Origin: a virus
Virus record (IMG/VR): IMGVR_UViG_2757320370_000007
Location: 9,719-73,718 of that record
Direction: 5' to 3' (one strand)
Length of the DNA: 64,000 nt
Made by a program: the position numbers and the translations under genes. Positions within the stretch are counted from its first letter, which is position 1, and the number at the start of each line of letters is the position of its first letter. Positions 1-64,000 of the stretch are shown here, piece after piece. The notes under the pieces are model-generated. The model was not told the origin of the DNA, did not search any database, and worked only from the letters and a program-made list of their open reading frames with translations.

Positions 1-1559
1 GATGTTTCTTTGAGAACCATCAAATCACCAATGGCAAAAACATTTCTATTGAATCCAACCATACGACTAATCATATCAAGTAGCATCATGGCTCTTCCTT
101 CGGTGCTTTGTAATTCTGTGTTTGATAAAGATGCTCTAATTTTAGTTTTTTCAGTAAGTTGTGAGATATGGACAATGCTTTGTTCTTTTCCTAAAAGTTC
201 AAGAACACTGCTTTCAAACTTATTTCTCGATACGATGATTTTTAGTTTATAATATTCAGCAATCTTAAATTTGTCCTCTTGTTCAATTACTTGATCAAAC
301 CCTAACCAAAACACTGGCTCGGAGTCAAAATCAATTTGTTTACCCTTCTTCTCTTCTAGTTTATCTCCATCAATTTCAGGTTCGCTTCGTCCACCAGAGC
401 TACCTTCGTCCCCTCTCCAAGACCGAACGCCTTCTGCTTGTGGGGCTTTACTTTTTACATCTGATTCTATCTCAATTTCGTCGTAATTAGACTCTGATTG
501 TTTTGCTGCCTTAGAGTTAAGAAATACTTCATACTGGTTGATTGTTTTCATTTCTACATTGTCGCGTTTAGCCAGTGCAATACCACTCAGGTATTTTGAG
601 TCCTTTTCATCTTCGGTGTTAAAAATCAAGAATGTCATTTCATTCTTCAATTTTTCTTTGTCTGCATAGTAAGAAATTGAGTCAATATGATTATCTATGT
701 ATTTTTGTTCTCCGGTTAGGAAACTGTTATTTGCTAGTTCTTGAATATATGTTTTAACACTTTTCAAGAAATCATAATATTTATTATCTCTGATAATATC
801 TTTGCGATCAGGAGAGGTTAGATTAAGCGTTTTATCTGTGATGTGTAAGTCGCCTTTTACATAGTAGAGATTTTCAAGTTTAGTTACGAAACGCCCCTTA
901 TAAAATACATTCAAATCTTGACAAAATCCGGTATGTAGAGCAATCCAACCTTTAAGCGTTTCATCGTTTATTTTACTATTAAACACACTTCCATCACCTT
1001 CGGTTAAATCCTTCTTTTCTTGGAGTTTACCATCGCAATAAATATCCAACTCATGAATATATTTACCAAGCATCTCCACTCGTTCTCGAATGCTTGATGA
1101 ACTTACTTGACTAAAATCAAAGTTATTTAAGATTAGTTTAAAACCATCGTATGTATCACCAATATCATTTACTTCAATCTCAGTCTTATTATTCTGGATC
1201 ATATCGGAAACGTTAAAGATGATATGCTTGTTACCTGTAAACACTTCAATATAGTCGCTCACCGTAATATTGCTAAAGAATCCCATTCCGAAAGGTGATT
1301 CTGATTTTTGAATGTCTTCATCCCATTCCGATTCAGCGATTGAGAATAGTGCTTGTGGATTAAGAAGAATCTTGCCGTTATTTTCAATGGTAACTTTGTC
1401 GTTGTAATAATCGACACTAACCTTTACCTCGGTGGCTTTTGCACGTTGAGCATTTTGAATATCTTCATCTAGAAATGAAAGTTTGTCTTTGAACGTACTT
1501 TGGCGCAAGAGTTTTAACTGATTGATTACATTTACCTTAACTTCTACTGGATTTGTCAT
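1..1559 (-). CDS. GHKL (HATPase_c) ATPase domain protein, runs off the window start (not in ORF track)
   Basis: ATG at 1559 after AGGAG; MTNPVEVKVNVINQLKLLRQSTF..LDEDIQNAQRA (N box)..IENNG (G1)..SPFGMGFF (G2); same frame is open at base 1. Confidence 0.75.
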   Translation of the reverse strand, partial: MTNPVEVKVNVINQLKLLRQSTFKDKLSFLDEDIQNAQRAKATEVKVSVDYYNDKVTIENNGKILLNPQALFSIAESEWDEDIQKSESPFGMGFFSNITVSDYIEVFTGNKHIIFNVSDMIQNNKTEIEVNDIGDTYDGFKLILNNFDFSQVSSSSIRERVEMLGKYIHELDIYCDGKLQEKKDLTEGDGSVFNSKINDETLKGWIALHTGFCQDLNVFYKGRFVTKLENLYYVKGDLHITDKTLNLTSPDRKDIIRDNKYYDFLKSVKTYIQELANNSFLTGEQKYIDNHIDSISYYADKEKLKNEMTFLIFNTEDEKDSKYLSGIALAKRDNVEMKTINQYEVFLNSKAAKQSESNYDEIEIESDVKSKAPQAEGVRSWRGDEGSSGGRSEPEIDGDKLEEKKGKQIDFDSEPVFWLGFDQVIEQEDKFKIAEYYKLKIIVSRNKFESSVLELLGKEQSIVHISQLTEKTKIRASLSNTELQSTEGRAMMLLDMISRMVGFNRNVFAIGDLMVLKET

Positions 1560-2930
1560 TTAGTTCTCCTCTTATTAATATTTTTAGTCTATATAATCTA
1601 CCGCCGACCGGAAAATCTCATCAAAAAACTCATTGTTTCCTGCATATCCACTCATATATGACAACATACTTATTAAATCTTCATTGCTTTTTTTAAGAAT
1701 GATCTCATTCATTCTTATTTCATGAAGATCAACATCCTCTACCAACGAGTCATTTTCATTTTGCTATTCTCATAGTTTTGTTTTATCTCCTTTAAGTTAT
1801 TATTTAACCGAACAATCTCTTCATCCTTCTCCTTTAGTTTCTTCTGATAATACTCAATTTCACATCCAATACATTGTCCATAAATGTATGCTGGGTTATC
1901 TTGATGTGTCTTGCATACTTTTGACATATGTTCTCCTCCTTATGAATCAGGTATTTGATCAAGAATTTTACTCTTCTTCAATATAAGTTAGTAGATACTT
2001 TACATCCTTTTTAATATTCTTACTCTGAACATTCATGATCTGCTGTGCCAATTCAAAACTGATTAATTTTTGATGAGCCATTTCTGAAACGTTGTTCATT
2101 AGGTGAGCATAGTCATAAATGTTCTTTGCACAGCCAGTAAGGTACTTCATCTCTGATTTTGATGGTGACAACATAACATTTTCTATTTGTTGCTCTTCCG
2201 CAATTTTATTGATTGCATTGCTCCAATCAGTGATATCTGCACTCGTTTTATTATTTCGCTTAGTCATTATGCGCTCCCCCATCTTTTGATAAATCTAGAC
2301 TTTCATTAGAATATTAATACCATTCCTCTTCTTCTGAAAAAGCATTGTAATTAACGTTTATTTTCGTATAATCACTAACCTTTCTCTCTGCTACATTACT
2401 TCCCAATTCTCGATGATACTGACAGGACTCATCTTTATGTATGCATATCTGATTGTTCCACATTAATCCTTCTGATGCAGTTCCTTTATGACTCCAATGT
2501 GATTCTGCTGAATAATGTTTGCTTGGATAGCCCCATCCAATACCTACATCACATACCAGCGTCTTTTTGAAAATTTCTTTTTTCACAAACACGTCTGCGT
2601 CTTGTTTAGACTCATTACACTTATTTTGCCAATATGTGCAAAATACATAATCGTCATTACCACTTTTGTTAGCGTAAATGCAAGTTGAACAATTCAAGAT
2701 TCTTTCTCCTCCTTCAGCTTCTTAATGTCCCTAAGTAACACTCTGATAAATCTATCTCCGTCAGATGCTCCCCATTCCTTGCCATTCACCAATAGCGTTA
2801 CCCAATTTCCATCATCAACATATTTATAAGTACTACCATTGTTTGCGATGGTCTCATACTCAAAAGTTTCTTTAAATCTGCTCATCATTTTCTCCTTTAG
2901 TGTTTTAATAAAACTTGTCTTTGATTAACT

Positions 2931-3776
2931 CTACTTTCGATACACAATCCATTCGCCACAATCAATCTTCTGTTGTGCTTCTTCTTCTGCTACTGGTCTA
3001 CCCGATCCATCCGCATAGATACAACGAACCTTTCCTGTCTCATATCCATCGAAATCACGATCCCACGAAATCAGCATCTTACCAACAATACGACTATAAA
3101 CAAACTCACATCCATCAATATCTGTGATATCGAAGTTTTCCACCTGACTCATGTCGCTCCCTTCCTTATTTCCTAATGCTACTCTAGCTCGTTTTCCTAT
3201 ATCACGATCCATCAGAGAGAAGAATATTCCACCTTCATATTCGCCCTGTTCCCAGTTGAGAGAATTCGCATACCACATTAAAGACTCTTCTAACCTCATA
3301 GCCCTTTCGTACTGATCGAAGTGCATTTTTTCAAACTCACATCCCTCGTCCTGTAAATGGGCTATGGTCTGCTGTGCCTCTGCCAATCGTTGAGCTAGTT
3401 CTAACGTCTCGTTGTAGTAGTTTTTATAATTGATCGCAGCAATGTTTCGCTGTTGTTGTGCCTCTTCCACCTCTCGTTTCAGCCGTGCGTTTATCTCACG
3501 GAGATGTTGATTATGGGCACGCTCATTGTGGTAGGCATCAAGCAATCTGCGTTTAGGCTGGTCAAGGGCTTGTTTTGCCTCTGTCAATCTACCTTCAAGC
3601 CTTGTTCCAATGTCTAGAGACTCTTTAAGCATCCATTCGCGTTTCGTTAGTTGTTGCTCCGCCTCTTCTAAAGCAGCCAGCAGTTTTACTGTTAATTCAT
3701 AGTGTTCAACGTCGCTAAAATCCCATTTTCTTTCCAATGTGTATTCTTTGTACTTTTTGAATTCTTCCGGTATCAT
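2931..3776 (-). CDS. Coiled-coil phage protein, apparently fused in frame to a second small gene starting at 3152
   Basis: Repeated EAQQ/EAEQQ helices; internal AAGGAAGGGAG RBS before MSQVENF. Confidence 0.6.
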   Translation of the reverse strand: MIPEEFKKYKEYTLERKWDFSDVEHYELTVKLLAALEEAEQQLTKREWMLKESLDIGTRLEGRLTEAKQALDQPKRRLLDAYHNERAHNQHLREINARLKREVEEAQQQRNIAAINYKNYYNETLELAQRLAEAQQTIAHLQDEGCEFEKMHFDQYERAMRLEESLMWYANSLNWEQGEYEGGIFFSLMDRDIGKRARVALGNKEGSDMSQVENFDITDIDGCEFVYSRIVGKMLISWDRDFDGYETGKVRCIYADGSGRPVAEEEAQQKIDCGEWIVYRK

Positions 3777-4273
3777 TTAGTTTTCTCCTTTTTGTTCATC
3801 AAATTATGTTTTTATGTATTTTCAGACTACAATTTTATAAAACTTCCGTTCATATGACTGTTTGCGATCCTCAGAAACATAAGCGTAATCACTATTTTTA
3901 CTCATATTGACAACCGTATCTCCTGAAACAACAAACTGTAAATTATGATATTGAACGATTCTGTAAGGATATGTATTAGTTACTCTTCCAGTTTCAACTG
4001 CACGTTTAATTTTGAAATCAATTTGATCATATGTATCACATTTATGAGCACTATATGGACAAAGTTCCTGATATTGTTCTCGAACCAATTGTTTAATCTT
4101 CATTGATCAATTCCTCCATTCGAATGAATTTTTCTTTGTCGTATTCACTGAAGGTAGACTCTATATTTTGGTCAAACTTCCCTTGATTATATGCCATTTG
4201 ATAATGGTGTCTTCTGATTACATCAAATCGACTGGACCAAATATACGAACAACTAAATTATCGATAATCTTTT

Positions 4274-4825
4274 TCATTGCGCAATAGCCACCTCCATCAG
4301 ATTTGTTTCTCCAAACATTTGAGCTAACGCATTTGCAATTTGATTTGCCATATCCATGACCAAACTAAGTCTTGTATTTTGTAGAACAAAGTATTCCATA
4401 TATCCTCCAACATTTACAATTCCGCTAATACTATAATCACCCACCCTGCCTAGATCCTTTCCGACTCCAGCACCAGGAGATATACCGCCCTTAAATACTT
4501 CGATTACTCCAACAGAGGATGAGTTTCCCAGGCAAGCATCAATTGCGATTATGGTTTTATCTAAAGGGATAGAATCAACTTTTTCTTTCAGATTAACTGC
4601 ATGAACTGGATTATGTATTGTACCAAGCACGTTGTCGAATCCTAACTGCTCCAGCATTGTTCCAACCATTGGTCCAAGTGAATCTCCTGTTGATCTGTCC
4701 GTTCCAATGCAGACAAACACGATGTCTTCATTATAAATATCTTTATCAATAACGTGTCTAATCGCTTCAAACAATCCTGTTTTACCTAACTCCACTCTTC
4801 TGAGTCTGGTTCTGTTCTTCTTCAT
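4274..4825 (-). CDS. yyaC: Spore protease YyaC (GPR-like)
   Basis: CIGTDRSTGDSLGP, IAIDACLG, PGAGVGK and LQNTRLSLV motifs. Confidence 0.9.
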   Translation of the reverse strand: MKKNRTRLRRVELGKTGLFEAIRHVIDKDIYNEDIVFVCIGTDRSTGDSLGPMVGTMLEQLGFDNVLGTIHNPVHAVNLKEKVDSIPLDKTIIAIDACLGNSSSVGVIEVFKGGISPGAGVGKDLGRVGDYSISGIVNVGGYMEYFVLQNTRLSLVMDMANQIANALAQMFGETNLMEVAIAQ

Positions 4826-5115
4826 TTAATTTTCCCTCCTGTTATACAAACATCATTATTCACTCTAGACATTTTAAAAGGTCTGTCCGTTGTTGCTTCA
4901 TACTTCAGCAGCTCTTCATATGTATCTTCGGTTGGTTTAAATTTATCGCCATTCTTGGTGATATAATCATGTTTGCTATCAATTATGAAACTGATTGCTC
5001 TTCGCTCATCTTCAACCCAACATTGAGATAGTATTGTTCTGGCTTCATGGCTTAGTTCTGAATTGGTGCTGTTTGTCGAAACAATTGATTCTTCTTTACT
5101 ATTTTTACTTTTAAT
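4822..5115 (-). CDS. Hypothetical protein with ATT start; paralog of 42512..42769 (not in ORF track)
   Basis: AGGAGG-8nt-ATT, 97 open codons, ATGA overlap with yyaC; ELSHEARTILSQCW..PTEDTYEELLKY matches DLSIEAKSVVERCW..PTEDTYNEVLKY. Confidence 0.75.
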   Translation of the reverse strand: MKSKNSKEESIVSTNSTNSELSHEARTILSQCWVEDERRAISFIIDSKHDYITKNGDKFKPTEDTYEELLKYEATTDRPFKMSRVNNDVCITGGKIK

Positions 5116-5172
5116 ATTTATCTCCTCCTATAAAATAAAAGTACAGGCTTTTTGTTTCTTTAACCTGTACTT

Positions 5173-5215
5173 AGTGTAACACTTATTATGTTATTTGTAT
5201 ATATGTTTACTTTAT
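5173..5215 (-). promoter_or_regulatory. Sigma-A-type promoter with repeated AAAGTAAACATAT operator
   Basis: TATACA-17-TACACT (TG-extended) with the motif overlapping the -35. Confidence 0.6.
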
Positions 5216-5218
5216 TAA

Positions 5219-5935
5219 TTATGAGAAATATTTTTCTATCCAAGGATCAACTTCAAGGATTGCTGATTTGATTCCTTCTGCTAGTTGAGTAATTTCATAT
5301 TGAGCACCTTTTCCCGGCTTACGTTTAGAATAAAAGTCTAGAAGAGTGCGTAGATTACCCGTCATTACGATGTTTGTTGTGGCTGCGTTAGGGAGAACCA
5401 TTCGAGCATCTTCTGCTGGCACTCCACATTCACGCAACTCATCGTAAACACCCTGCAAATCATTCAGAGCCACTTCGTAGATTCTGTATGCATCCGCATT
5501 GTCATCAATAGATCGTGGTACTACGTGTTCAAAACCTCCACTTTTATCATTACTGCCCAATCTAACATAACGTTGACTTTGGACACTAAACGATAAATGT
5601 CTATGACGAGTCAATTGAGCAAGTAGAGCACGGCTAACTCCTTCTAACGCAAATGTATATGTTAAATGCTCAAGCGTACTGGTGTGCCCTGAACCAGTTA
5701 TATGGCGAAATAGACGGTCTGCTTCAGTTCCACCTTGACCGTCAGTAGCTTTGTTCCCAAAGTATTTTTTACCTTCTAGAGAAATAATTTCAGACGGTTT
5801 ATTAGGGCTATAGCAACATCGAATAGCGCTAAGAGCAATTGCCGCTCGTTCATTATATTCAAAGTCAATATTATATTTAATTTCCTCTTTAAATGACTCT
5901 GAAAGTTGAGTATGTGCGATAAGTTTAATAATCAT
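5219..5935 (-). CDS. thyX: FAD-dependent thymidylate synthase
   Basis: GHTSTLEH, RHRHLSFSVQSQRY and EDARMVLP motifs. Confidence 0.95.
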   Translation of the reverse strand: MIIKLIAHTQLSESFKEEIKYNIDFEYNERAAIALSAIRCCYSPNKPSEIISLEGKKYFGNKATDGQGGTEADRLFRHITGSGHTSTLEHLTYTFALEGVSRALLAQLTRHRHLSFSVQSQRYVRLGSNDKSGGFEHVVPRSIDDNADAYRIYEVALNDLQGVYDELRECGVPAEDARMVLPNAATTNIVMTGNLRTLLDFYSKRKPGKGAQYEITQLAEGIKSAILEVDPWIEKYFS

Positions 5936-5965
5936 TTATTAACTCCCTTAAATTTAGTTTAGATA

Positions 5966-5990
5966 AAAAGGCGATGGATTATCCACCGCC
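5966..5990 (-). terminator. Probable intrinsic terminator
   Basis: GGCGGTGGA-TAA-TCCATCGCC followed by TTTT on the minus strand. Confidence 0.55.
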
Positions 5991-6001
5991 AGATATAATG
6001 C

Positions 6002-6547
6002 TTACTCGAATCTCTTTGCTCCAAGCTCAATTTGATTGTTTGCCTCAATTAGAATCTTTGGTTCTGGAGCATGATCATTTTCCCAGTTATCGGGCTTAAC
6101 AACTTTACCAACTTCATTATAATGTGGCTCCCCATCGGGAAATATTTTTCCCATATTGGCCTTATGCACCAGATTAAAAATCTTATCCGGGATGATGCCT
6201 GTCTCAACAAAACCGCCATTTGCGAAATATAAAATATCAGTAAATGCATCAATTTGACCAATTAGTTTGTTGTCAGGGAATGGTTTCTTGAGTTGCTTAT
6301 CATATGTTTTCTCTGCATTGAGGATTAGTTCTGCAAAGAATCTATCGAAACGCTCCTTGTCTCCCGCTGTTGCGTATAGCAGCTCGATTACTTCCTCAAG
6401 AATAAATGAAGCTCGATTCATTGAAAGCTTATCAGAAAGTTCAGTTGGGACTTCTGGGGCAGGACAATTGAATGCTTGGTGAAACTCACGGACTTGTTCG
6501 AATTGAGTTTTTTCTGCTTGAAATGGTTGTTTTATCATGTCTGTCAT
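6002..6547 (-). CDS. All-alpha NTP pyrophosphatase (MazG/dUTPase-like, PRA-PH family)
   Basis: VREFHQAF, ILEEVIE, IDAFTDILYF, VHKANMGK and GKVVKP motifs. Confidence 0.8.
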   Translation of the reverse strand: MTDMIKQPFQAEKTQFEQVREFHQAFNCPAPEVPTELSDKLSMNRASFILEEVIELLYATAGDKERFDRFFAELILNAEKTYDKQLKKPFPDNKLIGQIDAFTDILYFANGGFVETGIIPDKIFNLVHKANMGKIFPDGEPHYNEVGKVVKPDNWENDHAPEPKILIEANNQIELGAKRFE

Positions 6548-6584
6548 ATTTGTTATTTTTCTCCCTTTTTTATGTTTATTTTAA

Positions 6585-7562
6585 TTAATTCGAGAAGTAA
6601 AAATCCTCATCCTTCAGTGCTTCTGTAACCGCTTTTTGATATGAATTTCCTTTTAACGAGAAGAAGTCCATAGACTTTGTTTTTGTATCTAGTCCATTAA
6701 TTACAATCTGATTAACTTCTTCTTCATCAAAGTAATTATCGAAGCCAAGGTTTTGTAATGCCTTATTCGCATTGTATCTCAAGAACTTTTTAACATCGTG
6801 GGTCAATCCAAGTCCATCATATAAATCCTCGGTATATCCCAACTCATTATTATAAAGTTGTTTTAGCAATTCGATAGAAAAATCATTCAACTCAATCTTA
6901 ACTACATCTGATTGTTTATTGTAGATTTCCTGTGCGAGTAATCCGATGTACACTCCGTGGATTGCCTCGTCTCGAATTATCAGATTAATAATTTCTCCAC
7001 TTTGCATCATTCTTCCTTGACCATAACAGAGTAATGGATAGTAGAACCCGCTGTAAAATAAAAAACTTTCGAGATAAACAGATGCCACCATTGCCTTGTA
7101 GAGAGAAATTTCATCTTCAGATTTAACATCGTTATAAATATCTACAATGATGTTGGCCTTCCTCTGAAGGTATTTGTTATCCTTAACCCACTGGAACAAA
7201 TCTTTAATTTCTTCACTTGGGGAAAGAGTCATAAAGATATTTGAATATGATTTAGCATGAACAGCATTCTCCATCATTGCCATAAAGTTTAGAACTGCTT
7301 TTCGTTGATGTCCTTCTACTTGTCCTGCGATTAATGGCATACCAGTGTTCCCTTGTTCAGTATCAAGTAATGTTAGCCCTGCTAAGGCTTTTTTATATGT
7401 TTCTTTTTCTTGTAGGTTCAAAGACTTCCAAATCAACAAGTCAGAGTTGAGGCTGATTTCTTCCGGTAGCCAAAACTGTCTTACATTTTGATTGTAAAAC
7501 ATCTGTGTAAATGAGTCTTCTTCTGAAGACCAATCAGCAGCATCATATATTTTCTTATTCAA
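6585..7562 (-). CDS. nrdF: Class Ib ribonucleotide reductase beta subunit
   Basis: [32 protein letters not shown]; likely TTG start at 7562 after AAGGAG. Confidence 0.95.
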
Positions 7563-7581
7563 TAGATTAATCTCCTTTATA

Positions 7582-9678
7582 TTAGACTGAGCAAGATAAA
7601 CAATCATCTCTAGTAGTATCTTTTGTTCGCATGTAATAAAGTGTTTTAATTCCTTTGTGGTGGGCGTATAGGTCGATTCGATTTAAATCTCTAGTTGTAT
7701 GAGTATCTTTTAGAAATAGTGTGAAACTAATGCCCTGGTCAACGTGCTGCTGAATCGTAGCAATCATATCTACAACTTTAAACATATCCATATCATAAGC
7801 TTCTTTATAGAAAAACCAAGTCTCAGGAGACAGATAAGGCATTGGATAGTATGTCTTGGAGTTTCCATAAGTACGTTCCTCAATACGTTCCATAATAGGC
7901 ATTACGGAGGCTGTAGATGATTGAACATATGAGATGCTTCCTGTGGGTGCAATAGCTAGACGATAAGAATGACGTAGGCCGTGCTTCATTACTTGGATCT
8001 TAAGTTGTTCCCAGTCTGTAACTGATGGAATAGTCATGCCTTCAAATAGAGATTTGATCTTATCAAACTTCGGAGAATAATCATTTTCCAAATACTTATT
8101 AAAATAATTTCCCGAAGCATACTCACTGTCTTCGAATCTATAAAACTTCTTACCCGTCCCCTTAGCAATCTCCATCGAACGCTTAATGGAGTAGTAATTG
8201 ACCATCATAAAGAATGTATTTGCAAAATCTCTTCCCTGTTCACTTTCATAAGAGACTTTATTTTTTGCCAAATAACCATGAAGATTCATCGCGCCTAGAC
8301 CAATTGAAGTCATTAATTTGTTGGCTTTACTAACTGCTGGAGCATTCTTAATATCTGTCTTCTCAGAAACAACAGTTAATGCATCAACACCAATTCCAAC
8401 TGTCTCTGCTATTGACTTATTTTCCATTACATTAACAATATTGATTGAACTCAGATTACAAGACACATCAAGACCAAGCTCATCCTCTTCTTTGTAGTCA
8501 TGATAACTAGACACATCTGTCAGTTGGAGAATTTCCACGCATAAATTAGAAAACTTAACTTTGCCGATCTCTTTAAGTGCATGAACAGCATTTACATTAT
8601 CCTCAAACATGATGTATGGATATCCAGATTCAAATCTCAATGCAGCCATCTTCTCCAACAGTTTACGTGGATTAACTTTATCTTTTCTTACATTGGGATT
8701 TTCGGCTAATTTATCATACATTTTGTTCAGATCCATATCATCAAGATGTTGACCATATTCTTTATAAACTGTATATGGATAGAATATATACGCATCCTTA
8801 TCTTCTCTGGCTAGTTCGATAAATTTGTCTGGAATGACTACTCCAATGGATAAAGTTTTCACACGAACATCTTCATCGGCGCTTATTTTTTTGGTGTCAA
8901 GAAAGTCGTTAATATCAGCATGAAATACATTTAAATATGTCGCTCCACTTCCTTGTCTCTGTCCCATCTGATCTGCATAGCGAAATGCGTTATCCAGTAG
9001 TTTCATTACCCCTACTACACCCTTAGTGGCATTCTCAATCCCTTTAATGGCCTCTCCTTTTGCTCTAATTTTAGAAAGATTGATCGAAACACCACCACCC
9101 ACCTTACTAAGTTGCATCGACATATCAACTGCTTTTGAGATGTCATTGAGTGAATCATTTACCTCCATCAAGAAGCAACTAACCAACTCTCCTCTACGCT
9201 TACGACCAGCATTAAGAAATGAAGGTGTGCTCGGCTGTATCTCTTGATTGATCAGTGCTTTGACTAATTTCTGTGCTTTAATGTAGTCTCCATCTGCTAA
9301 ATAAAGTGCAACAATTGAAACCCTATCTTCATATCGTTCAAGAATTTTCTTCTTGTCATTAGTCTTTAATGCATAGTCATTGTAGAATTTAAATGCACTC
9401 ATGAAAGATGAGAATCTAAATTTCTTAGAATATGCGATCTCAAAGATATTTTTAATCTGTTCATATGTATACTTGCTCAAAAATTCTTCTTCGTAATATT
9501 CGCTTTCAATCAGATAATTAAGTTTCTCCTTGAGGTTATGGAAGAAAACTGTGTTTTGATTAATGTAATCAATAAAATAACTCTTTACTGCTTCTTTGTC
9601 TTTATTAAATTGATACTGACCATTTTGCTGAATCATAATCTCATTGTTAAGATTGATATATTTATTTGTGTTAGACAA
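7582..9678 (-). CDS. nrdE: Class Ib ribonucleotide reductase alpha subunit
   Basis: LVSCF, GGGVS, SNLCVE, APTGSIS, KTLYY and C-terminal CLSC; no intein or intron. Confidence 0.95.
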
Positions 9679-10033
9679 TATTTAATGCCTCCTGTTTTAT
9701 CTTTTCTACGTCTTTTTTATTTCCCGATAGTTCAAACTTATGTAACAGAGGTACTTCGTATTGTTTTGAAATTGTTTCTGCTGCACCGCAGAAGAATTTT
9801 CCCCAATTCATGTTGCCACTTCCGATTACACCTTTAATGTTTTTGTTATTTAGAGATAGAAAACGATCAACAGATTTTGGAACTTCTCCAAATCCAGTTG
9901 TGTATGTAATTAATACAAATGGTTCGTGGACTATTAAATCAGGAGTAATTTTGATACTTTTCATGTCTAACTTGTCAACAAACCTTTGGACATTTCCTGT
10001 CAACGAATCATAAACAGTGAGTAATTTAACCAC
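9671..10033 (-). CDS. nrdI: Flavodoxin-like NrdI
   Basis: YDSLTGNV, TYTTGFGEVP, GSGNMNWG, KFELSG. Confidence 0.95.
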   Translation of the reverse strand: MVKLLTVYDSLTGNVQRFVDKLDMKSIKITPDLIVHEPFVLITYTTGFGEVPKSVDRFLSLNNKNIKGVIGSGNMNWGKFFCGAAETISKQYEVPLLHKFELSGNKKDVEKIKQEALNIV

Positions 10034-10038
10034 CTCCT

Positions 10039-10548
10039 CTATTTATCTAAAGATAGAAGAATTGCCTTTCCACATTCTAAACTTTCTTTAACGTCCAATA
10101 TTCTCTGATTCCGACTTCCAGCAAATTTAATTGTAGTGTCCCTCAGTCCAATTTCAAACTTCCCATCAACCAAAACATCGCACATTTCCAATAATTTATA
10201 TTTGTTATCTTTCTTGCCCATCAATTGTTCAATCGTGAACCCCGTATATACCCATATATTAATATCTGGTATTTCATTTTTTAACTTTATTACAAATTTA
10301 ATCACTTCTTTTGCTGAGAAAAAACAATCACCTCCAGAAAGAGTTAATCCAGATAGTAGTGGATTTGACTTAATGTCCTCGATAATTTCTTGTTGCTTAC
10401 TTTCTGTAAATTCTTCTCCATAATTCTTATCATGCGTTTGAGGTGAATGGCATCCAAAACAGTTGTGATAGCAGCCGCTAAAAAACACGACTGCTCTCAA
10501 CCCCTGACCATCAACAATACTTTCCTTTATGTATCCAGAGATATTCAA
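10039..10548 (-). CDS. nrdG: Anaerobic RNR activase (radical SAM)
   Basis: SIVDGQGLR, CYHNCFGC, GSRNQR. Confidence 0.95.
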   Translation of the reverse strand: MNISGYIKESIVDGQGLRAVVFFSGCYHNCFGCHSPQTHDKNYGEEFTESKQQEIIEDIKSNPLLSGLTLSGGDCFFSAKEVIKFVIKLKNEIPDINIWVYTGFTIEQLMGKKDNKYKLLEMCDVLVDGKFEIGLRDTTIKFAGSRNQRILDVKESLECGKAILLSLDK

Positions 10549-12779
10549 GTGTGACGAACCCTATCACGTTCCTCAGCCCGTTTTGCTGAGTTGAAATTAT
10601 TTACATTTCCTGTCAAATACCCTGTCACCCTACGAATTTTAGATATTTTTTCTTCACTGTTTTCACCACAGGCAGGACATTCTTTATTAATCACTCCGTC
10701 ATAATAACAAGACATACACTTGTCAACTGGATGATTAATGCTAAAATATCCAATATTTTTACTCAGAGCATATTGCACAATATTTTTAAATGCTTCTAGA
10801 TTATTTCTAGCATTACCATCAAGTTCTACATAGGAAATGTGACCAGCATTTGTTAGTTTATGAAATGGTGCCTCTAGATCAATCTTCTTATGAGCAGCAA
10901 TTTCATAGTATACAGGAATATGAAAAGAGTTGGTAAGATATTCTCTATCTGTTACCCCTTCAATTTTTCCATACTGTTTCTGAAGCATTCTAACAAACTT
11001 TCCTGCTAATGATTCCGCTGGAGATGCAAAACAAGTTACATTCATATCATATTCATCTGACTTCTTATCACAATAATCACGAATATATCCGATTAGTTCT
11101 TGACCAAAATACCAAACATTTTGATCTTCTCCGTGATGTTTTCCAAACAACGCTTTCAAGCATTCTGCTAATCCAACGAATCCAATGCTGACCGAACCCA
11201 TGCGAAGCAAATCTTTAATTTTCTGATTTGGATGGAGTTTTTCTCCGTCAATCCATGATCCATTTTGCATCATAAAATCACTTGCTTTTGCTGGTTGATT
11301 ACCTTGAATATCAAAACGATGAAGTAATCCATCAAGTGTAATATCAAGAATCTCATCTAGTTTGCTCCAGAAACCATTAACGTCAACTTCAGTTCTTCCA
11401 TTTACTACTCCGTTTTCAATGCCAAGTTTAGTTAGATTAATTGAATTAAACGAAATATTTCCACGACCAGATTGATATACTTCACCGAATCGATTTGAAA
11501 TAACTCGGGTTCTGCACCCCATCGTTGCTATTGAAGTATCTGGTTTAGTAGGATCATAATATTGAAGGTTAAAGTCCGCATCGACATTTACGAAGTTTGG
11601 AAAAAGTCTTTTACTGGAGCATTCAATTGCCTTTATAAAAATATCATAGTTTGGTTCGCCTAAATTTTGATTTACTCCTTGTTTACATTGAAAGATTAGC
11701 TGAGGGAAGATTGCTGTTTCTGAATGCCCAAGTCCATTCATAGATGCATTTAGAATAGCTTCAGATATCATTCTTCCTTCTGTACTAGTACACAATCCAA
11801 ATGTAATACTTGTGAAAGGAACTTGACCGCCAGCACGTGAGGCCATTGTATTTAGATTATGAATCATACTCTCTGCTGCTTGTTTCGTTTCCAGTCTTGT
11901 TTCTTCTAATGCATATGTATAAGACTTAGGAAAAACTTTCAGAAGATCAGTATTATCAACGTTCAACTCTTCAATGTCCACTGTTACAAATGTTTCACCG
12001 AAATACATTTGACCTTTCTTGAAGTGCTTCACGAATGACTTTGTTACATATGGGGCCAAATCCCAATCGAATTTAGATGCTCCACAGCCTCCATACTGAC
12101 TGTTTTGTTGGCACTGGAAGATAATAGCTACCTGAGCCATAGCTGTCATGATAGAGTTTGGAGTGCGTACAGAACCTTTATCACTAACCTGGAATCCATC
12201 TGCCAATAATTTATCAAATGGAATGAAGATGCAGTTATGTGTTCCAACTGCATAATGATCTAGGTCATGAACATGAATATATCCTTCATCTATAGCCTTA
12301 ACTAATCGTTTTGGAAGCATTACGTTTCTCGCATACATCTTACTATACTCTGATCCAAAACGATTCATTTTTCCACTGTATGATTCGCCATTTAGATTAG
12401 CGTTTTCTTTAGTGACTTCCTCATTATCTCCAGAAATAATCCCTTCCCCGATCTTAAACAATTCACTTTGTTTTAAGCGCTCTTCTGTTCTTTTTTGGCG
12501 GTATGTTATGTATTCTTTTGCAACATCTTTTCTGCTACTCATCATTAAGTCTTTCTCGATTAGGTCTTGAATCTGTTCCACTGAATATGTATTTTTACTC
12601 TTTTCTACTTGTTGGGTAACTTTCAAAGTGATTTTCTCTGCTAGTTCTTTATCAATTCCTACCTCAGTCATTCTCATTGCCTTAACAATTGCTTCTGTGA
12701 TTTTATTTGGATTATATTCACTAAGGATTCCATCTCTTTTAGTAACCTGCGTATCTGCCATCCCCTGTCTATTATTCAA
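10545..12779 (-). CDS. nrdD: Anaerobic class III ribonucleoside-triphosphate reductase with N-terminal ATP cone
   Basis: VTKRDG ATP cone, HVHDLD, MGCR, YLTNSFH, CxxC-CxxC, RRVTGYL glycyl-radical motif. Confidence 0.95.
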   Translation of the reverse strand: MNNRQGMADTQVTKRDGILSEYNPNKITEAIVKAMRMTEVGIDKELAEKITLKVTQQVEKSKNTYSVEQIQDLIEKDLMMSSRKDVAKEYITYRQKRTEERLKQSELFKIGEGIISGDNEEVTKENANLNGESYSGKMNRFGSEYSKMYARNVMLPKRLVKAIDEGYIHVHDLDHYAVGTHNCIFIPFDKLLADGFQVSDKGSVRTPNSIMTAMAQVAIIFQCQQNSQYGGCGASKFDWDLAPYVTKSFVKHFKKGQMYFGETFVTVDIEELNVDNTDLLKVFPKSYTYALEETRLETKQAAESMIHNLNTMASRAGGQVPFTSITFGLCTSTEGRMISEAILNASMNGLGHSETAIFPQLIFQCKQGVNQNLGEPNYDIFIKAIECSSKRLFPNFVNVDADFNLQYYDPTKPDTSIATMGCRTRVISNRFGEVYQSGRGNISFNSINLTKLGIENGVVNGRTEVDVNGFWSKLDEILDITLDGLLHRFDIQGNQPAKASDFMMQNGSWIDGEKLHPNQKIKDLLRMGSVSIGFVGLAECLKALFGKHHGEDQNVWYFGQELIGYIRDYCDKKSDEYDMNVTCFASPAESLAGKFVRMLQKQYGKIEGVTDREYLTNSFHIPVYYEIAAHKKIDLEAPFHKLTNAGHISYVELDGNARNNLEAFKNIVQYALSKNIGYFSINHPVDKCMSCYYDGVINKECPACGENSEEKISKIRRVTGYLTGNVNNFNSAKRAEERDRVRHT

Positions 12780-12782
12780 TCT

Positions 12783-13142
12783 CTATTCGCTTCTACTAAT
12801 TCCTGCATTAGCCCAGAACACGCTCTGCTCAAGGTTCGTCATAGCCAATGATTTTTCACGACCATTTGGAACCATTTCTTCGATTAGATAGGCGAGTTCT
12901 TTTGCCATATCTCTAATAGACTGATATTTTTCTGGCTGACCCTCTTTTGGAGAGTGGTAAGAAAAGTTATTTTCAATTGTCGGTCTGAAACGATTCTTCA
13001 CAAAAAATGCTACCTCGTCGATGATCATGTGCTTAAAAATATAGGTATAATCATCATAAATGTATTCCATATTCCCGCTAATTTCAGACTTTTCTACTTC
13101 TCCGATATACTTTCCTGTATATAATTCAACACACCTAATCAT
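12783..13142 (-). CDS. Acb2/Tad1-family hairpin domain protein (putative signalling-nucleotide sponge) with N-terminal extension
   Basis: NNFSYHSPKEGQPEKYQSIR..REKSLAMTNLEQSVFWANAGI pattern. Confidence 0.7.
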   Translation of the reverse strand: MIRCVELYTGKYIGEVEKSEISGNMEYIYDDYTYIFKHMIIDEVAFFVKNRFRPTIENNFSYHSPKEGQPEKYQSIRDMAKELAYLIEEMVPNGREKSLAMTNLEQSVFWANAGISRSE

Positions 13143-13184
13143 TTGATCTCTCCCTTTAGTTGATAAATTATTATTTTTACGATA

Positions 13185-13661
13185 TTATTGCTCAATCCGA
13201 ATCTTAAAAATATCGCCATTCTCATTATAGGAATGAATACTGAATACTGAATCAAATGTACTTGGTTCGCCTTCATTACAAGATGTAAAGTCAATCGCTC
13301 CGTTTGTTTTGGCATTTGGAATATTAAAGTACACTTCCTTATCTTCCTTTGTATCATCAGTACGATAAAGTGTTTTAGCAATGAGTTTGCATTTCTTTAC
13401 TAGTTTTGGATTATAGGATATTTCTTTAAAATCCTTCTCATTATTTAATTCTTTTTCATAGTCGCTTCTATTATTTTTAACTTCAGCATGAGAAAATTCG
13501 AGAAGATCATAATTCAATAAGGCATCTTTAATGTACAGATATGGAGAGTATCCTTGAGATGTCTTGAGATAACTTTGTTTAAGACTATCTAAGTGAGCAA
13601 CTTTATTTCCATTTTCGTCAAATACCAGCAGTTCAATTACTTCGCGTGTTCCATAATTCAT
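13185..13661 (-). CDS. Hypothetical phage protein
   Basis: ORF with AAGGAG RBS before MNYGTRE. Confidence 0.6.
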   Translation of the reverse strand: MNYGTREVIELLVFDENGNKVAHLDSLKQSYLKTSQGYSPYLYIKDALLNYDLLEFSHAEVKNNRSDYEKELNNEKDFKEISYNPKLVKKCKLIAKTLYRTDDTKEDKEVYFNIPNAKTNGAIDFTSCNEGEPSTFDSVFSIHSYNENGDIFKIRIEQ

Positions 13662-14181
13662 TTTATTTCTCCTTTTAATATGTATTTTCACTTTATAAAA
13701 CTTATTTCTTACTTAAGCCGATCATACCAAACTCTCTGATCAAACTCTCTCCAAGCTTCCTTCCAAAACTTCTCATCCAGAGTATCCATTTTCTTAAATT
13801 CCTTCACTCCGATGAATTCCTTTAACTTCTTCTTCACATAAGCATCCTCATGCAAATTCACCTCATTCTCGCTTCCCATATCATTCTTGAAACAATCATA
13901 CAGCGCATCTCCCAAACTTATGTATGTTTTATTTGTCATTGTTTAATCTTTTTAACACCTCCCCATTCTCCAATTTCATATCCTTCGGGAAGCTCATCGA
14001 TAATATCCCATCGACTTAATATATTCTCTTTCCTATCCCCTAAACTTTTACAGAAAACATTATTCTCGTCATACCAATGTACTGATCCACCAAACATTGA
14101 ATATTCTAGTGTTCCAAATCTTCCATCTTTCTTATGTTTCAGGATTTCCAATTAATCACCACCTTTTATACTCATATTTTA

Positions 14182-14210
14182 ATTATATGTTTACTTTATA
14201 AGTCTGTCAA
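14182..14210 (-). promoter_or_regulatory. Consensus sigma-A promoter with operator motif in the spacer
   Basis: TTGACA-gacttataaagtaaaca-TATAAT; faces the nrd cluster. Confidence 0.85.
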
Positions 14211-14403
14211 CAAGTTTCACAATCGATTCTTTGCTGCTCATAATCATCAGTAAAATATGGGCAACTCGTAGCACGGAATATGTATTTACCATTGTCTGAG
14301 ACCGGAGTAATGTTGTCAAACATTCTGAAGTAATCATTGTACTGAAGCTTGTAGAGCATAGTTGGAACCCACTCATCATTAACTAGTTTCTGGAATGTTC
14401 TCA

Positions 14404-14730
14404 TTAATTCTGAAATAAAAAATCGTTTTCTTCAGTTACAATTTCTTTAATATTCATCATAATTTTATCCGAGGTCATATTCACATCAGGAACGAAAGTT
14501 AATGCTTCAGCTACAGAATAACTACCATCTCTGTTTGCTTGTTGTGTTGATACTTGAACCAAGCAACCATTGGGCAAATTGCACACTTTTGTTGATTTCA
14601 TCCAGCCTTGAGATTCAGAACTTGCCTTACAAAGTAGAGCGAAAGTATCTCCATCTCCAACAACTTTGATATCTGAAACTTTCTTTTTTGCATCTTCAAT
14701 ACTATCAACTGACAGGTTTTTATTTTCCAT
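14404..14730 (-). CDS. Conserved phage protein (KASS..GWMKSTK..GCLVQV..AEALTFVP)
   Basis: Motif-rich small protein with RBS; function uncertain. Confidence 0.55.
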   Translation of the reverse strand: MENKNLSVDSIEDAKKKVSDIKVVGDGDTFALLCKASSESQGWMKSTKVCNLPNGCLVQVSTQQANRDGSYSVAEALTFVPDVNMTSDKIMMNIKEIVTEENDFLFQN

Positions 14731-14986
14731 TATTAATCATCCTTTTTATTTTATTTATGTTCTGATCAAAGATACATTTTATTTACTTCACATTTTCCCA
14801 GTTCTAAAACGTCTTTCCATCATTTTTTTGATTCCATCACTATCTTCTAGTGTTTTCTTCACTTCTTCATTTGTCGACATAGTATCAATTAGGTCATTAA
14901 AGAATTCTAATTCTACTCCCTTAAAAATCTTGCCAGCCTTTGTTCGTAATTCGCTTTTTTTCATTATTGTCTCCTTCATACTCTTA

Positions 14987-15046
14987 ATAAAATTTGACTT
15001 TCGTGTGCTTTTCAGTGTTAGAAATCCCTTATAAAACAAGGTTTTT
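14987..15046. repeat. Composite site: 18-bp palindrome + 17 bp + AAATCCCTT-N7-AAGGTTTTT
   Basis: Same fixed spacing at 20541-20599, 27930-27989 and 31629-31688. Confidence 0.75.
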
Positions 15047-15455
15047 TATTTCAATAGGTTCGCAATCTCATCGAGTTCAAGTTCAACTTTTTTATCATCG
15101 GAGAGTAACTTATCAAGTTTTGATTCCATTGCCTTTAGCTTCTGTTCTTCGTCTTTTCTATTCAGAATTTCAAATTTCAATTTCAAGTCTGTAATCCAAT
15201 CCTGGACATGATAGCCGCTAACATTATATGATTCCAGCACTCCTAAATCTTTAGCAGACAGTACATAAGCGTTTAACTTAATAAGAAGGTTAAGAATTTG
15301 TTCTTTCTGTAGTACTTGAATATTATGTCGTACTCCATCAATTTCAATTGAGCAGTTAGTAATTGGTGTAAACTTTTGAGACTTACTTAGTTTCTCTTTC
15401 TTAACTTCAATTTGTTTCTTCAGTTCAAGAATCTTTTGATCATTTGGGTTTGCCA

Positions 15456-16586
15456 TTATTCTTCATCTCCACTCTGAAATAGTTTTCCATTTACAAGATA
15501 TTGATCTCTGTATCTAGGTTTGTATTGCTCCCACAAATCTTCAAGCGATCCGCTGAATATAGTCACATTTTCCATAGAATATCCACCGTAATTCCATTTT
15601 GAAGTTACTTTTTTTCTAATTCTTAAGTTAAAAGAATTATTATCTTTTGCATCACCAATCACTTCAGCAGCACTATCTATATCATTTCCGATATAAATAC
15701 TTGTGCTGTAATGCCATGCATAATTTCCAATTTTAGTCCTGATCTTTTCACAGAATCTATCTTTCGTGTAATAGACGAATTCATCTTTTGACTCATCTTG
15801 TGGAGAATAATATGATTTGTGCTCAAGTAAGTCGAACATATAAGCATATCGTTCAGTACATTCCTCAGACAAACAGCCTATAACTCTATCGCCTAATGAT
15901 TTAAGTTGAATAGCATACAAGTCCGGTTTTTTACGATAATTTGTGGTCTCACTAGCAAAGATATAATGTTTGCCTTTGTTAACCACTTTGTATCTACTTT
16001 CTTCTCCCTGTTCCCCTCGAATCCACTTTCTATCCCAATAATCAAACCTCCCCATGTACACCAGTTCTTGATTATCTTTTGTTTTATATGTAGCTCCAAT
16101 AATCAATTCTTTTGACTTAATATACTCTTTGTTGTGCAGAATCTTATTGAATGAACTTATTTCTTGATAGTCTGGAGATTCTACAGGTATCAGCACTAAC
16201 TCCTTCCCTTCCCAAGCATATACAAATTCTCCTTCTAGTCCCTTCCCTTTGATTGAGTTAGCATTTTCTAGGATGTAAAGTAAATTCTCAATAGTAATTT
16301 CAAACTCAAATCCTCTTGGGTCATATACTCTCACGTATGCCTGTCGATGATTCCAGTCAGACACATAGTCTCCAACCTTCTTATTCAACACAAAGCCTGA
16401 TGTTGGTTCATTCTCATAGTCTACCGGATCGATATTATTGTCTCTCCAGCTTTCCCAGGAAGCTTTCTTTCTCAATACTCCTTTGTGATCTTCATAAATT
16501 ACGTAAGCCAATTTCTTGGTATATGTATTATCGCGATTCTGAAATCCAACTTTAATTTTAGTTGGAATGAATATATTTGTTTTCAA
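15456..16586 (-). CDS. Hypothetical phage protein (376 aa)
   Basis: Long ORF translationally coupled to its neighbours. Confidence 0.7.
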   Translation of the reverse strand: MKTNIFIPTKIKVGFQNRDNTYTKKLAYVIYEDHKGVLRKKASWESWRDNNIDPVDYENEPTSGFVLNKKVGDYVSDWNHRQAYVRVYDPRGFEFEITIENLLYILENANSIKGKGLEGEFVYAWEGKELVLIPVESPDYQEISSFNKILHNKEYIKSKELIIGATYKTKDNQELVYMGRFDYWDRKWIRGEQGEESRYKVVNKGKHYIFASETTNYRKKPDLYAIQLKSLGDRVIGCLSEECTERYAYMFDLLEHKSYYSPQDESKDEFVYYTKDRFCEKIRTKIGNYAWHYSTSIYIGNDIDSAAEVIGDAKDNNSFNLRIRKKVTSKWNYGGYSMENVTIFSGSLEDLWEQYKPRYRDQYLVNGKLFQSGDEE

Positions 16587-18601
16587 TTTAGCACTCCTTT
16601 TAAGGATTCCATTTCATTTTGAATCTCAGCAATCTTCTTGTCATAATATTTCATTTTGGATTCTTTGGCAGATTCAAAATCTATAATTATTGTTTTACAT
16701 TGTTTCTTATAATGCTTTACACATTCTTTTTCATCGTAGAAGATATTGAGTGATGTTCCAGTTAGTGATCGATATCCAGTGTTATCATATGGAGCAATCA
16801 CTTGTGCTAACGGTTTGCCATTCTTCCCAAATGGCCTAAAGTGAAATTCCGAATAATATACAGTTTTATTACTTGGCAATTCTTCATTGCTTACGACCAT
16901 AACTTTGGTGGGCTTAACATGACGGATTGGTTGATTATCAATATCGTTAAATCGATAATCGCATATCCAGACTTCTTCTCCAATCTTGACTACTTTGTTA
17001 TACTCAGTGTGATTCAATTATAAGCCCTCCCAATTATTTATTCCTAACTTCTATTGATTTCTTCAATAGCCACACCACTTAGCCTCATAATATCCAACAA
17101 CATATTTGGTATGTTTTCTCTTACACATTCCCATCCATACAGAGTAACACCATAATATGCACCTTCTACTTCAGCATCTTCATCAAACATATCTCCTCGA
17201 AGTCGAATCATTCTTTCTTTAAAATTTTCTTGTCCAATGCAATTGTATTCTTTATCGTAAACATCATATATTTCATCGTCTTCTTCTTTGTATTTATATG
17301 ATGTAATTATCTTACCTTCATTTCCAGCTACTGGATCAGATTTTAGCCATTCATACACTTCTTCATCTGATTTAGCTTGCAGATAGGTTACTATTCCGGC
17401 TTTACTGTCTTTTGGAGCAAAATGCTCAAACATAATTTTATATAGATTCATTTTTAATACGCCCTTCCTTCATATTAACGATCTTAATTATTTCATTATA
17501 TTTATTGCTATCAAAATGAATACTGTTCCTAATAAATGAGCCATATTCTTTTTGGTTATATAATTCCTTAAGTTCTTTAGTACACTTTTTAAAGTTTGAA
17601 AGCCCTGCAAACAACACTAGAACTGGGAAAAGAATAGTTGTTAGAGCAATGGCAATATTATTTGTGAAGCTGTGAAGAATAACCCCTTGATCACTATAAT
17701 AATATTCATATTTATCATTCCACTTGATTTGACGATATTTGAATAATGAATTATGCTGCTCCTTTGTTAATTGGAATTTTATGTACCCATATTCGGTTGG
17801 ACATTTATATTTATAGTTAGACACTTAGTACCTCCATTTATGTCTTGCTTTCTGTTCCTCTTGTCCCAATCTTTTAAAATGGCATTCCAACATTCATCTG
17901 ATCCCTTTAATAATAGATAGTCTGGAATTTTGTACGTATCTTGTACCCCATATTGACCAAGTTCAATAATATAATGTCCATTTGTTATCTCCCCCTCCAC
18001 CCATTTTGCATATTCAATGTTTTTCTCTTTATGCGACAGCTTAGTCCATTGATCATATAACTCTTGTGCGGTGTCAATATAGTTCAATCTTAGTTTTGAG
18101 TACATAACTTTGATCCTCCTTATTATAAAATACGCCTTTTACCGACTTCCTCGTTGATCTACAAGCTCTTTAATTAGCAAATCATGCAACTCTCTACTAA
18201 TACTCTTCCATTCCATGTCTTTATCTGTTCTAATGCCAATGCTAAACGAGTCTGTTACTGTATCTGTACAAATTCTTACCGATCCATTATTTACTTTAAG
18301 AATCGTCGTCCCTCTTTGTCCTGATAGCACACTACCCCACTCCTTTCCTTCTCTATGAAATCTCTCTTTTACGCAAACTCTAAATAATTTATTGCCTCAA
18401 TAACATCTATGTTCATCTAAGCACCAACCTCATGTTGAATCGACTCAATATCTGAAATCAGTTTCGTTGTTTCTTCGATATATTCTGGATACTCATTTTT
18501 AAGATAATCTACAGCAATCCATTCGCTCAAATCAAACCTTGCTTTTTCAAGCAGATTTAGTATTTCTTTCATCTGATCAACTATACCCATCAATCATTCT
18601 C

Positions 18602-18870
18602 CTAAGCCCAATATTCAACTGCATCTTCAAAATCAATCCAGAATGTTTCATTCATCTCCGTATCAGTCTCAACATCATAAAATTGAATCAACATTTCATT
18701 CCGATGATCTTCTTTAACGACAAAGCCTTCAGGGTGCAATTTCCAGCCGTTAGGAAAGGGTGCTCCCACCTATTGAGTTTCTGAAATACCTCATTTTCCG
18801 TTGAGGCAAGCCTACAAACAAATCCAGTGTAATCTTTTGTATCATTGTATCCTTCAATTCTTTCAGCCAT
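18602..18870 (-). pseudogene. Frameshifted hypothetical gene
   Basis: MAERIEG..KLNR continues as VGAPFPNGWKLHPEG..EYWA* in another frame near 18770. Confidence 0.5.
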
Positions 18871-19708
18871 TAATACTCATCATCTCCCGACTCTTCGATT
18901 TCATCAATTTTTGTTCTCAACAATTCAATGTCATCATCTAATTCCGCAACATTTGCCATCAATAGATTTATTTGAAGTTGTAACCTTGTTCTCGTTTCGA
19001 TTTTGGAGCCTAATTCATCAATCAATAAGTCATAATCATTCATGCCGCCCATTCCTTTCAGTATCAAATATATCTTTCATCAGTATTAATACCTTATCAC
19101 AGGTCTATCTTTCCAATCTCTTTTCCTATCAAGAACATATTTACCTCTATACTTGTCAGACAACTTAAGATTTTTCTGGGCTTCAAGCATGTCAATTTTT
19201 TCTGAAATGTCTCTGCGTTGTTTATATAGCTTATCTAGTTGTTCATATATCTGTTCCAATGTTGGATTTAGGTTGATCATTTCATACACCCTTTATATAT
19301 TATTGTTTGATTGCTTCTAGCAAACAATCAAGCGCTTCAGCAATATATCCATCCTCTTTATATTCAACGCTTAGTTGTTGATACACACCTTCAATCTGAT
19401 TATAAGCTCGATACAAAATATCTTTTTGCTCCTTGTTAATGTTCTTGGTTTTGATCACTGTTCATTCCTCCTTTTATTTGAGATAAAAGCATTATTTCAT
19501 TAGTCACACGACTAATCTATAAATTCATAATGCCCATGCTGGACGACATCAGGACCATCAGCCCAAACTTGGATACCTATAAATGAGTATATATTTTCAT
19601 CTCTTACGAGGAATTGTTCCCCAACTTCGTACCAATTGTAATCTTCTCTTTTAATCACTCTAATATTTTTCATTTTATATTTTCCTTTCTTATACATTAT
19701 TAATCTGA

Positions 19709-20047
19709 TTATAACTTTATATTTGACCCTTTCTCACATTCTTTAAGATATGCTTCAGCCCAACAACTTTTACAGAATGATTTTCCTTCTAGTGATTCTG
19801 GAAAAGGAAACACCATGCCTCTTTTATATATATTTCTTGTTTTTGTTCCACATTTATCGCATTCATGATAAACAATCTTATCTGCACTGTAACTAGGTTC
19901 AAATTCAACAGTCACTTCAAACTCTTCGTCACATTTCTGACATTCCCAATCCAACTTATTGTCGTCTGATAAACCATCAGTTAAGGCATGAGACATGTCA
20001 TTTTCGTATCCACAATAGGGGCAATCCACTGTATCGTAAATATTCAA
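19709..20047 (-). CDS. Double zinc-finger small protein
   Basis: Four CxxC motifs. Confidence 0.6.
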   Translation of the reverse strand: MNIYDTVDCPYCGYENDMSHALTDGLSDDNKLDWECQKCDEEFEVTVEFEPSYSADKIVYHECDKCGTKTRNIYKRGMVFPFPESLEGKSFCKSCWAEAYLKECEKGSNIKL

Positions 20048-20540
20048 TTCCTCCTTTCTAAATCAAACTTGTATTCTATCAGGTTTTTATTTTGCTAATG
20101 CAGCAAGTTCTTCCCATCGTTTTCTCACATTTGGACTAGTCATTCCATCATCATTTTCTAGTTTCTCTTTCGCTACTTTCCCCACCTCAGGTTTCCAATC
20201 TTCTATCCATTCACGCACCTGATTAATTAAATCATACTGGGGATAAAGAAGTTTGCTGCCATCAACGATTCCAAAAGGTCCTTCAATTCCTTTTGTTTTT
20301 CTTATAAATTCCATCCCAGACCAACCGCATTGAAATCCAGTCATACCTTGCTTTGAAGCAAAATAATTGAACATTGCAACCGTTACATTGGCAAGTGATT
20401 CAGCAATTGTATTGTAGTCATGACTTTGATTTTCTTGCTCATGTAAATAACTAATTAATTCTTCTTCCGTTGTAGGCCAAGCACCATACTTTCCATCTTT
20501 CAAATAAATCATCCTTTTTTATATGTATTTTTAGTTACTG

Positions 20541-20599
20541 ATGAAACAGTTCTTTTACGATGGAATGTACCTCTTAAAGCCCAATAGAATCAATGCTTT
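20541..20599. repeat. Composite site (18-bp palindrome + 17 bp + degenerate second palindrome)
   Basis: ATGAAA-cagttc-TTTTAC then AAAGCCCAA-TAGAATC-AATGCTTT. Confidence 0.6.
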
Positions 20600-21274
20600 C
20601 TCAAATCAAATTCCCTCAAAGTATCGGCAATCTCATCACTTGAAGCAAAACTCGGCTTTTTGTGATTAACCTTACCACTCAACCTTTTAATGTATTCTAC
20701 ATCTCTGTCTGATCCAACTTCTGGACCAACGTAAATTGTTTTGTCTTTCATATTTCCACCCACTCAACCTAATATGTATAACAGCCCTTGCGATACTGTT
20801 TTCCTTTGTACTTATATTTAGCAATAAAAGTTTTTACGAGTACTGTTCCGTTGGCAATCTTTTCTAAAACCAATGTTCCATACTTTGTCATCCAACGAAT
20901 CTTGCCCGTAAAGTTTAAACCGGAAACCTCTCTTGCGAGAGATCTCCAATTAACTCCACTTTCGATGCAGCGTTGTAAAGAGTGCTTACTAAACTTAATT
21001 TGTGAGGTATTCATAAGTTTCACCGTTTCTTAGCAGCTTTCAAATCTCGTTGCTTTTTATTTTTGGTGAGAGGGCTGCCTCCCTTTGCCATAGATTTGTC
21101 AGGTAGAATATAACCGAAAATCAATCCTTCTTTTTTACAATGTACTTTGGCTTCATTCTCGGCTCCGAGTCGATCTGTAGATACAAAGTCCTTGATTACC
21201 TTACTAGTTCCACTTTGAGTTGTTGCGATTCCGTAGAATTTAGTCATATGTATTTGATCTCCCTTGGTCTCTTT

Positions 21275-21319
21275 ATTATAGTTTATATTATTTATTTTGT
21301 ATATATGTTTATTTTATAA
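21275..21319 (-). promoter_or_regulatory. Promoter with operator variant
   Basis: TATACA-17-TATAAT preceded by TTATAAAATAAACATAT. Confidence 0.65.
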
Positions 21320-21322
21320 ATA

Positions 21323-22982
21323 TTAAATCTTTTCTCTGTAATCCTCAATAAATAACTGCATTGTCTTTGTGATTTTAAACTTTGGCTTATATTGCTTCCA
21401 ATAATTCATATTCAGTGTTCCAATCGCTTCAATCTCAGTGAATACTGGAACGCTGTCGAAGTACTCTGAATCAGTCTTAAACTTCATAAGTTGCAGAGTA
21501 TCACAGTCAATTTTAACGGTGTTGAGGGACTTGCCCATTAGTTTCTTGTCTGAGATGAATAATCCCTTAATGAGAAATTTGCCCTCTTTAAAATGATTTC
21601 CTGTGACACGATAGAACTCAGACAGGTAATTAATTAGTTTTTCATCAATCTGGTCAACATCAAATTCTAAATCATAATACATGGAATTGTCTGCTTCAAA
21701 ATTATCTAACTTCTCATTCAGCTCTTGACGCAATAATTCGAGATTTGTTTTGTAGATCTGTAGTCCTCCTGCTGCGGGATGGCCTCCAGTGTAAAATACA
21801 TTGTCACAGCTATCAAGTAAATCTAACATTGAGAAATCTTCTAGTCCCCGAAAACTTCCTGCGTATGTATCTTCATTGTCACCTTCGCCAAGTACGATTG
21901 CTGGCCTATTAAATGATTTGGACAATTTCTGTCCCACTAATCCATTCATCCCTTTACCAAGCGTTGGATCAAATACAATTACGACTTTATCATTCTCGTC
22001 GACAAATGGCTTCAACGCTCTTAACGCTTCTGTCTGGACTTCCTTGCGTCTTTCATTTGCCTTGACAAGTTCTTTTGCTAGTCCTTTAATCTCAGGACTA
22101 TCCGTATCGCACATCAAAAAGTCAATTGCTAACTTAATATTATCAAATCTTGTAGCAGCCGTTACAGCAGGGCTTACACCGTACAGAAAATCAGTTGCAG
22201 ATAGATTATTGAGGTCAAAATTCATAGCCTCAAATAACGTTCTAAGTCCTGCATGACGTAGGCTTTTAAGAGACAGCTTGGCATAATATCTGTTTTCTAG
22301 TTCCATCATCGACATCATATCAGCCATTAGTGAGAATCCTGGCAAGTCATCGAGTTTATTTGCATAGTATGTATCCATGTAATCGTCTATTACTTGGCAA
22401 ACTTTAAAAACCAAGAGTCCACCACAAGCATTTTTATTGGGATACTCGCAACCATTTTGCTGCGGATTCACCAAAATCGCATATGGATTTTCAACAGTGA
22501 CACTGTGGTGATCAATAATTAAACAGTCAATCCCTTTAGATGTTAGCAATTTCATAGTCTCTACATCATTTGATGAGCTGTCTACTGCAATCAAAAGTTT
22601 AGTTTGTTTGGGTATCTGCTCAATCAATCCCTCAATTGAATGACCTTCAGATCTTTCATTACAGACATAATATACTTCGTCAGTGAAATTCAATAAATAC
22701 TTATACATAGTCACTAACGAAGTTACTCCATCGTAATCCTAACTAATCGGGGTCGCCAGTAATCGTAATAGGCTCACGGTTGCGAATAGCCAGAATGATT
22801 CGGCTTGCCAATGCATCAATATTTTTAAGTAAATATGAATCACAAATCACATTAGAGAGTGGATTCAGAAATTGATCAATATTAGTGATTCCATTTAGTT
22901 TTGCAAGTTTAGAATATGTATTATCATATGAATCAAACGGTGTAACAGGTTTGCGTTGCTTCCATTTCAATGGTTCGATCAC
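21323..22982 (-). CDS. recJ: RecJ-like DHH ssDNA exonuclease split by a 10-nt gap (22736-22745)
   Basis: GDPD*/DYDGVTS motif I, AVD, IIDHH, ADMM, GSFR, GGHPAAGG; about 549 aa if the gap is skipped. Confidence 0.85.
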
Positions 22983-24689
22983 TCCTTAATACAAATTTTA
23001 TCTAATTGTTATTTTGAATTTTTCAGGCATTGTAATATTGTGGTAGTTGTTCATTGCAGCCATGAATTTATACGTAAGCTTCTTGCTTTCGCGTCCAGTG
23101 AATTTGTCGATGATTCTGATATTTACCTTTCTGTTCATATCTATCACTCTCCAGATCAAATATTTAATTACTTAGTACCTATACTTCACTCTTATTGTAA
23201 ATTCAGCGTTTTTCATTCGCTCAATCTGACTAATGGCGTCAGTAATTTTTTCTTTTATCTTTTTTGATCTACTAAAAAAATAGATTAATTTATATTTTCT
23301 AATCCTCTTTTGTAATAATGACTCAGAAGACCAAATATCAATTTCACTCATTGTTTACCACCTCCATGATTTGATCAAAGATAAGTTTTACTTAATTATC
23401 TATATTGGACGACCTTCCACATCTTCCGCACTCTTCGCATTGACTAAGCGATTCTTCGTCCAGACATTGAGAACAAGCGTGTTTAAACCATTCTTCATCT
23501 CCCGGTCTAACAAGGAAATCATCTCCGCACTTAGCACAATATAATTTTTCAAACATCTTATGTTTATCTCCTCTCTACGTCCAATCAGGATTTAAATAAT
23601 GAGCCAGTTCACTCACATATTTATCGTTTATGTATTCCGGTGTCAATCCTTCCATCAAACTTACTACGACTTCATATAGTGCGGTTTTGTAATCTGAATT
23701 ATCAGCAAAATAAATTGCGCTTATTGCAGCATTTAGTGCTTCTCTAGCACTACCACTTAGATCATTGTCGATGAAGTTTTTCATTAACTCATCCATTAGC
23801 TTCCCATTCTTTCATTGGCTTCATCGATTATTTCGTCAAAAATGCTCTGAAGATTTTTGGCTTGCTGATTCCATGAACGAATACCTTCTGGAGTAATTTC
23901 AATATCGCTATTCTGAAAGGTGGATGATAGATGTTGGATATCAATTTGAAACGCTCTAAACCTGTTGAAGAAATTCTGATCTGTATTGATTTTTGCCATT
24001 TCATTTTTCCCCCTTAAAATTTGATCAAAGTATGTTTTCATCGCCTATTCTTGGATGGCATCGCAGAACACTTTCCATTCTGTCTTCTTATTTCTTTGAA
24101 CCTTTTTGATCCCCTTGTAATTTTGGCAAGCTCTTACTCCTCCAGGGAATTCACTAGAATAGATACAAGTACATTCCTCTCTCTTTTCTCCTTTGTTTTT
24201 ACCAAACAACGATTCCACTTCTCTGCTACCATATTCTCTTTGAACTGGACACTCTGATTTCAATACATGAACCTCTTCAGTTCCACCACCAATTGCACAG
24301 CAGCTTGAGAAAATTTCTTTCTTCATTATTTCACCTCATCATTTGTTTAGAGCTTTAGTATTCGTCATTGTATTTAACAAATTCATCTTCAGCACCTTCA
24401 AATGCTCTCTCGTATACACTGTCAAGCATTGTCACGATAAAATTGTCACCTGATTCAGTGTCTGCCTCATCGAGCAGATTTTCAATTAACCACTTAGCAA
24501 ACTCTTTCCGTTTACCACGTCGAATTTTTGCTTCGTTCCAATTATTTGGGCTTGCATTAAAACCTCTTACAAGATTGCTGATAGGCATCTCAATAATTAC
24601 TTTTTCATTTGTTGATCTTACTGTAAAACCTGTAATGTTCTTATCTTCAATTTTCATTAATGAACTCACCCTTCTTCTGGGATATATAT

Positions 24690-25016
24690 TTACATTTTTT
24701 TGTTTCCATGTTTATACGGTCTGCTTAGGTTGTACTTCATTTTTTCCTCGATTGCTGATTCTAAATCAATCTTATAATAGCCACAAGCATCAAAAATCCT
24801 AATAATTACATCAGCAAACTCGATGGGAATGCCACAAGGTTTTTCATCTACATAAAATACATTATCGTATTCTTTACCATTTCGATGATCCTCAATTGCT
24901 TCAGAAAGCTCACTGTGCATAAGTGAAATTAGTTCACCAAAACTCTTAGGATTTTCCCACCAGCCATGATCAATAGCATTCTGATGAGCATCACTCACCA
25001 AATTATTAATATTCAT
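24690..25016 (-). CDS. MazG-like nucleotide pyrophosphohydrolase
   Basis: HSELSEAIE..EFADVIIR..KMKYN..RPYKHG. Confidence 0.8.
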   Translation of the reverse strand: MNINNLVSDAHQNAIDHGWWENPKSFGELISLMHSELSEAIEDHRNGKEYDNVFYVDEKPCGIPIEFADVIIRIFDACGYYKIDLESAIEEKMKYNLSRPYKHGNKKM

Positions 25017-27049
25017 TCCATCAACTCTTTCATATGTATTTTCAACTCATGAAACTATTCTTTCATCAACACTCTCTACTAACCAACATAATTAGCAAAC
25101 TCATTGCCTCTATCGCAAAACTCTTTAACCATCACCCTCACCAATCCAAATGACATACCTGAGTGACCTTGGCGCTCAATTTCTTTTTTTGCATCTTCGA
25201 GGCTACCATCTTCATTTAAAATTCTGACAATGTCCAAGCAGCATCCCAATTCCATGCCATGGTATAGATCGTTAAGTCTAACAGGGACAATCTTATCCCA
25301 ATAATCCCATTTATCTTGGTCTAGCACTTGTCTACCTCTTACTTTCCACTCTCCAATAAGAGAAGGGATACTTTCTTTGAATTCAGCTTCTCTCTTCTCA
25401 GAATCCTCTCTCCATTTTCGTTGCGATTCGTCAAATTCATCTTTCGTCTTACCGATGATTTCTTTATATGCTCCGTCCATCGTAACAGTGTCTGAATATA
25501 GGGTGGTTCCATTAAATTCACCACATGCTAAGATGCCTTTATCCTTATATTCTAATAATTTGTGAACAGCACTCTCAATTGTGTTTTCCCAAGAAAATTC
25601 GATCTTCAAATATTGATTTTCCAAAATATTGTCCTCCTCAAGTAGTTAGTTATGGATCGAATTGCTATTTAATCTGCAAACTTAAAACAGGAATGGTTCC
25701 CCTAACAGACAGCTCAATTTCTCCCGTTTCAAATGCCTGGAGATACTTATCAATCTGCTCTTGATCATCAAATTTGTAGTCAAACCCAATCCATCCAAAA
25801 ATCATGTTGTCTACACCGCAATGAAACTTTCCTCCAACCATTTGATTGTACCGTATGCCACCCCAAGGCTTCTTTTCACACACTGAGTACCGCAGTTTAC
25901 CAAAATTGTTGCGGATCATCACGAAGTAGTTATCCGATACACCCATTACTCGCATCGGCTTCTTCCAATCGTTAACCCTAATGAGATTACCGATACTTAC
26001 AGTATCCAGAATTTCTTTTGTTATGTTCTCATGTATCAAGCTCATCAACTCCTTTCACGTTATTTAGAATCTCTACATTACGCATTTTTTTATTTTTCTA
26101 ACTTTTTTACAAGCCTTTTTAGTTGAAACTCTTTGACAAACGTTTTGATTTTTTCATATAGAAGTCTGATTTTCAAGCATTGTGTTTTTAGTTTTTCGTA
26201 GTAAAGTCTCAACATAATAGCAACCCTCACTCCTATGTGCAGTACACGTCTACTTGTAACCCCATAAAACTTTTATTTCACTTTGAACTGACTTTAATTC
26301 TAATTGTTCCTTTTTCGTAATCTGAGTCAGTATGAACCTTATACTTTTCATTCGTTTGTGTGTGTTTTATAATCTCTTTCCAAATCGCTTCATCAAGCTC
26401 TTCAATGAATTTTTCTTTACTCACAATAATCCCCCCCTTCCTTATGAAATTCTAATTTGACTAAGTCTTATAGATTTAAACTGACCTTCCATTGTCTACT
26501 CGTGTTAAAGTTTCAATCAAAAGCAAACGCTCGTCTTCATCAATTTCTCTTGATACAAAAGTAATCCCATTATCGTCTACCAGTTCAACGTAAACACCAT
26601 CTTTTGCATTTCCATAAAAATCAACTCTGCGATTGTCTCCCATTGGTATTTGCATATTCAGCCACCTCTTCCATTCTCCCTTAATGTGTATTTCGGAGCC
26701 AACTCTCACTGACTCCGCGTTATCAGTCCTTATTATAATTTTGTTTATGTATTTATATGTTTACTTGTAAAAGGCTGTGTCGATAACTCCCCATCCACTA
26801 AACTCAATACCGTCTTCATCCATAATGTATATGTCACCGTTCGAAAAAATATCGTTTCCATACCTTCGACCAATCTCATATAGTTCACCTTCGTTGAAAT
26901 TACATCCTCTTAGCTTCTTATATTGATTAGACACTATCAATATGTGAGTGGCACCATCCATATCCTCCGTTTCAGAAAGTTTCTTTCCTTCTTTCGATAT
27001 TGCACATGCTTTAGACAATACGATCATTCCCTTCTCATGTCCTGTTCTT

Positions 27050-27103
27050 ATTATATTCTCTTAGTTATTAATTTGCAACTAATATTTATATGTTTACTTT
27101 ATA
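27050..27103 (-). promoter_or_regulatory. Promoter with upstream operator
   Basis: TTGCAA-17-TATAAT with TTATAAAGTAAACATAT just upstream. Confidence 0.65.
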
Positions 27104-27154
27104 AATTTAGTTTGTGAGATATTTATTAATGATAATATCTTGGTCAAAAAACCC

Positions 27155-27481
27155 TTATTTATTCAAGGTTTTTTCTTTCTCTAAAATATCAATTGCGGCC
27201 ATAATTATAGCAAATGGCATTGTCTCTTGTACTTCAACTTTTGATTCCTTATTGTTTTTACAATTCCAGAAGTTTGCCAAATACCAGACTCTACCCGACA
27301 TCTCAATTCGAGGCCACCAATCACGACTAATCATCTCATCCACAACAAGTCTCATTCCTTCCCAAGTTGATGAATATTGTGGAATGTGACCAAATGAACC
27401 ATCTATATTAAGACAAGTTGTGAGCGATATGTAGTTAATTAAATTGGCAAATTTTCCGTCTAACTCTTTTCCTGGTTCCAT
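27155..27481 (-). CDS. Phage ABA-sandwich domain protein
   Basis: ELD..PQYSSTWEGMRLVVDEM..MPFAIIMAA pattern. Confidence 0.6.
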   Translation of the reverse strand: MEPGKELDGKFANLINYISLTTCLNIDGSFGHIPQYSSTWEGMRLVVDEMISRDWWPRIEMSGRVWYLANFWNCKNNKESKVEVQETMPFAIIMAAIDILEKEKTLNK

Positions 27482-27929
27482 AATCTATGCCTCCTTTTTT
27501 CTTGAGAACAACGTCTTAAAAGAAAACTCTTCATCATAATTTAGACATCTGTCATCGCTTCCTGGATCATATCTACAACGCAATGTAGCAGTCAATGTTC
27601 CATTGTTGTTTCTGCAACCCTTACAGGCGAAAGATTCCAGTATTTTTATTTCAGCCAGATTCAATAAATCTAGTCCGACTTCTTTTATCTTCATATATTC
27701 ACTTAAGTTGACAAGGCGCTTCTGTAAACTTTCCCCTTCGATAATATTGAATCTGTGGTATCTTGTTGGTTCATGACAGACAATAATTTCTTTATTATCA
27801 ATGTGTTTTTGTAATTCTTCAATGCTGTCAACTTGATAAATGACATATGTATCTTGTGTCCTGCCACCAAATGCATGTTCTCCATAAGCATTAATGATTA
27901 TCATTATTTCACTCCCTTTTAATGTTTTG

Positions 27930-27989
27930 ATAAAACCTATATTTTACAATGTTTTTAGTTCTAAAAAACCCTTATAAATCAACGTTTTC
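27930..27989. repeat. Composite site (18-bp palindrome + 17 bp + AAAACCCTT-N7-AACGTTTT)
   Basis: Fixed spacing as at 14987. Confidence 0.75.
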
Positions 27990-28172
27990 TCGATCTCGTT
28001 TTGATAATTCATCCATCATTTCGTCCAAGATCTCATCTGTGAGTCCATTCCTGGATTTCCAGTCGTCAAAAAATAACTTAAGAGTGGGATGTGATAAGTC
28101 CCACCATGAAAGATTGTTAAATGCATCAAGTTGCTCCTCGGTATATCTCTTATTTTCCATTACATACCCTCA

Positions 28173-29249
28173 CTAATTATGTATTTTGAATTTGTACTCG
28201 CTATATAGCCTCTTAAACACCACTTCCCCTAAATCAGTAGGACTATCTTTATTGCTAAACATTCCATCCCTATCCCAAAGAGCATATACATTTCTGGTCT
28301 TACCAAACTTAGCCCCCTGCTTTTTTACAGCTTCAATTGATTTATCTTTATCTAAAGCTATAATTATATCGATCTCAATTCCAAGACCTTTAATCATACT
28401 AACTTGCCAGTCACTTAAATCATCCCCACTTATAGCTACACAATTCCGAAAACCATATTGACTACTCAGCCATGTACTCTTTTCACCTTCGTATATCAGC
28501 ACCTCCTTATTCTCAATAATATAAAATAAAGCACGATGCCAATTATACAATTCAACCATCTTGTTAAAGTTAATAAGATAGAGGAACTTATAAATATCTC
28601 GTTCCTCGTAATCATCAAAAATTGTTCTACCTTTGATAGACACAATATCCCCGTAACTATTGTGAATAGGATAAATGATTCTTTGACTTTTAATATCGTA
28701 TCCAACTTGGAATTCTATTTGTGTCAAATAATTAATACCTTCGTTAATGTATAGTAAATGTGGAACCATGATGAATTGACTCAAAATATCATCGCCATAT
28801 ATTTGATTCTCTATGTGGTCAAGATTCCGTTTCTTTTTTCTCTGTTTTTTGACCTCTCTAAGCCATTTAAGATGATCTGATGTGGGCAATGGGGTATACG
28901 ATTCATTTAAGAACTCTGTATACCCCAGTTTTTCACATATCCACCGCTTAGACTTAGGTAAATTGCTTCGTCTTTCTTCTTCAAGAAATTTATCAAATAC
29001 TATGTATGAGACCAATCCATATATATCAATATCTGATTCTCCAAGCGTTCTGATTCTGCTAGACATGCTCTCATTTAGGTAGACCTGAACAGACCTTTTA
29101 TTTGGAGACTCAAACTTATTGGGAAGTTGTGCCTCGTAGCGATTATTTTTCTTCTCTACATGTTCACAATCCATCAGTTCAAGTAATTCTCCAACTTTTT
29201 CATCTGTTAATATTTTCTCTTTGATCAACTTTAAATCATTATTGCTCAT
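28173..29249 (-). CDS. DNA primase (TOPRIM), SPbeta YorJ-like
   Basis: RIIYPIHN..SIKGR, IYEGEKS, ALDKD, KDSPTD; downstream of the helicase. Confidence 0.85.
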   Translation of the reverse strand: MSNNDLKLIKEKILTDEKVGELLELMDCEHVEKKNNRYEAQLPNKFESPNKRSVQVYLNESMSSRIRTLGESDIDIYGLVSYIVFDKFLEEERRSNLPKSKRWICEKLGYTEFLNESYTPLPTSDHLKWLREVKKQRKKKRNLDHIENQIYGDDILSQFIMVPHLLYINEGINYLTQIEFQVGYDIKSQRIIYPIHNSYGDIVSIKGRTIFDDYEERDIYKFLYLINFNKMVELYNWHRALFYIIENKEVLIYEGEKSTWLSSQYGFRNCVAISGDDLSDWQVSMIKGLGIEIDIIIALDKDKSIEAVKKQGAKFGKTRNVYALWDRDGMFSNKDSPTDLGEVVFKRLYSEYKFKIHN

Positions 29250-29284
29250 TTAAGCTCCCCCATAGGAGTATTTACTGCTATGTA

Positions 29285-30790
29285 TTAAAACATCGAATTA
29301 GATTTCTTGCCCATTTGTGCGTATGCGACTTCTTTGAAACTGTTGATACTGTAGTCCACTTCATAAATAATTTGCTCTGATAGATCTCCAGAACGATTCT
29401 TAGAGATGAAGATTATCATATAAGTTTTTTCTGGATCTAATTCGTATTTTTCTTTCTCCCACACCCCATTGAGAGCATTCTTGACCCAGTTATATGCAGC
29501 GAGAGCTTCTTTTTTCCCTGGCATCTCATCTGCAAAAAGTAATCTTCCCATAAGTATCACGGATGCAACCTCAGCAATCTCTAGGGACTTCCCTATGGCA
29601 CTCAGATCAAGATAGCGATACTCTTTACCAATCTTCAACTGAACCGTTGCAAGCAGTCCCACGTTGTTTGCTTCGGGTTTAATGCAGTCAAAAATATTTT
29701 GAGCCGCATTGCTAAATGATTCCCACCTAGCGGATTCTTGAGCAGAGGCGCTAGGTTTAAAAGTATCAAGCAAGGCATAATTGTAATTTAATGGTTTCAT
29801 CATTGTAATGCGGCTAATAACATCCTCGACTCTATACTTCTTTAAATCATAAAACTTGATATGATTTTTCGGAAATTTTTGAATCCATTTTTTCGCTGCA
29901 TCTAATTTATCAAGTGTTTTTTGTTCAAAACTTCCCTCAATCAACTTCTCACGATTAATCGGCTTATGTAAAATTTTAGATGAAACTGTTGCCAAAACAA
30001 GGTTTCTTGTTTTCCAGATATTCTCTTCATTTACGAACATCATTCCTTTTTGTTCGTTTTCGTAGAGCGATAGCACGAATTTTTCCATACTTATAGATGA
30101 CTTTCCAACTCCAGAACTCAAAATAAGATACATAAGTTCGCCTTTGCGCCATCCCTTAATCTTCTTACTCAGTCTTGGCGAATCGTGCAATGGAATCCCC
30201 ATTGCTTCACCTTGATTCATTTTGTCTATTGCAATATCAAGGTCATCTCCAAGGTCATATTCAACAACTTCTCCGCAGTTAATGTGAGAAAATATTGAAC
30301 TAGTCTTAAACTGAAAAAATGATTGCATTTGTTTCAGAGTCATTCTTGTTAATTTTCCAATTAAGTCTTTGTTTGTTGTATCAATTAAGCTTTCGCTTTG
30401 AAATTTTCTCAAACTTTCATACTTTTGTATTTCTGAAAAATGGTAATCATCATTACCTTTGTCTTTCTCGCACTCTTCTAATAACTCATCTATCAAATTA
30501 TAACCACCATATTCATTGTAACAATCGAAATATGACTTTCGATTTACTTCTTTGGGTCGTGAAGTTAAAAACGAATATACTGTCTTATCATCAAACTTTC
30601 TAATACTATTCGCATACATCTCATTCCCTATGAAGTAGAAATACCACCAAATAGGTTCAGTGAATGTATCCTCTGATATCTCATGATTCCTATATTTTTC
30701 ATATAGTGACGGCGTACTCCAGAGATAGCCAATAAATAGAGACTCGTGTATTTTTGATGGTGCTACAAATTCATCTATGTAATTAATAAT
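29285..30790 (-). CDS. DnaB-like replicative helicase, probable ATT start
   Basis: Walker A SSGVGKS, LLDTFK, ATVQL, SKNRSG; frame open for 57 codons upstream of ATG 30619 to an ATT after AGGGGG. Confidence 0.85.
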   Translation of the reverse strand: MINYIDEFVAPSKIHESLFIGYLWSTPSLYEKYRNHEISEDTFTEPIWWYFYFIGNEMYANSIRKFDDKTVYSFLTSRPKEVNRKSYFDCYNEYGGYNLIDELLEECEKDKGNDDYHFSEIQKYESLRKFQSESLIDTTNKDLIGKLTRMTLKQMQSFFQFKTSSIFSHINCGEVVEYDLGDDLDIAIDKMNQGEAMGIPLHDSPRLSKKIKGWRKGELMYLILSSGVGKSSISMEKFVLSLYENEQKGMMFVNEENIWKTRNLVLATVSSKILHKPINREKLIEGSFEQKTLDKLDAAKKWIQKFPKNHIKFYDLKKYRVEDVISRITMMKPLNYNYALLDTFKPSASAQESARWESFSNAAQNIFDCIKPEANNVGLLATVQLKIGKEYRYLDLSAIGKSLEIAEVASVILMGRLLFADEMPGKKEALAAYNWVKNALNGVWEKEKYELDPEKTYMIIFISKNRSGDLSEQIIYEVDYSINSFKEVAYAQMGKKSNSMF

Positions 30791-30800
30791 TTAATGCCCC

Positions 30801-31370
30801 CTATAGAAAACTTGATATATCCATCTCATCTATCTTATTATGTTTATTCTTTAAAATTTCATTGGATATATTCTTATCTTCACTACTAATTTTAGTTCTC
30901 TCAAACTGTTCAGTATGCTGCTCACGTCTCTTCTTTCTCGCAAAAGCCTCATTCAACTTATCGATCATGATAGAAACTCCATAATTGATTGCTCTCGTAT
31001 CTCTAGAACCATCCAGTTTGTTGGCAATGCACCATCGAATACTATCTTCTGCCAGCAAATAAGCCTCCAACATCAGTTCAAACGTTGGCCCCGTATTCCA
31101 CTTTCTAACTCTCTGCCCATCCTTAAATTCGAACCCAGCTCTTAAATCCTTCAACCGTGTAATATTTCCCGTTGGTAAAACTATGATATCGTGTAGTTTG
31201 ATTATGTATTGGTATAGATCATCCCATTGTTGATTCTCGATTCGAGTCGCTTCCTTGTCACGTTTCCATCGTTCGTGACAATATTCAACATGGTAATATC
31301 GTTTGTCTTCTTGGATCATATTTTCTTTGTGTTCACGCTGACTACAAATAGGACATTTTACTAGTGCCAA
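30801..31370 (-). CDS. Zn-binding replication-associated protein (YorH-like position)
   Basis: N-terminal CPIC..YYH..CH; immediately upstream of the helicase. Confidence 0.55.
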   Translation of the reverse strand: MALVKCPICSQREHKENMIQEDKRYYHVEYCHERWKRDKEATRIENQQWDDLYQYIIKLHDIIVLPTGNITRLKDLRAGFEFKDGQRVRKWNTGPTFELMLEAYLLAEDSIRWCIANKLDGSRDTRAINYGVSIMIDKLNEAFARKKRREQHTEQFERTKISSEDKNISNEILKNKHNKIDEMDISSFL

Positions 31371-31628
31371 ATTCTCACCTCCTTAAGATTTGATATTATG
31401 TATCACACTTCAAAGCACTCATAACCCAAGCCGTTTAAATATTGAAATTGTTCGGCAACAACTTTTCCATCCTCGTCTCTGAGACCAACAACGCTGTCAT
31501 AATTAAGATCAATATAGATACCGTGTTCGTCTGACAGTTTGTCTAATTCTTTTATAAATTTTGAAATCCTATTTAAATCCATTAAAATTCCTCCAATTTT
31601 ATATTTATACTTCAATTTTGACGACACG

Positions 31629-31688
31629 ATGAAATACCTCTTTCGTGAGGAAATATGGTCTAAAAAAGCCTTATTCTATAAGGGTTTT
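31629..31688. repeat. Composite site (18-bp palindrome + 17 bp + AAAAGCCTT-N7-AAGGGTTTT)
   Basis: Fixed spacing as at 14987. Confidence 0.75.
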
Positions 31689-32170
31689 TAACTATGTATT
31701 TTTAAAATCCTCAATAATACTCTTCTTTGTTCTTTTTGAACTCAACTCCTAGAAATTCGCATACTTCCTTCTTAAAATTATTATCAGAATAATCATCTTC
31801 GCCAAATTCACCATTTACGAGTCGATGTTCCAGTTCTTCCAACATGACCTCTTCTGGACTCCATTGGTCTTCTAATCCGTAGCAAGAGCAATGTGACCCA
31901 TTTACTTCATATAGTTTCCCATCTTTTAAGAATAGAACCCAAGCAGCACCAGAATAATTGTCGTTTCCATACGAGGCAAATAGTACGGCTTCCTCTTTGT
32001 GATTGCTTAGTGCATGATCTTGTGTTTCCCATGACTCAAAACTACCAAACACTTCTTCCATATTGCTCCAATCATGTAGGAATATTGGTTGTTGATTGAT
32101 AATTTCTTCGAATGTTTTCATTTGATTTCTCCTCTTATTATGTATTTTTACTTTTACATTGAACCTATTG

Positions 32171-32531
32171 TTAAAACTCAAAATAACTACTAGAATTGCT
32201 TCCGTATTTCCAAGATTCAAACATCTCGTCTTCATCATTTAAATATGTAATTTCCATCGATGGTGTTGCCCAACTGCTGCTAGAACAAACGTCTACATTA
32301 TCCTGTTTAATGTATCCATTCTTCATGTTCCATACTTCACCGGATGTATACGCCCAGTCTTCTGCAAAGGCCAACTACGACAGATTTAATATTTTCTTTA
32401 TTTTTTTCGATATAATCTTTAACTGTTTCCCAGTCAACCTCTTTATACTTCTCGATATTTGAATGGTCTCTGCCCATACCTTGAAACATACCTTCTGAAA
32501 ACCCGAGATATCCCTTTTCGATCTTTTCCAT
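32171..32531 (-). pseudogene. Frameshifted phage gene (..VVVGL/AEDW..SWATP..)
   Basis: Removing one T in GGC CTT T GCA at 32366-32368 joins two ORFs. Confidence 0.6.
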
Positions 32532-34418
32532 TTTCGCCCATCTCCTTTAGTATCGTTTTATATTCCTATGTATTAATAAAAATCAACAACATGCAATTCA
32601 TAATCTCCGAATATGTTAGCCTCGATATCTTGTAATTGGTGAGTGTATTTATTTCCCAAGACAACAATATCTTCTGTAATAAAAGGAATGTTCGCGTTGC
32701 TATCCGTTTCATATACTGTCAACCCCACAAGATGCGAAGCAATGAAGCTTTTTCCTCTGTTTGAACTACCCTTGAACACCCAAACTGGTCTCTTTTCTTT
32801 ATGTCTGATTGTCTGAGTAAATAAATCCATATTAACGGTATAGTCGCCACACGGATAGTAACTATCTCCACCATCATACGAAACCTCGAAAACTTTATTA
32901 TTGATATATTCACTGTTGTAAGACTCTGGTAAAATGTCATCGATGTATATTTGCTCTTTAGTTGTGTATGTATAGCCTTCAAATTTTTCAATTTCTTCTA
33001 CTTCAACCTTTCCCCACGAAGCGGAGCACCATCCAGAACCACATTCCCCTTGCTCTTCCCATAAAGTGATTTTAACTTTTCTTTTATCTTCTAGGATTCC
33101 AAATAATACATGTCTTTCAAATTCTGTATCAACATATTCAAAATCACAATTATGTCCCGATACGGACTCTCCAATATACTTTTCAATTCTCAATCCAACA
33201 ATCTTCATATAAATCCCCTTCAATAATATGTATTTTTATTTTATATTTCTAAATAAAATGAGGGTTTTAAACGGTTTCATTCTTCACACAATCTTACCTT
33301 ATGTTTCTGAATCGTCTCTTCGTCCAAATACCATAGAACTGAACCGTGTTCACTTCCAAAATACAGTCCAAATTTATCTTGCATACTTTTGCCAACAAAA
33401 GCGTATTTAGATCCACAACCGTTCAATCTCACCTTATTAGATGTCTCCAGGTGATTCCCTTCAACATCATAAATACCTGTTGGTAATCCTATTGGTATCC
33501 ACTTATCAGATATGTAACATCCATGACCTACGTCCATTAAATCCCTCCTTTACGTAACTTCATAACCAACAATCAGACATCTAGCAAAGTCCAATGGCTG
33601 CAATTCATTAAGGATCTTAAATTCGTCTTTGTAATTTGTACTCATGCAAATACCATTACCAGAAAATCCTTTGCAATGAGATATTAAGTTGAATTGCTTA
33701 TTCCAATTGTCTATTGGCATTTTATCTAGTGCATCTGCAATTTCCTTAGACACTTTTACTTTGTACAACGATACTCTCCTCCTTATTCAATTTCTGCCCC
33801 ATGCTCAACAGCAAGTCTCTAAAATGATTAAAATCTCCATAGTTTGAATATCCACTTGAATATGTATAAGTTCTTGGCTTAGTTAGATTATGTCTTTGAT
33901 ATTCTATGTATCTCTTAGCTTCATCTAGAATAAAGAAGAATGCAACTGGTTCATAATCATCCTTAATCCATGTAGCAGCATACCACTCAATACCATACAC
34001 TTTAAAATAATCATCATAGTTCATAACAAATATTTCATCATCATTTGCTTCAAATGTCTCATACTCCATCTCTCTATAGGGCTTGATTTCAAATGGTGGA
34101 TTCTCTTCTCTTCGTTCAAACCATTCTTGAACCAATTCTTCTTCAGAATCATACCAATGCTCATAGTCATAATCCGTTGTAAATTTCAGAGGTAACCCAT
34201 CATAATATTCAACTTGATCTTGATGATATGGAATATATTCTGGTCGATATGTTTGTACTGCGTGAATAGCATTACTGGTGCATACATTATCCTTTGCCCC
34301 TGGATATTGCTTTTCAGCAAACAGTTTTAAAAACTGTTCTTGGGGATCTGTTAGCTCAATTTCAATATTTTTCATATTTTCTCCTTTCTTGATAAAACAG
34401 AACTTTTACAAACTCACT

Positions 34419-35270
34419 TCATTCTTCTTCTTCGCTATGTATATATTCACTCATATCTTCTTCATCAAAAACTTTGTCAATAACATCGGTAATCCAATCC
34501 ATCGGAAAATCAAAGCTAGGCTCAGATTCTTTCTTCTGATTAATTGCTTCAATCACCATTCTGAATAGAGTTAAGTCCACTCCGGTTAACTGATCTTCTA
34601 ATACTGAAGCATCACTCAGGTCGAGTTTTCCACACTGTAGAATCATTTTGAGATACTGTCCAGCGTTAATCTTCCATCCACGTTCGATAAACTTTCTCGC
34701 ACGAATAATAGAAGCTAGAGGATATTTAGAACCAACATATTTCAATTCCTTTGTGATTAGCGACTCTAACGCTTTCTGTGGCAAAACAAGCTCATTTTCT
34801 TTTGGTTGGTAATAACAAGTGCAATGTACAAAATCATAGTTCTCATGAATCTTATCGGGTTCACCGTAGAATCTTGTAATTAATTGAACATTATCTGATA
34901 ATGTGATTGCATTGCTAGATAAGAACACTGGCTTAAACCCTTTTATGTATTTATTCTTAGCCATACCGCTGCTTGGGACATAGATACTAATCCTACCGTT
35001 TTCAGATTCTTTTACTTCAACTTCAAAAGCGTTTCGGTTTGCCTTGTTAAATTGCCCAACATAATATTCAGCTACCTTCAAACACGATTCTTTATCTGTA
35101 AAATAATAATCATAATCATTAGGTTCTTCATCCTGTAGCAATGATACTATTGCTCCACCAGTAATAAATGTTTTAGTATTAATGATTTTAGATATTTCTT
35201 CATTATCAATGGATGCAATGAAGTTTCGATGCGCTTCTTGTAATCGTCTTTTAATGCTTTTAATATTCAA
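34419..35270 (-). CDS. Nucleotidyltransferase-like protein (Pol-beta superfamily)
   Basis: FITGGAIVSLL..PNDYDYYF..NAITL..YDFVH; paralog of 56056..56763. Confidence 0.65.
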   Translation of the reverse strand: MNIKSIKRRLQEAHRNFIASIDNEEISKIINTKTFITGGAIVSLLQDEEPNDYDYYFTDKESCLKVAEYYVGQFNKANRNAFEVEVKESENGRISIYVPSSGMAKNKYIKGFKPVFLSSNAITLSDNVQLITRFYGEPDKIHENYDFVHCTCYYQPKENELVLPQKALESLITKELKYVGSKYPLASIIRARKFIERGWKINAGQYLKMILQCGKLDLSDASVLEDQLTGVDLTLFRMVIEAINQKKESEPSFDFPMDWITDVIDKVFDEEDMSEYIHSEEEE

Positions 35271-35308
35271 TATGAACCTCCACTAATATGTATTTGTCCT
35301 ACAAATCA

Positions 35309-35352
35309 ATCATATCACATTATTTAATTATAGTATATATGTTTACTATATA
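35309..35352 (-). promoter_or_regulatory. Promoter with operator variant
   Basis: TATACT-17-TATGAT (TG-extended) overlapping TATATAGTAAACATAT. Confidence 0.6.
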
Positions 35353-35631
35353 AATATTTTTAACCAGCATCCACAATCACAGTTTAGATTATGTTCAATC
35401 TTTTTCATGTTTGGTACTGGCAATCTAGCTGAAGGAAAACTATATGGCCTATTCGCATATTGTAATCTTCCTTCTTGATATTCTATTTCTTCAAGAATTT
35501 CCTTTAGTTCTTTTTCAAGTTTCCGTTTTGACTTAATTGCAATCTCATCTCGGAGTTCAAGCGCTTTTGTCTTTAGTGTTTTTGTGCTAACAAGGTATAA
35601 CATTTCTCCCCAGACACCCATTATTCACCTC

Positions 35632-35935
35632 TTACTTTTTCATTTTACTGTTAGAACTGTACCCCAATATCTGTTCCAACACTCCAACAATCATAGCCTT
35701 AAACTCTGGAGTCATTGTTTTCACTTTATCAATTTGACTTTCAAGCTTCTTATCAGCAATAATGTCTCTAATATCCTCTATTAATTGTGAATTTTCGTCT
35801 TTCTTATCAAACAGAGGATCTTTTTCTAATAGAGTAATTAAATATTTCAAGTTGATAAAACGTAAATGCGCGAAGTATATCTAAAAGTTCTATTGATCCG
35901 TCACTTTGTACTGGGACAAGTATGGTTCTTTTCAC
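35632..35935 (-). pseudogene. Frameshifted hypothetical gene
   Basis: RBS + GTG at 35935 (MKRTILVPVQ..FYQL) joins ORF 35632..35850 with a 1-nt shift near 35850. Confidence 0.5.
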
Positions 35936-36434
35936 AGTTAATATTCTCCTCTCTTCGTGAAATCGGGCTTTCATGTGCTTTATTTTTCATCGAATCTTGG
36001 TCTGTGCATCAATCGGTTAATTCAAATTCGCCAACAACTTTCACATCTTTCAATTCTGTGTTTGACCTAAGAGATTCGTCTTCTAACATCTCCAAGTCTT
36101 CAATATCACAAGGCAATTGCTCTCCAAAACTTTCTTCCCAAACCTCTTTGCTAATCCAAATTTCTCTTTCTAAAGTTACTTTTATAGCTACTCTTTTCAT
36201 TTAACACCCTCCTCTTACTTTGTAATTTGTGTCTATTGTTCAGTATCTTCGCACTGTGCATTACTTATCGGAAACATTTCTATCAAGAAAAAAACATTAG
36301 ATGGAAAAATTGTAGACGTTAATGGAACGCCAAAAAGGAAATTCGCTTTATCTGGTCCAATTTTACATATAGTACATAAATGTGTTATATGTATTATATG
36401 TATTATTTATAAATGTGTGGAGGGCGATAATGAA

Positions 36435-36722
36435 ATGAGTAAAAAAAGAAGAGTAAATCGACCATATTCAATTTATTCTGTTATAATTGGCGTTTCTGTA
36501 GCCTTAATTTTTCTTTTGGATTACTATGCTATAAAAGCTGATCAGTTTGGAGAAGGTATCGGCATTGTTTCTCTCTTTTATATTAGTCCTATAGGATTTG
36601 TTTTTGGATTAATGGGTCTTATGAATAAAAAAAATAGATATGTCGCTCTTTTGGGGATAGGAATCAGTTTAGCAGACTTTTTGTTTCCTTTATTCATCAT
36701 GTGGATTATTCGTGCTCCATAA
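36435..36722 (+). CDS. Small three-TM membrane protein, opposite orientation (moron-like)
   Basis: GGAGGG RBS, three hydrophobic segments, AT-rich upstream region. Confidence 0.7.
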   Translation: MSKKRRVNRPYSIYSVIIGVSVALIFLLDYYAIKADQFGEGIGIVSLFYISPIGFVFGLMGLMNKKNRYVALLGIGISLADFLFPLFIMWIIRAP

Positions 36723-37441
36723 AATACAATTATACTTCTCCTTTATAAGCATTATTAATTTATAAACATCAATTGAACCTGATGCTTAAGTAGGGCTATA
36801 TAGTTGTTGTACTGTTTTTTTTGTGTCAGCCATTTCCTTCTAATGCGCTATATGCGTCTACTGCTCAGTATCATTAATCGGCTCTTCCCACAACAAATTA
36901 ACATTACACAAAGGGCAATTATCAGTCCCAAAAGCTACCTGATGTTTATTATTAAGCAGCTCGCATACAGGACATTCGTATTTAATGTATGGTTGCTCAC
37001 CTTTGTTTTCATAATGATTTTCAACCGGTTTTACGTATGCGATTCTTTGGTAAGCATATTTTGAATCTGTTACTTTACCATTAAGCATATCCTATCCACC
37101 TTTCTTTTCTCAATTTGTGTTTACTACACTTGATCAAATCAAGCTTTCATCAGTCATTGTCCTTTCACATAAAAACTCTATGTTAATTCCTCAACTTTAA
37201 ATATCTTCTTGTTGCAGTTTATGCAAAATGCCAATTTCCCTGATCTATGCTTTAAATAATCATACACCTCGGTGTTATCAGCCTCGCTTCCATCAAAATT
37301 AGTTCTGTAGTGTACTGTTCCAGACACCTGTTCTTTAATATAATATCCCTCGCTAGAATTGCAATGAGGACATTGAGTTATAGGTGCTTTAGATTTTCTC
37401 AAATTTCACACTTCCATTTCTTTGTGAAAGTAAACTTTGAT

Positions 37442-38173
37442 CTAAAATGTTTTCAAATGATTCTTAACAAGTTTATGTAAGATTGTTTTTAGTTGATAGT
37501 TTGTTTCCTCATTAAAGGGAACTTCATAATACTTCCCCTCCAAGTCTAAAGCGATCTTCTCATTAAAGTCGGCAATTTCTCTAAACTCCTCTAGAGAACA
37601 CTCGCCACGTTTTATACGAAACATGTGATCTCTGCTGGCCCCTTCATATGTAATTGCACCCTTAAAATCCTTAAATTCCGATACATAAAATTTGATTAAG
37701 AATGATAAGAAGTGAAGCGACATCATAGCCTTCTTTGTGTTATATCCATATTTAGCAATCAAATTCCTCTGCAATTCAGAGTTTGGATTCGTAAGGTCTT
37801 TCATTTGACCTCTATACATACCATAACAACTATTGAACAGGCTTCTGAGATTGATAGTAGCAATTCTATCTCTGATTTCGAGTAGTTGTTTAGTCTCAAG
37901 ATAGCCAAATGTATCAACCTCTACTGAGTAAAGCAATTCTAAAAAAGTTAGATTTGAATTGGTAAGCAATTTTTCTAATTTTCTCACATCATGAATTTCA
38001 ATATCTTCTGCATCTGAAGTTTGAAAGTTCTTATAAAGAGATCCTGAATACAAATCATCAAACGTTGGTAACACAAAGAACTTTACATCTCTGTCTGAAT
38101 TTTCATCATCTAAGTTTCTATTTCTGCTGCCCGATACAGCCTTAAAAACTGCTTCTCTATTGTGTATCTTCAA
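37442..38173 (-). CDS. Nucleotidyltransferase (RlaP/Nuc-transf-like, Pol-beta superfamily)
   Basis: VSGSRNRNLDDENSDRDVK, SNLTFLELLY, GYNTKKAM. Confidence 0.75.
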   Translation of the reverse strand: MKIHNREAVFKAVSGSRNRNLDDENSDRDVKFFVLPTFDDLYSGSLYKNFQTSDAEDIEIHDVRKLEKLLTNSNLTFLELLYSVEVDTFGYLETKQLLEIRDRIATINLRSLFNSCYGMYRGQMKDLTNPNSELQRNLIAKYGYNTKKAMMSLHFLSFLIKFYVSEFKDFKGAITYEGASRDHMFRIKRGECSLEEFREIADFNEKIALDLEGKYYEVPFNEETNYQLKTILHKLVKNHLKTF

Positions 38174-39109
38174 TTAAAATCTTCTCTCCTCTCTCTCTTT
38201 GATAATTTCTTCAGACAATAAAACAGACTCACCTAACTTATCCATACTTTTTCGAATCTGTTCTGCTGTTAAAATTGATCTATTGCATTTAAGAAACCGA
38301 TATCGGTCTCTCACTTTATTTTTGTAAACTGCAAAATAATCTTTGTCAATCATTTCACATCGCTCCATTTCTACGTAAAAGGAAAAATTGATCAAGAAAC
38401 TATTCTTCAAACCTTAAAATGTCCAAAGGAACAAGATGTAAGCCCATCCCCGTATCTTCAACAAGAGCAAGTCCTTCGTTTTCATAGATGTAATAAACAC
38501 TCAAGTTAGAATATGAGGACAGTTGCTCATAGGCATTAGTGTTAACCGCTGTTTGATTGAGTAGTTTATCTGTGGCATACATACTTAATTGCAAGAGTTT
38601 ACTGTGCAGCATATCTAAATCGTCTATAAATTTCTTATTCTGAATCTCTGCCTGTTCATTGTTACCGATGTCTTCATTTTCGTATTTAGTAGAGAGTGCG
38701 GCAATTTCTTGAGCAACCTTAAAAGTGTTTTTGATATCCATGTTTTCTATCTCCTATTCGCTATAAAATGTATTGATTCATCATTTTTAATAACTGTTAA
38801 CCATGCCCCAATCGTCGCTTTGACTCATTCGGATACTTGCTTTGCAATTCCCTTGTAATCTCTTCCATGGTTGATTGAAGAGCGACATATGCTGCGTCTA
38901 AAATTGCTTTTCTCTTCAGTTTCTCTTCATTGGGTAAGTCTACTGCATCTAGGATTAACATATCGTACAGAGCCTGTGGATACTCCTGCAATTGATCATT
39001 CCACATTATAAAATCAAGCTCCGCTGCCGTTTCAATTTCATCATTGCCAATGTCTGCTATCATATTTTTAAAGTTCAATATACCTACTCTCCTTTCATTG
39101 AAACACTCA

Positions 39110-39340
39110 TCAAAACTTACAATCATTCAAATGATTTACCATATCGTCTAAACGATGATTTACATTCTCTTTGAACGATTCAATAATTTCTTCATCGGTA
39201 TCACCCTCAAGATCGATTGTAATTTCAGAGGTTTCATATGGGAAAAGCATAGATACGGCCTTTTCTTCTAAACTCACTTCAGTAATTTGTAAATCTCCAA
39301 CTTCCTTGCACAGTTCCTTTAGTTGCTTTTCGATATTCAT
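39110..39340 (-). CDS. Small acidic protein, paralog 1
   Basis: C-terminus nearly identical to 39568..39798. Confidence 0.75.
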   Translation of the reverse strand: MNIEKQLKELCKEVGDLQITEVSLEEKAVSMLFPYETSEITIDLEGDTDEEIIESFKENVNHRLDDMVNHLNDCKF

Positions 39341-39567
39341 TTTCTACTCTCTCTCCATTTCATTATGAAATATTTGTTTTACCAAGATTAATCTAATCTT
39401 GTTTGGTAACGACATAGTCCGTAGAAATCCTTTCGCCATTCAAGAGCAAATTCACTCTAATACCAGACCCGCTATAAGATATGTAATCTTCTTCTATTTC
39501 AATTGAGAGATTGTTCTTTAAATATTCGGTCAACTCTTGTTCGTTCATTCTGTCACCTCATCTTTTA

Positions 39568-39798
39568 TTAAAATTTGCAATCATTCAAATGATTCACCAT
39601 GTCATCCAACCGATGATTAACATTTTCTTTGAATGATTCAATGATAACTTCATCTGTGTCTCCTTCAAGATCAATTAGTATTGCGCTCGTTTCATAAGGC
39701 AAAAGTACATATACACACTCTTCTTGTAGGTTGATTTCAGTAATTTCAATATCCCCAGATTCTTTTAATAGTTCTTTAAGCTTCTCTTCAATGCTCAT
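39568..39798 (-). CDS. Small acidic protein, paralog 2
   Basis: IDLEGDTDE.IIESFKENVNHRLDDMVNHLNDCKF shared with 39110..39340. Confidence 0.75.
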   Translation of the reverse strand: MSIEEKLKELLKESGDIEITEINLQEECVYVLLPYETSAILIDLEGDTDEVIIESFKENVNHRLDDMVNHLNDCKF

Positions 39799-41662
39799 CT
39801 CTAATTTTCTCCCCTTATGAAATGCCACTTTTATTTAGTCATTCTCTCAACCGACAAGGTGATTTTATCCCCATCTTTCAAATGTCCAAATCCCTTAGAT
39901 GTTAATATTCTGTCTACTTCTTCAAGAAACATTTCTTGACTATATGATCCATCGTTAATTTGGAACTCCCACTCATCAGTTTCTTCTATGTAAATAACCT
40001 CTCCAGTAATTTTGTCCATTTCCCATTCATCTCCATTTTTTTGATAAACTTCACATTTCATCCGATTGTAACTATCCATTCTTCTGTAGAAGCTCTAAAG
40101 ACTTTGTGAATTACTTTCCTATTATTTAGTTCTTTGCTAATAGAATTAAGCAATTCTTCTTTATAAACCCTTGTAGCACCTTGATTGATTATCTGATCAA
40201 TACCCTTCTTCCAAGTTATCTTGCCCATCAATTTCACCTCCTGATTTTTTGATCAAAGATTCGTTTTTACTTAAAATCCAGTGATACCGAGTCAAACTTG
40301 TTATCAATAAAACTTGGTATAACACTCAAGAACTTATCCCACACCAGTATTGTCAGCTCTAATTTATCGCCAACCTCTCTAACCTCTTTCACAACACCAA
40401 TTGCTTGTTCTTTGTGTACAAAAGGTTTATTCTCAAACGCTACCAAATCTCCATCTCCGTACTTTGGAATCTCTAAAATCACTTTCATTTCTCGTCATCC
40501 TTTCTAAGTGAAAGATTGGTTTTATTAATATCTCCTTGCCTTATTGCGTATGCTCACAGCTAAAAGATAGTTTTCTTCTATTTCTTCGTCCGAGTAGTCA
40601 CCCTCAAAACTGTAGTTCTCACTTGCAAAAGCGTGTCTAATCATTTCCAACTCTTTCTCAGTAAAATAAATTTGTTTACCAGCCATCTTTCCACCACCCT
40701 ATGAAAGGCTAATTTCATCTTAGAATTAAACGAACATATTTTCAAATTCACCTTCTGCAAGCCAATATTTAATATACAGTCCTTCGTGTGGACTGTGATA
40801 TAATAGATAACCATCGTCTCTTTTATATAAATCTATATCAGAATTGCCATAGGCCCAAACACATCTTTCTCTTTCTCCGGCCTTCATTTCTTTCAACTGA
40901 TCGATATACATGCCCTTGCTCATAATCTTAACCTTTTCTTTGTTACCATCTTCAAGGCCAACCATAATTATAATATCATCGGGGAATTTATCTTGCGTTA
41001 CACTTTTAATTGTGCAATTTTGATACTCCAGATGTTTAGTATCCAACATAATGTTCGTTGTCTCTCCTTAATCGATCATATTTTCGAAATGTCTAATTGC
41101 TTCTTCCGGATTATAACTTTGTTGAATGCAATCTATGTAAGTATCTCTAAATCCTTCGTTCTCACTAACGCCTATAGCATCAAACCATCTTTCAATTATG
41201 ACCTCATATGCTGAGGCTTTTGCTCGATATTCTGCTGCTTTTCTAATTGCATCTTTAATTTCGTTAGGAACCTTGGCGCCTTCGTCTGTATCATATATGA
41301 TTCCTTTTATTTCCTTGATTGCTTCATCAAGAGTAATACTTGTTTTCTTGTTCTTCTTTGATCTCAATAAGTGATCAACATCGCAATACATATCAGAATC
41401 TATAATATGTGGCTTATTATTGAATCTTGAAAGATACTCCCCAATTGAAAAATCTCCTTCGCCATACCAAAACTTTCTTCTGCCATCCCATTTTATAACA
41501 TGGGCTATTTTATCCAGATCAAATTCCGAAACAGCGCGCGCCTCATCTTCATTATTAGCTACAACAAGTAACTGTCTTTCTGAATTTTTCGGACGTTTTT
41601 CTTCAACAACTAGCCATCCACTCAGCAAACAATTTCACTCCTTTCTGTGTAAAAGACTCACT

Positions 41663-42499
41663 TCATCTAAAAAAATCTCTAAATGTGTTTCCTATCGTTC
41701 CCCAAAAAGAGTGCGGCTCCTTTGCTAATTTAGATACTTTCTTAAGCACGGACTTCAATTCTGCAATTAGTGTCTTCTGCTCTTCAATTAGTTCTAAATT
41801 TTCATTATAAATTCGTTCTCCGATTTGATTTATTAGATCAGGTAAGCCAATCCTAATTAAGTCGCTCTTTTTTAAATAAATTGAATACTTGATTTTAGAT
41901 TCATACAAATACGTAAAGTTGATACCCGCTTCACTCGTTTCTAGCGTTTGGTTCCATTCGTTACGTTTTTCTTCCGACATTAACAATACTGGATTTAATT
42001 CATAGTATGAGGCTCTTTCATTATTGTTCTCTTCAAAATCTACTATGGTTCTGTATTGTTCTTTTTTAAGAGCAACTCCCCTCCTCTCCAATACATCAAT
42101 TACAATATCGCCAGCGCTTTCTGACAATTTAGTAAACTTCCATCCGAATCTTAATGTTCTTTCTTCCAAGTCTACGACTTTTGAAAATAGAGATCTTGAT
42201 AACTCTAAACTTTCACCGTTCTTTACGAGTTCTCGACAGTACGGCTTTGACTCCCGAGTCTTCGAATCATAGAACTTATCCCAGTTAATCGGTTTATAAT
42301 TTTCAATTCCTTCTTTGAACTTATTGAAATGAGCAAATAACTCTCTATATTTCTCTCTCAACTTTAGTCTCTCAGTTCTTTCTTTCCCGGATCGAACCCC
42401 TAGAGAAAAAGTCACTAAACTCAATCCCAAACTGATTAATGCACTTATTCCTGTTCCATACCAGTCAAAGGAACTACTCACGATCTTTCCTCTTTTCAT
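41663..42499 (-). CDS. Membrane-anchored hypothetical protein
   Basis: N-terminal TM helix; bounded by palindromes at 41649 and 42498. Confidence 0.65.
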   Translation of the reverse strand: MKRGKIVSSSFDWYGTGISALISLGLSLVTFSLGVRSGKERTERLKLREKYRELFAHFNKFKEGIENYKPINWDKFYDSKTRESKPYCRELVKNGESLELSRSLFSKVVDLEERTLRFGWKFTKLSESAGDIVIDVLERRGVALKKEQYRTIVDFEENNNERASYYELNPVLLMSEEKRNEWNQTLETSEAGINFTYLYESKIKYSIYLKKSDLIRIGLPDLINQIGERIYNENLELIEEQKTLIAELKSVLKKVSKLAKEPHSFWGTIGNTFRDFFR

Positions 42500-42511
42500 A
42501 AAAGAATTGTT

Positions 42512-42769
42512 TTATTTTAGCCAGCTTCCATACTCACAATTTCCTTTTACAACTACCCTTTCGTCAATACGATGGACATCAAATTGGGGATTCTCTTTCT
42601 GGTATTTAAGAACCTCGTTATAAGTATCCTCAGTTGGAATAATCGAAACACCACCGGCTTTAAACTCAGTACCAATAACAAAATCAAAAGTCAGTGGACG
42701 ATTATGATGAATTGACCAACAACGTTCTACAACCGATTTTGCCTCAATGCTTAAATCCTTCCATTCCAC
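42512..42769 (-). CDS. Hypothetical protein, paralog of 4822..5115
   Basis: Shared CW and PTEDTY.E.LKY motifs. Confidence 0.7.
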   Translation of the reverse strand: MEWKDLSIEAKSVVERCWSIHHNRPLTFDFVIGTEFKAGGVSIIPTEDTYNEVLKYQKENPQFDVHRIDERVVVKGNCEYGSWLK

Positions 42770-42792
42770 ACAAACATCTCCTTATGAAAGTA

Positions 42793-43449
42793 TTATTTCA
42801 ACAGCTCATTTATATTGCTTCTAATTTGTTTTTTTACTAATTCTGTAGATGTATCAATGTGTATCCCCACATCACAAATTTTACTCACACCATCTGAATT
42901 CCCTGATATCTCATCAAAAATATGAAATATATTATTCAATGCTGTTTCTACGGTGTCTGTATGAATATCGTTAAGTTTGTATTTTTCTACTAACTCTGTG
43001 ATCATTTCGTCTCTGAAATCATAGGGATAATCTATGAAATACATAAATTCTTTAACGTTAATAGTTCTGTCTTTTGTTATGTACAAAACAGTAGGTTTGA
43101 GTTTTCCAGAGCCTAGATCTCTATAAAAAAAGGACGTATATATATTACTTGAATTAATAAACTCTAAGAATTCCGGATTTTGAACTGAAGTTTCAGAGTA
43201 TAGATCCTTGGCAATGTCTTCAAAATTACTGATTCCGATTATTGCAGGATTATTGTTAATAATAACTTCGAAGTTATTCAGAATACGTGTAAATCCTGCT
43301 CCAGTTAACCATCCCAAGGGGTACGGTAGATTCCTTAATTTTTGATAATCATCCATTACTCCATTTTCTTTCCGTCCATTCACAAACATTCTGGTGTCGG
43401 TAACTAGAATAGAAAAGTCCCTACCAATGTAACCAATCACAACTGTCAT
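42793..43449 (-). CDS. Ntn-hydrolase/proteasome-beta-like protein
   Basis: M-T start followed by VVIGY..ILVTDTR..K..GAG pattern. Confidence 0.55.
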   Translation of the reverse strand: MTVVIGYIGRDFSILVTDTRMFVNGRKENGVMDDYQKLRNLPYPLGWLTGAGFTRILNNFEVIINNNPAIIGISNFEDIAKDLYSETSVQNPEFLEFINSSNIYTSFFYRDLGSGKLKPTVLYITKDRTINVKEFMYFIDYPYDFRDEMITELVEKYKLNDIHTDTVETALNNIFHIFDEISGNSDGVSKICDVGIHIDTSTELVKKQIRSNINELLK

Positions 43450-43501
43450 ATATTCAACTTCTTTCCCTATGAAAATTGTTGTTTTATTTTATTTAATTCA
43501 T

Positions 43502-43939
43502 TCAGTTATAAACCCAAAACTTACGAGTAGATCCAAATGCACCTTTTTCTCTGTATTCAATTTCATTTCGCTCGCAAAATTCTTTGTATATCTGTAATAG
43601 TCGTTCGTTTTCCACTGGTTCTTTTCCTAATGTCTTATTGATTATATCGTTTGTTTCGCGTCCATGTTTATTCTCATTGTCTTTATGTCTGACAAAAGAA
43701 TTTTTCTCATATCCAATAAATCGACTTGGAGAAAAAATATGATCACCATTATTATCGAGAGTTACTACAAAACAAATCCCCTGTACAATATAATCATTGT
43801 ATTCTTTTCTGTGAGTGTCTAATCTTTTATACACCTCTAATGAATAGATATTTTTATTAATTTGTTCCCAGTTTTCAATTAGTTTCATTGGTTGTTTTGC
43901 CCCTCCAATTTCTTCAATAGAATCTATTCTTTTTATCAT
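43502..43939 (-). CDS. Hypothetical protein resembling an N-terminal domain of HNH nucleases
   Basis: GICFVV..FSPSRFIGY..HGRETN..RKFW. Confidence 0.4.
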   Translation of the reverse strand: MIKRIDSIEEIGGAKQPMKLIENWEQINKNIYSLEVYKRLDTHRKEYNDYIVQGICFVVTLDNNGDHIFSPSRFIGYEKNSFVRHKDNENKHGRETNDIINKTLGKEPVENERLLQIYKEFCERNEIEYREKGAFGSTRKFWVYN

Positions 43940-44041
43940 AACTATTCCACAATTACTATGTATTTTCCTGCTGCCGAATCATCTTCTCTTCACTTATTAT
44001 ATTACTATATTTACTTTATAAAAGCAATCATTATCTTTGCC

Positions 44042-44419
44042 TCATAGACTTCTCATCTCATTAATATCTATACTCAACAACTCGCATAGCTTCATACTCA
44101 AATCTGCTTTCACCCTATCCAGCAGTAGCACCATGCTTCCTGTATATCCTCTGCACAAATATTTAGTTCTGATCTCTACTTTCGTTCTTTTCGTATCAAT
44201 TACCTTCATTCCCTTATTTCTCATTTGTTTTCTAATTTCTGCTAGTTCCAACGTTAATTTATCCTGCAATTTAACCAAGTGAAACAAAAAGATGTCACCC
44301 AATCTAAACTCTGCACCTTTCATCTTGGTTATATTGTCCTCCAATATATCCAGCAAGAATGGTATCTCTAAATACTGTTTAATAAATTCAAGCTCATCTC
44401 CGGTCGGATGTTGTTGCAT
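44042..44419 (-). CDS. YhjD-like SOS-associated protein
   Basis: YLEIPFLLDILEDN..MRNKGMKV..YLCRGY pattern; LexA box upstream. Confidence 0.6.
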   Translation of the reverse strand: MQQHPTGDELEFIKQYLEIPFLLDILEDNITKMKGAEFRLGDIFLFHLVKLQDKLTLELAEIRKQMRNKGMKVIDTKRTKVEIRTKYLCRGYTGSMVLLLDRVKADLSMKLCELLSIDINEMRSL

Positions 44420-44434
44420 TAACTTCACCTCATA

Positions 44435-44448
44435 AGAACATTCGTTCT
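44435..44448. promoter_or_regulatory. LexA (SOS/Cheo) box
   Basis: AGAAC-ATTC-GTTCT just downstream of a minus-strand TTTACC-17-TATAAT promoter. Confidence 0.8.
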
Positions 44449-44995
44449 CACATTATATAACATTCAACCCCACAGGTAAAGGCGAAAAGAATCGATCCTT
44501 ATTTATCAGAAATCGACTCTTAGTTCATTAGAAATGTTATCCACTTTTTTCGTATTCAAACATGCTTCTAGTTGCCTTTGTGAGCAGCATTATCCCCTCT
44601 AGCTCTCCGTCTAGATACATTTCAAACTCTTGCCCTAAATATGGCACCAAGAGGATGTGGGCGGGAATGTTGCCATAGTTTCTAACGTGCTGCTCTCCGC
44701 TGGGCAATTCAAAACATGTGATAATTTTTGTCTCGCGTTCCGTTGTCTTCATATGTATGCGAAAAACAAAATCAGTCTTCACTGGAAACTCATACTTATT
44801 ATCTTTACTTTGTCTCTTGCTTTTGCTGATCTTTTTCATCTACATTCTCCTTTATATTGATCGTAAAGCGATACTTTTATGTCGTTTGAGAATCAGTTTC
44901 TAGAGTTGGGCATATTTCAATTATTATTCATTTTATATACTATTTTTTTAATAAGTGATAAAATAACTACATTAAATATATGGGGGAATTTGGTA

Positions 44996-45754
44996 ATGGG
45001 AAAAAATAAACTAATTGCGACATCTTTTTTAATGTTTGCTTTATTGATAGGATGCTCCAACACAAAACAAGCAACAAATGAAGTGATAATGGACAACGAT
45101 AGTAGTAGTGAATCTTTCTCAAACGAAAATTCTGTGCGCGCTTCAAAAAACTCTTCAATTGATGTTGAATTAAGTATTAGTGAAGATGTTGGAGCAGACA
45201 ACACTGTAACGTTTAATGGTGCGACCAATCTTCCAGATGGAATGGAATTAATGCTCAGTCTAAAGAGTGATTCGAGTTTTTATTCTGCGCAAGATAACGT
45301 TAGTGTTAAAGATGGATCATTTATAAGCGGTTCATTTTCTAACAATGGTAATGGTCTAGAGTCTGGAGAATACACTTTGGAAGCAACCTCTCCAACAGCA
45401 AATGTTCAACCACCCAATGTTAAAGAATTAATTGGTGATAACGGTTCAAACCTCAAAGGGGCCACTGTTAAGTCAGATGCTGTATGGGGAAATACTGTAT
45501 CAGTCACTAAAAATATTACTGTTGGCTCAACAAGTTCTGTGTATACAAAAGAAGAACTTCAAAGTGATTCAAAGGCCCCTTCAACAAATCCAGAAGATTA
45601 TGATAGCGATGGACAATTTGTTCCTGAGAATGGGATTAGTGATGAACCGGAAGATTATAATTTTGATGGCGAGTATAAACCTGTTGATGAAATGACACAA
45701 GAAGAAATTCAGGCAGAATTAGAAGAAATGTTGGGCGGATCTTTGGGTAATTAA
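44996..45754 (+). CDS. Lipoprotein, opposite orientation (moron-like)
   Basis: GGGGG RBS, MGKNK-hydrophobic-LIGC lipobox, Ser-rich linker, acidic tail with PEDY..DG repeat. Confidence 0.8.
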   Translation: MGKNKLIATSFLMFALLIGCSNTKQATNEVIMDNDSSSESFSNENSVRASKNSSIDVELSISEDVGADNTVTFNGATNLPDGMELMLSLKSDSSFYSAQDNVSVKDGSFISGSFSNNGNGLESGEYTLEATSPTANVQPPNVKELIGDNGSNLKGATVKSDAVWGNTVSVTKNITVGSTSSVYTKEELQSDSKAPSTNPEDYDSDGQFVPENGISDEPEDYNFDGEYKPVDEMTQEEIQAELEEMLGGSLGN

Positions 45755-45758
45755 ACCA

Positions 45759-45809
45759 AATCCATATGAAAGAATAGGAATTACTCGCCTCTTTTCTTTC
45801 TTATGGATT
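45759..45809. terminator. Hairpin between convergent genes
   Basis: AATCCATATGAAAGAA...TTCTTTCTTATGGATT imperfect inverted repeat. Confidence 0.6.
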
Positions 45810-48800
45810 ATTAAAAGCCCAATTTCATCCGATTACTTTTAGTCTTCTGTTATAAAATCTTTACACTCTTTAATTTCATTTGTATTATCAAAATCTCTTC
45901 TAACTTCGATATTGCTTGAATTGCAAAATTCTATACAGATATAATCGCCATCTCCAATATCCACATTGCACTCATGTTCGAAATGTTTGCAATTTAAACA
46001 AATACTATCAGTGTAAACCTTCATCTTAATTCTCCTTATCCATTAATTCTATTAGCATTTAAATTAAAGAGTGTCTATTCATTACCGCGATTATTAAGAA
46101 GATGACCAATGAACCCAAATAGTATTGCTTCAGAGAGATAGTCATCTTATTTAATTTATATAGCCACTTGATATGGTAGAACAGAATTAACATTGAAAAT
46201 AGCAAGCCCATGGCTATTTGTAAATAGTTGTGCAGCAAATAACTTCCTTCCTTTCTCTCTACTCAAAATTATATATTACTTTTTCAATCCAACGGTTCAA
46301 TTCATTCAAGGTCTGATTCTTTATTTCATCACATTCTTCATTTTCATCATCATTATAAGAACTATATTGTGCTCCATTTTTCATGTCTAAAATTTGATAA
46401 TATTGATAATCACAATCATTCACAACTCTCTTTACGTCTTCAATTGTATTAAACGCAGTGACGATATCATTTAATCCGCCCGATGGATAATATGCGTCAA
46501 AACCAAAAAGTATATATCTATTCAATTTCAAATCTCCTTTTCTCGATCAAATGTTCATTTTATTAAGAAATAGAAAAGCCAAATTTGTCAGTATAAAGAC
46601 ACGCTAACCACTCTGCACCAATTCGTATTCTCAAGTCCAAGTTTAGTGAATTTGCCAATTTTTCAAGGTCTTCATATTGCTCATATTCTTCAAGATACAT
46701 ATCATAAACTGGTTCACCTTTTCTCCCTGTCCCTGTATGTATTAAGCGATAAACTTCTTCAAATGGCTCAAGTTTTGCCTTTGCGTTTTCACCTATAAAT
46801 CTCCAGACTGTTTCCACTTTTAACTCATCCTTTCTCTTTAAAAAATGTAATTTATACGTTCATTTCAAATTTCTTTTCACCCAAATAAATAAGGGAAGTA
46901 ACAGAAGTGCATTGATGCATTAAATTGAAGAATTCATCCCCGTCTAACATATTTTTTTCAACCCACTCACCTTTTGAGATTGGATAGGAATCATACATCT
47001 CTCCGAAAAATCCTGCGGTTCCTGCGGGACCAAACTCATCTGCTCCATCATATTTGTCCGACCTAAATCCACCATCATAAAAGAGTATCACTTCTTTGTC
47101 TATACATTTATCTTCCAACAGCAACGGCAAACAACGTATTGCAGATGATATAGTGCCCAAATAATACGTTTTTTTATCTGATGGAACCGCCAATGAATAT
47201 GTATCTCCCATAAAATCTTCCTCATTTCTCCGTAAAGTATGTACTTCATTCAAACTTATTCATTTAGCACTCTTCCGCACATAGGACAGTAATTTATCTT
47301 AACACCATGTAATGAGAACTTAGCATTCCAATCTCCAATTTCACTGTCCTCCAGGTAATTGCAACTATTTATAAATACTGAATAGTCTCCCTTACCGCTA
47401 CTCATTAGGCACTTTCTATCTATCAGGGGTTTTTCAGTGCAATAATAACATATTTCCTTGGTTTTACCTTCTTCAATAAAGCTTAACATATCGTCCATTG
47501 CTTGGATTCTTCCTTCGCTCCTAAATGCATCTTCAGACATGATTTGATGATAGTTTAAAATATCGACCACCTCTCTTGCACGTTTCTTATAATCGTTCGC
47601 CCAGGCTATTAATTCTTCAATCATTCTCACTCCTCTCCATATGATTTGATCAATTTTTTAGTTGCTTGAATACCCCAATCTAATCTTTCGTTTTCTTTCT
47701 GGCACTTTGCTCTCCATTTCTGTAACTCTTTCTTCGTCTTGTCTTCGATACTTATTCCACGCATCGCATCAATAAGGGTCAATTTAATATCTACTCTGTC
47801 CTGTTGGTTTACTCCTGGTATGTATAATTCAATGACGGAATTGCACTTATCGATAATTCTTACATTTTTAATTCCCCATTTTCCTAATTCTATCATTGCT
47901 CTCCTCCATTATGTTTATCAATTTCAGCAGCCACGTCCAACATCTCTTTAGAAATCTCTCTCAATTTGTCGGCAGTCCTAGCTGTTCCTCCACGACCACC
48001 AAAATTCAATCCACTATGTAATATGTATGAATGATTTGACGAATCTTTGTTACCTTCGTTTTTCTTAATTGTTCCAGATACAAAGTTTCCTTTTACGATA
48101 ATCTCATTGCTAAACAAATTCATCTCTCCTTAGATTACTTCTCCGTCATATGGATTATCCATTTTGGCAATGTAGACTTTCTTTTCTAGATCATACTCCA
48201 TATAAGCAAATGGATGCTTTTTGTCAGTCTGATAAATTTCCGGTTCAATCGTTAGCTTTGGATTATAATAACAGTCATCGTATACTTCAATATAAACACC
48301 AGTTTCCTCTGACAATTGATTTAGTTTATCTAAAAATAATTTATACTTCTCTACAGTTATCATTAACCTTTCATCCTCTCTCTCATGAATTTGCTGTTGC
48401 ATTAGCACTCTTTAACTTCTACAGAAATGAGTACAAATTTCCCGATGTACTGAGCTAACATGTTTTCAATATTATGTCCTCCAATAGTCAGGTTCTCTGT
48501 ACTAAGATAGGATATCGTCAATTCTGAATATCCAATCCAATCTACCTGAACATCTAACTCTCCCATTGAACTTAAAATCTGAAAGTTAATTGCCTCATTA
48601 AGCGTAAATTCTTTTTCATTTAGGTAAATTTGAATAAAGACTAGAGGTGATGAAAAGTGTTTGAAAATCCCATCACCACCAATTTCTTTTCGGTGATAAT
48701 CACCTTCATAGTCTGGGAATTCAATATCAGTTAGTTGGTTTGCTATGTATTCACCCAAATTTGTTCCATTGATGCTAATACCATGGTGGTCTTTCTCAAT

Positions 48801-50899
48801 GATTCCACTTATAATTATTTTACCATTTACCATTTTTCAACCTCTTCTTCCGAAACAACACTAAACCCAAAGTTGACAGTACCCATTCTATTAACATAAG
48901 CATCTTCATCGGCTTTATAAATGTAATCTTGTCCTCCATATCTAAAAACATCGTCTTTCTTAATATTTTCAGGTTCTATCTTATACCACTCCTGATTTTT
49001 CAGCACTTCTATTTCCATTCTCGGCACCTCTCTCATTCTTTATTATTCTTCCTTTTAACTCATCTTACTCATTCGTTAACCACATGAACCTGATCAGGTG
49101 TAAACATTGCATAAATTCTCATCCTGTTTTTCTTTATAATCTCCATCTCTTGTCCAAGTAACTTCTTTATGGCTATTGCTTTGATTTTGGAACTTCCATC
49201 CCAGTTCATTCATCGTTGCAGCATGGACTAAATAATCTTCGAATGACTCATATTCAAACACTCTAATTTCAAACTTCATTTTTGTCATTTAAACACCTCT
49301 CTCATTCTCCTGTTTTCTACCATATTGTCGGTTTTACTTACCAGGGAACCCGATGAAACACGCATTTCATCGTACCAATAGGCCATCTTTAACATCCATT
49401 CCATTACCATCAATAATTCGTCCTTCCCCGTCAGTGATTTTAAAACCTGCCTCTTCAAATAATTCTGTTAATTCATCTTCAGTTATATTATTTAAAATTT
49501 TTTCAGCTCTTTCATATGGTGAATTCATAGTATCCTCCTGCCATGGTTCCCACACATACAACCCATGACCGTCACCCACCATTTTATATAAATCCGAACT
49601 GTGATCTCCTGAGAATCGTTCATTCAAAAAATCAACGATAGCCTCTCCATAATATTCGTTCACGTTCTCACAAACCAACTTGTCGTCAACAGACTCTCTA
49701 TCATAATTACCTACATTAATAATCTTCACTCTTCATTCCTCTCCTTTCTTTTCTAAATTCATTAAAGTAATCCAATCAACTCTAACTTGATTATATTTTT
49801 AGTTTCATCATCCGCAATGTTATAGTATTCCTTTAATTCCTTAACCTTATGTATCGCGTCCCATTTTTGAATATCTTTATTAATATTACTCAGTCTATTT
49901 GCAGCATTCTCAACATCCTCGATAGTAGTCCTGCTTCGGATAGTAAATTTGTTAAGATAGGACCCATCTCCATTGAGAGTTCTCATCTTCATCATTAAAA
50001 TGATCTTCTCTAATTCATATGGATTAGGTTGTTTCATTATTTCACACCTCCATGAATAACGTTAGTCAGCTTCTTAGTTCCAGTACCAAAATACTCTCCA
50101 GCACTTTTAAACTCTGTGTATGTAACTGGATCAAATCCTTGTGATCGTGCATGATTGCAATAGCGACCATACTTCTCTTGTGCGAAATAGCGTTTGTCTT
50201 CTTTCATTTCCCGATATGTAATCATTTGTTTAACCCATCCTTCCTGAACAACCCTACTCGATAAAACATAGAACTGTCACCGTGCATTATAATTGCACCA
50301 TGTGTAACATTGCATTTTGGGCAACTCAAATGTGTAACTCTTTTGTATAAACGAACATGTCGCCAATCTTAAATATCCGTTTCTAAATCATAACAATTAC
50401 AAGTCACTATGTAGCCCATTTCAACCCTCTTCCCCAACACCTCATTACTGGATTCACAATGATCATCTCTTTGATATCAACATCATACACGGGAGGCTCC
50501 CCATATGATCCTTCACTCATACACACAAAATCTCCGGCCTCAATTAATACATTTATGTATTTTGCACCAAAATCTTTTTCTGTGAAATGAACCCTATATT
50601 TATAGTCATTCGGATACTTTAAGTGTGATGGATGTAAAACTTCAGGATAACTCACCTGAATTTTTCCATAATCATAATTCAATCCCACTTCCCCCTCTTG
50701 TCTGTTCTTACATTATCGTAATTAATGGCCCAATGCTCACAAAGTCTTCGATCTATCTTATTTCTCATACGATTATTTTTAGTCTTAAACATCAAGTAAA
50801 TTAGCTGCTGCTCTTTTTTATAACTTAACTTGCAGCACTTTCTCAATCTTTTAGGCAACTTTTGACACTGTTGATTTGTTAACTGTATTCTGATCACCT

Positions 50900-51358
50900 C
50901 TAATTAAATTTATACAATGTGACTTCATAATCCTCAAATACTTCATCAATCATCTTATAAACTTCGTTCCAATCAGCCCCACCACGATCTGAACCCATTT
51001 TAAAAGGTAGCGCTACTGTAAGTTTTTTCGATTTTGAATAATCCCTTAACTTGTATAGTGCAACCTCTAATGCTAATAAATTCGTATGTTGTTTATCTCT
51101 TCCGAATCCATGTTGTCCAAAAAGATTAGCAACACTCTTCATGTCACAGGATATGATTTGACACTCACCAAGTAAGCCTGTAGCATATTTACCTTCTAGA
51201 CACCTAAGACCATATCCAGCAAATACATGAGGATATCTATTCTTGATTTGGAGAGCCAAACCTGATCCCATCATGCCCTTACAATTTACTTGGTGGCCTA
51301 TAATGTCTTCAGTTGCATCAAGCAGATTGCCTTCTATAATCTTAATCATCCAATTCAT
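50900..51358 (-). CDS. Macro domain (ADP-ribose processing) protein
   Basis: IEGNLL, HQVNC.GMMGSGLA, ANLFGQ, PFKMGS.RGG.DW. Confidence 0.85.
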   Translation of the reverse strand: MNWMIKIIEGNLLDATEDIIGHQVNCKGMMGSGLALQIKNRYPHVFAGYGLRCLEGKYATGLLGECQIISCDMKSVANLFGQHGFGRDKQHTNLLALEVALYKLRDYSKSKKLTVALPFKMGSDRGGADWNEVYKMIDEVFEDYEVTLYKFN

Positions 51359-51543
51359 CCACCCTATGTTTTCTTATTTTCACCACATCTTCTTCATAGT
51401 CATACCAAATATCAAGTACGTCTCCCCCACCAACATCCAGAAGTTTTCTTAATTCTTTTGGTATCACGACTCTACCTAAATCATCTAATCTTCTTACTGC
51501 TTTGCTACTTATCACAATTATCCCTCCTCATGAAACGTGCCTT

Positions 51544-52236
51544 TTACAGAATTTTGATCTTATCGTTGTACAACAACCTTTGATTATCTGGCAGTTCATC
51601 ATCATGATGAAAATGTCCAAAGAACCATTTTTCATATTCCAATTTGGACTTAATCACGTTAAAGTATTTATGCATCTGGTCAAGTTCAACGTTGGTGTTG
51701 TATCGCTGTATAATCCACGTCAGAGCATCATGAGAACATGTGTGAGTCAAGACATAATCGACAACCCAATGATTCTTATCCAAGTTTCTAATACCTTCTT
51801 GATATTCCTCAGAGCTAGGCATTTCACGTTCCCACCAAGATACATCAACCTTGCGATACTCTTTGTCATGTGAAGCAGACCCACCAAATGTGAAGAATTT
51901 CTTTCCTTCGATTTCGAATACTTGACCTCGCATTAAATGGATTATACTCGGCGTAATATGATGGACGTTACCACCATTCCATTCTGATACAGGATAAGAT
52001 TCCAGGAGATTAAAATTCTCATGATTCCCATCAATAAAAAGCGTAGTCCAAGGTTTATTTGTGAGCCACTTCAGCCAGAAACGATCTTCAGCGTCATCAG
52101 CCCATAGCAAGCCAAAGTCACCAACAATAATGATATAATCCTGTTTGGTTAGAGTCTTGCCTTGAGGGAAGTTCTTTGTGTTAAATCGACTACCTACACT
52201 TACTGAACCGTGAATGTCTCCTGTTATGTAGATCAT
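51544..52236 (-). CDS. Calcineurin-like metallophosphoesterase
   Basis: GDIHG, GDFG, DGNHE, THTC, GHFH. Confidence 0.9.
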   Translation of the reverse strand: MIYITGDIHGSVSVGSRFNTKNFPQGKTLTKQDYIIIVGDFGLLWADDAEDRFWLKWLTNKPWTTLFIDGNHENFNLLESYPVSEWNGGNVHHITPSIIHLMRGQVFEIEGKKFFTFGGSASHDKEYRKVDVSWWEREMPSSEEYQEGIRNLDKNHWVVDYVLTHTCSHDALTWIIQRYNTNVELDQMHKYFNVIKSKLEYEKWFFGHFHHDDELPDNQRLLYNDKIKIL

Positions 52237-53332
52237 ACTTTAGGTCTCCCCTTCACCATTAAACTTTGTCGAATAACTTCATAAACTCGTCTTTCTTTGA
52301 CGTTGCATCAATGGTCAACTTTGCAATTTCAGAATTCCTTCCCCATGATGATAATACGGTTGTCATAGCACTTATCTCTTTATCTACCTGCTTATCAAAC
52401 ATGTCAATGATTTTCTTGTATTGTGTCTCAGATATCTTTCTCAACTTATCATCACTCCTCTTAGATTGTTATTTCTCTTGCATAGATAAGTTCATCTTCT
52501 GTTGGATAATCATTTATTATATTTTGATATCCCCAAATCAACTCATGAAATATATCTTCATCTTTCTTCTTCAGTTCTTCAACTAATTTCAAATATCCAT
52601 CCACTTCACAGCGAGTAATTTTGGTTGATAATTCAATCTGCTTTGTTGGTATACAATCAAGTTCTTGGTAACTGTACTTGCATACTTCTGATTTGTCGCA
52701 CCATTCACATGAACAGTCTGCCATATAAATTCTCCTTTCGCATCATAAAATAGACCTTTTATGTTCTAGCCTTCATGCACTTCAATTCTGCTCATATACA
52801 GTCCACAGAGTAATTCAAAGTTTTGTTCAGATTCTGAGTCTAAAAACACTTCATCTTTTTTTAAATCTGCCATTGCTTTATCGAACACCGTTTTCGCAGT
52901 TCTTTCTTCCATGTAATGTCCATGACTTTTTTCTGCTTTACTCCACTCATCATATTCATGAACGTGCCAAATCTCCATTGCATATCTCCCTTCTAAATGA
53001 AAGAACTATTTCAAGTTATCACAATGATTATCTTTATCCGTTCTAAGTAGAATCTCCAATGTCTTCTGAATTTTTTGTAAAGTGTTTTTAATATTGTCTT
53101 TTCTGTTTTCTTCATTAAATGTAATCGATAACTGAACATCAATTACCATTTTGTCGTTTCCAATGTCAATCTTTTTATAATCAAAGCCAAACGTCTCATG
53201 TGTATTATTCTCTGCTAGTATTTCATCATAAATTCGCTTACTCCAATATTCTCTACTCATTTCTTTTTCTGCTTTATCCATGCGTATTATCCCCCTCTAT
53301 AAACTCATAGGTGGTATATAACCACTACAGTC

Positions 53333-53375
53333 ATTATACCACCCATAAATTAATATGTATATGTTTACTTTATAA
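53333..53375 (-). promoter_or_regulatory. Promoter with operator
   Basis: TTATAAAGTAAACA/TATACA-17-TATAAT (TG-extended). Confidence 0.7.
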
Positions 53376-53377
53376 GA

Positions 53378-54133
53378 TTACTCTGTGATTTTCCAATCGT
53401 ATTTCTCTCCCTGTTTGCTCAATTGAATTGCAGTAACTTCTCTTTCTTGATCATCTTTATAAACCACTTTACCATTTTTATCTTCCGAAATGAACAGATT
53501 CTTTTTAAGTTCTCCCCAGGCAACCTTAATGTCTCGCTTGATGAATTTTGACTCGTATTCACCGTATAAAGTAAATAAATCAGATAGTTTGATTCCAGAC
53601 TTATCACTCGCTTTAATATTATCTATAAGGTCTTCAAGATCTGAAACAGGAATGTCTTCAGAGTAGTTAGTATTCACCCATTGAACTAATTGTTCCTCAT
53701 CTTTGGTAATCTCGGGCTGCTGAGTACGACAAGTAAGATTTCGGTATGGTAATTTAATGGTCTGGCTAAGTTTCTTTTCTTTCTTACCTTTTGCAACCAA
53801 TTCTTTATTTTCTTCTTTTTCAGATCGAACCAATTTTTCATGCCACAAATGAAGATGTGTTTTAAAAAATGTAATTCCATTAACATCATTTCTTGTTGAG
53901 TTTTCTTTCCACACTTTCAACTTTTCAATCTTAGCTTCCAAAGCAGCAATATTATTATCTGCAATGGCCTCAATACTGGAAATTTTAACTTCTTTTTCGT
54001 GAATCATTCCATCGGCCCATACAGCTCCAGATAAATCTTTCACACTCCATGATTCATCTTGCATGTAATGTACCGTTTCGTCCTGATCCTCAATTAACTC
54101 TTCTGCTTCATTCTGATAATTGTATGCTGTCAT
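53378..54133 (-). CDS. Mu Gam-like host-nuclease inhibitor
   Basis: Helical N-terminus, TIKLPYRNLTCRTQQP, VAWGELKK. Confidence 0.65.
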   Translation of the reverse strand: MTAYNYQNEAEELIEDQDETVHYMQDESWSVKDLSGAVWADGMIHEKEVKISSIEAIADNNIAALEAKIEKLKVWKENSTRNDVNGITFFKTHLHLWHEKLVRSEKEENKELVAKGKKEKKLSQTIKLPYRNLTCRTQQPEITKDEEQLVQWVNTNYSEDIPVSDLEDLIDNIKASDKSGIKLSDLFTLYGEYESKFIKRDIKVAWGELKKNLFISEDKNGKVVYKDDQEREVTAIQLSKQGEKYDWKITE

Positions 54134-55336
54134 TATTAAATTTCTCCCTTAATATATGTATTTTTACTTATTAAACTTAATATTATTTTCTTGCATGAAG
54201 TCCTCTAGAATTGTTCTTTGATCATTTGTTAATTCCAATTCATATGTATAAATCGTTCTATCTTTTGGCAATGGTTTGTTGATTTCATTGTATTCAACAG
54301 TATTAATCCCATCGACCCAATATAGTCTGTCTCCGATATCTTGTTTGGCACTTCCTATTTCTGCTTGAATTTCAACATCATAGAACTTGTCTCCGATCTT
54401 ACAAATCAAACTCACTTCGTCCTCGTAGTATCCTTGACCACAATTGAAGAATTCGCGCCCGCAATCTTCGAAATATTCTACAATTTCACTTTTATCAGTT
54501 AGATATTTCGACTCGTATACGTCATAATCTTCTTGTAAGTACTTTTCCATCGTTTTTCTCCCTTAATATGTATTGTTATTACCGTGAAACCTATCATTTA
54601 TCTAATTCCTTTGATCTCTCACATATTTATGTATATCAACCAACTCCCTAAATTTCCTCTTGTTCATCATTTCATCAATCTCATCCATCATCTGATACAT
54701 GGACTCCTGGAAGTCTTTCCGTAGAGATGACGGACAATCCAATTCATTTGGAGCTGCTGCCTCATGACCTTCTTGGCTTTCATGGCAACACGACTCAAAC
54801 GCATTCCACAGACAGTGTGTATTGTTACACTTCATCATTCTCCACCTTTCTACGTCCGTGCCTTCCTGCCGCCAAATCGTCTAGCATTGCACTGGAAGCA
54901 TATCCATTAGCAGTTCTCCAGAAAATTATATCGGCAGTTGGATAAACACCGTTGCCACAATTAGGGCAACATCTCTTTGGATTAGTCTTTTTAAACTTCA
55001 CAACCCTTGGTTTGTTTCCCTTCCATCCACAATTACACATCAATCTAATTGGTTCTGGCTGGTTGTGATATTTCTTAAATAGTTCTCCTGATACCATTAA
55101 CTACACCTCTCATATCCTTTTAAAAGTTATATTTCACCATACTATTAGTACCAATCTGGAGCATATCGTTCACTTGCCTCTTTTATCTTTACTTTTTCTT
55201 CTAAACATTTTTCACAGAAATATGTATCGACTCTTTTAAAGTAATCAGTCCAGCCGTTTGATTGTCTTGTTTTTTTAGTATCTAAATGAATAAATTTATG
55301 TTCACAACTCAGAACTTTCACCTCTTTTTTATCAAA

Positions 55337-55903
<567 letters not shown>

Positions 55904-56055
55904 TCACGTTTTGATTAGATTATGTCACCATCGCCAAAGATCAAAGCAAATAAGAAAGCTCCACCGCCACCAAGCAAAAGAGTGGCAGCAACACCTACAA
56001 AGAAACTGTTCCAATCAATACTATTGATAAATTCTTGCATGTTTATATCTCCTTC

Positions 56056-56763
56056 CTATGATCCAAAATGTTCTAATTGATTATTCTCCAGAATCTCAAT
56101 CTCTCGCTCACTAAATCCAACATCATTAAGCCTCAGAAGCATCTTACTGATCTCTTTATTGCTCACTGTCATTCCTCTCTCCACGAATCGAGGAAGTCTT
56201 ACAATGGTTCCTACAATATCTCTGGCTCTGCCTTTGTTGTAGTAAATCTTACTTCCACTAACAAACTTCCAATCACTCAGACAGACGACTTTGCCATCTC
56301 TCCAATAGGTCATATTGTGTAAAAAATCAAATTGATTAATCACTTCCTCAGGCTTGCCAACCCATTGAGTAATGATCTGGTATTTGCCCAAAGTAATTGC
56401 ATTTTGAGTAATAGTCATATTGATGCCATTGTACAATCCACCGCTTCGCACTTCACCTGTATAAGTTGCCTGTTTAAGAAAATAATCTCTAAGTCTTTCA
56501 ACTAAATAGTTTGACTCCACAAAAAAATCATAATCCTTTGGTTCCTTGCCATGATAGAGACTGTAAATGCAGCCTCCAGATATGTACGATTTATCAAAGA
56601 ATTCTTTTTGCAATTCTTCAGGTAATAGTTTAATGAGATTATCTTTAACATACAGAAGTTCATTGTTGATCTTATTGATCTTTTCATTATGTATTTGCTC
56701 TGATGTCTTATATGTATTTTTTAAAATTCCTATCTTCAACAGCAGTTGTTTAATTAGTTTCAC
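56056..56763 (-). CDS. Nucleotidyltransferase-like protein, paralog of 34419..35270
   Basis: YISGGCIYSL..PKDYDFF..NAITL..FDFLH..RFVERG. Confidence 0.65.
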   Translation of the reverse strand: MKLIKQLLLKIGILKNTYKTSEQIHNEKINKINNELLYVKDNLIKLLPEELQKEFFDKSYISGGCIYSLYHGKEPKDYDFFVESNYLVERLRDYFLKQATYTGEVRSGGLYNGINMTITQNAITLGKYQIITQWVGKPEEVINQFDFLHNMTYWRDGKVVCLSDWKFVSGSKIYYNKGRARDIVGTIVRLPRFVERGMTVSNKEISKMLLRLNDVGFSEREIEILENNQLEHFGS

Positions 56764-57290
56764 TCTGTTCTCCTCTCAATTTCTTAATCAAATTCTCCTT
56801 TCATTCAAACATCATATGACTAAAACCTTTTTCTTCATTAATTCCCCAATGTTCAAATTGAGATTTAACTGTTTGATCTTTTGAAACAACTATGTATAAA
56901 TCGCCCAACTTACTGAGATAAGAGTCTTGTGCTTCATTAACATATTCAGAATCCCCTACCCAGTCTACATAGAATTCATCTTTTGTTTCATCGTCATAAA
57001 TCAAATTCACTGAACAAATATCTCCGTTCGATAGTCGTTCGAAGGCGTTGTGTTTATATTCTTCGATATCAAACGCAAAATAATCTTTATTAGCGTGTTT
57101 GCTAATCGCAATTGAAAATAGATCACAAGTAGTCATATGCGTAATACTTTGATAATGTTTTGTAATATGATTTTTCAAATCTCTTACTTGAAAATTGCCT
57201 ATGTGTTTGCCCTCAATGATCAATACTTCACAATTTTCTAATCCAAACTCAACCGAAGTTATTTTCTTCAATTAATCTCCTCCCCTTTGT

Positions 57291-57659
57291 CTAGCAGAAT
57301 GTCCCAATATTCCGTCTCACCGTAAAATTGTTATTATCCAATTCTTCAATCAACTGTTCAACACTCACAATTCCATTATATTTATTTTTTATCTCATCAA
57401 TCAAAACATTCAATGCCTTATCGGGCTTGCTTTTCTTTGTTTCAGGCTCACTTACCAATATATACTTCGTCAAACCGCCAGCCAATTCTTCAACATTGAT
57501 TTCGTAACCAGCAACATACATCTCCTGGATTCTGGCACTGTATCGCAGAGCAACCTTGACCAAATCCACATTGGTTACACCACTATTCCCGGCAGACCGA
57601 AGCAGATTGAGAATCTTTAGTCGTTGTGATTCAGTTCTAACTTTAGTTTCAGATTTCAT
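57291..57659 (-). CDS. Winged-helix DNA-binding protein
   Basis: QRLKILNLL..GVTN..RYSARIQEM..GYEI. Confidence 0.65.
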   Translation of the reverse strand: MKSETKVRTESQRLKILNLLRSAGNSGVTNVDLVKVALRYSARIQEMYVAGYEINVEELAGGLTKYILVSEPETKKSKPDKALNVLIDEIKNKYNGIVSVEQLIEELDNNNFTVRRNIGTFC

Positions 57660-59021
57660 ATTATACCTCCTCTTGATTTTTCTTTTTCTTATTTGCTCGA
57701 CCTTTAGCTAAGTTGGCAGCCAATGCAGCTCTGCGTTCATCGCTCATAACACGTTTACTGTCACTTTTCTTACGGAAGGACACTTGTTCATATCCAACTT
57801 TATAGTATGAATTCCCTTCAGAATCTGTCTTATAAGGCTCGAAGCCAGCCTTAGACATCTTATTCATAACCTTGCTTGAGGCAGAGTAGATATCCCACTG
57901 ATCATCTGCATCCGAAATTCTAATCACCGTTTCACGCTCTTCTGCTAATGCCATTGTTATTTCCCACTTTCATATATATTTTTTTCGTAATAGTTTTAAT
58001 TCAAATCTTTTAGCATTCTTATAGTTTGTGGATGTCCAACTACCATGTCACCCATTATAAAAACGTCCTTTTTAGGAATATGAATATATCCATACCGTTT
58101 CATCCATTTTTTGTTTATGCGTTTCGATTTATGCGTTTTTGCCTGTTTCTTATCAACCATATGTATATTTTCAACAAATTTAAATCCAAGCAATGCTTCA
58201 CCTTCTTCTTGTAAAATGATGATTTCATACACTCAAATATAATAATCAACTTGTCTAAGCTCACTAAAAAAATACTCTCTCATCATTTCTTTGTCCTCAC
58301 CAAACTTTTCCAATTCCTTTTCAATATATTGTTGTGCGAGTTTTTCTAGGGTGAAGACACCTTTAACTTCGCTGTGAGTTGTGTCTGTTTGGTAATATAC
58401 TAAAGTAACATATTGCATATTGTCTCCTTCCCTGATGAATTATCAATTCTATTCTGCCTATTCATTTTTTCTCCATTCCTTAATCCATCCTTTTAGTCCT
58501 TTTGAGGAATAAGAAATCTCACCCCCGAATAATCCAATCCATACTAATGCGAAACCAACACAAGAGGTGCAGTACATATATGCATAAGCAAATCCTCCAG
58601 TCATTTCAATTGACGTATCTGGAAAGAAAATAGCAAACACCAGGAACGGAACAGCTAACAAATAAACGAACAAATGATTTAGAATATGTTTTATCAACTA
58701 TTTAATCTCCTTTACTTCAGCTTCAATTTCTTCATCTTCATTCACAACTTTAATTGTTATACCGTTCGTAACCTTCTCCCACTCCTTAGAGTCGAATCCT
58801 CTAGATTTAACTCGTACCTTTCCATAGCCTTCAATAAATGTATCATTTCTACTTACAAGCCCTGCTCGTTGAATGGCTAGATTTTCTGCGTGGCCCTCAA
58901 TTGTTTTACAGTCAAAAAAGCAGTCACTGAAATTATCCATCCACTCTTCATTAATAATATCTTCGTCTATTTCAACTATATATGTATTGGTTGTCACTAC
59001 TTCACATTTAAAATATTTCAT

Positions 59022-59723
59022 TTATAAATCCTTTCTCTTCTCGCTGATGTATTTTTTGAAATCTGTCTCTAGCCACTTTGTTATCCGCTGATATCTATTT
59101 ACATCATAATAGCAATTATTTTCGTTGTACCATTCAGTATAGTCGCTGATATTTTTCTCACTATTACAATAAAAACATGACGGAATACAGTTACTCAGAT
59201 CATTTGCTCCAAGATTAATTGCATGCTCTCTGGCAAAATCCTTCTTTATCCTTTTTCTATGTATTTCAATAGGCATGCCACAGTAAGCGCAACAATAATC
59301 AAAATATTCTTTGCATTTATTCCATTCTTCATTTTTAATATCGTGCTTTTTATTTTCTCTATTTAACATATATAATCTAGCCTTCATTTTTCCATTTTGA
59401 GAATTTTGCCAGAGTTTTTGATATTCAGCCCTCATTTCTTTATGTTGCCTTGAATAATCTCTTTCTCTTTTTCTAATTTGTTCCCCTTTTTCTATTCTTC
59501 TGTCTTGATGATACTTCTTCAGTTTTTGATCTCCCTCGTTATAATTTTTCTTTTGAAATTCCTTTCTGCTTTCAATAAAACAAGTCTTACACCATGAAGT
59601 TAACTTCAATTCATTGATGTTTTTCTTTTTGTTTCTATTGATTAACTTATAGAAATAATCAATTGATGCTGGGTATGAATTCTTGCATTTCGTGCATTTT
59701 CTTAATTCTTCAATCAAAATCAA
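59022..59723 (-). CDS. HNH endonuclease (free-standing, homing-like)
   Basis: CAYCG..REH..NCIPSCFYCNSEK plus N-terminal CxxC pairs. Confidence 0.8.
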   Translation of the reverse strand: MILIEELRKCTKCKNSYPASIDYFYKLINRNKKKNINELKLTSWCKTCFIESRKEFQKKNYNEGDQKLKKYHQDRRIEKGEQIRKRERDYSRQHKEMRAEYQKLWQNSQNGKMKARLYMLNRENKKHDIKNEEWNKCKEYFDYCCAYCGMPIEIHRKRIKKDFAREHAINLGANDLSNCIPSCFYCNSEKNISDYTEWYNENNCYYDVNRYQRITKWLETDFKKYISEKRKDL

Positions 59724-60878
59724 TTATCCTTTCTTAATTACTCTCAATATATTTCTTGACTTCCTCATATGTATGGAACATACATCCCGAATCCTGTACA
59801 ATTTCTTCGCCTTCTGCATCCAAATAATCGAAATCCACATCCCAAACTTGATGTTTTTTCATTAAGTCAACCAATTCCGGTCTTTTAATCTCATGGCCTT
59901 CTTTAATCAGTTTATCTTTGTAATACAATCCTTCCCAATCATCCAAACTTACAATGATAAATTTATTTTTCATAAACATCGATCCGTTTCTGTAGTTTAT
60001 TTTTACTACGCTGTTTCTTAGTCCGATTCTGAATTTTTTGCAAACGATGAATCTCATGTTGTATATCTACCGTTTCTCCCACACCTTTTAGTGCGCGCGC
60101 AATAGCTTTTCCTCCAGACTCAAATCTGTATGCCATATTATTAAAATTATCAAATAATTCATTCATATTTTTATTTGTCACAGGGATAGTGCTAATTTCT
60201 TTCTTACTAAATAGATTAAAAATGTTAAACTTCATTACAATCATCTCCTTTAATAATATTTATTTTTATAATACTCCTTACCTGAAACTTCTCTGTATGT
60301 TGCCTTGCCACATTTCAAACATCTGCTAAGTGTTTCTGACTCAAAAACCTCTTCACCGCAGCTCACGCATTTGTCTGAGTCAAAACCAATTTCATTATCA
60401 ATATTCAATCTTTCACCTCTTTGAAGGAAATGCGGAATTTATCAAATTAAATCTCTTTATAAACCGCTCTAAATCTCTTACCATGCTGAATTACATTATC
60501 AAATTCATCTTCTGTTTCAATTCTTTTTGTATGACGGATGATTTCGCTTGGAGGATATGGAAATTCATATGGTGAATAAACAAACACCTCTGTTGATCCC
60601 CTCCATGAAATAAATTCAAGGCCATTATAGCCTCTCCAGAATACTTCTGATTTCATTTATTGCTCATCTCTCCTCTTTTTCTTCACTTCTTTAATCAATG
60701 TCCAACCATAGTTTGATCAAAACTCTTCTATTTCGTATCTATTTAGAGCAACTTCAACAGTCTCCTTGAAATCTTTTGCCTTATCTCTTAATTCCATTAG
60801 CTCATGATAACTGCAATCATTGTCTTGAAAGAAAATACATAGTTCTTGAAATCTTTCGAAATTGAATGTCATAAAATA

Positions 60879-61415
60879 TCACTTCCAATCTAATAGGATA
60901 TCTTTCACCTCTAACCAATTGTTTACACGATAAAATCTGTCTTCATCTCTGTTGTGTGGAGCATCAAACAATATTTTATTCCCACTAAACGACTCTAAAT
61001 TTGCTGGCTTGTCGTCTATTAAGTATTCTGCTGCAATAATTGACTTATCTCTTGTGAATACGAATTTGTCGGGTGCTAGAAATGGGAAGTGTTTAAGCAA
61101 CCAATTATGCTTTGGAACCACATTATTAATGTTAAATGGCGATGTAACAACATAGATGTCATATGTATTATTTAGTTCTTGTAAAACATCTTGACTATCT
61201 TTGATTACAGGAAGATTGGCAAACAGTTCTGGGTCGTCCATATAATCATATATCTTCTTGTTACATTCGGGCTTTGTGATATGGCACCAATTCCAAGCGT
61301 TGATTTCTTCGGGAGTTAATGTGTCATTGTAATCATTGTTATATCTTCTTACCCACTCAACCACCAAATCAGCAATTACATTATCCTGGTCTACTGCAAT
61401 TCGTTTTTTAGCCAA
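60879..61415 (-). CDS. 5'(3')-deoxyribonucleotidase (HAD, YorS-like)
   Basis: AVDQDNVIAD, K..WL..HFPF, LIDDKP.NL. Confidence 0.9.
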   Translation of the reverse strand: MAKKRIAVDQDNVIADLVVEWVRRYNNDYNDTLTPEEINAWNWCHITKPECNKKIYDYMDDPELFANLPVIKDSQDVLQELNNTYDIYVVTSPFNINNVVPKHNWLLKHFPFLAPDKFVFTRDKSIIAAEYLIDDKPANLESFSGNKILFDAPHNRDEDRFYRVNNWLEVKDILLDWK

Positions 61416-61737
61416 AATCCTTCACCTTCTCTGAGTCGATCTCAACGGCTTGAGCAAACATAGATCTACACATAATGTGAGAGAGATGTTCGTCGCTCTT
61501 ATCGCCAGCTAGATAGGCATAGGCGTGAATAATAAGATGATTGAGATGTTCTTCGATAGGGATGTCTCGCCAATTGTCTGCTCCATATTTATCTGCCCCA
61601 TACTTTAGAACTTTCGTCATTTCGAACATAGCTAGAGGATCTAACAAATCAAATCTGTACAATACTTCTGACTGCTTACCTCCGAATTCATTTGTTACGG
61701 TTGGCGCATCCTTTCCTACTCCATCCACCTTCTTCAT
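61408..61737 (-). CDS. dATP/dGTP diphosphohydrolase domain (DUF5664-like)
   Basis: RFDLL..VLKYGADKYGADNWR..HLSH. Confidence 0.75.
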   Translation of the reverse strand: MKKVDGVGKDAPTVTNEFGGKQSEVLYRFDLLDPLAMFEMTKVLKYGADKYGADNWRDIPIEEHLNHLIIHAYAYLAGDKSDEHLSHIMCRSMFAQAVEIDSEKVKDFG

Positions 61738-62252
61738 TAGTCCACTTCCTTTTTAATTATTTGAACATGCAGATTTTGTCTGCCAAAATCTAAAGCACGA
61801 TCTAAATCCTCAATATAGATATCTAACTTACCTTCAGTAATCGCAGAGCCTCTATCGCTACAAACATATGTATTATCAAGTTCTTTTATTTTCACCCCTG
61901 TTCCAAATTCCATTGATTTGGGGCAAGCGATAGAACTACCTTCAACGGTACGCTTGCCGTTAGCCTGAATCCCATATCCTTTTTCGCCTTTGTGTTTTTG
62001 CGTAGATTCGTAACCATTGGTATAGGCACTCACGCTGTAGATTTCCCATTTTCCTTCTGTCTTTACGATGGATTTTGGTTGAACCTTCGCAGCTTCCTTC
62101 TCATTTTCAGTCTCAACAGTTTGAACAATTTTCCTCTCAATTGGAATAGTGTTATTTGATTCTCTAATTTCATTTGCATTTTGAATGTTTGAATGACTCA
62201 ATGCAAAAGCGAACATCAGAGACAGAATGATCTCTAGCATCAGAACCTCCAC
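61737..62252 (-). CDS. Secreted 3D-domain protein (YorM-like)
   Basis: Signal-like N-terminus, SAYT, DRGSAI..LDIY..FGRQ. Confidence 0.8.
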   Translation of the reverse strand: MEVLMLEIILSLMFAFALSHSNIQNANEIRESNNTIPIERKIVQTVETENEKEAAKVQPKSIVKTEGKWEIYSVSAYTNGYESTQKHKGEKGYGIQANGKRTVEGSSIACPKSMEFGTGVKIKELDNTYVCSDRGSAITEGKLDIYIEDLDRALDFGRQNLHVQIIKKEVD

Positions 62253-62261
62253 ATTTTAGAT

Positions 62262-62289
62262 ATAGCCCCACATTTTTTTGTGAGGCTAT
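62262..62289. other. Intergenic hairpin
   Basis: ATAGCCCCACA-ttttt-TGTGAGGCTAT. Confidence 0.55.
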
Positions 62290-62506
62290 GTATTTTTATT
62301 ATTAAAAAACTAACTATTGTTGTTCTACTTTAAACCAAACTCCAATAGAACTACCTTTACGCATTGACTCTGCGTGAATGTACGCCGCATCATATGTATC
62401 AAACTCCAAAGTCTTCTCGTGGCTACAAGCATATCCCGCAAATTTTTCTCCACCATACACTTTTACTTTATACAACTCAATCACCCCTTTAGTCTTTAAA
62501 ATCATA

Positions 62507-62549
62507 TCTATATGTAGTATTTAATAATTATTTTAACACTACATATAGA
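62507..62549. other. 12-bp inverted repeat
   Basis: TCTATATGTAGT...ACTACATATAGA. Confidence 0.55.
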
Positions 62550-62589
62550 CAATAAATCATGATCAAATCTGTCTTTTATGAGGTCTTAA

Positions 62590-63588
62590 TTATTCTTTGA
62601 TTTCTTCTGACTTATTGACTTCATCTTTCAGAGCATCAAGAACTACAGCCATAACCTCAACTTGTCCCTTTGCAAAATCAGTTACTTTTTTACCTTTTCC
62701 TAATTTCCCCTCAATAATTTCGTTTACAATTGTACCCTTGTCTTCACTGTGAAGTTTTTTACCAAGCTTAATAATTTCTGCTCTCAGTTTGTCATAGTCA
62801 AGATCTTCGGATTCTAATGTTTTCTGTTGCTCCTTATATGACACAGCCTTGATTCCTTCAGCTTTTTCTTGATCCTCTACAGCTTTAGAAATCGCTGCCT
62901 CTAATGCTTCTGCTGTGAATTCAGGAAGCGAAGTGACAAGATAATCGAAACGACTTCTTGCAAAGAATTCAGGCGTTTCAGCCATATATGCCGATGACTT
63001 AATTACGCTACCTTTTTCATCAACACCATTAGAACGAAGGTGGACAATAATATCTGAATTGTCAACCACAGGAGCAATGGCTCTCTTATCTCCTTTTGGG
63101 TACGCTCTACCTGTATCATCAACCACTTGATGAGCGATAAAGATAACGGTGAAGCCAGAGCTAACCATTTTATCGATTTCTTCCCAAAATGCCGTACTAT
63201 ACTCGCTCCATAACCCATAGCCTTTATTACCTGAAGCGATAGAATCAGCTTCATACTTGTCACACACATACTTAGTGCAGTAACGAGCTGCGGTTTCTAC
63301 TTCGTCTAGGATGATTGTCTTGTACATTTCTTTCGCCTTGCCAATTGTCGCCTTGCCTGTAATTTGTTTATTGACTTTAATGAAATCCGACCAACTATTG
63401 ATTGGAGCAAAAGGAACACCAGCGATAGCGTTTAATCCTTTTTCAAATGCTAGATAGAATGGCTTTGGAAACCGAGTCGATTGCTTTGTCTTCCCGAGTG
63501 CGTTTCCTCCATAAACGAGAATAACCTTTCCTTCTGTGCCTTTTGCTACTACGGAAACCTGTGGGTTAAAAATATCTAATGATGACAT
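62590..63588 (-). CDS. AAA/Sak4-like ATPase (YorG-like)
   Basis: YGGNALGKT Walker A, IILDE, FIAH, ARSRF. Confidence 0.8.
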   Translation of the reverse strand: MSSLDIFNPQVSVVAKGTEGKVILVYGGNALGKTKQSTRFPKPFYLAFEKGLNAIAGVPFAPINSWSDFIKVNKQITGKATIGKAKEMYKTIILDEVETAARYCTKYVCDKYEADSIASGNKGYGLWSEYSTAFWEEIDKMVSSGFTVIFIAHQVVDDTGRAYPKGDKRAIAPVVDNSDIIVHLRSNGVDEKGSVIKSSAYMAETPEFFARSRFDYLVTSLPEFTAEALEAAISKAVEDQEKAEGIKAVSYKEQQKTLESEDLDYDKLRAEIIKLGKKLHSEDKGTIVNEIIEGKLGKGKKVTDFAKGQVEVMAVVLDALKDEVNKSEEIKE

Positions 63589-63701
63589 ATGTATAAAATC
63601 TCTCCCTATAATTGATTTATTTTTTAATGGTGAGTGGTAGTTTTTATTAACCGACCACCACTCGATTTAATATTATTTTATATATTTTTACTATGTATTA
63701 C

Positions 63702-64000
63702 TCAGAATGGCAAATCTTCATCCGAAATATCTAGAGGCTTCCCGTTATTAAATGGATTTTCTTTTTTGTGTGCATCTGGCGCAAAAGGATCTTCTTTTGG
63801 ATTAACAACATGAGAATTTGACCCAAATCCAGCATTATTCGAGGATCCAGCGTTTCCATTTTTCTTTTCCTCTTTTTTCTTTTCAATTGCTACGTCACGC
63901 TTTTTAAGAGCTTCACGAATAAGTACAATGTCGTAGGCGTTTTTATCATCTTCATCATACGGTGGTGTTCCGCCTACGATAATATACTCACGAACCTCTT
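63702..64000 (-). CDS. C-terminus of an SSB-like protein (partial; not in ORF track)
   Basis: Gly/Asn-rich linker ending PLDISDEDLPF*. Confidence 0.75.
   Translation of the reverse strand, partial: EVREYIIVGGTPPYDEDDKNAYDIVLIREALKKRDVAIEKKKEEKKNGNAGSSNNAGFGSNSHVVNPKEDPFAPDAHKKENPFNNGKPLDISDEDLPF

Follow-up and report, generated by a model that had tools for sequence, protein, structure and literature searches.

The 18-bp palindromes that recur between the genes of the analysed DNA (a stretch of 64 000 nucleotides, referred to below as the window) are best read as position-coded joints, because related phages share their spacers in collinear order, the flanking DNA is unrelated and homology breakpoints fall at such sites. 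From sequence comparison, the sites are probably conserved recombination joints for gene exchange between phages. The asymmetric 6-bp spacer of each copy would act as an address; related SPbeta-like phages hold the same spacers in the same order, and the DNA between two addresses would be exchanged for the unrelated DNA that another phage carries in that slot. Since addresses and order are common, slot content would be replaceable while gene order is kept and core genes are not lost. The outcome would be a slot-by-slot exchange of mostly promoterless accessory genes.

Motif and placement between genes

33 perfect matches to RTVAAA-N6-TTTBAY were counted in the window, compared with 1.15 ± 1.15 expected from 100 dinucleotide shuffles (largest value 5). 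An earlier note on this DNA had given about 31 perfect copies and a chance level of about one per 64 kb, and 15 one-mismatch copies at junctions; 32 one-mismatch copies were found, of which about 20 lie at gene junctions. The core TNAAA-Nk-TTTNA occurred 46 times at k = 6 and 4–10 times at each other k from 2 to 11, while the reversed arrangement of the core arms was flat (7–10 across k). In the 8.54-Mb genome, 49 of 97 motif matches fell inside a low-GC, SPbeta-like prophage of 175 kb, which contains about 50 copies of the palindrome among its small early genes; the host genome outside the prophage was at background level.

The arms common to all copies are RTNAAA and TTTNAY, with a weak extension to about 9 bp, and the half-site centres are 11 bp apart. 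This 6-N6-6 arrangement resembles a tyrosine-recombinase core site, as had been suggested, and fits a two-fold symmetric protein on double-stranded DNA. No covariation was detected between arm positions 3 and 16, so the element consists of two independent half-sites; a hairpin reading was rejected for the same reason. Judged from the sequence, the arms are presumably the half-sites of a dimeric phage protein bound to double-stranded DNA. All spacers in the window differ, as the note had claimed (no duplicates among 65 perfect and one-mismatch sites). No published description of such elements was found in the literature searched.

The genes of the window are all on the minus strand. As claimed, 32 of the 33 perfect sites occupy the short gap that separates a stop codon from the following ribosome-binding site. 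Relative to the upstream stop they lie at −12 to +44 nt, mostly at −4 to +12, and in about ten cases the TAA or TGA of the left arm was the actual stop codon. The distance to the next start was mostly 14–25 nt, with the Shine–Dalgarno (SD) sequence directly 3′ of the site. The perfect match at 55865 is a gene start (MKVFFD) and probably a chance match. Perfect sites were absent from 3816–14764 and from 27948–34391, in agreement with the two site-free core blocks described previously. The view that most units are promoterless also held: no conserved −35/−10 elements were found in the site flanks, and promoter-like matches were at background level. The sites are listed below by window coordinates (no strand assigned), with the spacer on the sense strand and the related prophages (G135, G097, G109) in which the same spacer was found; entries are junction sites unless described otherwise.

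1942..1959, one mismatch, TACCTG; G135
2289..2306, one mismatch, GTCTAG
2908..2925, perfect, GACAAG; G097
3798..3815, perfect, ACATAA
13163..13180, one mismatch, ATAATA; G135, G109
13695..13712, one mismatch, AATAAG, left arm holds stop codon
14765..14782, perfect, TGTATC
14987..15004, one mismatch, GTCAAA, terminator-like hairpin on 5′ side; G135, G097, G109
18125..18142, perfect, GGCGTA; G097
18355..18372, perfect, GAGAGA
19063..19080, perfect, GATATA; G135, G097, G109
19483..19500, perfect, TAATGC; G097
20062..20079, one mismatch, TACAAG; G097, G109
20541..20558, perfect, GAACTG; G097, G109
23374..23391, perfect, CTTATC, 32-bp island of 94% identity; G135, G097
24024..24041, perfect, ACATAC; G135, G097, G109
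25049..25066, perfect, GAATAG; G097
26264..26281, perfect, TAAAAG
26444..26461, perfect, TTAGAA
27930..27947, perfect, TATAGG, border of helicase/primase block; G135, G097
31629..31646, one mismatch, GAGGTA, other border of helicase/primase block; G135, G097
33253..33270, one mismatch, CCCTCA; G135, G097
34392..34409, perfect, GTTCTG; G135
35957..35974, perfect, GCCCGA; G135, G097
37133..37150, perfect, GCTTGA; G135, G097
37424..37441, perfect, GTTTAC; G135, G097, G109
38375..38392, one mismatch, TTTTCC; G135, G097, G109
39365..39382, perfect, CAAATA; G097, G109
39817..39834, perfect, GTGGCA; G135, G097
40044..40061, one mismatch, TGTGAA
40508..40525, perfect, CCAATC
40701..40718, perfect, TTAGCC; G097
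41649..41666, one mismatch, TGAGTC
42498..42515, perfect, CAATTC; G097
42784..42801, one mismatch, TAATAC; G097
44863..44880, one mismatch, GTATCG; G097
45811..45828, one mismatch, TTGGGC; G135, G097
46546..46563, perfect, TGAACA
49353..49370, perfect, TGCGTG; G135, G097, G109
51530..51547, perfect, GGCACG; G135, G097
52745..52762, perfect, GGTCTA; G097
52997..53014, one mismatch, TAGTTC
54584..54601, one mismatch, GATAGG
55120..55137, one mismatch, TATAAC; G135, G097
55331..55348, perfect, TTGTAA
55865..55882, pattern match at gene start (ATG AAA GTG ...), probably no site
55898..55915, perfect, ACGTGA
56787..56804, perfect, GGAGAA, G097 homology starts at site; G135, G097
58211..58228, perfect, TCATCA; G135
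60700..60717, one mismatch, CTATGG
62562..62579, perfect site, GACAGA, in a longer regulatory gap, adjoining an inverted pair of TCTATATGTAGT; G135, G097

The constant position on the coding strand, a few nucleotides 5′ of the SD, would suit a motif that acts in mRNA, whether by marking a processing site, forming a small hairpin or binding a translational regulator. This is extremely improbable: inverted symmetry means nothing to a protein that binds single-stranded RNA, any stem would amount to AAA/UUU plus one pair with positions 3 and 16 not covarying, and an RNA signal leaves position-specific spacers between unrelated genes unexplained.

Use of the sites by XerC/XerD-type resolvases of the host, with slots resembling the dif modules of Acinetobacter plasmids and no phage enzyme involved, was considered improbable. 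With its 6-bp spacer and A/T-rich inner arms the element resembles dif-type sites, and accessory regions in which several pdif sites flank adaptive genes have been described (PMC6449649). However, the arms are symmetric and short, while dif and pdif have two different 11-bp arms, and outside the prophage the motif does not exceed background in the host genome. A query of the host genome with a B. subtilis dif consensus gave only one weak match, off the skew extremum, so that no likeness to the host dif could be demonstrated.

Spacers kept by position in related prophages

The window and its prophage were compared with the three related prophages. Identical spacers numbered 23 for window–G135, 33 for window–G097 and 33 for G135–G097 (shuffles 2.9–4.6, maximum 8–10), and collinear chains took in 23/23, 31/33 and 31/33 of them, respectively. 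G109, with a helicase 55% identical, gave collinear chains of 8–15 spacers with the other three prophages (11 with this one), against a chain of 2.1–2.4 expected by chance (shuffled maximum 5–7).

74 of 85 same-spacer pairs had no homology in either 250-nt flank, and arm position 3 agreed at the random level in same-spacer pairs (0.41 versus 0.40). Between consecutive shared addresses, 10 of 22, 15 of 30 and 17 of 30 slots were without protein homology, and only 16–26% of genes had a homologue in the same slot. A site was present at one of 16 gene junctions with conserved neighbours and at 57 of 108 junctions at synteny breaks. The earlier proposal that the sites bound accessory-gene units is thus upheld in that the units differ between related phages and the comparative data link the sites to gene exchange. 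In statistics that pool related genomes, one duplicate spacer within a genome was observed (8.4–8.8 expected) and one palindromic spacer (5.7 expected). One gene of G135 was joined directly to a later address, against a same-spacer rule.

Around same-spacer sites, conservation is asymmetric: it stops sharply on the left and tails off across about 10 nt on the right. Such a diffuse right boundary would not be expected from clean exchange at the two spacer edges.

The note had supposed that non-homologous spacers are tolerated; the opposite was found, each spacer being position-specific and kept from phage to phage. Exchange thus resembles replacement in place and in register, not free insertion and excision of cassettes. 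The note's integron-like scheme, in which a recombinase tolerant of different spacers would cut out promoterless cassettes as circles and insert them at any site, is very improbable. The array does consist of small, mostly promoterless genes in one orientation with inverted-repeat sites between them, and gene content between sites is highly variable. Nevertheless, no attI or IntI adjoins the array, the 18-bp sites have neither attC architecture nor hairpin covariation, no attC-like folded site is present, there is no sign of one-end insertion, and position-kept spacers in collinear order are unexpected if cassettes insert anywhere.

Breakpoints and the candidate enzyme

The motif TNAAA-N6-TTTNA is enriched in SPbeta, phi3T and Goe12. 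Of 64 intergenic homology breakpoints among these three phages, 13 were no more than 12 nt away from a site, where 5.6% would be expected (P about 5e-5). A three-way junction falls exactly at the edges of ATAAAA-TATTCC-TTTTAT. The single laboratory junction reported as 'non-homologous', N1 (Dragos et al., 10.1101/2020.05.06.055103, Suppl. Table 1), lies at SPbeta 116414, where this same site starts, and its other end is 14 nt from the same-address site in phi3Ts. The other 15 of 16 laboratory junctions lie within long homology. Of the intergenic breakpoints in the SPbeta family, about 80% are away from strict sites (several at SD sequences), and at SPbeta 87603 the upstream gene and left arm are the same as in phi3T with a different spacer, which breaks the same-spacer rule.

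The breakpoints away from sites, the laboratory junctions in long homology and the diffuse right boundary favour a reading of the sites as operators or stoperator-like roadblocks at which a dimeric DNA-binding protein of the phage controls the early genes, with exchange as a by-product; we regard it as rather unlikely. General or relaxed homologous recombination, through RecA or an annealing protein of the phage, would then use the sites as short boundary homologies, these being the longest conserved intergenic stretches. Such a use was proposed for PeSLs and lambdoid boundary sequences, and phage recombinases recombine short, diverged homologies (PMC2327257). The position of the sites directly 5′ of the SD in tiny gaps over the whole early cluster, and the 11-bp spacing of half-site centres on one DNA face, a classic dimer geometry, also favour it. 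On the other hand, an arm-reading regulator gives no reason for spacers that are unique per genome and asymmetric, or for spacers kept by position at 55% helicase identity while arm position 3 drifts. Since the arms and SD are common to all copies, one would expect relaxed homologous recombination to connect different sites as well and to disturb their order, but the chains are collinear. The sites are also without an associated promoter, and the known SPbeta repressor operator, SPBRE, is a different sequence.

For position-coded joints, the crossover enzyme would be a site-specific tyrosine recombinase that recognises the arms and acts only where the spacers, its overlap region, match, much as cassette exchange works with heterospecific lox sites. 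The candidate is the orphan YopP-family recombinase conserved in these phages, and a YopP-type mechanism at the sites is possible but doubtful. The window contains no recombinase gene, as noted earlier, and the only PF00589 protein of the prophage is a YopP homologue about 38 kb past the window end (E 8e-28 to SPbeta YopP; invariant R, K, H and Y), an orphan that agrees with the expectation of tyrosine recombinases in this phage family. In this prophage copy the second-His position is occupied by Q, and in SPbeta YopP the second Arg is replaced by K. A homologue is present in 5 of 116 genomes of the genus, all five motif-rich; as this co-occurrence is within one phage family, it does not count as independent evidence. 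Strong conservation covers only 6 bp of each arm, compared with 11–13 bp in lox, FRT or dif. An MrpR homologue is encoded about 5 kb past the window end, and a serine recombinase at the prophage end is the integration enzyme.

Comparison with known systems

In heterospecific lox/FRT cassette exchange, sites have common inverted arms and an asymmetric spacer, only same-spacer sites recombine, and the segment between two different sites is replaced in register without deletion. That arrangement is artificial, with 13-bp arms and an 8-bp spacer, while spacer dependence in the present sites is only inferred. We know of no natural genome with dozens of heterospecific lox/FRT-like sites.

Stoperators of cluster A mycobacteriophages, which are binding sites of the immunity repressor (PMC3029335), are likewise short protein-binding sites (24–34 copies) in short intergenic gaps genome-wide, but they are 13 bp long, asymmetric, oriented with transcription and near one consensus, with no position-specific variable centre. 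SPBRE, the operator of MrpR (YopR) in SPbeta (Kohm et al. 2023, PMC10516654), also recurs in the intergenic DNA of this phage family, and the protein that binds it has a tyrosine-recombinase fold; SPBRE differs in sequence (TAGACA..ATACA-N7-TGTAT..TATAAT, an early promoter) and occurs in about ten copies, in promoters. Identity of the palindrome with SPBRE was rejected on sequence, and both elements coexist in SPbeta.

The modular theory of phage evolution, in the summary given in PMC3029335, proposes short conserved gene-boundary sequences with unrelated DNA on both sides as crossover points; the present sites are at most accessory-gene boundaries and have a common palindromic frame. The pdif sites and dif modules of Acinetobacter plasmids (Mindlin et al. 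2019, PMC6449649) are similar in that accessory regions hold many recombinase-type sites with a 6-bp centre, and these flank adaptive genes mobile between replicons. They differ in being 28 bp long, with two different 11-bp arms (XerC and XerD sides), alternating orientation and host enzymes, and their modules move between locations, whereas here the addresses are fixed and collinear, the arms short and symmetric, and about 50 sites per genome are found on a phage replicon.

The promoter-early stem-loops (PeSLs) of T4-type phages were proposed to serve modular shuffling (Arbiol et al. 2010, PMC2839356). They too are a short motif repeated among small non-essential genes in variable regions, with insertions, deletions and replacements between related phages at the motif. 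PeSLs consist of a sigma70-type promoter and a terminator hairpin, while the present element has no promoter and no real hairpin. Near-identical PeSL copies recombine with each other (mini-circles); here each copy has a unique, position-kept centre, and exchange appears to be limited to equivalent positions.

Palindromic sites in the early region of an SPbeta-like prophage

The window corresponds to G000:C1:4033557-4097556 in a genome of 8.54 Mb with approximately 50% G+C (G000) and lies inside a 175-kb island of low G+C content (33-37%; approximately 4,023,500-4,198,500). It holds about 140 mostly small ORFs, nearly all on the - strand and preceded by strong Shine-Dalgarno (SD) sequences. The part of the island past the window end encodes an MrpR homologue carrying both MrpR Pfam domains, AgrB-like and LytTR-like genes directly downstream of it (Pfam; L028:2918-4663, about 3-4.7 kb past the window end), a YopQ/DndB-like protein and a UvrD-type helicase adjoining a tyrosine recombinase. 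A large serine recombinase is encoded at the right end. This layout is that of an SPbeta-like prophage, integrated by the serine recombinase at its end; SPbeta itself integrates with the serine recombinase SprA.

The 18-bp pattern RTVAAA-N6-TTTBAY, consisting of two arms and a 6-bp spacer, was matched perfectly 33 times in the window, against 1.15 matches expected from shuffles (largest shuffle 5). For the core TNAAA-Nk-TTTNA, k = 6 gave 46 occurrences and every other spacing 4-10, with no such peak when the arms were reversed; the spacing of the arms is strictly 6 bp. All but one of the 33 perfect copies lie in short gaps between genes, as do about 20 of the 32 copies with one mismatch. The array of junction palindromes described in the earlier note was accurate in these respects: all spacers in the window differ, and the two conserved blocks that it had named contain no perfect site. 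One one-mismatch match (6518-6535) is a false positive of the pattern: it falls within the coding sequence for a protein with the N-terminus MTDMIKQPFQ, a sequence that is conserved in two genomes with related prophages, G135 and G097. The sites typically lie at -4 to +12 nt from the upstream stop codon, which is often a TAA or TGA within the left arm; the SD sequence follows immediately 3' and the next start codon 14-25 nt beyond the site. The prophage accounts for 49 of the 97 matches in the whole genome, most of them in the - strand early cluster and seven in the 60-kb late cluster.

The strongly conserved arm comprises 6 bp, with a weak palindromic extension to about 9 bp. At arm positions 3 and 16 the combinations A-C, G-G and A-G are as common as Watson-Crick pairs and the two positions vary independently; a hairpin or RNA signal was rejected because of this lack of covariation. 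Inverted symmetry without pairing, together with half-site centres 11 bp apart, points to double-stranded DNA bound by a protein of two-fold symmetry. A promoter function was also rejected, since no -35/-10 elements are conserved in the 40-nt flanks of the sites and promoter-like matches are at background (91 versus 87.8 expected). MrpR, the master repressor of SPbeta, is a catalytically inactive protein of tyrosine-recombinase fold, and its operator is the SPBRE (PMC10516654). Derived from ten SPbeta promoters with ChAP-seq peaks (PMC10516654), the SPBRE is the conserved early promoter TAGACA..ATACA-N7-TGTAT..TATAAT; the palindrome differs in sequence from the 15-bp SPBRE and was discarded as an MrpR operator.

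Other short elements were noted in the same gaps. The SPBRE-like 12-mer TCTATATGTAGT has 12 matches in the window against 8.7 expected, a count too near expectation for an element repeated through the window, and only one perfect inverted pair. This pair (62507-62549, copies 19 nt apart) shares a 114-nt gap with the adjacent site 62562; a TTGACA promoter is present in the homologous DNA of G097, and the pair is possibly the main early promoter/operator, the counterpart of SPBRE. A perfect consensus promoter (TTGACA-17-TATAAT, 14182-14210, - strand, in a 252-nt gap) is among the few strong promoter candidates of the early cluster. A second short motif, AAAATACATAT, occurs between the palindrome and the SD sequence of several junctions, for example just 3' (sense) of 20541, 25049 and 33253. 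On the sense strand, sites 14987, 27930 and 31629 are preceded, at a distance of approximately 17-25 nt, by terminator-like hairpins (aaaaccc...gggtttttt), which place these sites at the ends of transcription units.

Spacers in related prophages

A 20-kb megablast query had no match in the phage collection, exact-protein look-ups for two window proteins returned nothing on record, and a related-locus search with the helicase found none among genome contigs and one IMG/VR contig; a DNA search of 60 relatives yielded short patches only. As DNA searches gave little, relatives were sought by the motif count per genome across the genus, which was above a reversed-pattern control in seven of 116 genomes, G000 included. 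Related prophages were located by their helicase homologues in G135 (86% identity), G097 (78%), G109 (55%) and G088 (52%). For comparison, 100-140 kb were taken from each of G135, G097 and G109, which contain 39-46 perfect sites each. Reciprocal best hits of the approximately 140 window genes number 23 in G135 and 35 in G097; apart from a few, they follow the same order.

Identical spacers common to pairs of prophages: pair; identical spacers; expected from shuffled spacers; collinear chain
Window and G135; 23; 2.9-4.6 (maximum 8-10); 23 of 23
Window and G097; 33; 2.9-4.6 (maximum 8-10); 31 of 33
G135 and G097; 33; 2.9-4.6 (maximum 8-10); 31 of 33

The collinear chains that link the more distant G109 to the three phages comprise 8-15 spacers (11 for this prophage), compared with an expected chain of 2.1-2.4 (maximum 5-7). 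The earlier note had proposed that non-homologous spacers are tolerated; identical spacers at equivalent positions in related phages contradict this. No homology was detectable in either 250-nt flank, beginning 30 nt from the site, for 74 of the 85 same-spacer pairs. In the profile of these pairs, where the spacer is 100% identical by construction, identity is random upstream and at arm position 3 (0.41 versus 0.40) and is raised at arm position 16 and over about 10 nt downstream. The slots, meaning the DNA between two consecutive common spacers, lack any protein homology in 10 of 22, 15 of 30 and 17 of 30 cases; for only 16-26% of genes does the corresponding slot contain a homologue, and corresponding slots are of unequal length. 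A site is present at one of 16 junctions with conserved neighbours, versus 57 of 108 junctions at synteny breaks. Since same-spacer sites keep their order while the flanking genes are unrelated, the 18-mer with its own centre is a conserved island between unrelated genes: the palindromic frame is common, the centre is position-specific, and the order of the centres is maintained across diverged phages.

Within genomes, duplicate spacers are rarer than expected (one pair versus 8.4-8.8; naive P about 0.001), as are palindromic spacers (one of 290 unique spacers versus 5.7; P about 0.02), although the kinship of the genomes means that both figures overstate independence. Such rarity is what a directional, spacer-matching recombination system would need.

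Breakpoints in Bacillus subtilis phages

In the early regions of the B. subtilis laboratory phages SPbeta, phi3T and Goe12, TNAAA-N6-TTTNA occurs 37-51 times, the N7 form 27-38 times and the other spacings tested 8-20 times. The three phages are 93-98% identical over 33-78% of the early region, so that breakpoints can be read to the base. High-identity segments end at most 12 nt from a site centre in 13 of 106 cases, versus 1.1% by chance; with an intergenic-only null, 13 of 64 breakpoints are at sites versus 5.6% (P about 5e-5). Homology often starts exactly where the left arm does, or stops exactly where the right arm does. In the case of ATAAAA-TATTCC-TTTTAT, DNA common to SPbeta and Goe12 reaches the right edge, and DNA common to phi3T and Goe12 runs from the left edge on. 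The majority of breakpoints lie elsewhere, in genes or at SD sequences. Breakpoints at sites are present in this second, well-studied branch of the family. The gene-shuffling idea of the earlier note is supported by sites at synteny breaks, slots with unrelated genes and breakpoints at sites.

Sixteen junctions between phi3Ts and SPbeta were reported after experimental evolution, 15 of them in long homology (Dragos et al., 10.1101/2020.05.06.055103). The 16th, N1, was called non-homologous and placed "following yosA"; it joins SPbeta chromosome position 2170033 to phi3Ts 107382 (Suppl. Table 1, 10.1101/2020.05.06.055103). Chromosome positions were converted as 2,286,447 minus the record position, by which two other table boundaries match segment ends 132799 and 121805 exactly. 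This conversion puts the SPbeta end of N1 at 116414 in the record, where the TATTCC site begins. The phi3Ts site with the same spacer (107396-107413) is 14 nt from the reported end, which is also a CDS end. The placement of N1 on a same-spacer pair is suggestive evidence for exchange there, not proof.

Two features labelled 'palindrome' in the SPbeta GenBank record are other sequences. GTAAAC-CATATG-GTTTAC (L002:32394-32411; SPbeta 82394-82411), between yopR (mrpR) and yopS, has the 6-6-6 geometry of the sites but a palindromic centre.

Candidate recombinase and comparison with known systems

The only PF00589 protein of the prophage (366 aa; L029:17727-18827, approximately 38 kb past the window end) is a homologue of SPbeta YopP (27% identity, E 8e-28), the product of a conserved core gene of SPbeta-like phages (PMC10516654). 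Close homologues occur in exactly five of the 116 genomes of the genus, all motif-rich, and the distance between their genes and the helicase is similar throughout. Eleven aligned family members all retain the catalytic R, K, H and Y, so that an active recombinase is plausible; SPbeta and Goe12 have K in place of the second R, and the copy of this prophage has Q in place of the second H. Co-occurrence within one phage lineage and the geometry of the sites make this protein the candidate enzyme. No sequence match to it was found among solved structures, and SPbeta YomM is not related to it. A second low-G+C element of about 53 kb (G000:C1, approximately 3,224,000-3,277,000, outside the window) has six perfect sites and its own YopP-like gene (3266648-3267676, 44% identical); it has no spacer in common with the main prophage.

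We infer that slots are exchanged in register, with crossovers at the sites. Most economically, this would be the work of a tyrosine recombinase binding to the arms and dependent on matching overlap regions, as for heterospecific lox sites used in cassette exchange. Each genome would then carry about 50 heterospecific core sites with common arms, their unique 6-bp overlap regions serving as addresses, and the conserved orphan YopP-family recombinase would recognize them. Co-resident or co-infecting phages could swap any accessory-gene slot in register, while the differing spacers would prevent deletions within one genome. Such a natural recombinase-mediated cassette-exchange system in SPbeta-like phages is put forward tentatively, and we consider it rather doubtful as a whole. 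Caveats on slot exchange itself are the shortness of the arms, the asymmetry of conservation and several junctions between different addresses; clearly, general recombination has a part in shaping these genomes as well.

Whether phage mosaicism depends on dedicated boundary sequences or on random illegitimate joining followed by selection is a long-standing question. Here boundary sequences with a common putative protein-binding frame are identifiable at most accessory-gene boundaries, and their position code is conserved across phages with core proteins diverged to 55% identity. The proposed cassette-exchange system, if true, would provide the dedicated linker mechanism postulated by the modular theory of phage evolution but never found. 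It would assign a function to YopP and explain the turnover of anti-defence genes, which in this phage family have been reported among the small early genes such as the slots hold; Gad1 and Gad2 are annotated in SPbetaL records. Spacer-matched exchange, if real, would offer a ready-made multi-site tool for large-phage engineering. The idea is directly testable, as the same kind of site marks breakpoints in B. subtilis phages.

A literature search found no description of the element. An integron, the model of the earlier note, would have an IntI-type tyrosine recombinase gene with attI and Pc beside the array; no PF00589 match was found in or next to the window. The attC sites are imperfect palindromes of 57-141 bp that fold single-stranded, whereas the present sites are 18 bp long, without covariation at positions 3/16 or conserved flanks. 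Integron cassettes enter at one end and change positions; here the spacers are position-specific and collinear between phages, and the integron model is not supported.

The main rival to in-register exchange is a regulatory operator merely exploited by general recombination, as with PeSLs, where replacement breakpoints between related phages likewise fall at the repeat. The PeSL repeat contains a strong sigma70-type early promoter and a terminator stem-loop; here no promoter is conserved and the stem would be AAA/TTT only. Nor does an operator explain that each centre is unique and asymmetric and that its position is conserved. The stoperators of cluster A mycobacteriophages, bound by the immunity repressor, are asymmetric and oriented with transcription, whereas the present sites are palindromic.

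Modules of dif type have 28-bp sites with distinct XerC and XerD arms that resemble the host dif; the arms found here are short and symmetric, and a search with an approximate B. subtilis consensus identified no host dif. Core sites of the lox/FRT/dif type have inverted arms of about 11-13 bp; of the inverted arms here, just 6 bp are strongly conserved. The strict 6-bp spacing with almost exclusively non-palindromic centres resembles the asymmetric 6-8-bp overlap of these core sites, and the identical spacers at equivalent positions in different phages may correspond to the overlap shared by lox/FRT/dif partners.

Follow-up and report, generated by a model that had tools for sequence, protein, structure and literature searches.

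A conserved hairpin and junction-palindrome cassette of large SPbeta-like prophages that most likely punctuates transcription

The 64,000-nt stretch of viral DNA analysed here (the window; IMG/VR record IMGVR_UViG_2757320370_000007) is part of an SPbeta-like prophage of at least 170 kb, with a GC content of 34% against 49.7% in the host, and all of its genes lie on the minus strand. They include a replication block (31582-27972, minus strand) that consists of a 59-aa ORF, a 189-aa ORF, a DnaB-like helicase, a DnaG-like primase and a 62-aa ORF; the helicase is 77% identical to its counterpart in a relative, G061. Gene junctions in the window carry about 38 copies of a palindrome (the core) with the consensus RTVAAA-N6-TTTBAY, placed after the stop codon of one gene and ahead of the next ribosome-binding site. 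A PWM scan gives 54 copies in 96 kb, whereas the genome as a whole averages 0.28 per 50 kb, and the phage carries 40-70 of these palindromes, mostly inside transcription units; SPbeta scanned with the same PWM has at most 0.04 sites per kb. A core is found within 80 nt of 40 of the 196 gene starts, and 30 of 40 cores end 11-23 nt ahead of the start codon, thus leaving no room for a promoter there. At the variable core positions 5 and 18, complementary pairs are not in excess (23 observed, 18.6 expected), and G-G and C-C combinations are common. The half-sites thus vary independently, and the core is best read as the probable double-stranded site of a dimeric DNA-binding protein. Its centre, the N6 address, is site-specific and is kept between phages.

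About 10% of the cores carry a second palindrome, which on the gene strand reads AAAA-CCCTT, a 7-nt loop and AAGGG-T4-6. Searching for AAANCCCTT-N7-AAGGNTTT with up to two mismatches returned eight matches at four loci (15022, 27148, 27965 and 31664), where shuffled sequence predicts 0.27. At every site the stop codon of the upstream ORF is found within this hairpin or 0-22 nt ahead of it, and a tract of T4-T6 directly follows the stem at 27928, 31627, 27148, -2501 and 146126, being weaker at 14985 and 20539. A-tract, C-rich 5' arm, 7-nt loop and T-tract are all conserved among 33 distinct copies; the 3' arm appears better kept than the 5' arm, a difference to be read with the bias that all searches were anchored on the 3' arm. 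Judged from its letters, the second palindrome has the shape and the position of an intrinsic terminator. The stems hold two to three G-C pairs plus A-T pairs, and their fold energies range from -3.1 to -9.9 kcal/mol compared with -4.4 ± 2.8 for random 45-mers. A consensus terminator scan called none of the hairpins, and from 14 to 33 kb the gene strand has no strong terminator candidate (at or below -10 kcal/mol).

The individual sites, all on the minus strand, illustrate this anatomy. A hairpin at 15022-15045 (AAAACCTTGTTTTATAAGGGATTT; -7.2 kcal/mol over 45 nt) abuts the TAA stop codon of ORF 15046-15456 and precedes the core at 14985-15006 (ACACGAAAGTCAAATTTTATTA; PWM 17 bits), with the start codon of the next gene (14964) 20 nt further downstream; the address of this core, GTCAAA, occurs with a hairpin at equal spacing in at least four IMG/VR proviruses. 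The core at 20539-20560 (TCGTAAAAGAACTGTTTCATCA; PWM 21.5 bits) is followed by AAATACATAT and then by the ribosome-binding site of gene 20503-20087, and its G061 ortholog (32911) has the identical N6, GAACTG. Its hairpin at 20576-20599 (AAAGCATTGATTCTATTGGGCTTT; -3.1 kcal/mol) holds the TGA stop codon of ORF 20590-20751. The original prediction assigned one palindrome form to all four of its sites, and three do fit; this one (AAAGCCCAATAGAATCAATGCTTT) is a diverged copy that fails the pattern at up to two mismatches, with a better preserved ortholog in the relative.

The two remaining composites flank the replication block. They had been placed within about 0.3 kb of it and indeed lie 185-318 bp from the block ends. 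At one end, a hairpin at 27965-27988 (AAAACGTTGATTTATAAGGGTTTT, then T6; -6.3 kcal/mol) has the TAA stop codon of ORF 27972-28160 in its loop and 3' arm, and the core at 27928-27949 (TTGTAAAATATAGGTTTTATCA) stands 23 nt ahead of the start codon of gene 27904-27485; here only a 43-bp island is conserved between the prophage and G061 (86% identity), and the flanks are non-homologous. Upstream of the block, a hairpin at 31664-31688 (AAAACCCTTATAGAATAAGGCTTTT, then T6; -5.9 kcal/mol) lies 22 nt past the TAG stop codon of ORF 31711-32121 and is followed by the core at 31627-31648 (TCACGAAAGAGGTATTTCATCG). In G061 the core with this N6 is preceded by a duplicated ATGTAGTATATA promoter-like stretch and has no hairpin, and 30 of the 32 nt that make up the 31664 hairpin's 3' arm, the spacer and the left core arm recur at a different G061 locus. 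A fifth hairpin (27148-27173; AAAAACCTTGAATAAATAAGGGTTTTTT; -8.5 kcal/mol), earlier described as lying beside a decayed core, is a real copy directly past ORF 27155-27481. At the expected offset (27111-27132) stands TCATTAATAAATATCTCACAAA, which scores -34 bits, so the core there has decayed; downstream of this remnant is a sigma-A-like promoter, TTGCAA-17-TATAAT (27050-27078; 10/12 matches).

The arrangement of the two parts is highly ordered. The 17-bp gap first noted at four sites is read at 15005-15021, 20559-20575, 27948-27964 and 31647-31663. An offset test of the motif WWGGS.TTY against the core found one single offset six times in the prophage (window positions -2501, 14985, 20539, 27928, 31627 and +146126) and five times in G061; no other offset within ±150 occurred more than once, with about 0.03 expected per offset. 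The hairpin is upstream of the core in 11 of 11 cases, and the mirror arrangement, with the hairpin downstream, is absent from the prophage and G061. IMG/VR loci at spacings of 21, 22, 23 and 24 (that is, -1, 0, +1 and +2) number 5, 33, 57 and 7, and represent 4, 16, 8 and 5 distinct N6 addresses, respectively. The +1 spacing belongs to a whole family and is due in part to the length of the T-tract, which at one orthologous site is 5 versus 6 T; -1 and +2 are single cases. The fixed two-part architecture that had been proposed is thus real, polar and kept by relatives according to the offset test and the IMG/VR scans; the spacing, described as invariant, is mostly identical in relatives but sometimes longer by one, and is better called near-fixed. 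The composite is a conserved intergenic cassette of a family of large SPbeta-like prophages, and the sequences show its anatomy, polarity, near-fixed spacing and conservation in relatives.

Such regularity could come from descent and not from selection. On that account, to which we give a minor though appreciable chance, a repeat of about 65 bp made of a terminator and a palindrome that do not cooperate has been spread by cassette shuffling and kept uniform by gene conversion, as a mobile regulatory cassette like those of T4-type phages. The spacers indeed resemble one another more than shuffled spacers do (4.7 identities in 13 nt versus 3.7 ± 0.28), the copies at -2501 and 27928 are 82% identical over 64 bp, and the G061 site 31897 is a patchwork of prophage 27928 (5' arm, core and downstream sequence) and prophage 31627 (3' arm and spacer). 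Copies therefore exchange short patches, and the uniform spacer length could be partly inherited. The module also occurs in phages that share only NrdD/NrdG, at about 30% identity, with the prophage; cores form conserved islands amid non-homologous genes, and spacing variants of -1, +1 and +2 exist. On the other hand, orthologous sites retain the 19-nt spacer though as many as roughly half of its variable positions differ, as at the addresses GTCAAA and ATCCTG, where spacer length is kept and spacer sequence has diverged. Furthermore, the off-spacing background is 5-7 loci against 33 and 57 at the two favoured spacings, and strict polarity together with placement at ORF ends speaks for use, not descent alone.

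If the cassette is used, its layout in the direction of transcription suggests for what. A hairpin closes the upstream ORF, a 13-nt spacer follows the T-tract, and the core is then separated by 10-45 nt from a ribosome-binding site and start codon. This order of stop codon, hairpin, core and ribosome-binding site also fits terminator-promoter cassettes such as the promoter-early stem-loops (PeSLs) of the T4-type phages RB49 and phi1 (Arbiol et al. 2010, PMC2839356). PeSLs, too, are small repeats found in a plastic early region, each after the stop codon of a small gene and ahead of the following Shine-Dalgarno sequence; their stem-loop is read as a terminator or attenuator, they border variable genes and also flank those for replication, and genes are reshuffled when copies recombine. 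However, in PeSLs there is a strong sigma-70 consensus promoter, and the stems are G/C-rich, stable and variable in position, whereas the cassette has no sigma-A promoter, a weak hairpin and a near-fixed distance to a palindrome with a site-specific centre. The hairpin might still end the upstream unit while the palindrome is, or overlaps, a promoter at which a phage-modified or phage-encoded polymerase restarts transcription; we think this improbable. In its favour, the sigma-A promoter scan found no -35/-10 pair between hairpin and ribosome-binding site at 14985, 20539 or 27928, so that the genes behind the hairpins at 14985 and 27928 are without a sigma-A promoter of their own, and cores 11-23 nt ahead of start codons would give plausible short leaders. 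Nevertheless, known promoters are not true palindromes with independent half-sites, as the core is, and the logo of the 33 distinct copies has no -35 or -10 signal. In the sigma-A -10 element the A at -11 and the T at -7 are the most critical bases, and each is present in fewer than half of the cores (positions 5 and 9). Finally, with the queries used, neither a sigma-70 region 2 gene nor a YonO-like polymerase was found in the prophage, the only YonO-like gene being 770 kb away.

The original prediction likened the composite to res or attI, and this analogy is not supported. In its general form it holds that the second palindrome binds an accessory protein that helps or directs site-specific recombination at the core, in the manner of res, attI or the lambda att arms, and that composites are favoured entry points for new gene cassettes; we judge this unlikely. 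It has some attractions: the core resembles a tyrosine-recombinase core site in geometry (inverted 6-8-bp arms around a 6-bp centre), with a site-specific centre that is kept between phages; gene content changes at cores; and the prophage encodes a recombinase-fold MrpR-family protein and one PF00589 protein. In addition, the hairpin stems have no compensatory changes (71.6% of cells paired, no better than shuffled or slid controls), which makes a DNA-level role for the second palindrome possible. Multi-part sites with fixed internal spacing are also typical of res, attI and attC, and attC sites are likewise imperfect palindromes at cassette ends. The res subsites, though, all consist of half-sites of the recombinase whose gene they adjoin, and attI lies beside intI and has a GTTRRRY core. 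In our composites, by contrast, hairpin and core have no half-site in common (AAGGGTTTT versus ATVAAA), GTTRRRY is absent as judged from the two consensus sequences, and neither a resolvase gene nor an intI-type tyrosine recombinase adjoins the core array. Indeed, no recombinase gene was found near any composite site: the prophage has a single resolvase-type (PF00239) match, at G000 4198418-4198852 and about 165 kb away from the window start, and a single integrase-like (PF00589) match, at G000 4135463-4135933 and about 102 kb away from it. The two palindrome centres are 38 bp, or about 3.6 helical turns, apart and so would face different sides of the helix. Among relatives, a core of a given address may gain or lose the hairpin (as at GTGGCA, ATATAGG and GAGGTA). 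The second palindrome has terminator anatomy, and in the host's other low-GC islands genes are followed by coreless hairpins of the same family. All five hairpin-ending genes are missing from G061, as are about 70% of genes region-wide, and phage-unique genes adjoin composites no more often than this background. The MrpR of SPbeta, moreover, is reported to have lost recombinase function (PMC10516654).

We thus favour transcription as the process served: the module most likely punctuates transcription rather than guides recombination, and on balance we lean towards a composite of a terminator-type hairpin and a protein-binding junction palindrome. Against this stands the lack of compensatory change in the stems, which leaves room for a DNA-level role of the second palindrome. 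The cassette would punctuate transcription of the early-gene array. How it might do so is suggested by its dimensions. The last T of the T-tract is about 16 nt from the first conserved palindrome base, roughly one downstream polymerase footprint, so that a protein on the palindrome could stop RNA polymerase coming from upstream with the active site of the halted enzyme on the U-tract of the hairpin. The stall distance is reportedly 14 nt in E. coli work with EcoRI Q111, and the Bacillales polymerase may differ. The hairpin alone would be too weak for good termination; termination would be efficient only with the protein bound, as in the lysogen, and leaky after its loss, and this leakiness would explain how promoterless genes behind the hairpin could be expressed. 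Such a conditional terminator, with an operator one polymerase footprint past a weak hairpin and U-tract, is a tentative proposal.

Roadblock-mediated termination, in which a DNA-bound protein halts polymerase and causes its release, is known to delimit transcription units (reviewed in PMC10310618). Known cases use Mfd or canonical termination pathways, whereas the cassette would pair the roadblock with a weak intrinsic terminator. To our knowledge, a weak intrinsic terminator one polymerase footprint ahead of a roadblock is not a standard design. A further parallel is offered by the stoperators of Cluster A mycobacteriophages (for instance L5 and TipsytheTRex), which are thought to stop elongation in the lysogen (PMC9283540). 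Like the cores, at which binding is putative, they are dozens of sites in short intergenic spaces of a temperate phage, but each stoperator is an asymmetric site of 13 bp that a monomer binds and that is oriented with transcription, whereas the core is a palindrome and only the order of hairpin and core is polar. We know of no description of stoperators coupled at a fixed distance to a hairpin and U-tract.

A candidate for the core-binding protein is the MrpR-family repressor encoded 5 kb beyond the window (G000 4102356-4103306), which is 31% identical to YopR and matches Pfam MrpR_N_CB (9e-26), MrpR_C_cat (2e-15) and PDB entry 8a0a. One G061 core directly follows a -10-like stretch, an operator-like position. 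In SPbeta the master repressor MrpR/YopR binds the repeated element SPBRE (Kohm et al. 2023, PMC10516654), for which we derived a 15-bp motif from ten published targets. SPBRE and core belong to the same phage lineage, in which both phages encode an MrpR-family protein, and are intergenic inverted repeats around a 6-7-bp centre that head early units, among them those on either side of the replication genes (yorE and yorM in SPbeta; PMC10516654). The SPBRE sequence is nevertheless ATACAAATAATATGTAT inside TAGACA-17-TATAAT, unrelated to RTVAAA-N6-TTTBAY, and this difference in sequence and the location inside sigma-A promoters count against an MrpR-type protein at the core. There are also only about ten SPBRE copies, within sigma-A promoters and with terminators at variable distances, in contrast to 40-70 cores of which a subset is hairpin-locked.

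A large temperate phage has to silence more than 100 early genes in the lysogen and later switch them on fast. In the proposed mechanism, terminators that leak by themselves would be made into tight insulators by a repressor during lysogeny, and once it was removed the whole early-gene array would be open to read-through. If this is true, a repressor and a weak terminator at a fixed distance would form one device, a simple way to insulate transcription units, and we know of no description of such a device. The cassette could then be reused as a switchable terminator, and the conditional-terminator design would be common to dozens of large SPbeta-like phages. The cassette would remain useful as a marker were its spacing no more than inherited: terminator, spacer and one half of the junction palindrome move and recombine as one piece, which bears on how mosaic phages swap genes.

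The original prediction placed a second palindrome exactly 17 bp from four of the 18-bp gene-junction palindromes (the cores, at 14985, 20539, 27928 and 31627 in their extended 22-bp form), and this exact distance is seen on the plus strand at all 4 sites, with the second palindromes lying at 15022, 20576, 27965 and 31664. The form proposed for the second palindrome, with at most 2 mismatches allowed, is found at 15022, 27148, 27965 and 31664 (8 matches against 0.27 expected) but not at 20576, where the copy has diverged; the fifth copy, at 27148, is genuine and the core there has decayed. Beyond the window there are two further composites of hairpin plus core, at -2501 and +146126. When all occurrences of WWGGS.TTY within 150 nt of all cores are counted, one offset recurs six times and every other offset appears at most once, with approximately 0.03 expected per offset. 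The mirror order, with the hairpin downstream of the core, is absent from both this phage and the only close relative found, IMGVR_UViG_2617270876_000003 (G061), a provirus of 194 kb with a 77%-identical helicase, 71 cores and 5 composites at one common offset, identical to that of this prophage. At ordinary junctions, a stop triplet stands 0–8 nt before the core and the T-tract is absent; a composite is thus an ordinary junction with some 45 extra bases in front. The palindrome GGTAAAATTTACC has no copies in the loci examined, and in a scan of the collection the matches listed are all scattered and single.

The window occupies G000:C1:4033557-4097556 of an 8.5-Mb one-contig host genome, with a G+C content of about 34% versus 49.7% for the genome, and all of its sizeable ORFs lie on the minus strand. 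It encodes NrdD, a RecJ-like protein, a DnaG-like primase and a DnaB-like helicase, the last 59% identical to the helicases of the Spbetavirus phages Goe11, Goe12 and Goe14. A YopR/MrpR homolog is found at G000 4102356-4103306, 5 kb past the window end, and a large serine recombinase approximately 165 kb from the window start. Gene content, the helicase match and these two genes together place the window in an SPbeta-like prophage that spans at least 170 kb, as its early/replication arm. Close relatives are absent from 60 genomes of the same genus and order (a single match, 30% identical), a helicase search of genome contigs gave no close relative, and Megablast against the phage collection gave no match. 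Rfam likewise returned nothing at gathering score over the whole window and, at E values up to 1, a single chance-level match in 14.5–32.5 kb. The minus strand has a perfect match to the sigma-A consensus promoter, TTGACA-17-TATAAT, at 14182-14210, ahead of a 71-aa ORF (14151-13936); the 252-bp gap around it contains no core. For the 136-aa ORF that runs into the 31664 hairpin (31711-32121, minus strand), phrog_21421 is matched at E 6e-55 and Pfam gives no match; the PHROG family is labelled 'integrase' despite its 144-aa length, an annotation that seems doubtful.

The core itself was defined by a PWM grown from obvious copies, which converges on the 22-bp quasi-palindrome TGATVAAA-N6-TTTBATCA, with RTVAAA-N6-TTTBAY as its informative part. 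At 14 bits or more there are 54 cores in 96 kb, 37–39 of them within the window, and the motif is nearly missing from the remaining host genome, SPbeta and Goe12. Cores lie within 80 nt of 40 of the 196 gene starts, and in 30 of these 40 the core end and the start codon are separated by 11–23 nt; the core thus occupies the space from a stop codon to the next ribosome-binding site. The central six bases differ by site, yet they are identical at matching positions of the relative. At the variable positions 5 and 18, pairing is at chance level and G-G and C-C are frequent, which speaks for a pair of independent half-sites on double-stranded DNA and against an RNA stem. An RNA hairpin was rejected because these positions are mismatched in half of the copies, with no covariation. 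A motif, AAATACATAT, containing UACAUA, occurs 5–25 nt downstream of several cores, immediately ahead of the ribosome-binding site (20505-20535, 25010-25045, 54545-54580 and 33225-33250 in the window, and host position 4031000, window -2560); it resembles, on the opposite strand, the ATATGTAT half of SPBRE, the SPbeta repeated element. In the relative, two copies of ATGTAGTATATA, in place of a hairpin, precede the core ahead of the replication genes (L011:8060-8135, equal to G061 45755-45830); this stretch is SPBRE-like and -10-like, and it puts the core in an operator-like position just after a likely promoter.

The second palindrome, read on the gene strand, consists of AAAA-CCCTT, a 7-nt loop and AAGGG-T4-6. 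It begins immediately past the stop codon at 15046, includes the stop codon at 20590 and 27972, and comes 22 nt after it at 31711. The A-tract, C-rich 5' arm, loop length and T-tract are all conserved in 33 distinct copies, taken from this phage and related ones. T-tracts lie at 15016-15021, 27959-27964 and 31658-31663. The predicted folds are weak, at -3.1 to -9.9 kcal/mol versus -4.4 ± 2.8 in random 45-mers, and no hairpin passes a consensus terminator scan. In a pair count over 18 distinct copies, 71.6% of cells are paired without compensatory change, which is not above controls. Gene-strand terminator candidates with a hairpin and T-tract at -10 kcal/mol or below are present outside 14–33 kb and none lies inside. 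Other hairpins of this family (AAACCCTT..AAGGGTTTT) stand behind host ORFs without cores, at G000 2104841, 2161377, 2701392 and 6881773; local G+C is 43–50% at all four, two of them lie in 43–44% islands, and the 2.10-Mb copy is 69 bp behind an integrase gene. The 6.88-Mb copy shares even the loop TTGATTTATAAG and the TTTTTTAGAG after it. By eye, the hairpin loop fits an IHF-like site (WATCAANNNNTTR), a match made up mostly of A/T runs.

The composite was originally proposed to be a core-plus-accessory recombination site like res or attI, which we now consider improbable. First of all, the half-sites of the two palindromes are unrelated, and the hairpin accompanies only 10% of cores. Second, the hairpin has terminator anatomy. 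Third, there is no recombinase gene nearby, nor, as attI/attC would lead one to expect, an intI-type gene near the core array. Finally, the palindrome centres are 38 bp, or 3.6 turns, apart. Among known systems, the promoter-early stem-loops (PeSLs) of T4-type phages are nearest in layout (PMC2839356), SPBRE in lineage, and the stoperators, the repressor sites of Cluster A mycobacteriophages, in proposed action; the cassette differs from each of these, and from res, in one defining feature or more.

Relatives searched for the bipartite motif bear out the expected spacing, strongly though not absolutely. IMG/VR was scanned with TAAGGG.TTT-Nx-TVAAA-N6-TTTBAT at four spacings, counted from TAAGGG to the T of TVAAA, and spacing 22, that of this prophage, gave 33 loci with 16 distinct N6 centres, as against 5 loci (4 centres) at 21, 57 (8) at 23 and 7 (5) at 24. 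The spacing-22 matches come from numerous proviruses of 130–200 kb, several with dense core arrays. Those at spacing 23 belong mostly to a separate phage group with few other cores, which shares with this phage only a roughly 30%-identical NrdD/NrdG. At orthologous sites with centres GTCAAA and ATCCTG, the spacer keeps its 19-nt length while its sequence drifts; at one orthologous site the T-tracts differ in length by one T. Another composite type, in which TATATGTATTTTTA separates hairpin and core, occurs at +127741 (G000 4161297) and G061 160427, with a spacing one base shorter here than in G061, the sole off-by-one seen between these two phages. In a distant, 'type B' phage group (L030:678-760 and other IMG/VR loci), a composite directly follows nrdD-nrdG, and its core is followed by CACTATAGAA, which matches the 3' part of the SP6 promoter, perhaps by chance.

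It is possible, if rather unlikely, that the spacing is merely inherited within a shuffled, homogenised repeat. The replication genes of the two phages share 71–76% DNA identity, and at several junctions conservation is limited to the core (43 bp at 86% identity at 27928, for example). At cores GTGGCA, ATATAGG and GAGGTA, the hairpin is present in one phage and absent from the other at the same centre. At G061 site 31897, the 5' arm, core and downstream sequence correspond to window 27928, and the 3' arm and spacer to window 31627; copies thus exchange patches of about 25–30 nt. As to variable genes beside composites, all 5 genes that end in the hairpin are absent from the relative, yet so are about 70% of regional genes, so that this is uninformative and not significant. 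The relative also has an insert of about 850 bp between the helicase and primase genes (L011:11332-12189), which are 35 bp apart here (29240-29285); it may be a small gene, such as one for a homing endonuclease.

We turn to transcription. That the core is a phage-specific promoter behind a true terminator is improbable, since the core is symmetric and no phage polymerase or sigma factor was found: no gene with sigma-70 region 2 is present in the prophage, and four large prophage ORFs beyond the window gave no YonO-like polymerase in PHROG searches. The only YonO-like gene of the genome (G000 3262703-3264196) is 770 kb from this prophage, adjoins several integrase-like genes (PF00589 matches at 3224839, 3267041 and 3279422) and probably belongs to a second large prophage. 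No sigma-A promoter can be accommodated in the cassette. One with a TTGACN-like -35 in the T-tract/spacer and its -10 in the core is rejected, because a 17-bp spacer puts the -10 in the variable N6; the left and right core halves are 12–13 and 23 nt away, respectively. Sigma-H, ECF and sigma-54 promoters do not fit on inspection by eye.

On balance, we lean towards a terminator-type hairpin joined to a protein-binding junction palindrome and serving transcription. At sites 14985 and 27928, the next gene starts 20–23 nt past the core and has no promoter of its own; some read-through at the hairpin must therefore be possible. From the final T of the T-tract to the first conserved core base there are about 16 nt. 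A bacterial RNA polymerase in elongation extends over roughly 16 nt of DNA ahead of its active site, and at an EcoRI Q111 roadblock it stalls about 14 nt upstream. Since the T-tract-to-core distance approximates this forward footprint, a core-bound protein would arrest RNA polymerase at the U-tract that follows a weak hairpin, with the MrpR-family repressor as an obvious candidate binder. Published precedents exist for roadblock termination (PMC10310618) and for repressor sites that halt elongation at many intergenic places (PMC9283540), and the SPbeta relative of this repressor recognises another inverted repeat, similar in geometry and located in promoters (PMC10516654). This specific roadblock mechanism is put forward tentatively, as one way in which the composites may serve transcription.

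Follow-up and report, generated by a model that had tools for sequence, protein, structure and literature searches.

A recJ gene on the minus strand of a putative Paenibacillus prophage is interrupted by a 10-nt gap whose first three bases are a stop codon; in 15 diverged relatives, gaps of 8 to 10 nt fall at the same codon boundary. This gap is no artefact: it is old and has recurred, and both halves of the gene, as well as the codons right after the gap, are under purifying selection at the protein level. On balance we favor a short translational bypass (a stop-hop) as the means by which the gap is decoded, an interpretation drawn from sequence alone, without protein, RNA or ribosome-profiling data. 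The evidence also tips slightly toward a working gene product, a single-strand DNA exonuclease of the RecJ/YorK type encoded by an SPbeta-like Paenibacillus prophage; here too the activity was inferred from the sequence, and there are no protein data.

The window, by which we mean the whole 64,000-nt stretch of DNA that was analyzed (positions 9,719 to 73,718 of IMG/VR record IMGVR_UViG_2757320370_000007), contains recJ as two pieces in different frames of the minus strand. The frame runs GGC GAC CCC GAT, TAG TTAG GAT, TAC GAT GGA. The upstream piece (22746..22970) consists of 75 codons, ends in ...ITITGDPD and provides the first strand and the first two Asp residues of DHH motif I. Its codons GGC (22757-55), GAC (22754-52) and CCC (22751-49) precede the putative take-off codon, GAT (Asp, 22746..22748), which is the final sense codon ahead of the gap. 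A TAG stop (22743..22745) immediately 3' of this codon begins the untranslated 10-nt gap TAG-TTAG-GAT (22736..22745), which was a clean insert in a MAFFT alignment with 16 uninterrupted relatives. The last three bases of the gap form a second GAT (22736..22738), the putative landing codon, which matches the take-off codon and abuts the resume codon on its 5' side. The codons that follow are TAC (22735-33), GAT and GGA, the last ending at 22727. The downstream piece (21326..22735) has 470 codons from the resume codon TAC (YDGVTSL...), and its frame is open from 22738 to a TAA stop at 21325-21323, with an internal GTG at 22714. Frame translations placed a further TAG (22739..22741) in the downstream frame, within the gap. 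Skipping the 10 nt from 22745 to 22736 yields the RecJ motif I GDPDYDG, and in the window this motif is whole only once the gap is skipped. A GATTA direct repeat flanks the gap. The window was scanned for other pairs of ORFs with a similar junction and nothing convincing was found, apart from the helicase frame, whose long lead without a start codon was already known.

As called by the ORF finder, the upstream ORF (22982..22743, minus strand) begins at a GTG at 22982, terminates as GDPD-stop and would give an upstream piece of 79 codons. The TTG at 22970 is the likely start; we prefer it because it aligns with the ATG of the relatives and lies 11 nt after a Shine-Dalgarno-like AAGGAG (22982..22987, minus strand), a motif found with the same spacing in most relatives. 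The joined protein is thus 545 aa (75 + 470) from the TTG or 549 aa from the GTG. The initial annotation of this region, made without database searches, had proposed the codon reading given above, and this held in every detail, as did the restoration of GDPDYDG by skipping 22745-22736, the in-frame TAG that blocks a simple +1 shift, and the observation that take-off and landing codons are both GAT with a stop after the take-off codon. Its protein of about 549 aa is correct for the GTG start, with 545 aa the more likely length. Its statement that both halves are otherwise intact held for the window and, beyond it, for every gapped locus that we found.

The downstream piece matched the Pfam families DHH, DHHA1 and RecJ_OB; the DHH match began only at profile position 13, and in uninterrupted relatives it began ahead of the junction. 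When an uninterrupted relative was used as the query, the PDB RecJ chains 8y30 and 5f54 aligned across the junction, with their GDYDADG matching GDPDYDG. The gap falls between the second and third Asp residues of motif I (DxDxDG). The nearest named relatives of the gene are the YorK-type RecJ-like exonucleases of SPbeta. A megablast search of phage records with the gene returned zero matches, and a protein-level search of the same records found only relatives with less than 40% identity. The window is part of a single-contig genome of 8.5 Mb, which we placed in Paenibacillus because all of its closest relatives belong to that genus. Small genes, most of them encoded on the minus strand, make up the AT-rich region around recJ, and a Pfam search of ten neighboring ORFs gave only weak, sub-threshold matches to a DnaB-like helicase and a primase a few kb away. 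Database entries for gapped genes consist of a 75-aa hypothetical protein and an N-terminally truncated "DHH family phosphoesterase", the latter sometimes begun at an out-of-frame upstream ATG (as in P0008).

To describe the family we assembled loci from NCBI complete genomes, IMG/VR, JGI, ENA and Logan. Sixteen distinct loci, the window and its 15 relatives, share a gap at one and the same codon boundary, and 16 other loci are uninterrupted. Protein homologues of the downstream piece fell into two groups, one of full-length proteins reading GDPD(Y/F/L)DG and the other of many products of approximately 460 aa that begin just past the junction. A search with the 75-aa upstream piece returned 18 clusters at 90% identity, all 18 with GDPD at the C terminus, from P. 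odorifer, P. spiritus, several strains of P. polymyxa, compost and other samples. The uninterrupted locus L018 reads GDPDYDG, which is identical to the product predicted for a hop. A pattern scan of species-representative genomes recovered four loci, all of them uninterrupted, and the corresponding scan of metagenomes recovered a single locus that duplicates L016. Assembly error was rejected as an explanation, as the gap is present in 16 independent sources. The loci are related and the genes are mosaic and recombining; therefore, counts of loci should not be read as counts of independent events.

All 16 gapped alleles follow one formula: GAT, TAG, two to four variable bases, a landing triplet, and then TAY or TTT, after which every allele reads GAY, GG. 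The base after the TAG stop is always a pyrimidine, and the gap middles occur in nine variants. The landing triplet is GAT in 11 loci, GAC in one and GGC or GGT in four. Alleles of 10 nt consist of TAG, a middle of TTAG, CTAG, TTGG, TTAA or TTCA, and GAT. The six 9-nt alleles have TAG followed by CTA-GAC, CAA-GAT, CCA-GGC, CCA-GGT or CTA-GGC, and the 8-nt allele has TAG followed by CA-GAT. Because the gap lengths are 8, 9 and 10, all three frame relations between the two pieces are represented. On a tree of 13 loci the length of the gap changed at least four times and the class of landing triplet at least three times, while the stop, a G-R-Y triplet and the resume codon remained constant. The GATTA repeat was not kept in the relatives. 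We discounted the constancy of the take-off GAT as a candidate signal, since GAT, present in 16/16 gapped loci, is shared by 15/16 uninterrupted loci. The initial annotation had suggested aligning recJ from related phages to look for a variable gap at GDPD with matched codons, and this is what was found, with GAY as the landing triplet in 12 loci and GGY in four.

Both halves of the gapped genes evolve as parts of a functional protein. In all 16 loci, approximately 75 upstream and 470 downstream codons are free of any other stop, shift or second lesion. Among ten gapped loci, Nei-Gojobori dN/dS ranged from 0.02 to 0.21 in the upstream piece and from 0.03 to 0.08 in the downstream piece, over dS values from 0.35 up to saturation. 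Uncorrected pN/pS was 0.12 and 0.14 in gapped genes compared to 0.10-0.21 in uninterrupted genes. Since pN/pS in the gapped genes is not above that of their uninterrupted relatives, selection on them is not relaxed. The initial annotation had stated that a gap unique to this assembly, or relaxed selection on the downstream half, would refute its proposal of a candidate programmed bypass, and neither is the case. The proposal is supported by the relatives with variable gaps, but a full-length protein has not been demonstrated.

Selection extends to the edge of the gap. Changes in the codons past the gap were counted by parsimony on the maximum likelihood topology of 13 loci. The first eight codons accumulated 28 base changes, and only two of these alter the residue, both of them Y/F exchanges at the variable x of DxD. 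For the seven codons that specify DGVTSLV, there were 25 synonymous and 0 amino acid changes. We infer that the codons after the gap are translated in the downstream frame, in which no possible start lies upstream of them. The first canonical in-frame restart codon is found at codon 21 in L015, and in L032 the sole candidate is an ATG at codon 10. Restart at an internal GTG or ATG was rejected, as the codons that precede these sites evolve as coding sequence and the restart codons themselves are not conserved.

In the bypass that we propose, the ribosome would reach GAU (Asp) with UAG in the A site. Instead of termination, the peptidyl-tRNA-Asp (anticodon GUC) would unpair, the mRNA would slide forward by 10 nt, and the tRNA would pair anew with the GAU that closes the gap, so that decoding would restart at UAC. 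The predicted product is a single protein of approximately 545 aa and 62 kDa in which motif I, GDPDYDG, is whole, against 8.6 kDa for the peptide ended at the TAG, and its predicted tryptic junction peptide is EPITITGDPDYDGVTSLVTMYK. The four tRNA-Asp genes of the genome all have the anticodon GTC, able to decode GAU as well as GAC. We infer, rather than observe, the hop, how efficient it is, and the use of near-cognate GGY as a landing triplet in four relatives. Landing of tRNA-Asp on GGY would require a G-U pair at the middle position, and these four alleles lack the expected cognate codon. The sister loci L007 and L017, which both have a GGC landing triplet, retain dN/dS values of 0.03-0.05 at dS of 0.8-1.0, which argues that the GGC-landing form also works.

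Conventional mechanisms account for only some of the alleles. A +1 frameshift is feasible in four of the 10-nt alleles (TTGG and TTCA), where the two frames have an open overlap, and is blocked by a stop in five (the window, L012, L016, L021 and L033). In the window it is ruled out by the TAG at 22741-22739, which comes after the TAG of the upstream frame. Readthrough of the TAG is feasible only in the six 9-nt alleles; it is ruled out in the window, where a gap of 10 nt shifts the downstream piece into the +1 frame. No suppressor tRNA with a CUA anticodon was present among the 91 tRNAs of the genome, and the window itself lacks tRNAs of any kind. In the 8-nt allele neither mechanism is feasible, and a TGA in the downstream frame spans the Pro and Asp codons. 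Where they are possible, readthrough or a +1 shift would insert three residues into DxD, which is invariant in all 32 relatives and in the solved RecJ structures. A hop is feasible in 16/16 alleles, and we infer, without having observed it, that hopping of peptidyl-tRNA-Asp is the sole single mechanism that accommodates them all. An intron or intein was ruled out, as the insert is 8-10 nt, without a convincing structure and, at the 10 nt found in the window, out of frame.

Stimulatory signals were sought in both the mRNA and the nascent peptide. When a conserved hairpin was sought with RNAalifold in 10 loci, just a 4-bp helix (CCUG with YAGG) was recovered, with one-sided changes and no compensatory change. 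This helix would place the stop in the loop, and 7-8 bp are possible in some alleles; the fold of the window's own sequence is weak (-3.4 kcal/mol). When the native gap middles were compared with every possible middle, they were not consistently the most stable, the fraction of middles that were as stable or more stable ranging from 0.04 to 1.0. A Shine-Dalgarno-like GGAG before the take-off site was considered and rejected as a conserved signal, for it needs Gly to be encoded by GGA and the window has GGC. The search for a feature of the nascent peptide specific to gapped genes found none, save for the Arg in NRE, which is His in the four uninterrupted sister loci; the upstream peptide is itself a conserved portion of the enzyme. 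Because unstimulated hops are inefficient in E. coli and no convincing stimulator was found, the yield of the hop may be low. It is possible that hopping is inefficient, or that it relies on features beyond this analysis.

One rival is a two-piece enzyme, in which RF1 frees the 75-aa peptide at the TAG, the same ribosome restarts at TAC, and the two pieces assemble. Such a restart would need no start codon, as the deacylated tRNA-Asp held by the ribosome would re-pair at the nearby GAT. This model shares the rules of the hop (a stop, a matched triplet, frame independence and translated codons after the gap), and split phage enzymes that arose by homing endonuclease insertion exist, such as T4 genes 39/60 and split NrdA (bioRxiv 10.1101/2022.08.31.505936). 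However, a two-piece enzyme would be severed within a single metal-binding loop, between its second and third Asp residues and in the first strand-loop of the DHH fold, and the recJ pieces have no added tails to hold such an enzyme together. To our knowledge, there is no bacterial case in which start-codon-free restart is used to make a two-piece enzyme. We consider this explanation unlikely.

A second possibility is that no single mechanism applies, such that 9-nt alleles are read by readthrough, some 10-nt alleles by a +1 shift, and the blocked alleles make little or no active enzyme. In its favor, six alleles are in frame and four 10-nt alleles (TTGG, TTCA) have an open overlap. Against it, the products would carry three extra residues between the Asp residues of the invariant DxD; the blocked alleles (the same five loci named above) are under equally strong purifying selection; and repeated switches in gap length between 9 and 10 nt left the triplet ahead of the resume codon in place. 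A mixture of mechanisms is therefore improbable.

We also find little to recommend a third rival, the selfish scar, in which the gap kills recJ and is spread by an endonuclease cassette, and the halves look conserved only through recent insertion or re-copying. This would fit the scattered distribution of the gap on the gene tree, its link to LAGLIDADG genes in five loci and the mosaic nature of the genes, and divergence is often lower in the upstream than in the downstream piece, which is what later spread of the upstream piece would produce. Yet the history of the gap is also that of the upstream piece and of the codons up to 24 nt away, and these regions have reached dS values of 0.35 to more than 1 at dN/dS of 0.02-0.2, with the same 25 synonymous and 0 amino acid changes past the gap. 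A second lesion was found in 0/16 loci, and the eleven loci that lack a nuclease keep both halves intact. Removal of the gap before translation, whether by slippage at the GATTA repeat in part of the DNA population or by an unknown form of RNA editing or splicing, is very unlikely: GATTA does lie on either side of the gap in the window, and precise loss of the gap has occurred in evolution (L018 is a gapped allele minus the gap), but in other alleles only GATT, GA or G of the repeat is left, a homopolymer run that could support transcriptional slippage is absent, 8-10 bases are far below the size of any known intron, and the gap is retained in assemblies from all 16 sources. The alternatives raised in the initial annotation can be judged on the same evidence. 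A tiny spliced element is not supported by an insert of 8-10 nt without a convincing structure, and a recent inactivating insertion fails, as the gap is old and the halves are under purifying selection. The footprint of a mobile element held in part, as an account of origin, given the LAGLIDADG cassette in relatives; the GATTA repeat on which it was based is real but not conserved.

A possible source for the gap was found directly upstream of recJ. An ORF that matches LAGLIDADG_3 above the Pfam cut-off is present at this position in five gapped loci (L015 and L033-L036; at least four strains of P. polymyxa are represented) compared to 0/16 uninterrupted loci. The ORF encodes approximately 280-305 aa, overlaps the start of recJ in most of the five loci and matches PHROG 4645, annotated as an endonuclease. 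A nuclease gene is lacking from the other eleven gapped loci, that of the window among them. A tblastn search with the L015 nuclease found no homologue in the whole genome that contains the window, so that any account of origin depends on the relatives.

The state of the gap changed at least three to four times on a maximum likelihood gene tree of 32 sequences. L033, which has both the gap and the nuclease, is nested among the uninterrupted loci L018, L019 and L020 (support 98/96), and L036 is placed outside the main gapped clade. Compared to L019, L033 has a 906-nt insertion just ahead of the start of recJ. Mismatches between the two numbered 44 in the 215 nt of the upstream piece and nine in the first 45 nt or so past the gap, and farther downstream there were 1-3 per 100 nt. 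From this pattern we infer that L033 looks like the outcome of a homing event, in which a single tract delivered the gap together with the nuclease gene and a substitute start of recJ. The inference rests on this one clear pair in a mosaic gene family. That the gap arrived with a free-standing LAGLIDADG cassette, and that the lineage of the window later lost the nuclease and kept the gap, is likewise inferred in the absence of cleavage data, and we see it as no better supported than opposed. In such a scheme the gap would disrupt the target of the nuclease in the DNA of motif I. The cassette would account for the source of the gap and not for its decoding.

A bolder reading is that gaps led by a stop and decoded by hopping are a general self-immunizing device of free-standing homing endonucleases: the 8-10 bases would break the nuclease target within the codons of a catalytic motif, and a hop between matching triplets would keep the enzyme made. 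We regard this generalization as rather more doubtful than not.

The closest parallel is gene 60 of T4, in which a bypass is associated with a mobA cassette (Huang 1988; Bonocora 2011; Manning and Atkins, bioRxiv 10.1101/2022.08.31.505936), and the bypass insert shields against the nuclease (bioRxiv 10.1101/2022.08.31.505936). As in gene 60, UAG follows directly after the take-off codon, and the interrupted motif is a metal-binding one in a phage enzyme that acts on DNA. As with mobA and gene 60, the gap in some recJ relatives appears to travel with an adjoining nuclease gene, in a tract that looks converted and stops a little beyond the landing site; and, like T4-type phages that lack mobA, some recJ lineages seem to have kept the gap after losing the nuclease. 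The differences are also substantial. The recJ gap is 8-10 nt compared to 50 nt in T4 (20 in one Aeromonas clade), the codon is GAU for Asp rather than GGA for Gly, the nuclease is of the LAGLIDADG rather than the HNH family, and the target is recJ rather than a topoisomerase gene. The two systems share no sequence homology, the host in the recJ case is a lysogenic Gram-positive bacterium, and neither a stem-loop at the take-off site nor a nascent-peptide signal could be demonstrated in recJ. By analogy, then, and not by homology, the recJ cassette may correspond to that of T4, where the HNH MobA element is inserted in the gene for the large subunit of topoisomerase II.

Other systems share particular features with recJ. 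Synthetic stop-hops in E. coli span 6 nt with efficiencies in the per-cent range (Weiss et al. 1987; O'Connor et al. 1989; PMC5009743), whereas the recJ site is natural, spans 8-10 nt and has been kept by selection across diverged prophages. A 2016 review of recoding (PMC5009743) noted that no natural in-frame stop-hop was known, that short counterparts of gene 60 had long been presumed, and that the natural cases of bypassing were few, namely T4 gene 60, Magnusiomyces mitochondria and, likely, the terminases of Streptomyces phages. Relatives of gene 60 and experimental support for terminase bypass have since emerged; for the terminase of Streptomyces phage phiHau3, the junction peptide was confirmed on expression in E. 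coli (PMC10732093). Like recJ, the phiHau3 terminase has a short coding gap in a phage gene and an A-site codon at take-off that is slow to decode. In contrast to phiHau3, where this is the rare sense codon UUA and a regulatory role has been proposed, the trigger in recJ would be a stop and the context is that of an endonuclease cassette. The byp elements of Magnusiomyces capitatus mitochondria (27-55 nt, GC-rich and hairpin-forming; Lang 2014; Nosek 2015; PMC5009743) are likewise short inserts that are skipped, with take-off and landing sites that are at times imperfectly matched, as in the GGY alleles of recJ. Unlike the recJ gap, they reside in mitochondria with relaxed decoding and place an unused codon in the A site. 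YorK of B. subtilis SPbeta and the RecJ-like exonucleases of large Bacillus phages belong to the same family and the same replication/recombination module, but in the phage records searched these relatives were matched in a single piece, unlike recJ of the window. No report of a gap in recJ or yorK, or of bypassing in a Paenibacillus phage, was found in the full-text literature searched.

One consequence concerns annotation, in which gapped recJ genes are listed as two separate entries. The gapped loci also make up a natural allele series, with three gap lengths, matched or near-matched landing triplets, and the endonuclease present or absent, in sequenced, culturable Paenibacillus. The rules of short-range hopping, namely the context of the stop, the pairing at the landing site, the distance covered and the need for signals, can therefore be tested directly in a Gram-positive system. 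If the link to the endonuclease holds, the principle described for mobA and gene 60 would extend to another nuclease family and another host phylum. If the bolder reading is true, no such system would have been known before recJ in Gram-positive bacteria that can be cultured and genetically manipulated, in this case P. polymyxa and its relatives.

No ATG, GTG or TTG precedes the conserved WKQK start of recJ, the RecJ-type exonuclease gene, in the related loci that lack the insert, namely L018 (1270-1290), L019, L020, L023, L002-L005 and L022. Each of these uninterrupted genes has an ATA 11 nt 3' of AAGGAG, at the exact position occupied by ATG or TTG in the gapped relatives (22970-22968 in the window, minus strand). 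It is possible that ATA serves as the start codon of the uninterrupted recJ genes; the starts in public gene calls for these genes lie tens of codons further downstream than the ATA.

The gapped recJ genes are annotated inconsistently in public databases (L015:1501-2964, the gapped gene entered as protein P0008, plus other entries). The upstream piece is labeled as a 75-aa hypothetical protein, whereas the downstream piece, listed at 410-496 aa, goes by the name 'DHH family phosphoesterase'. In CP134463 (P. polymyxa), the annotated start of the downstream piece is a downstream-frame ATG that overlaps the upstream piece.

Elsewhere in the window, the frame of a DnaB-like helicase on the minus strand opens directly behind the TAG (30803-30801) that terminates the ORF before it, 194 codons long, and contains 57 open codons 5' of its first ATG (30790-30620), a stretch in which a canonical start is absent. 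Outside the window, about 1.9 kb past its right end, the genome tRNA search found adjacent genes for tRNA-Met (CAT) and tRNA-Leu (TAA) on the minus strand of the source-genome contig (C1:4099478-4099639). Possibly this pair is cargo of the prophage, or a marker of the attachment site.

Comparison in 300-nt blocks shows strong mosaicism in the recJ genes (gapped L015 and L033, uninterrupted L018-L020, and a further recJ locus, L030). Within a given pair of loci, identity varies between ~75% and ~98% across successive blocks. These block-to-block swings in identity imply frequent recombination among these prophages.
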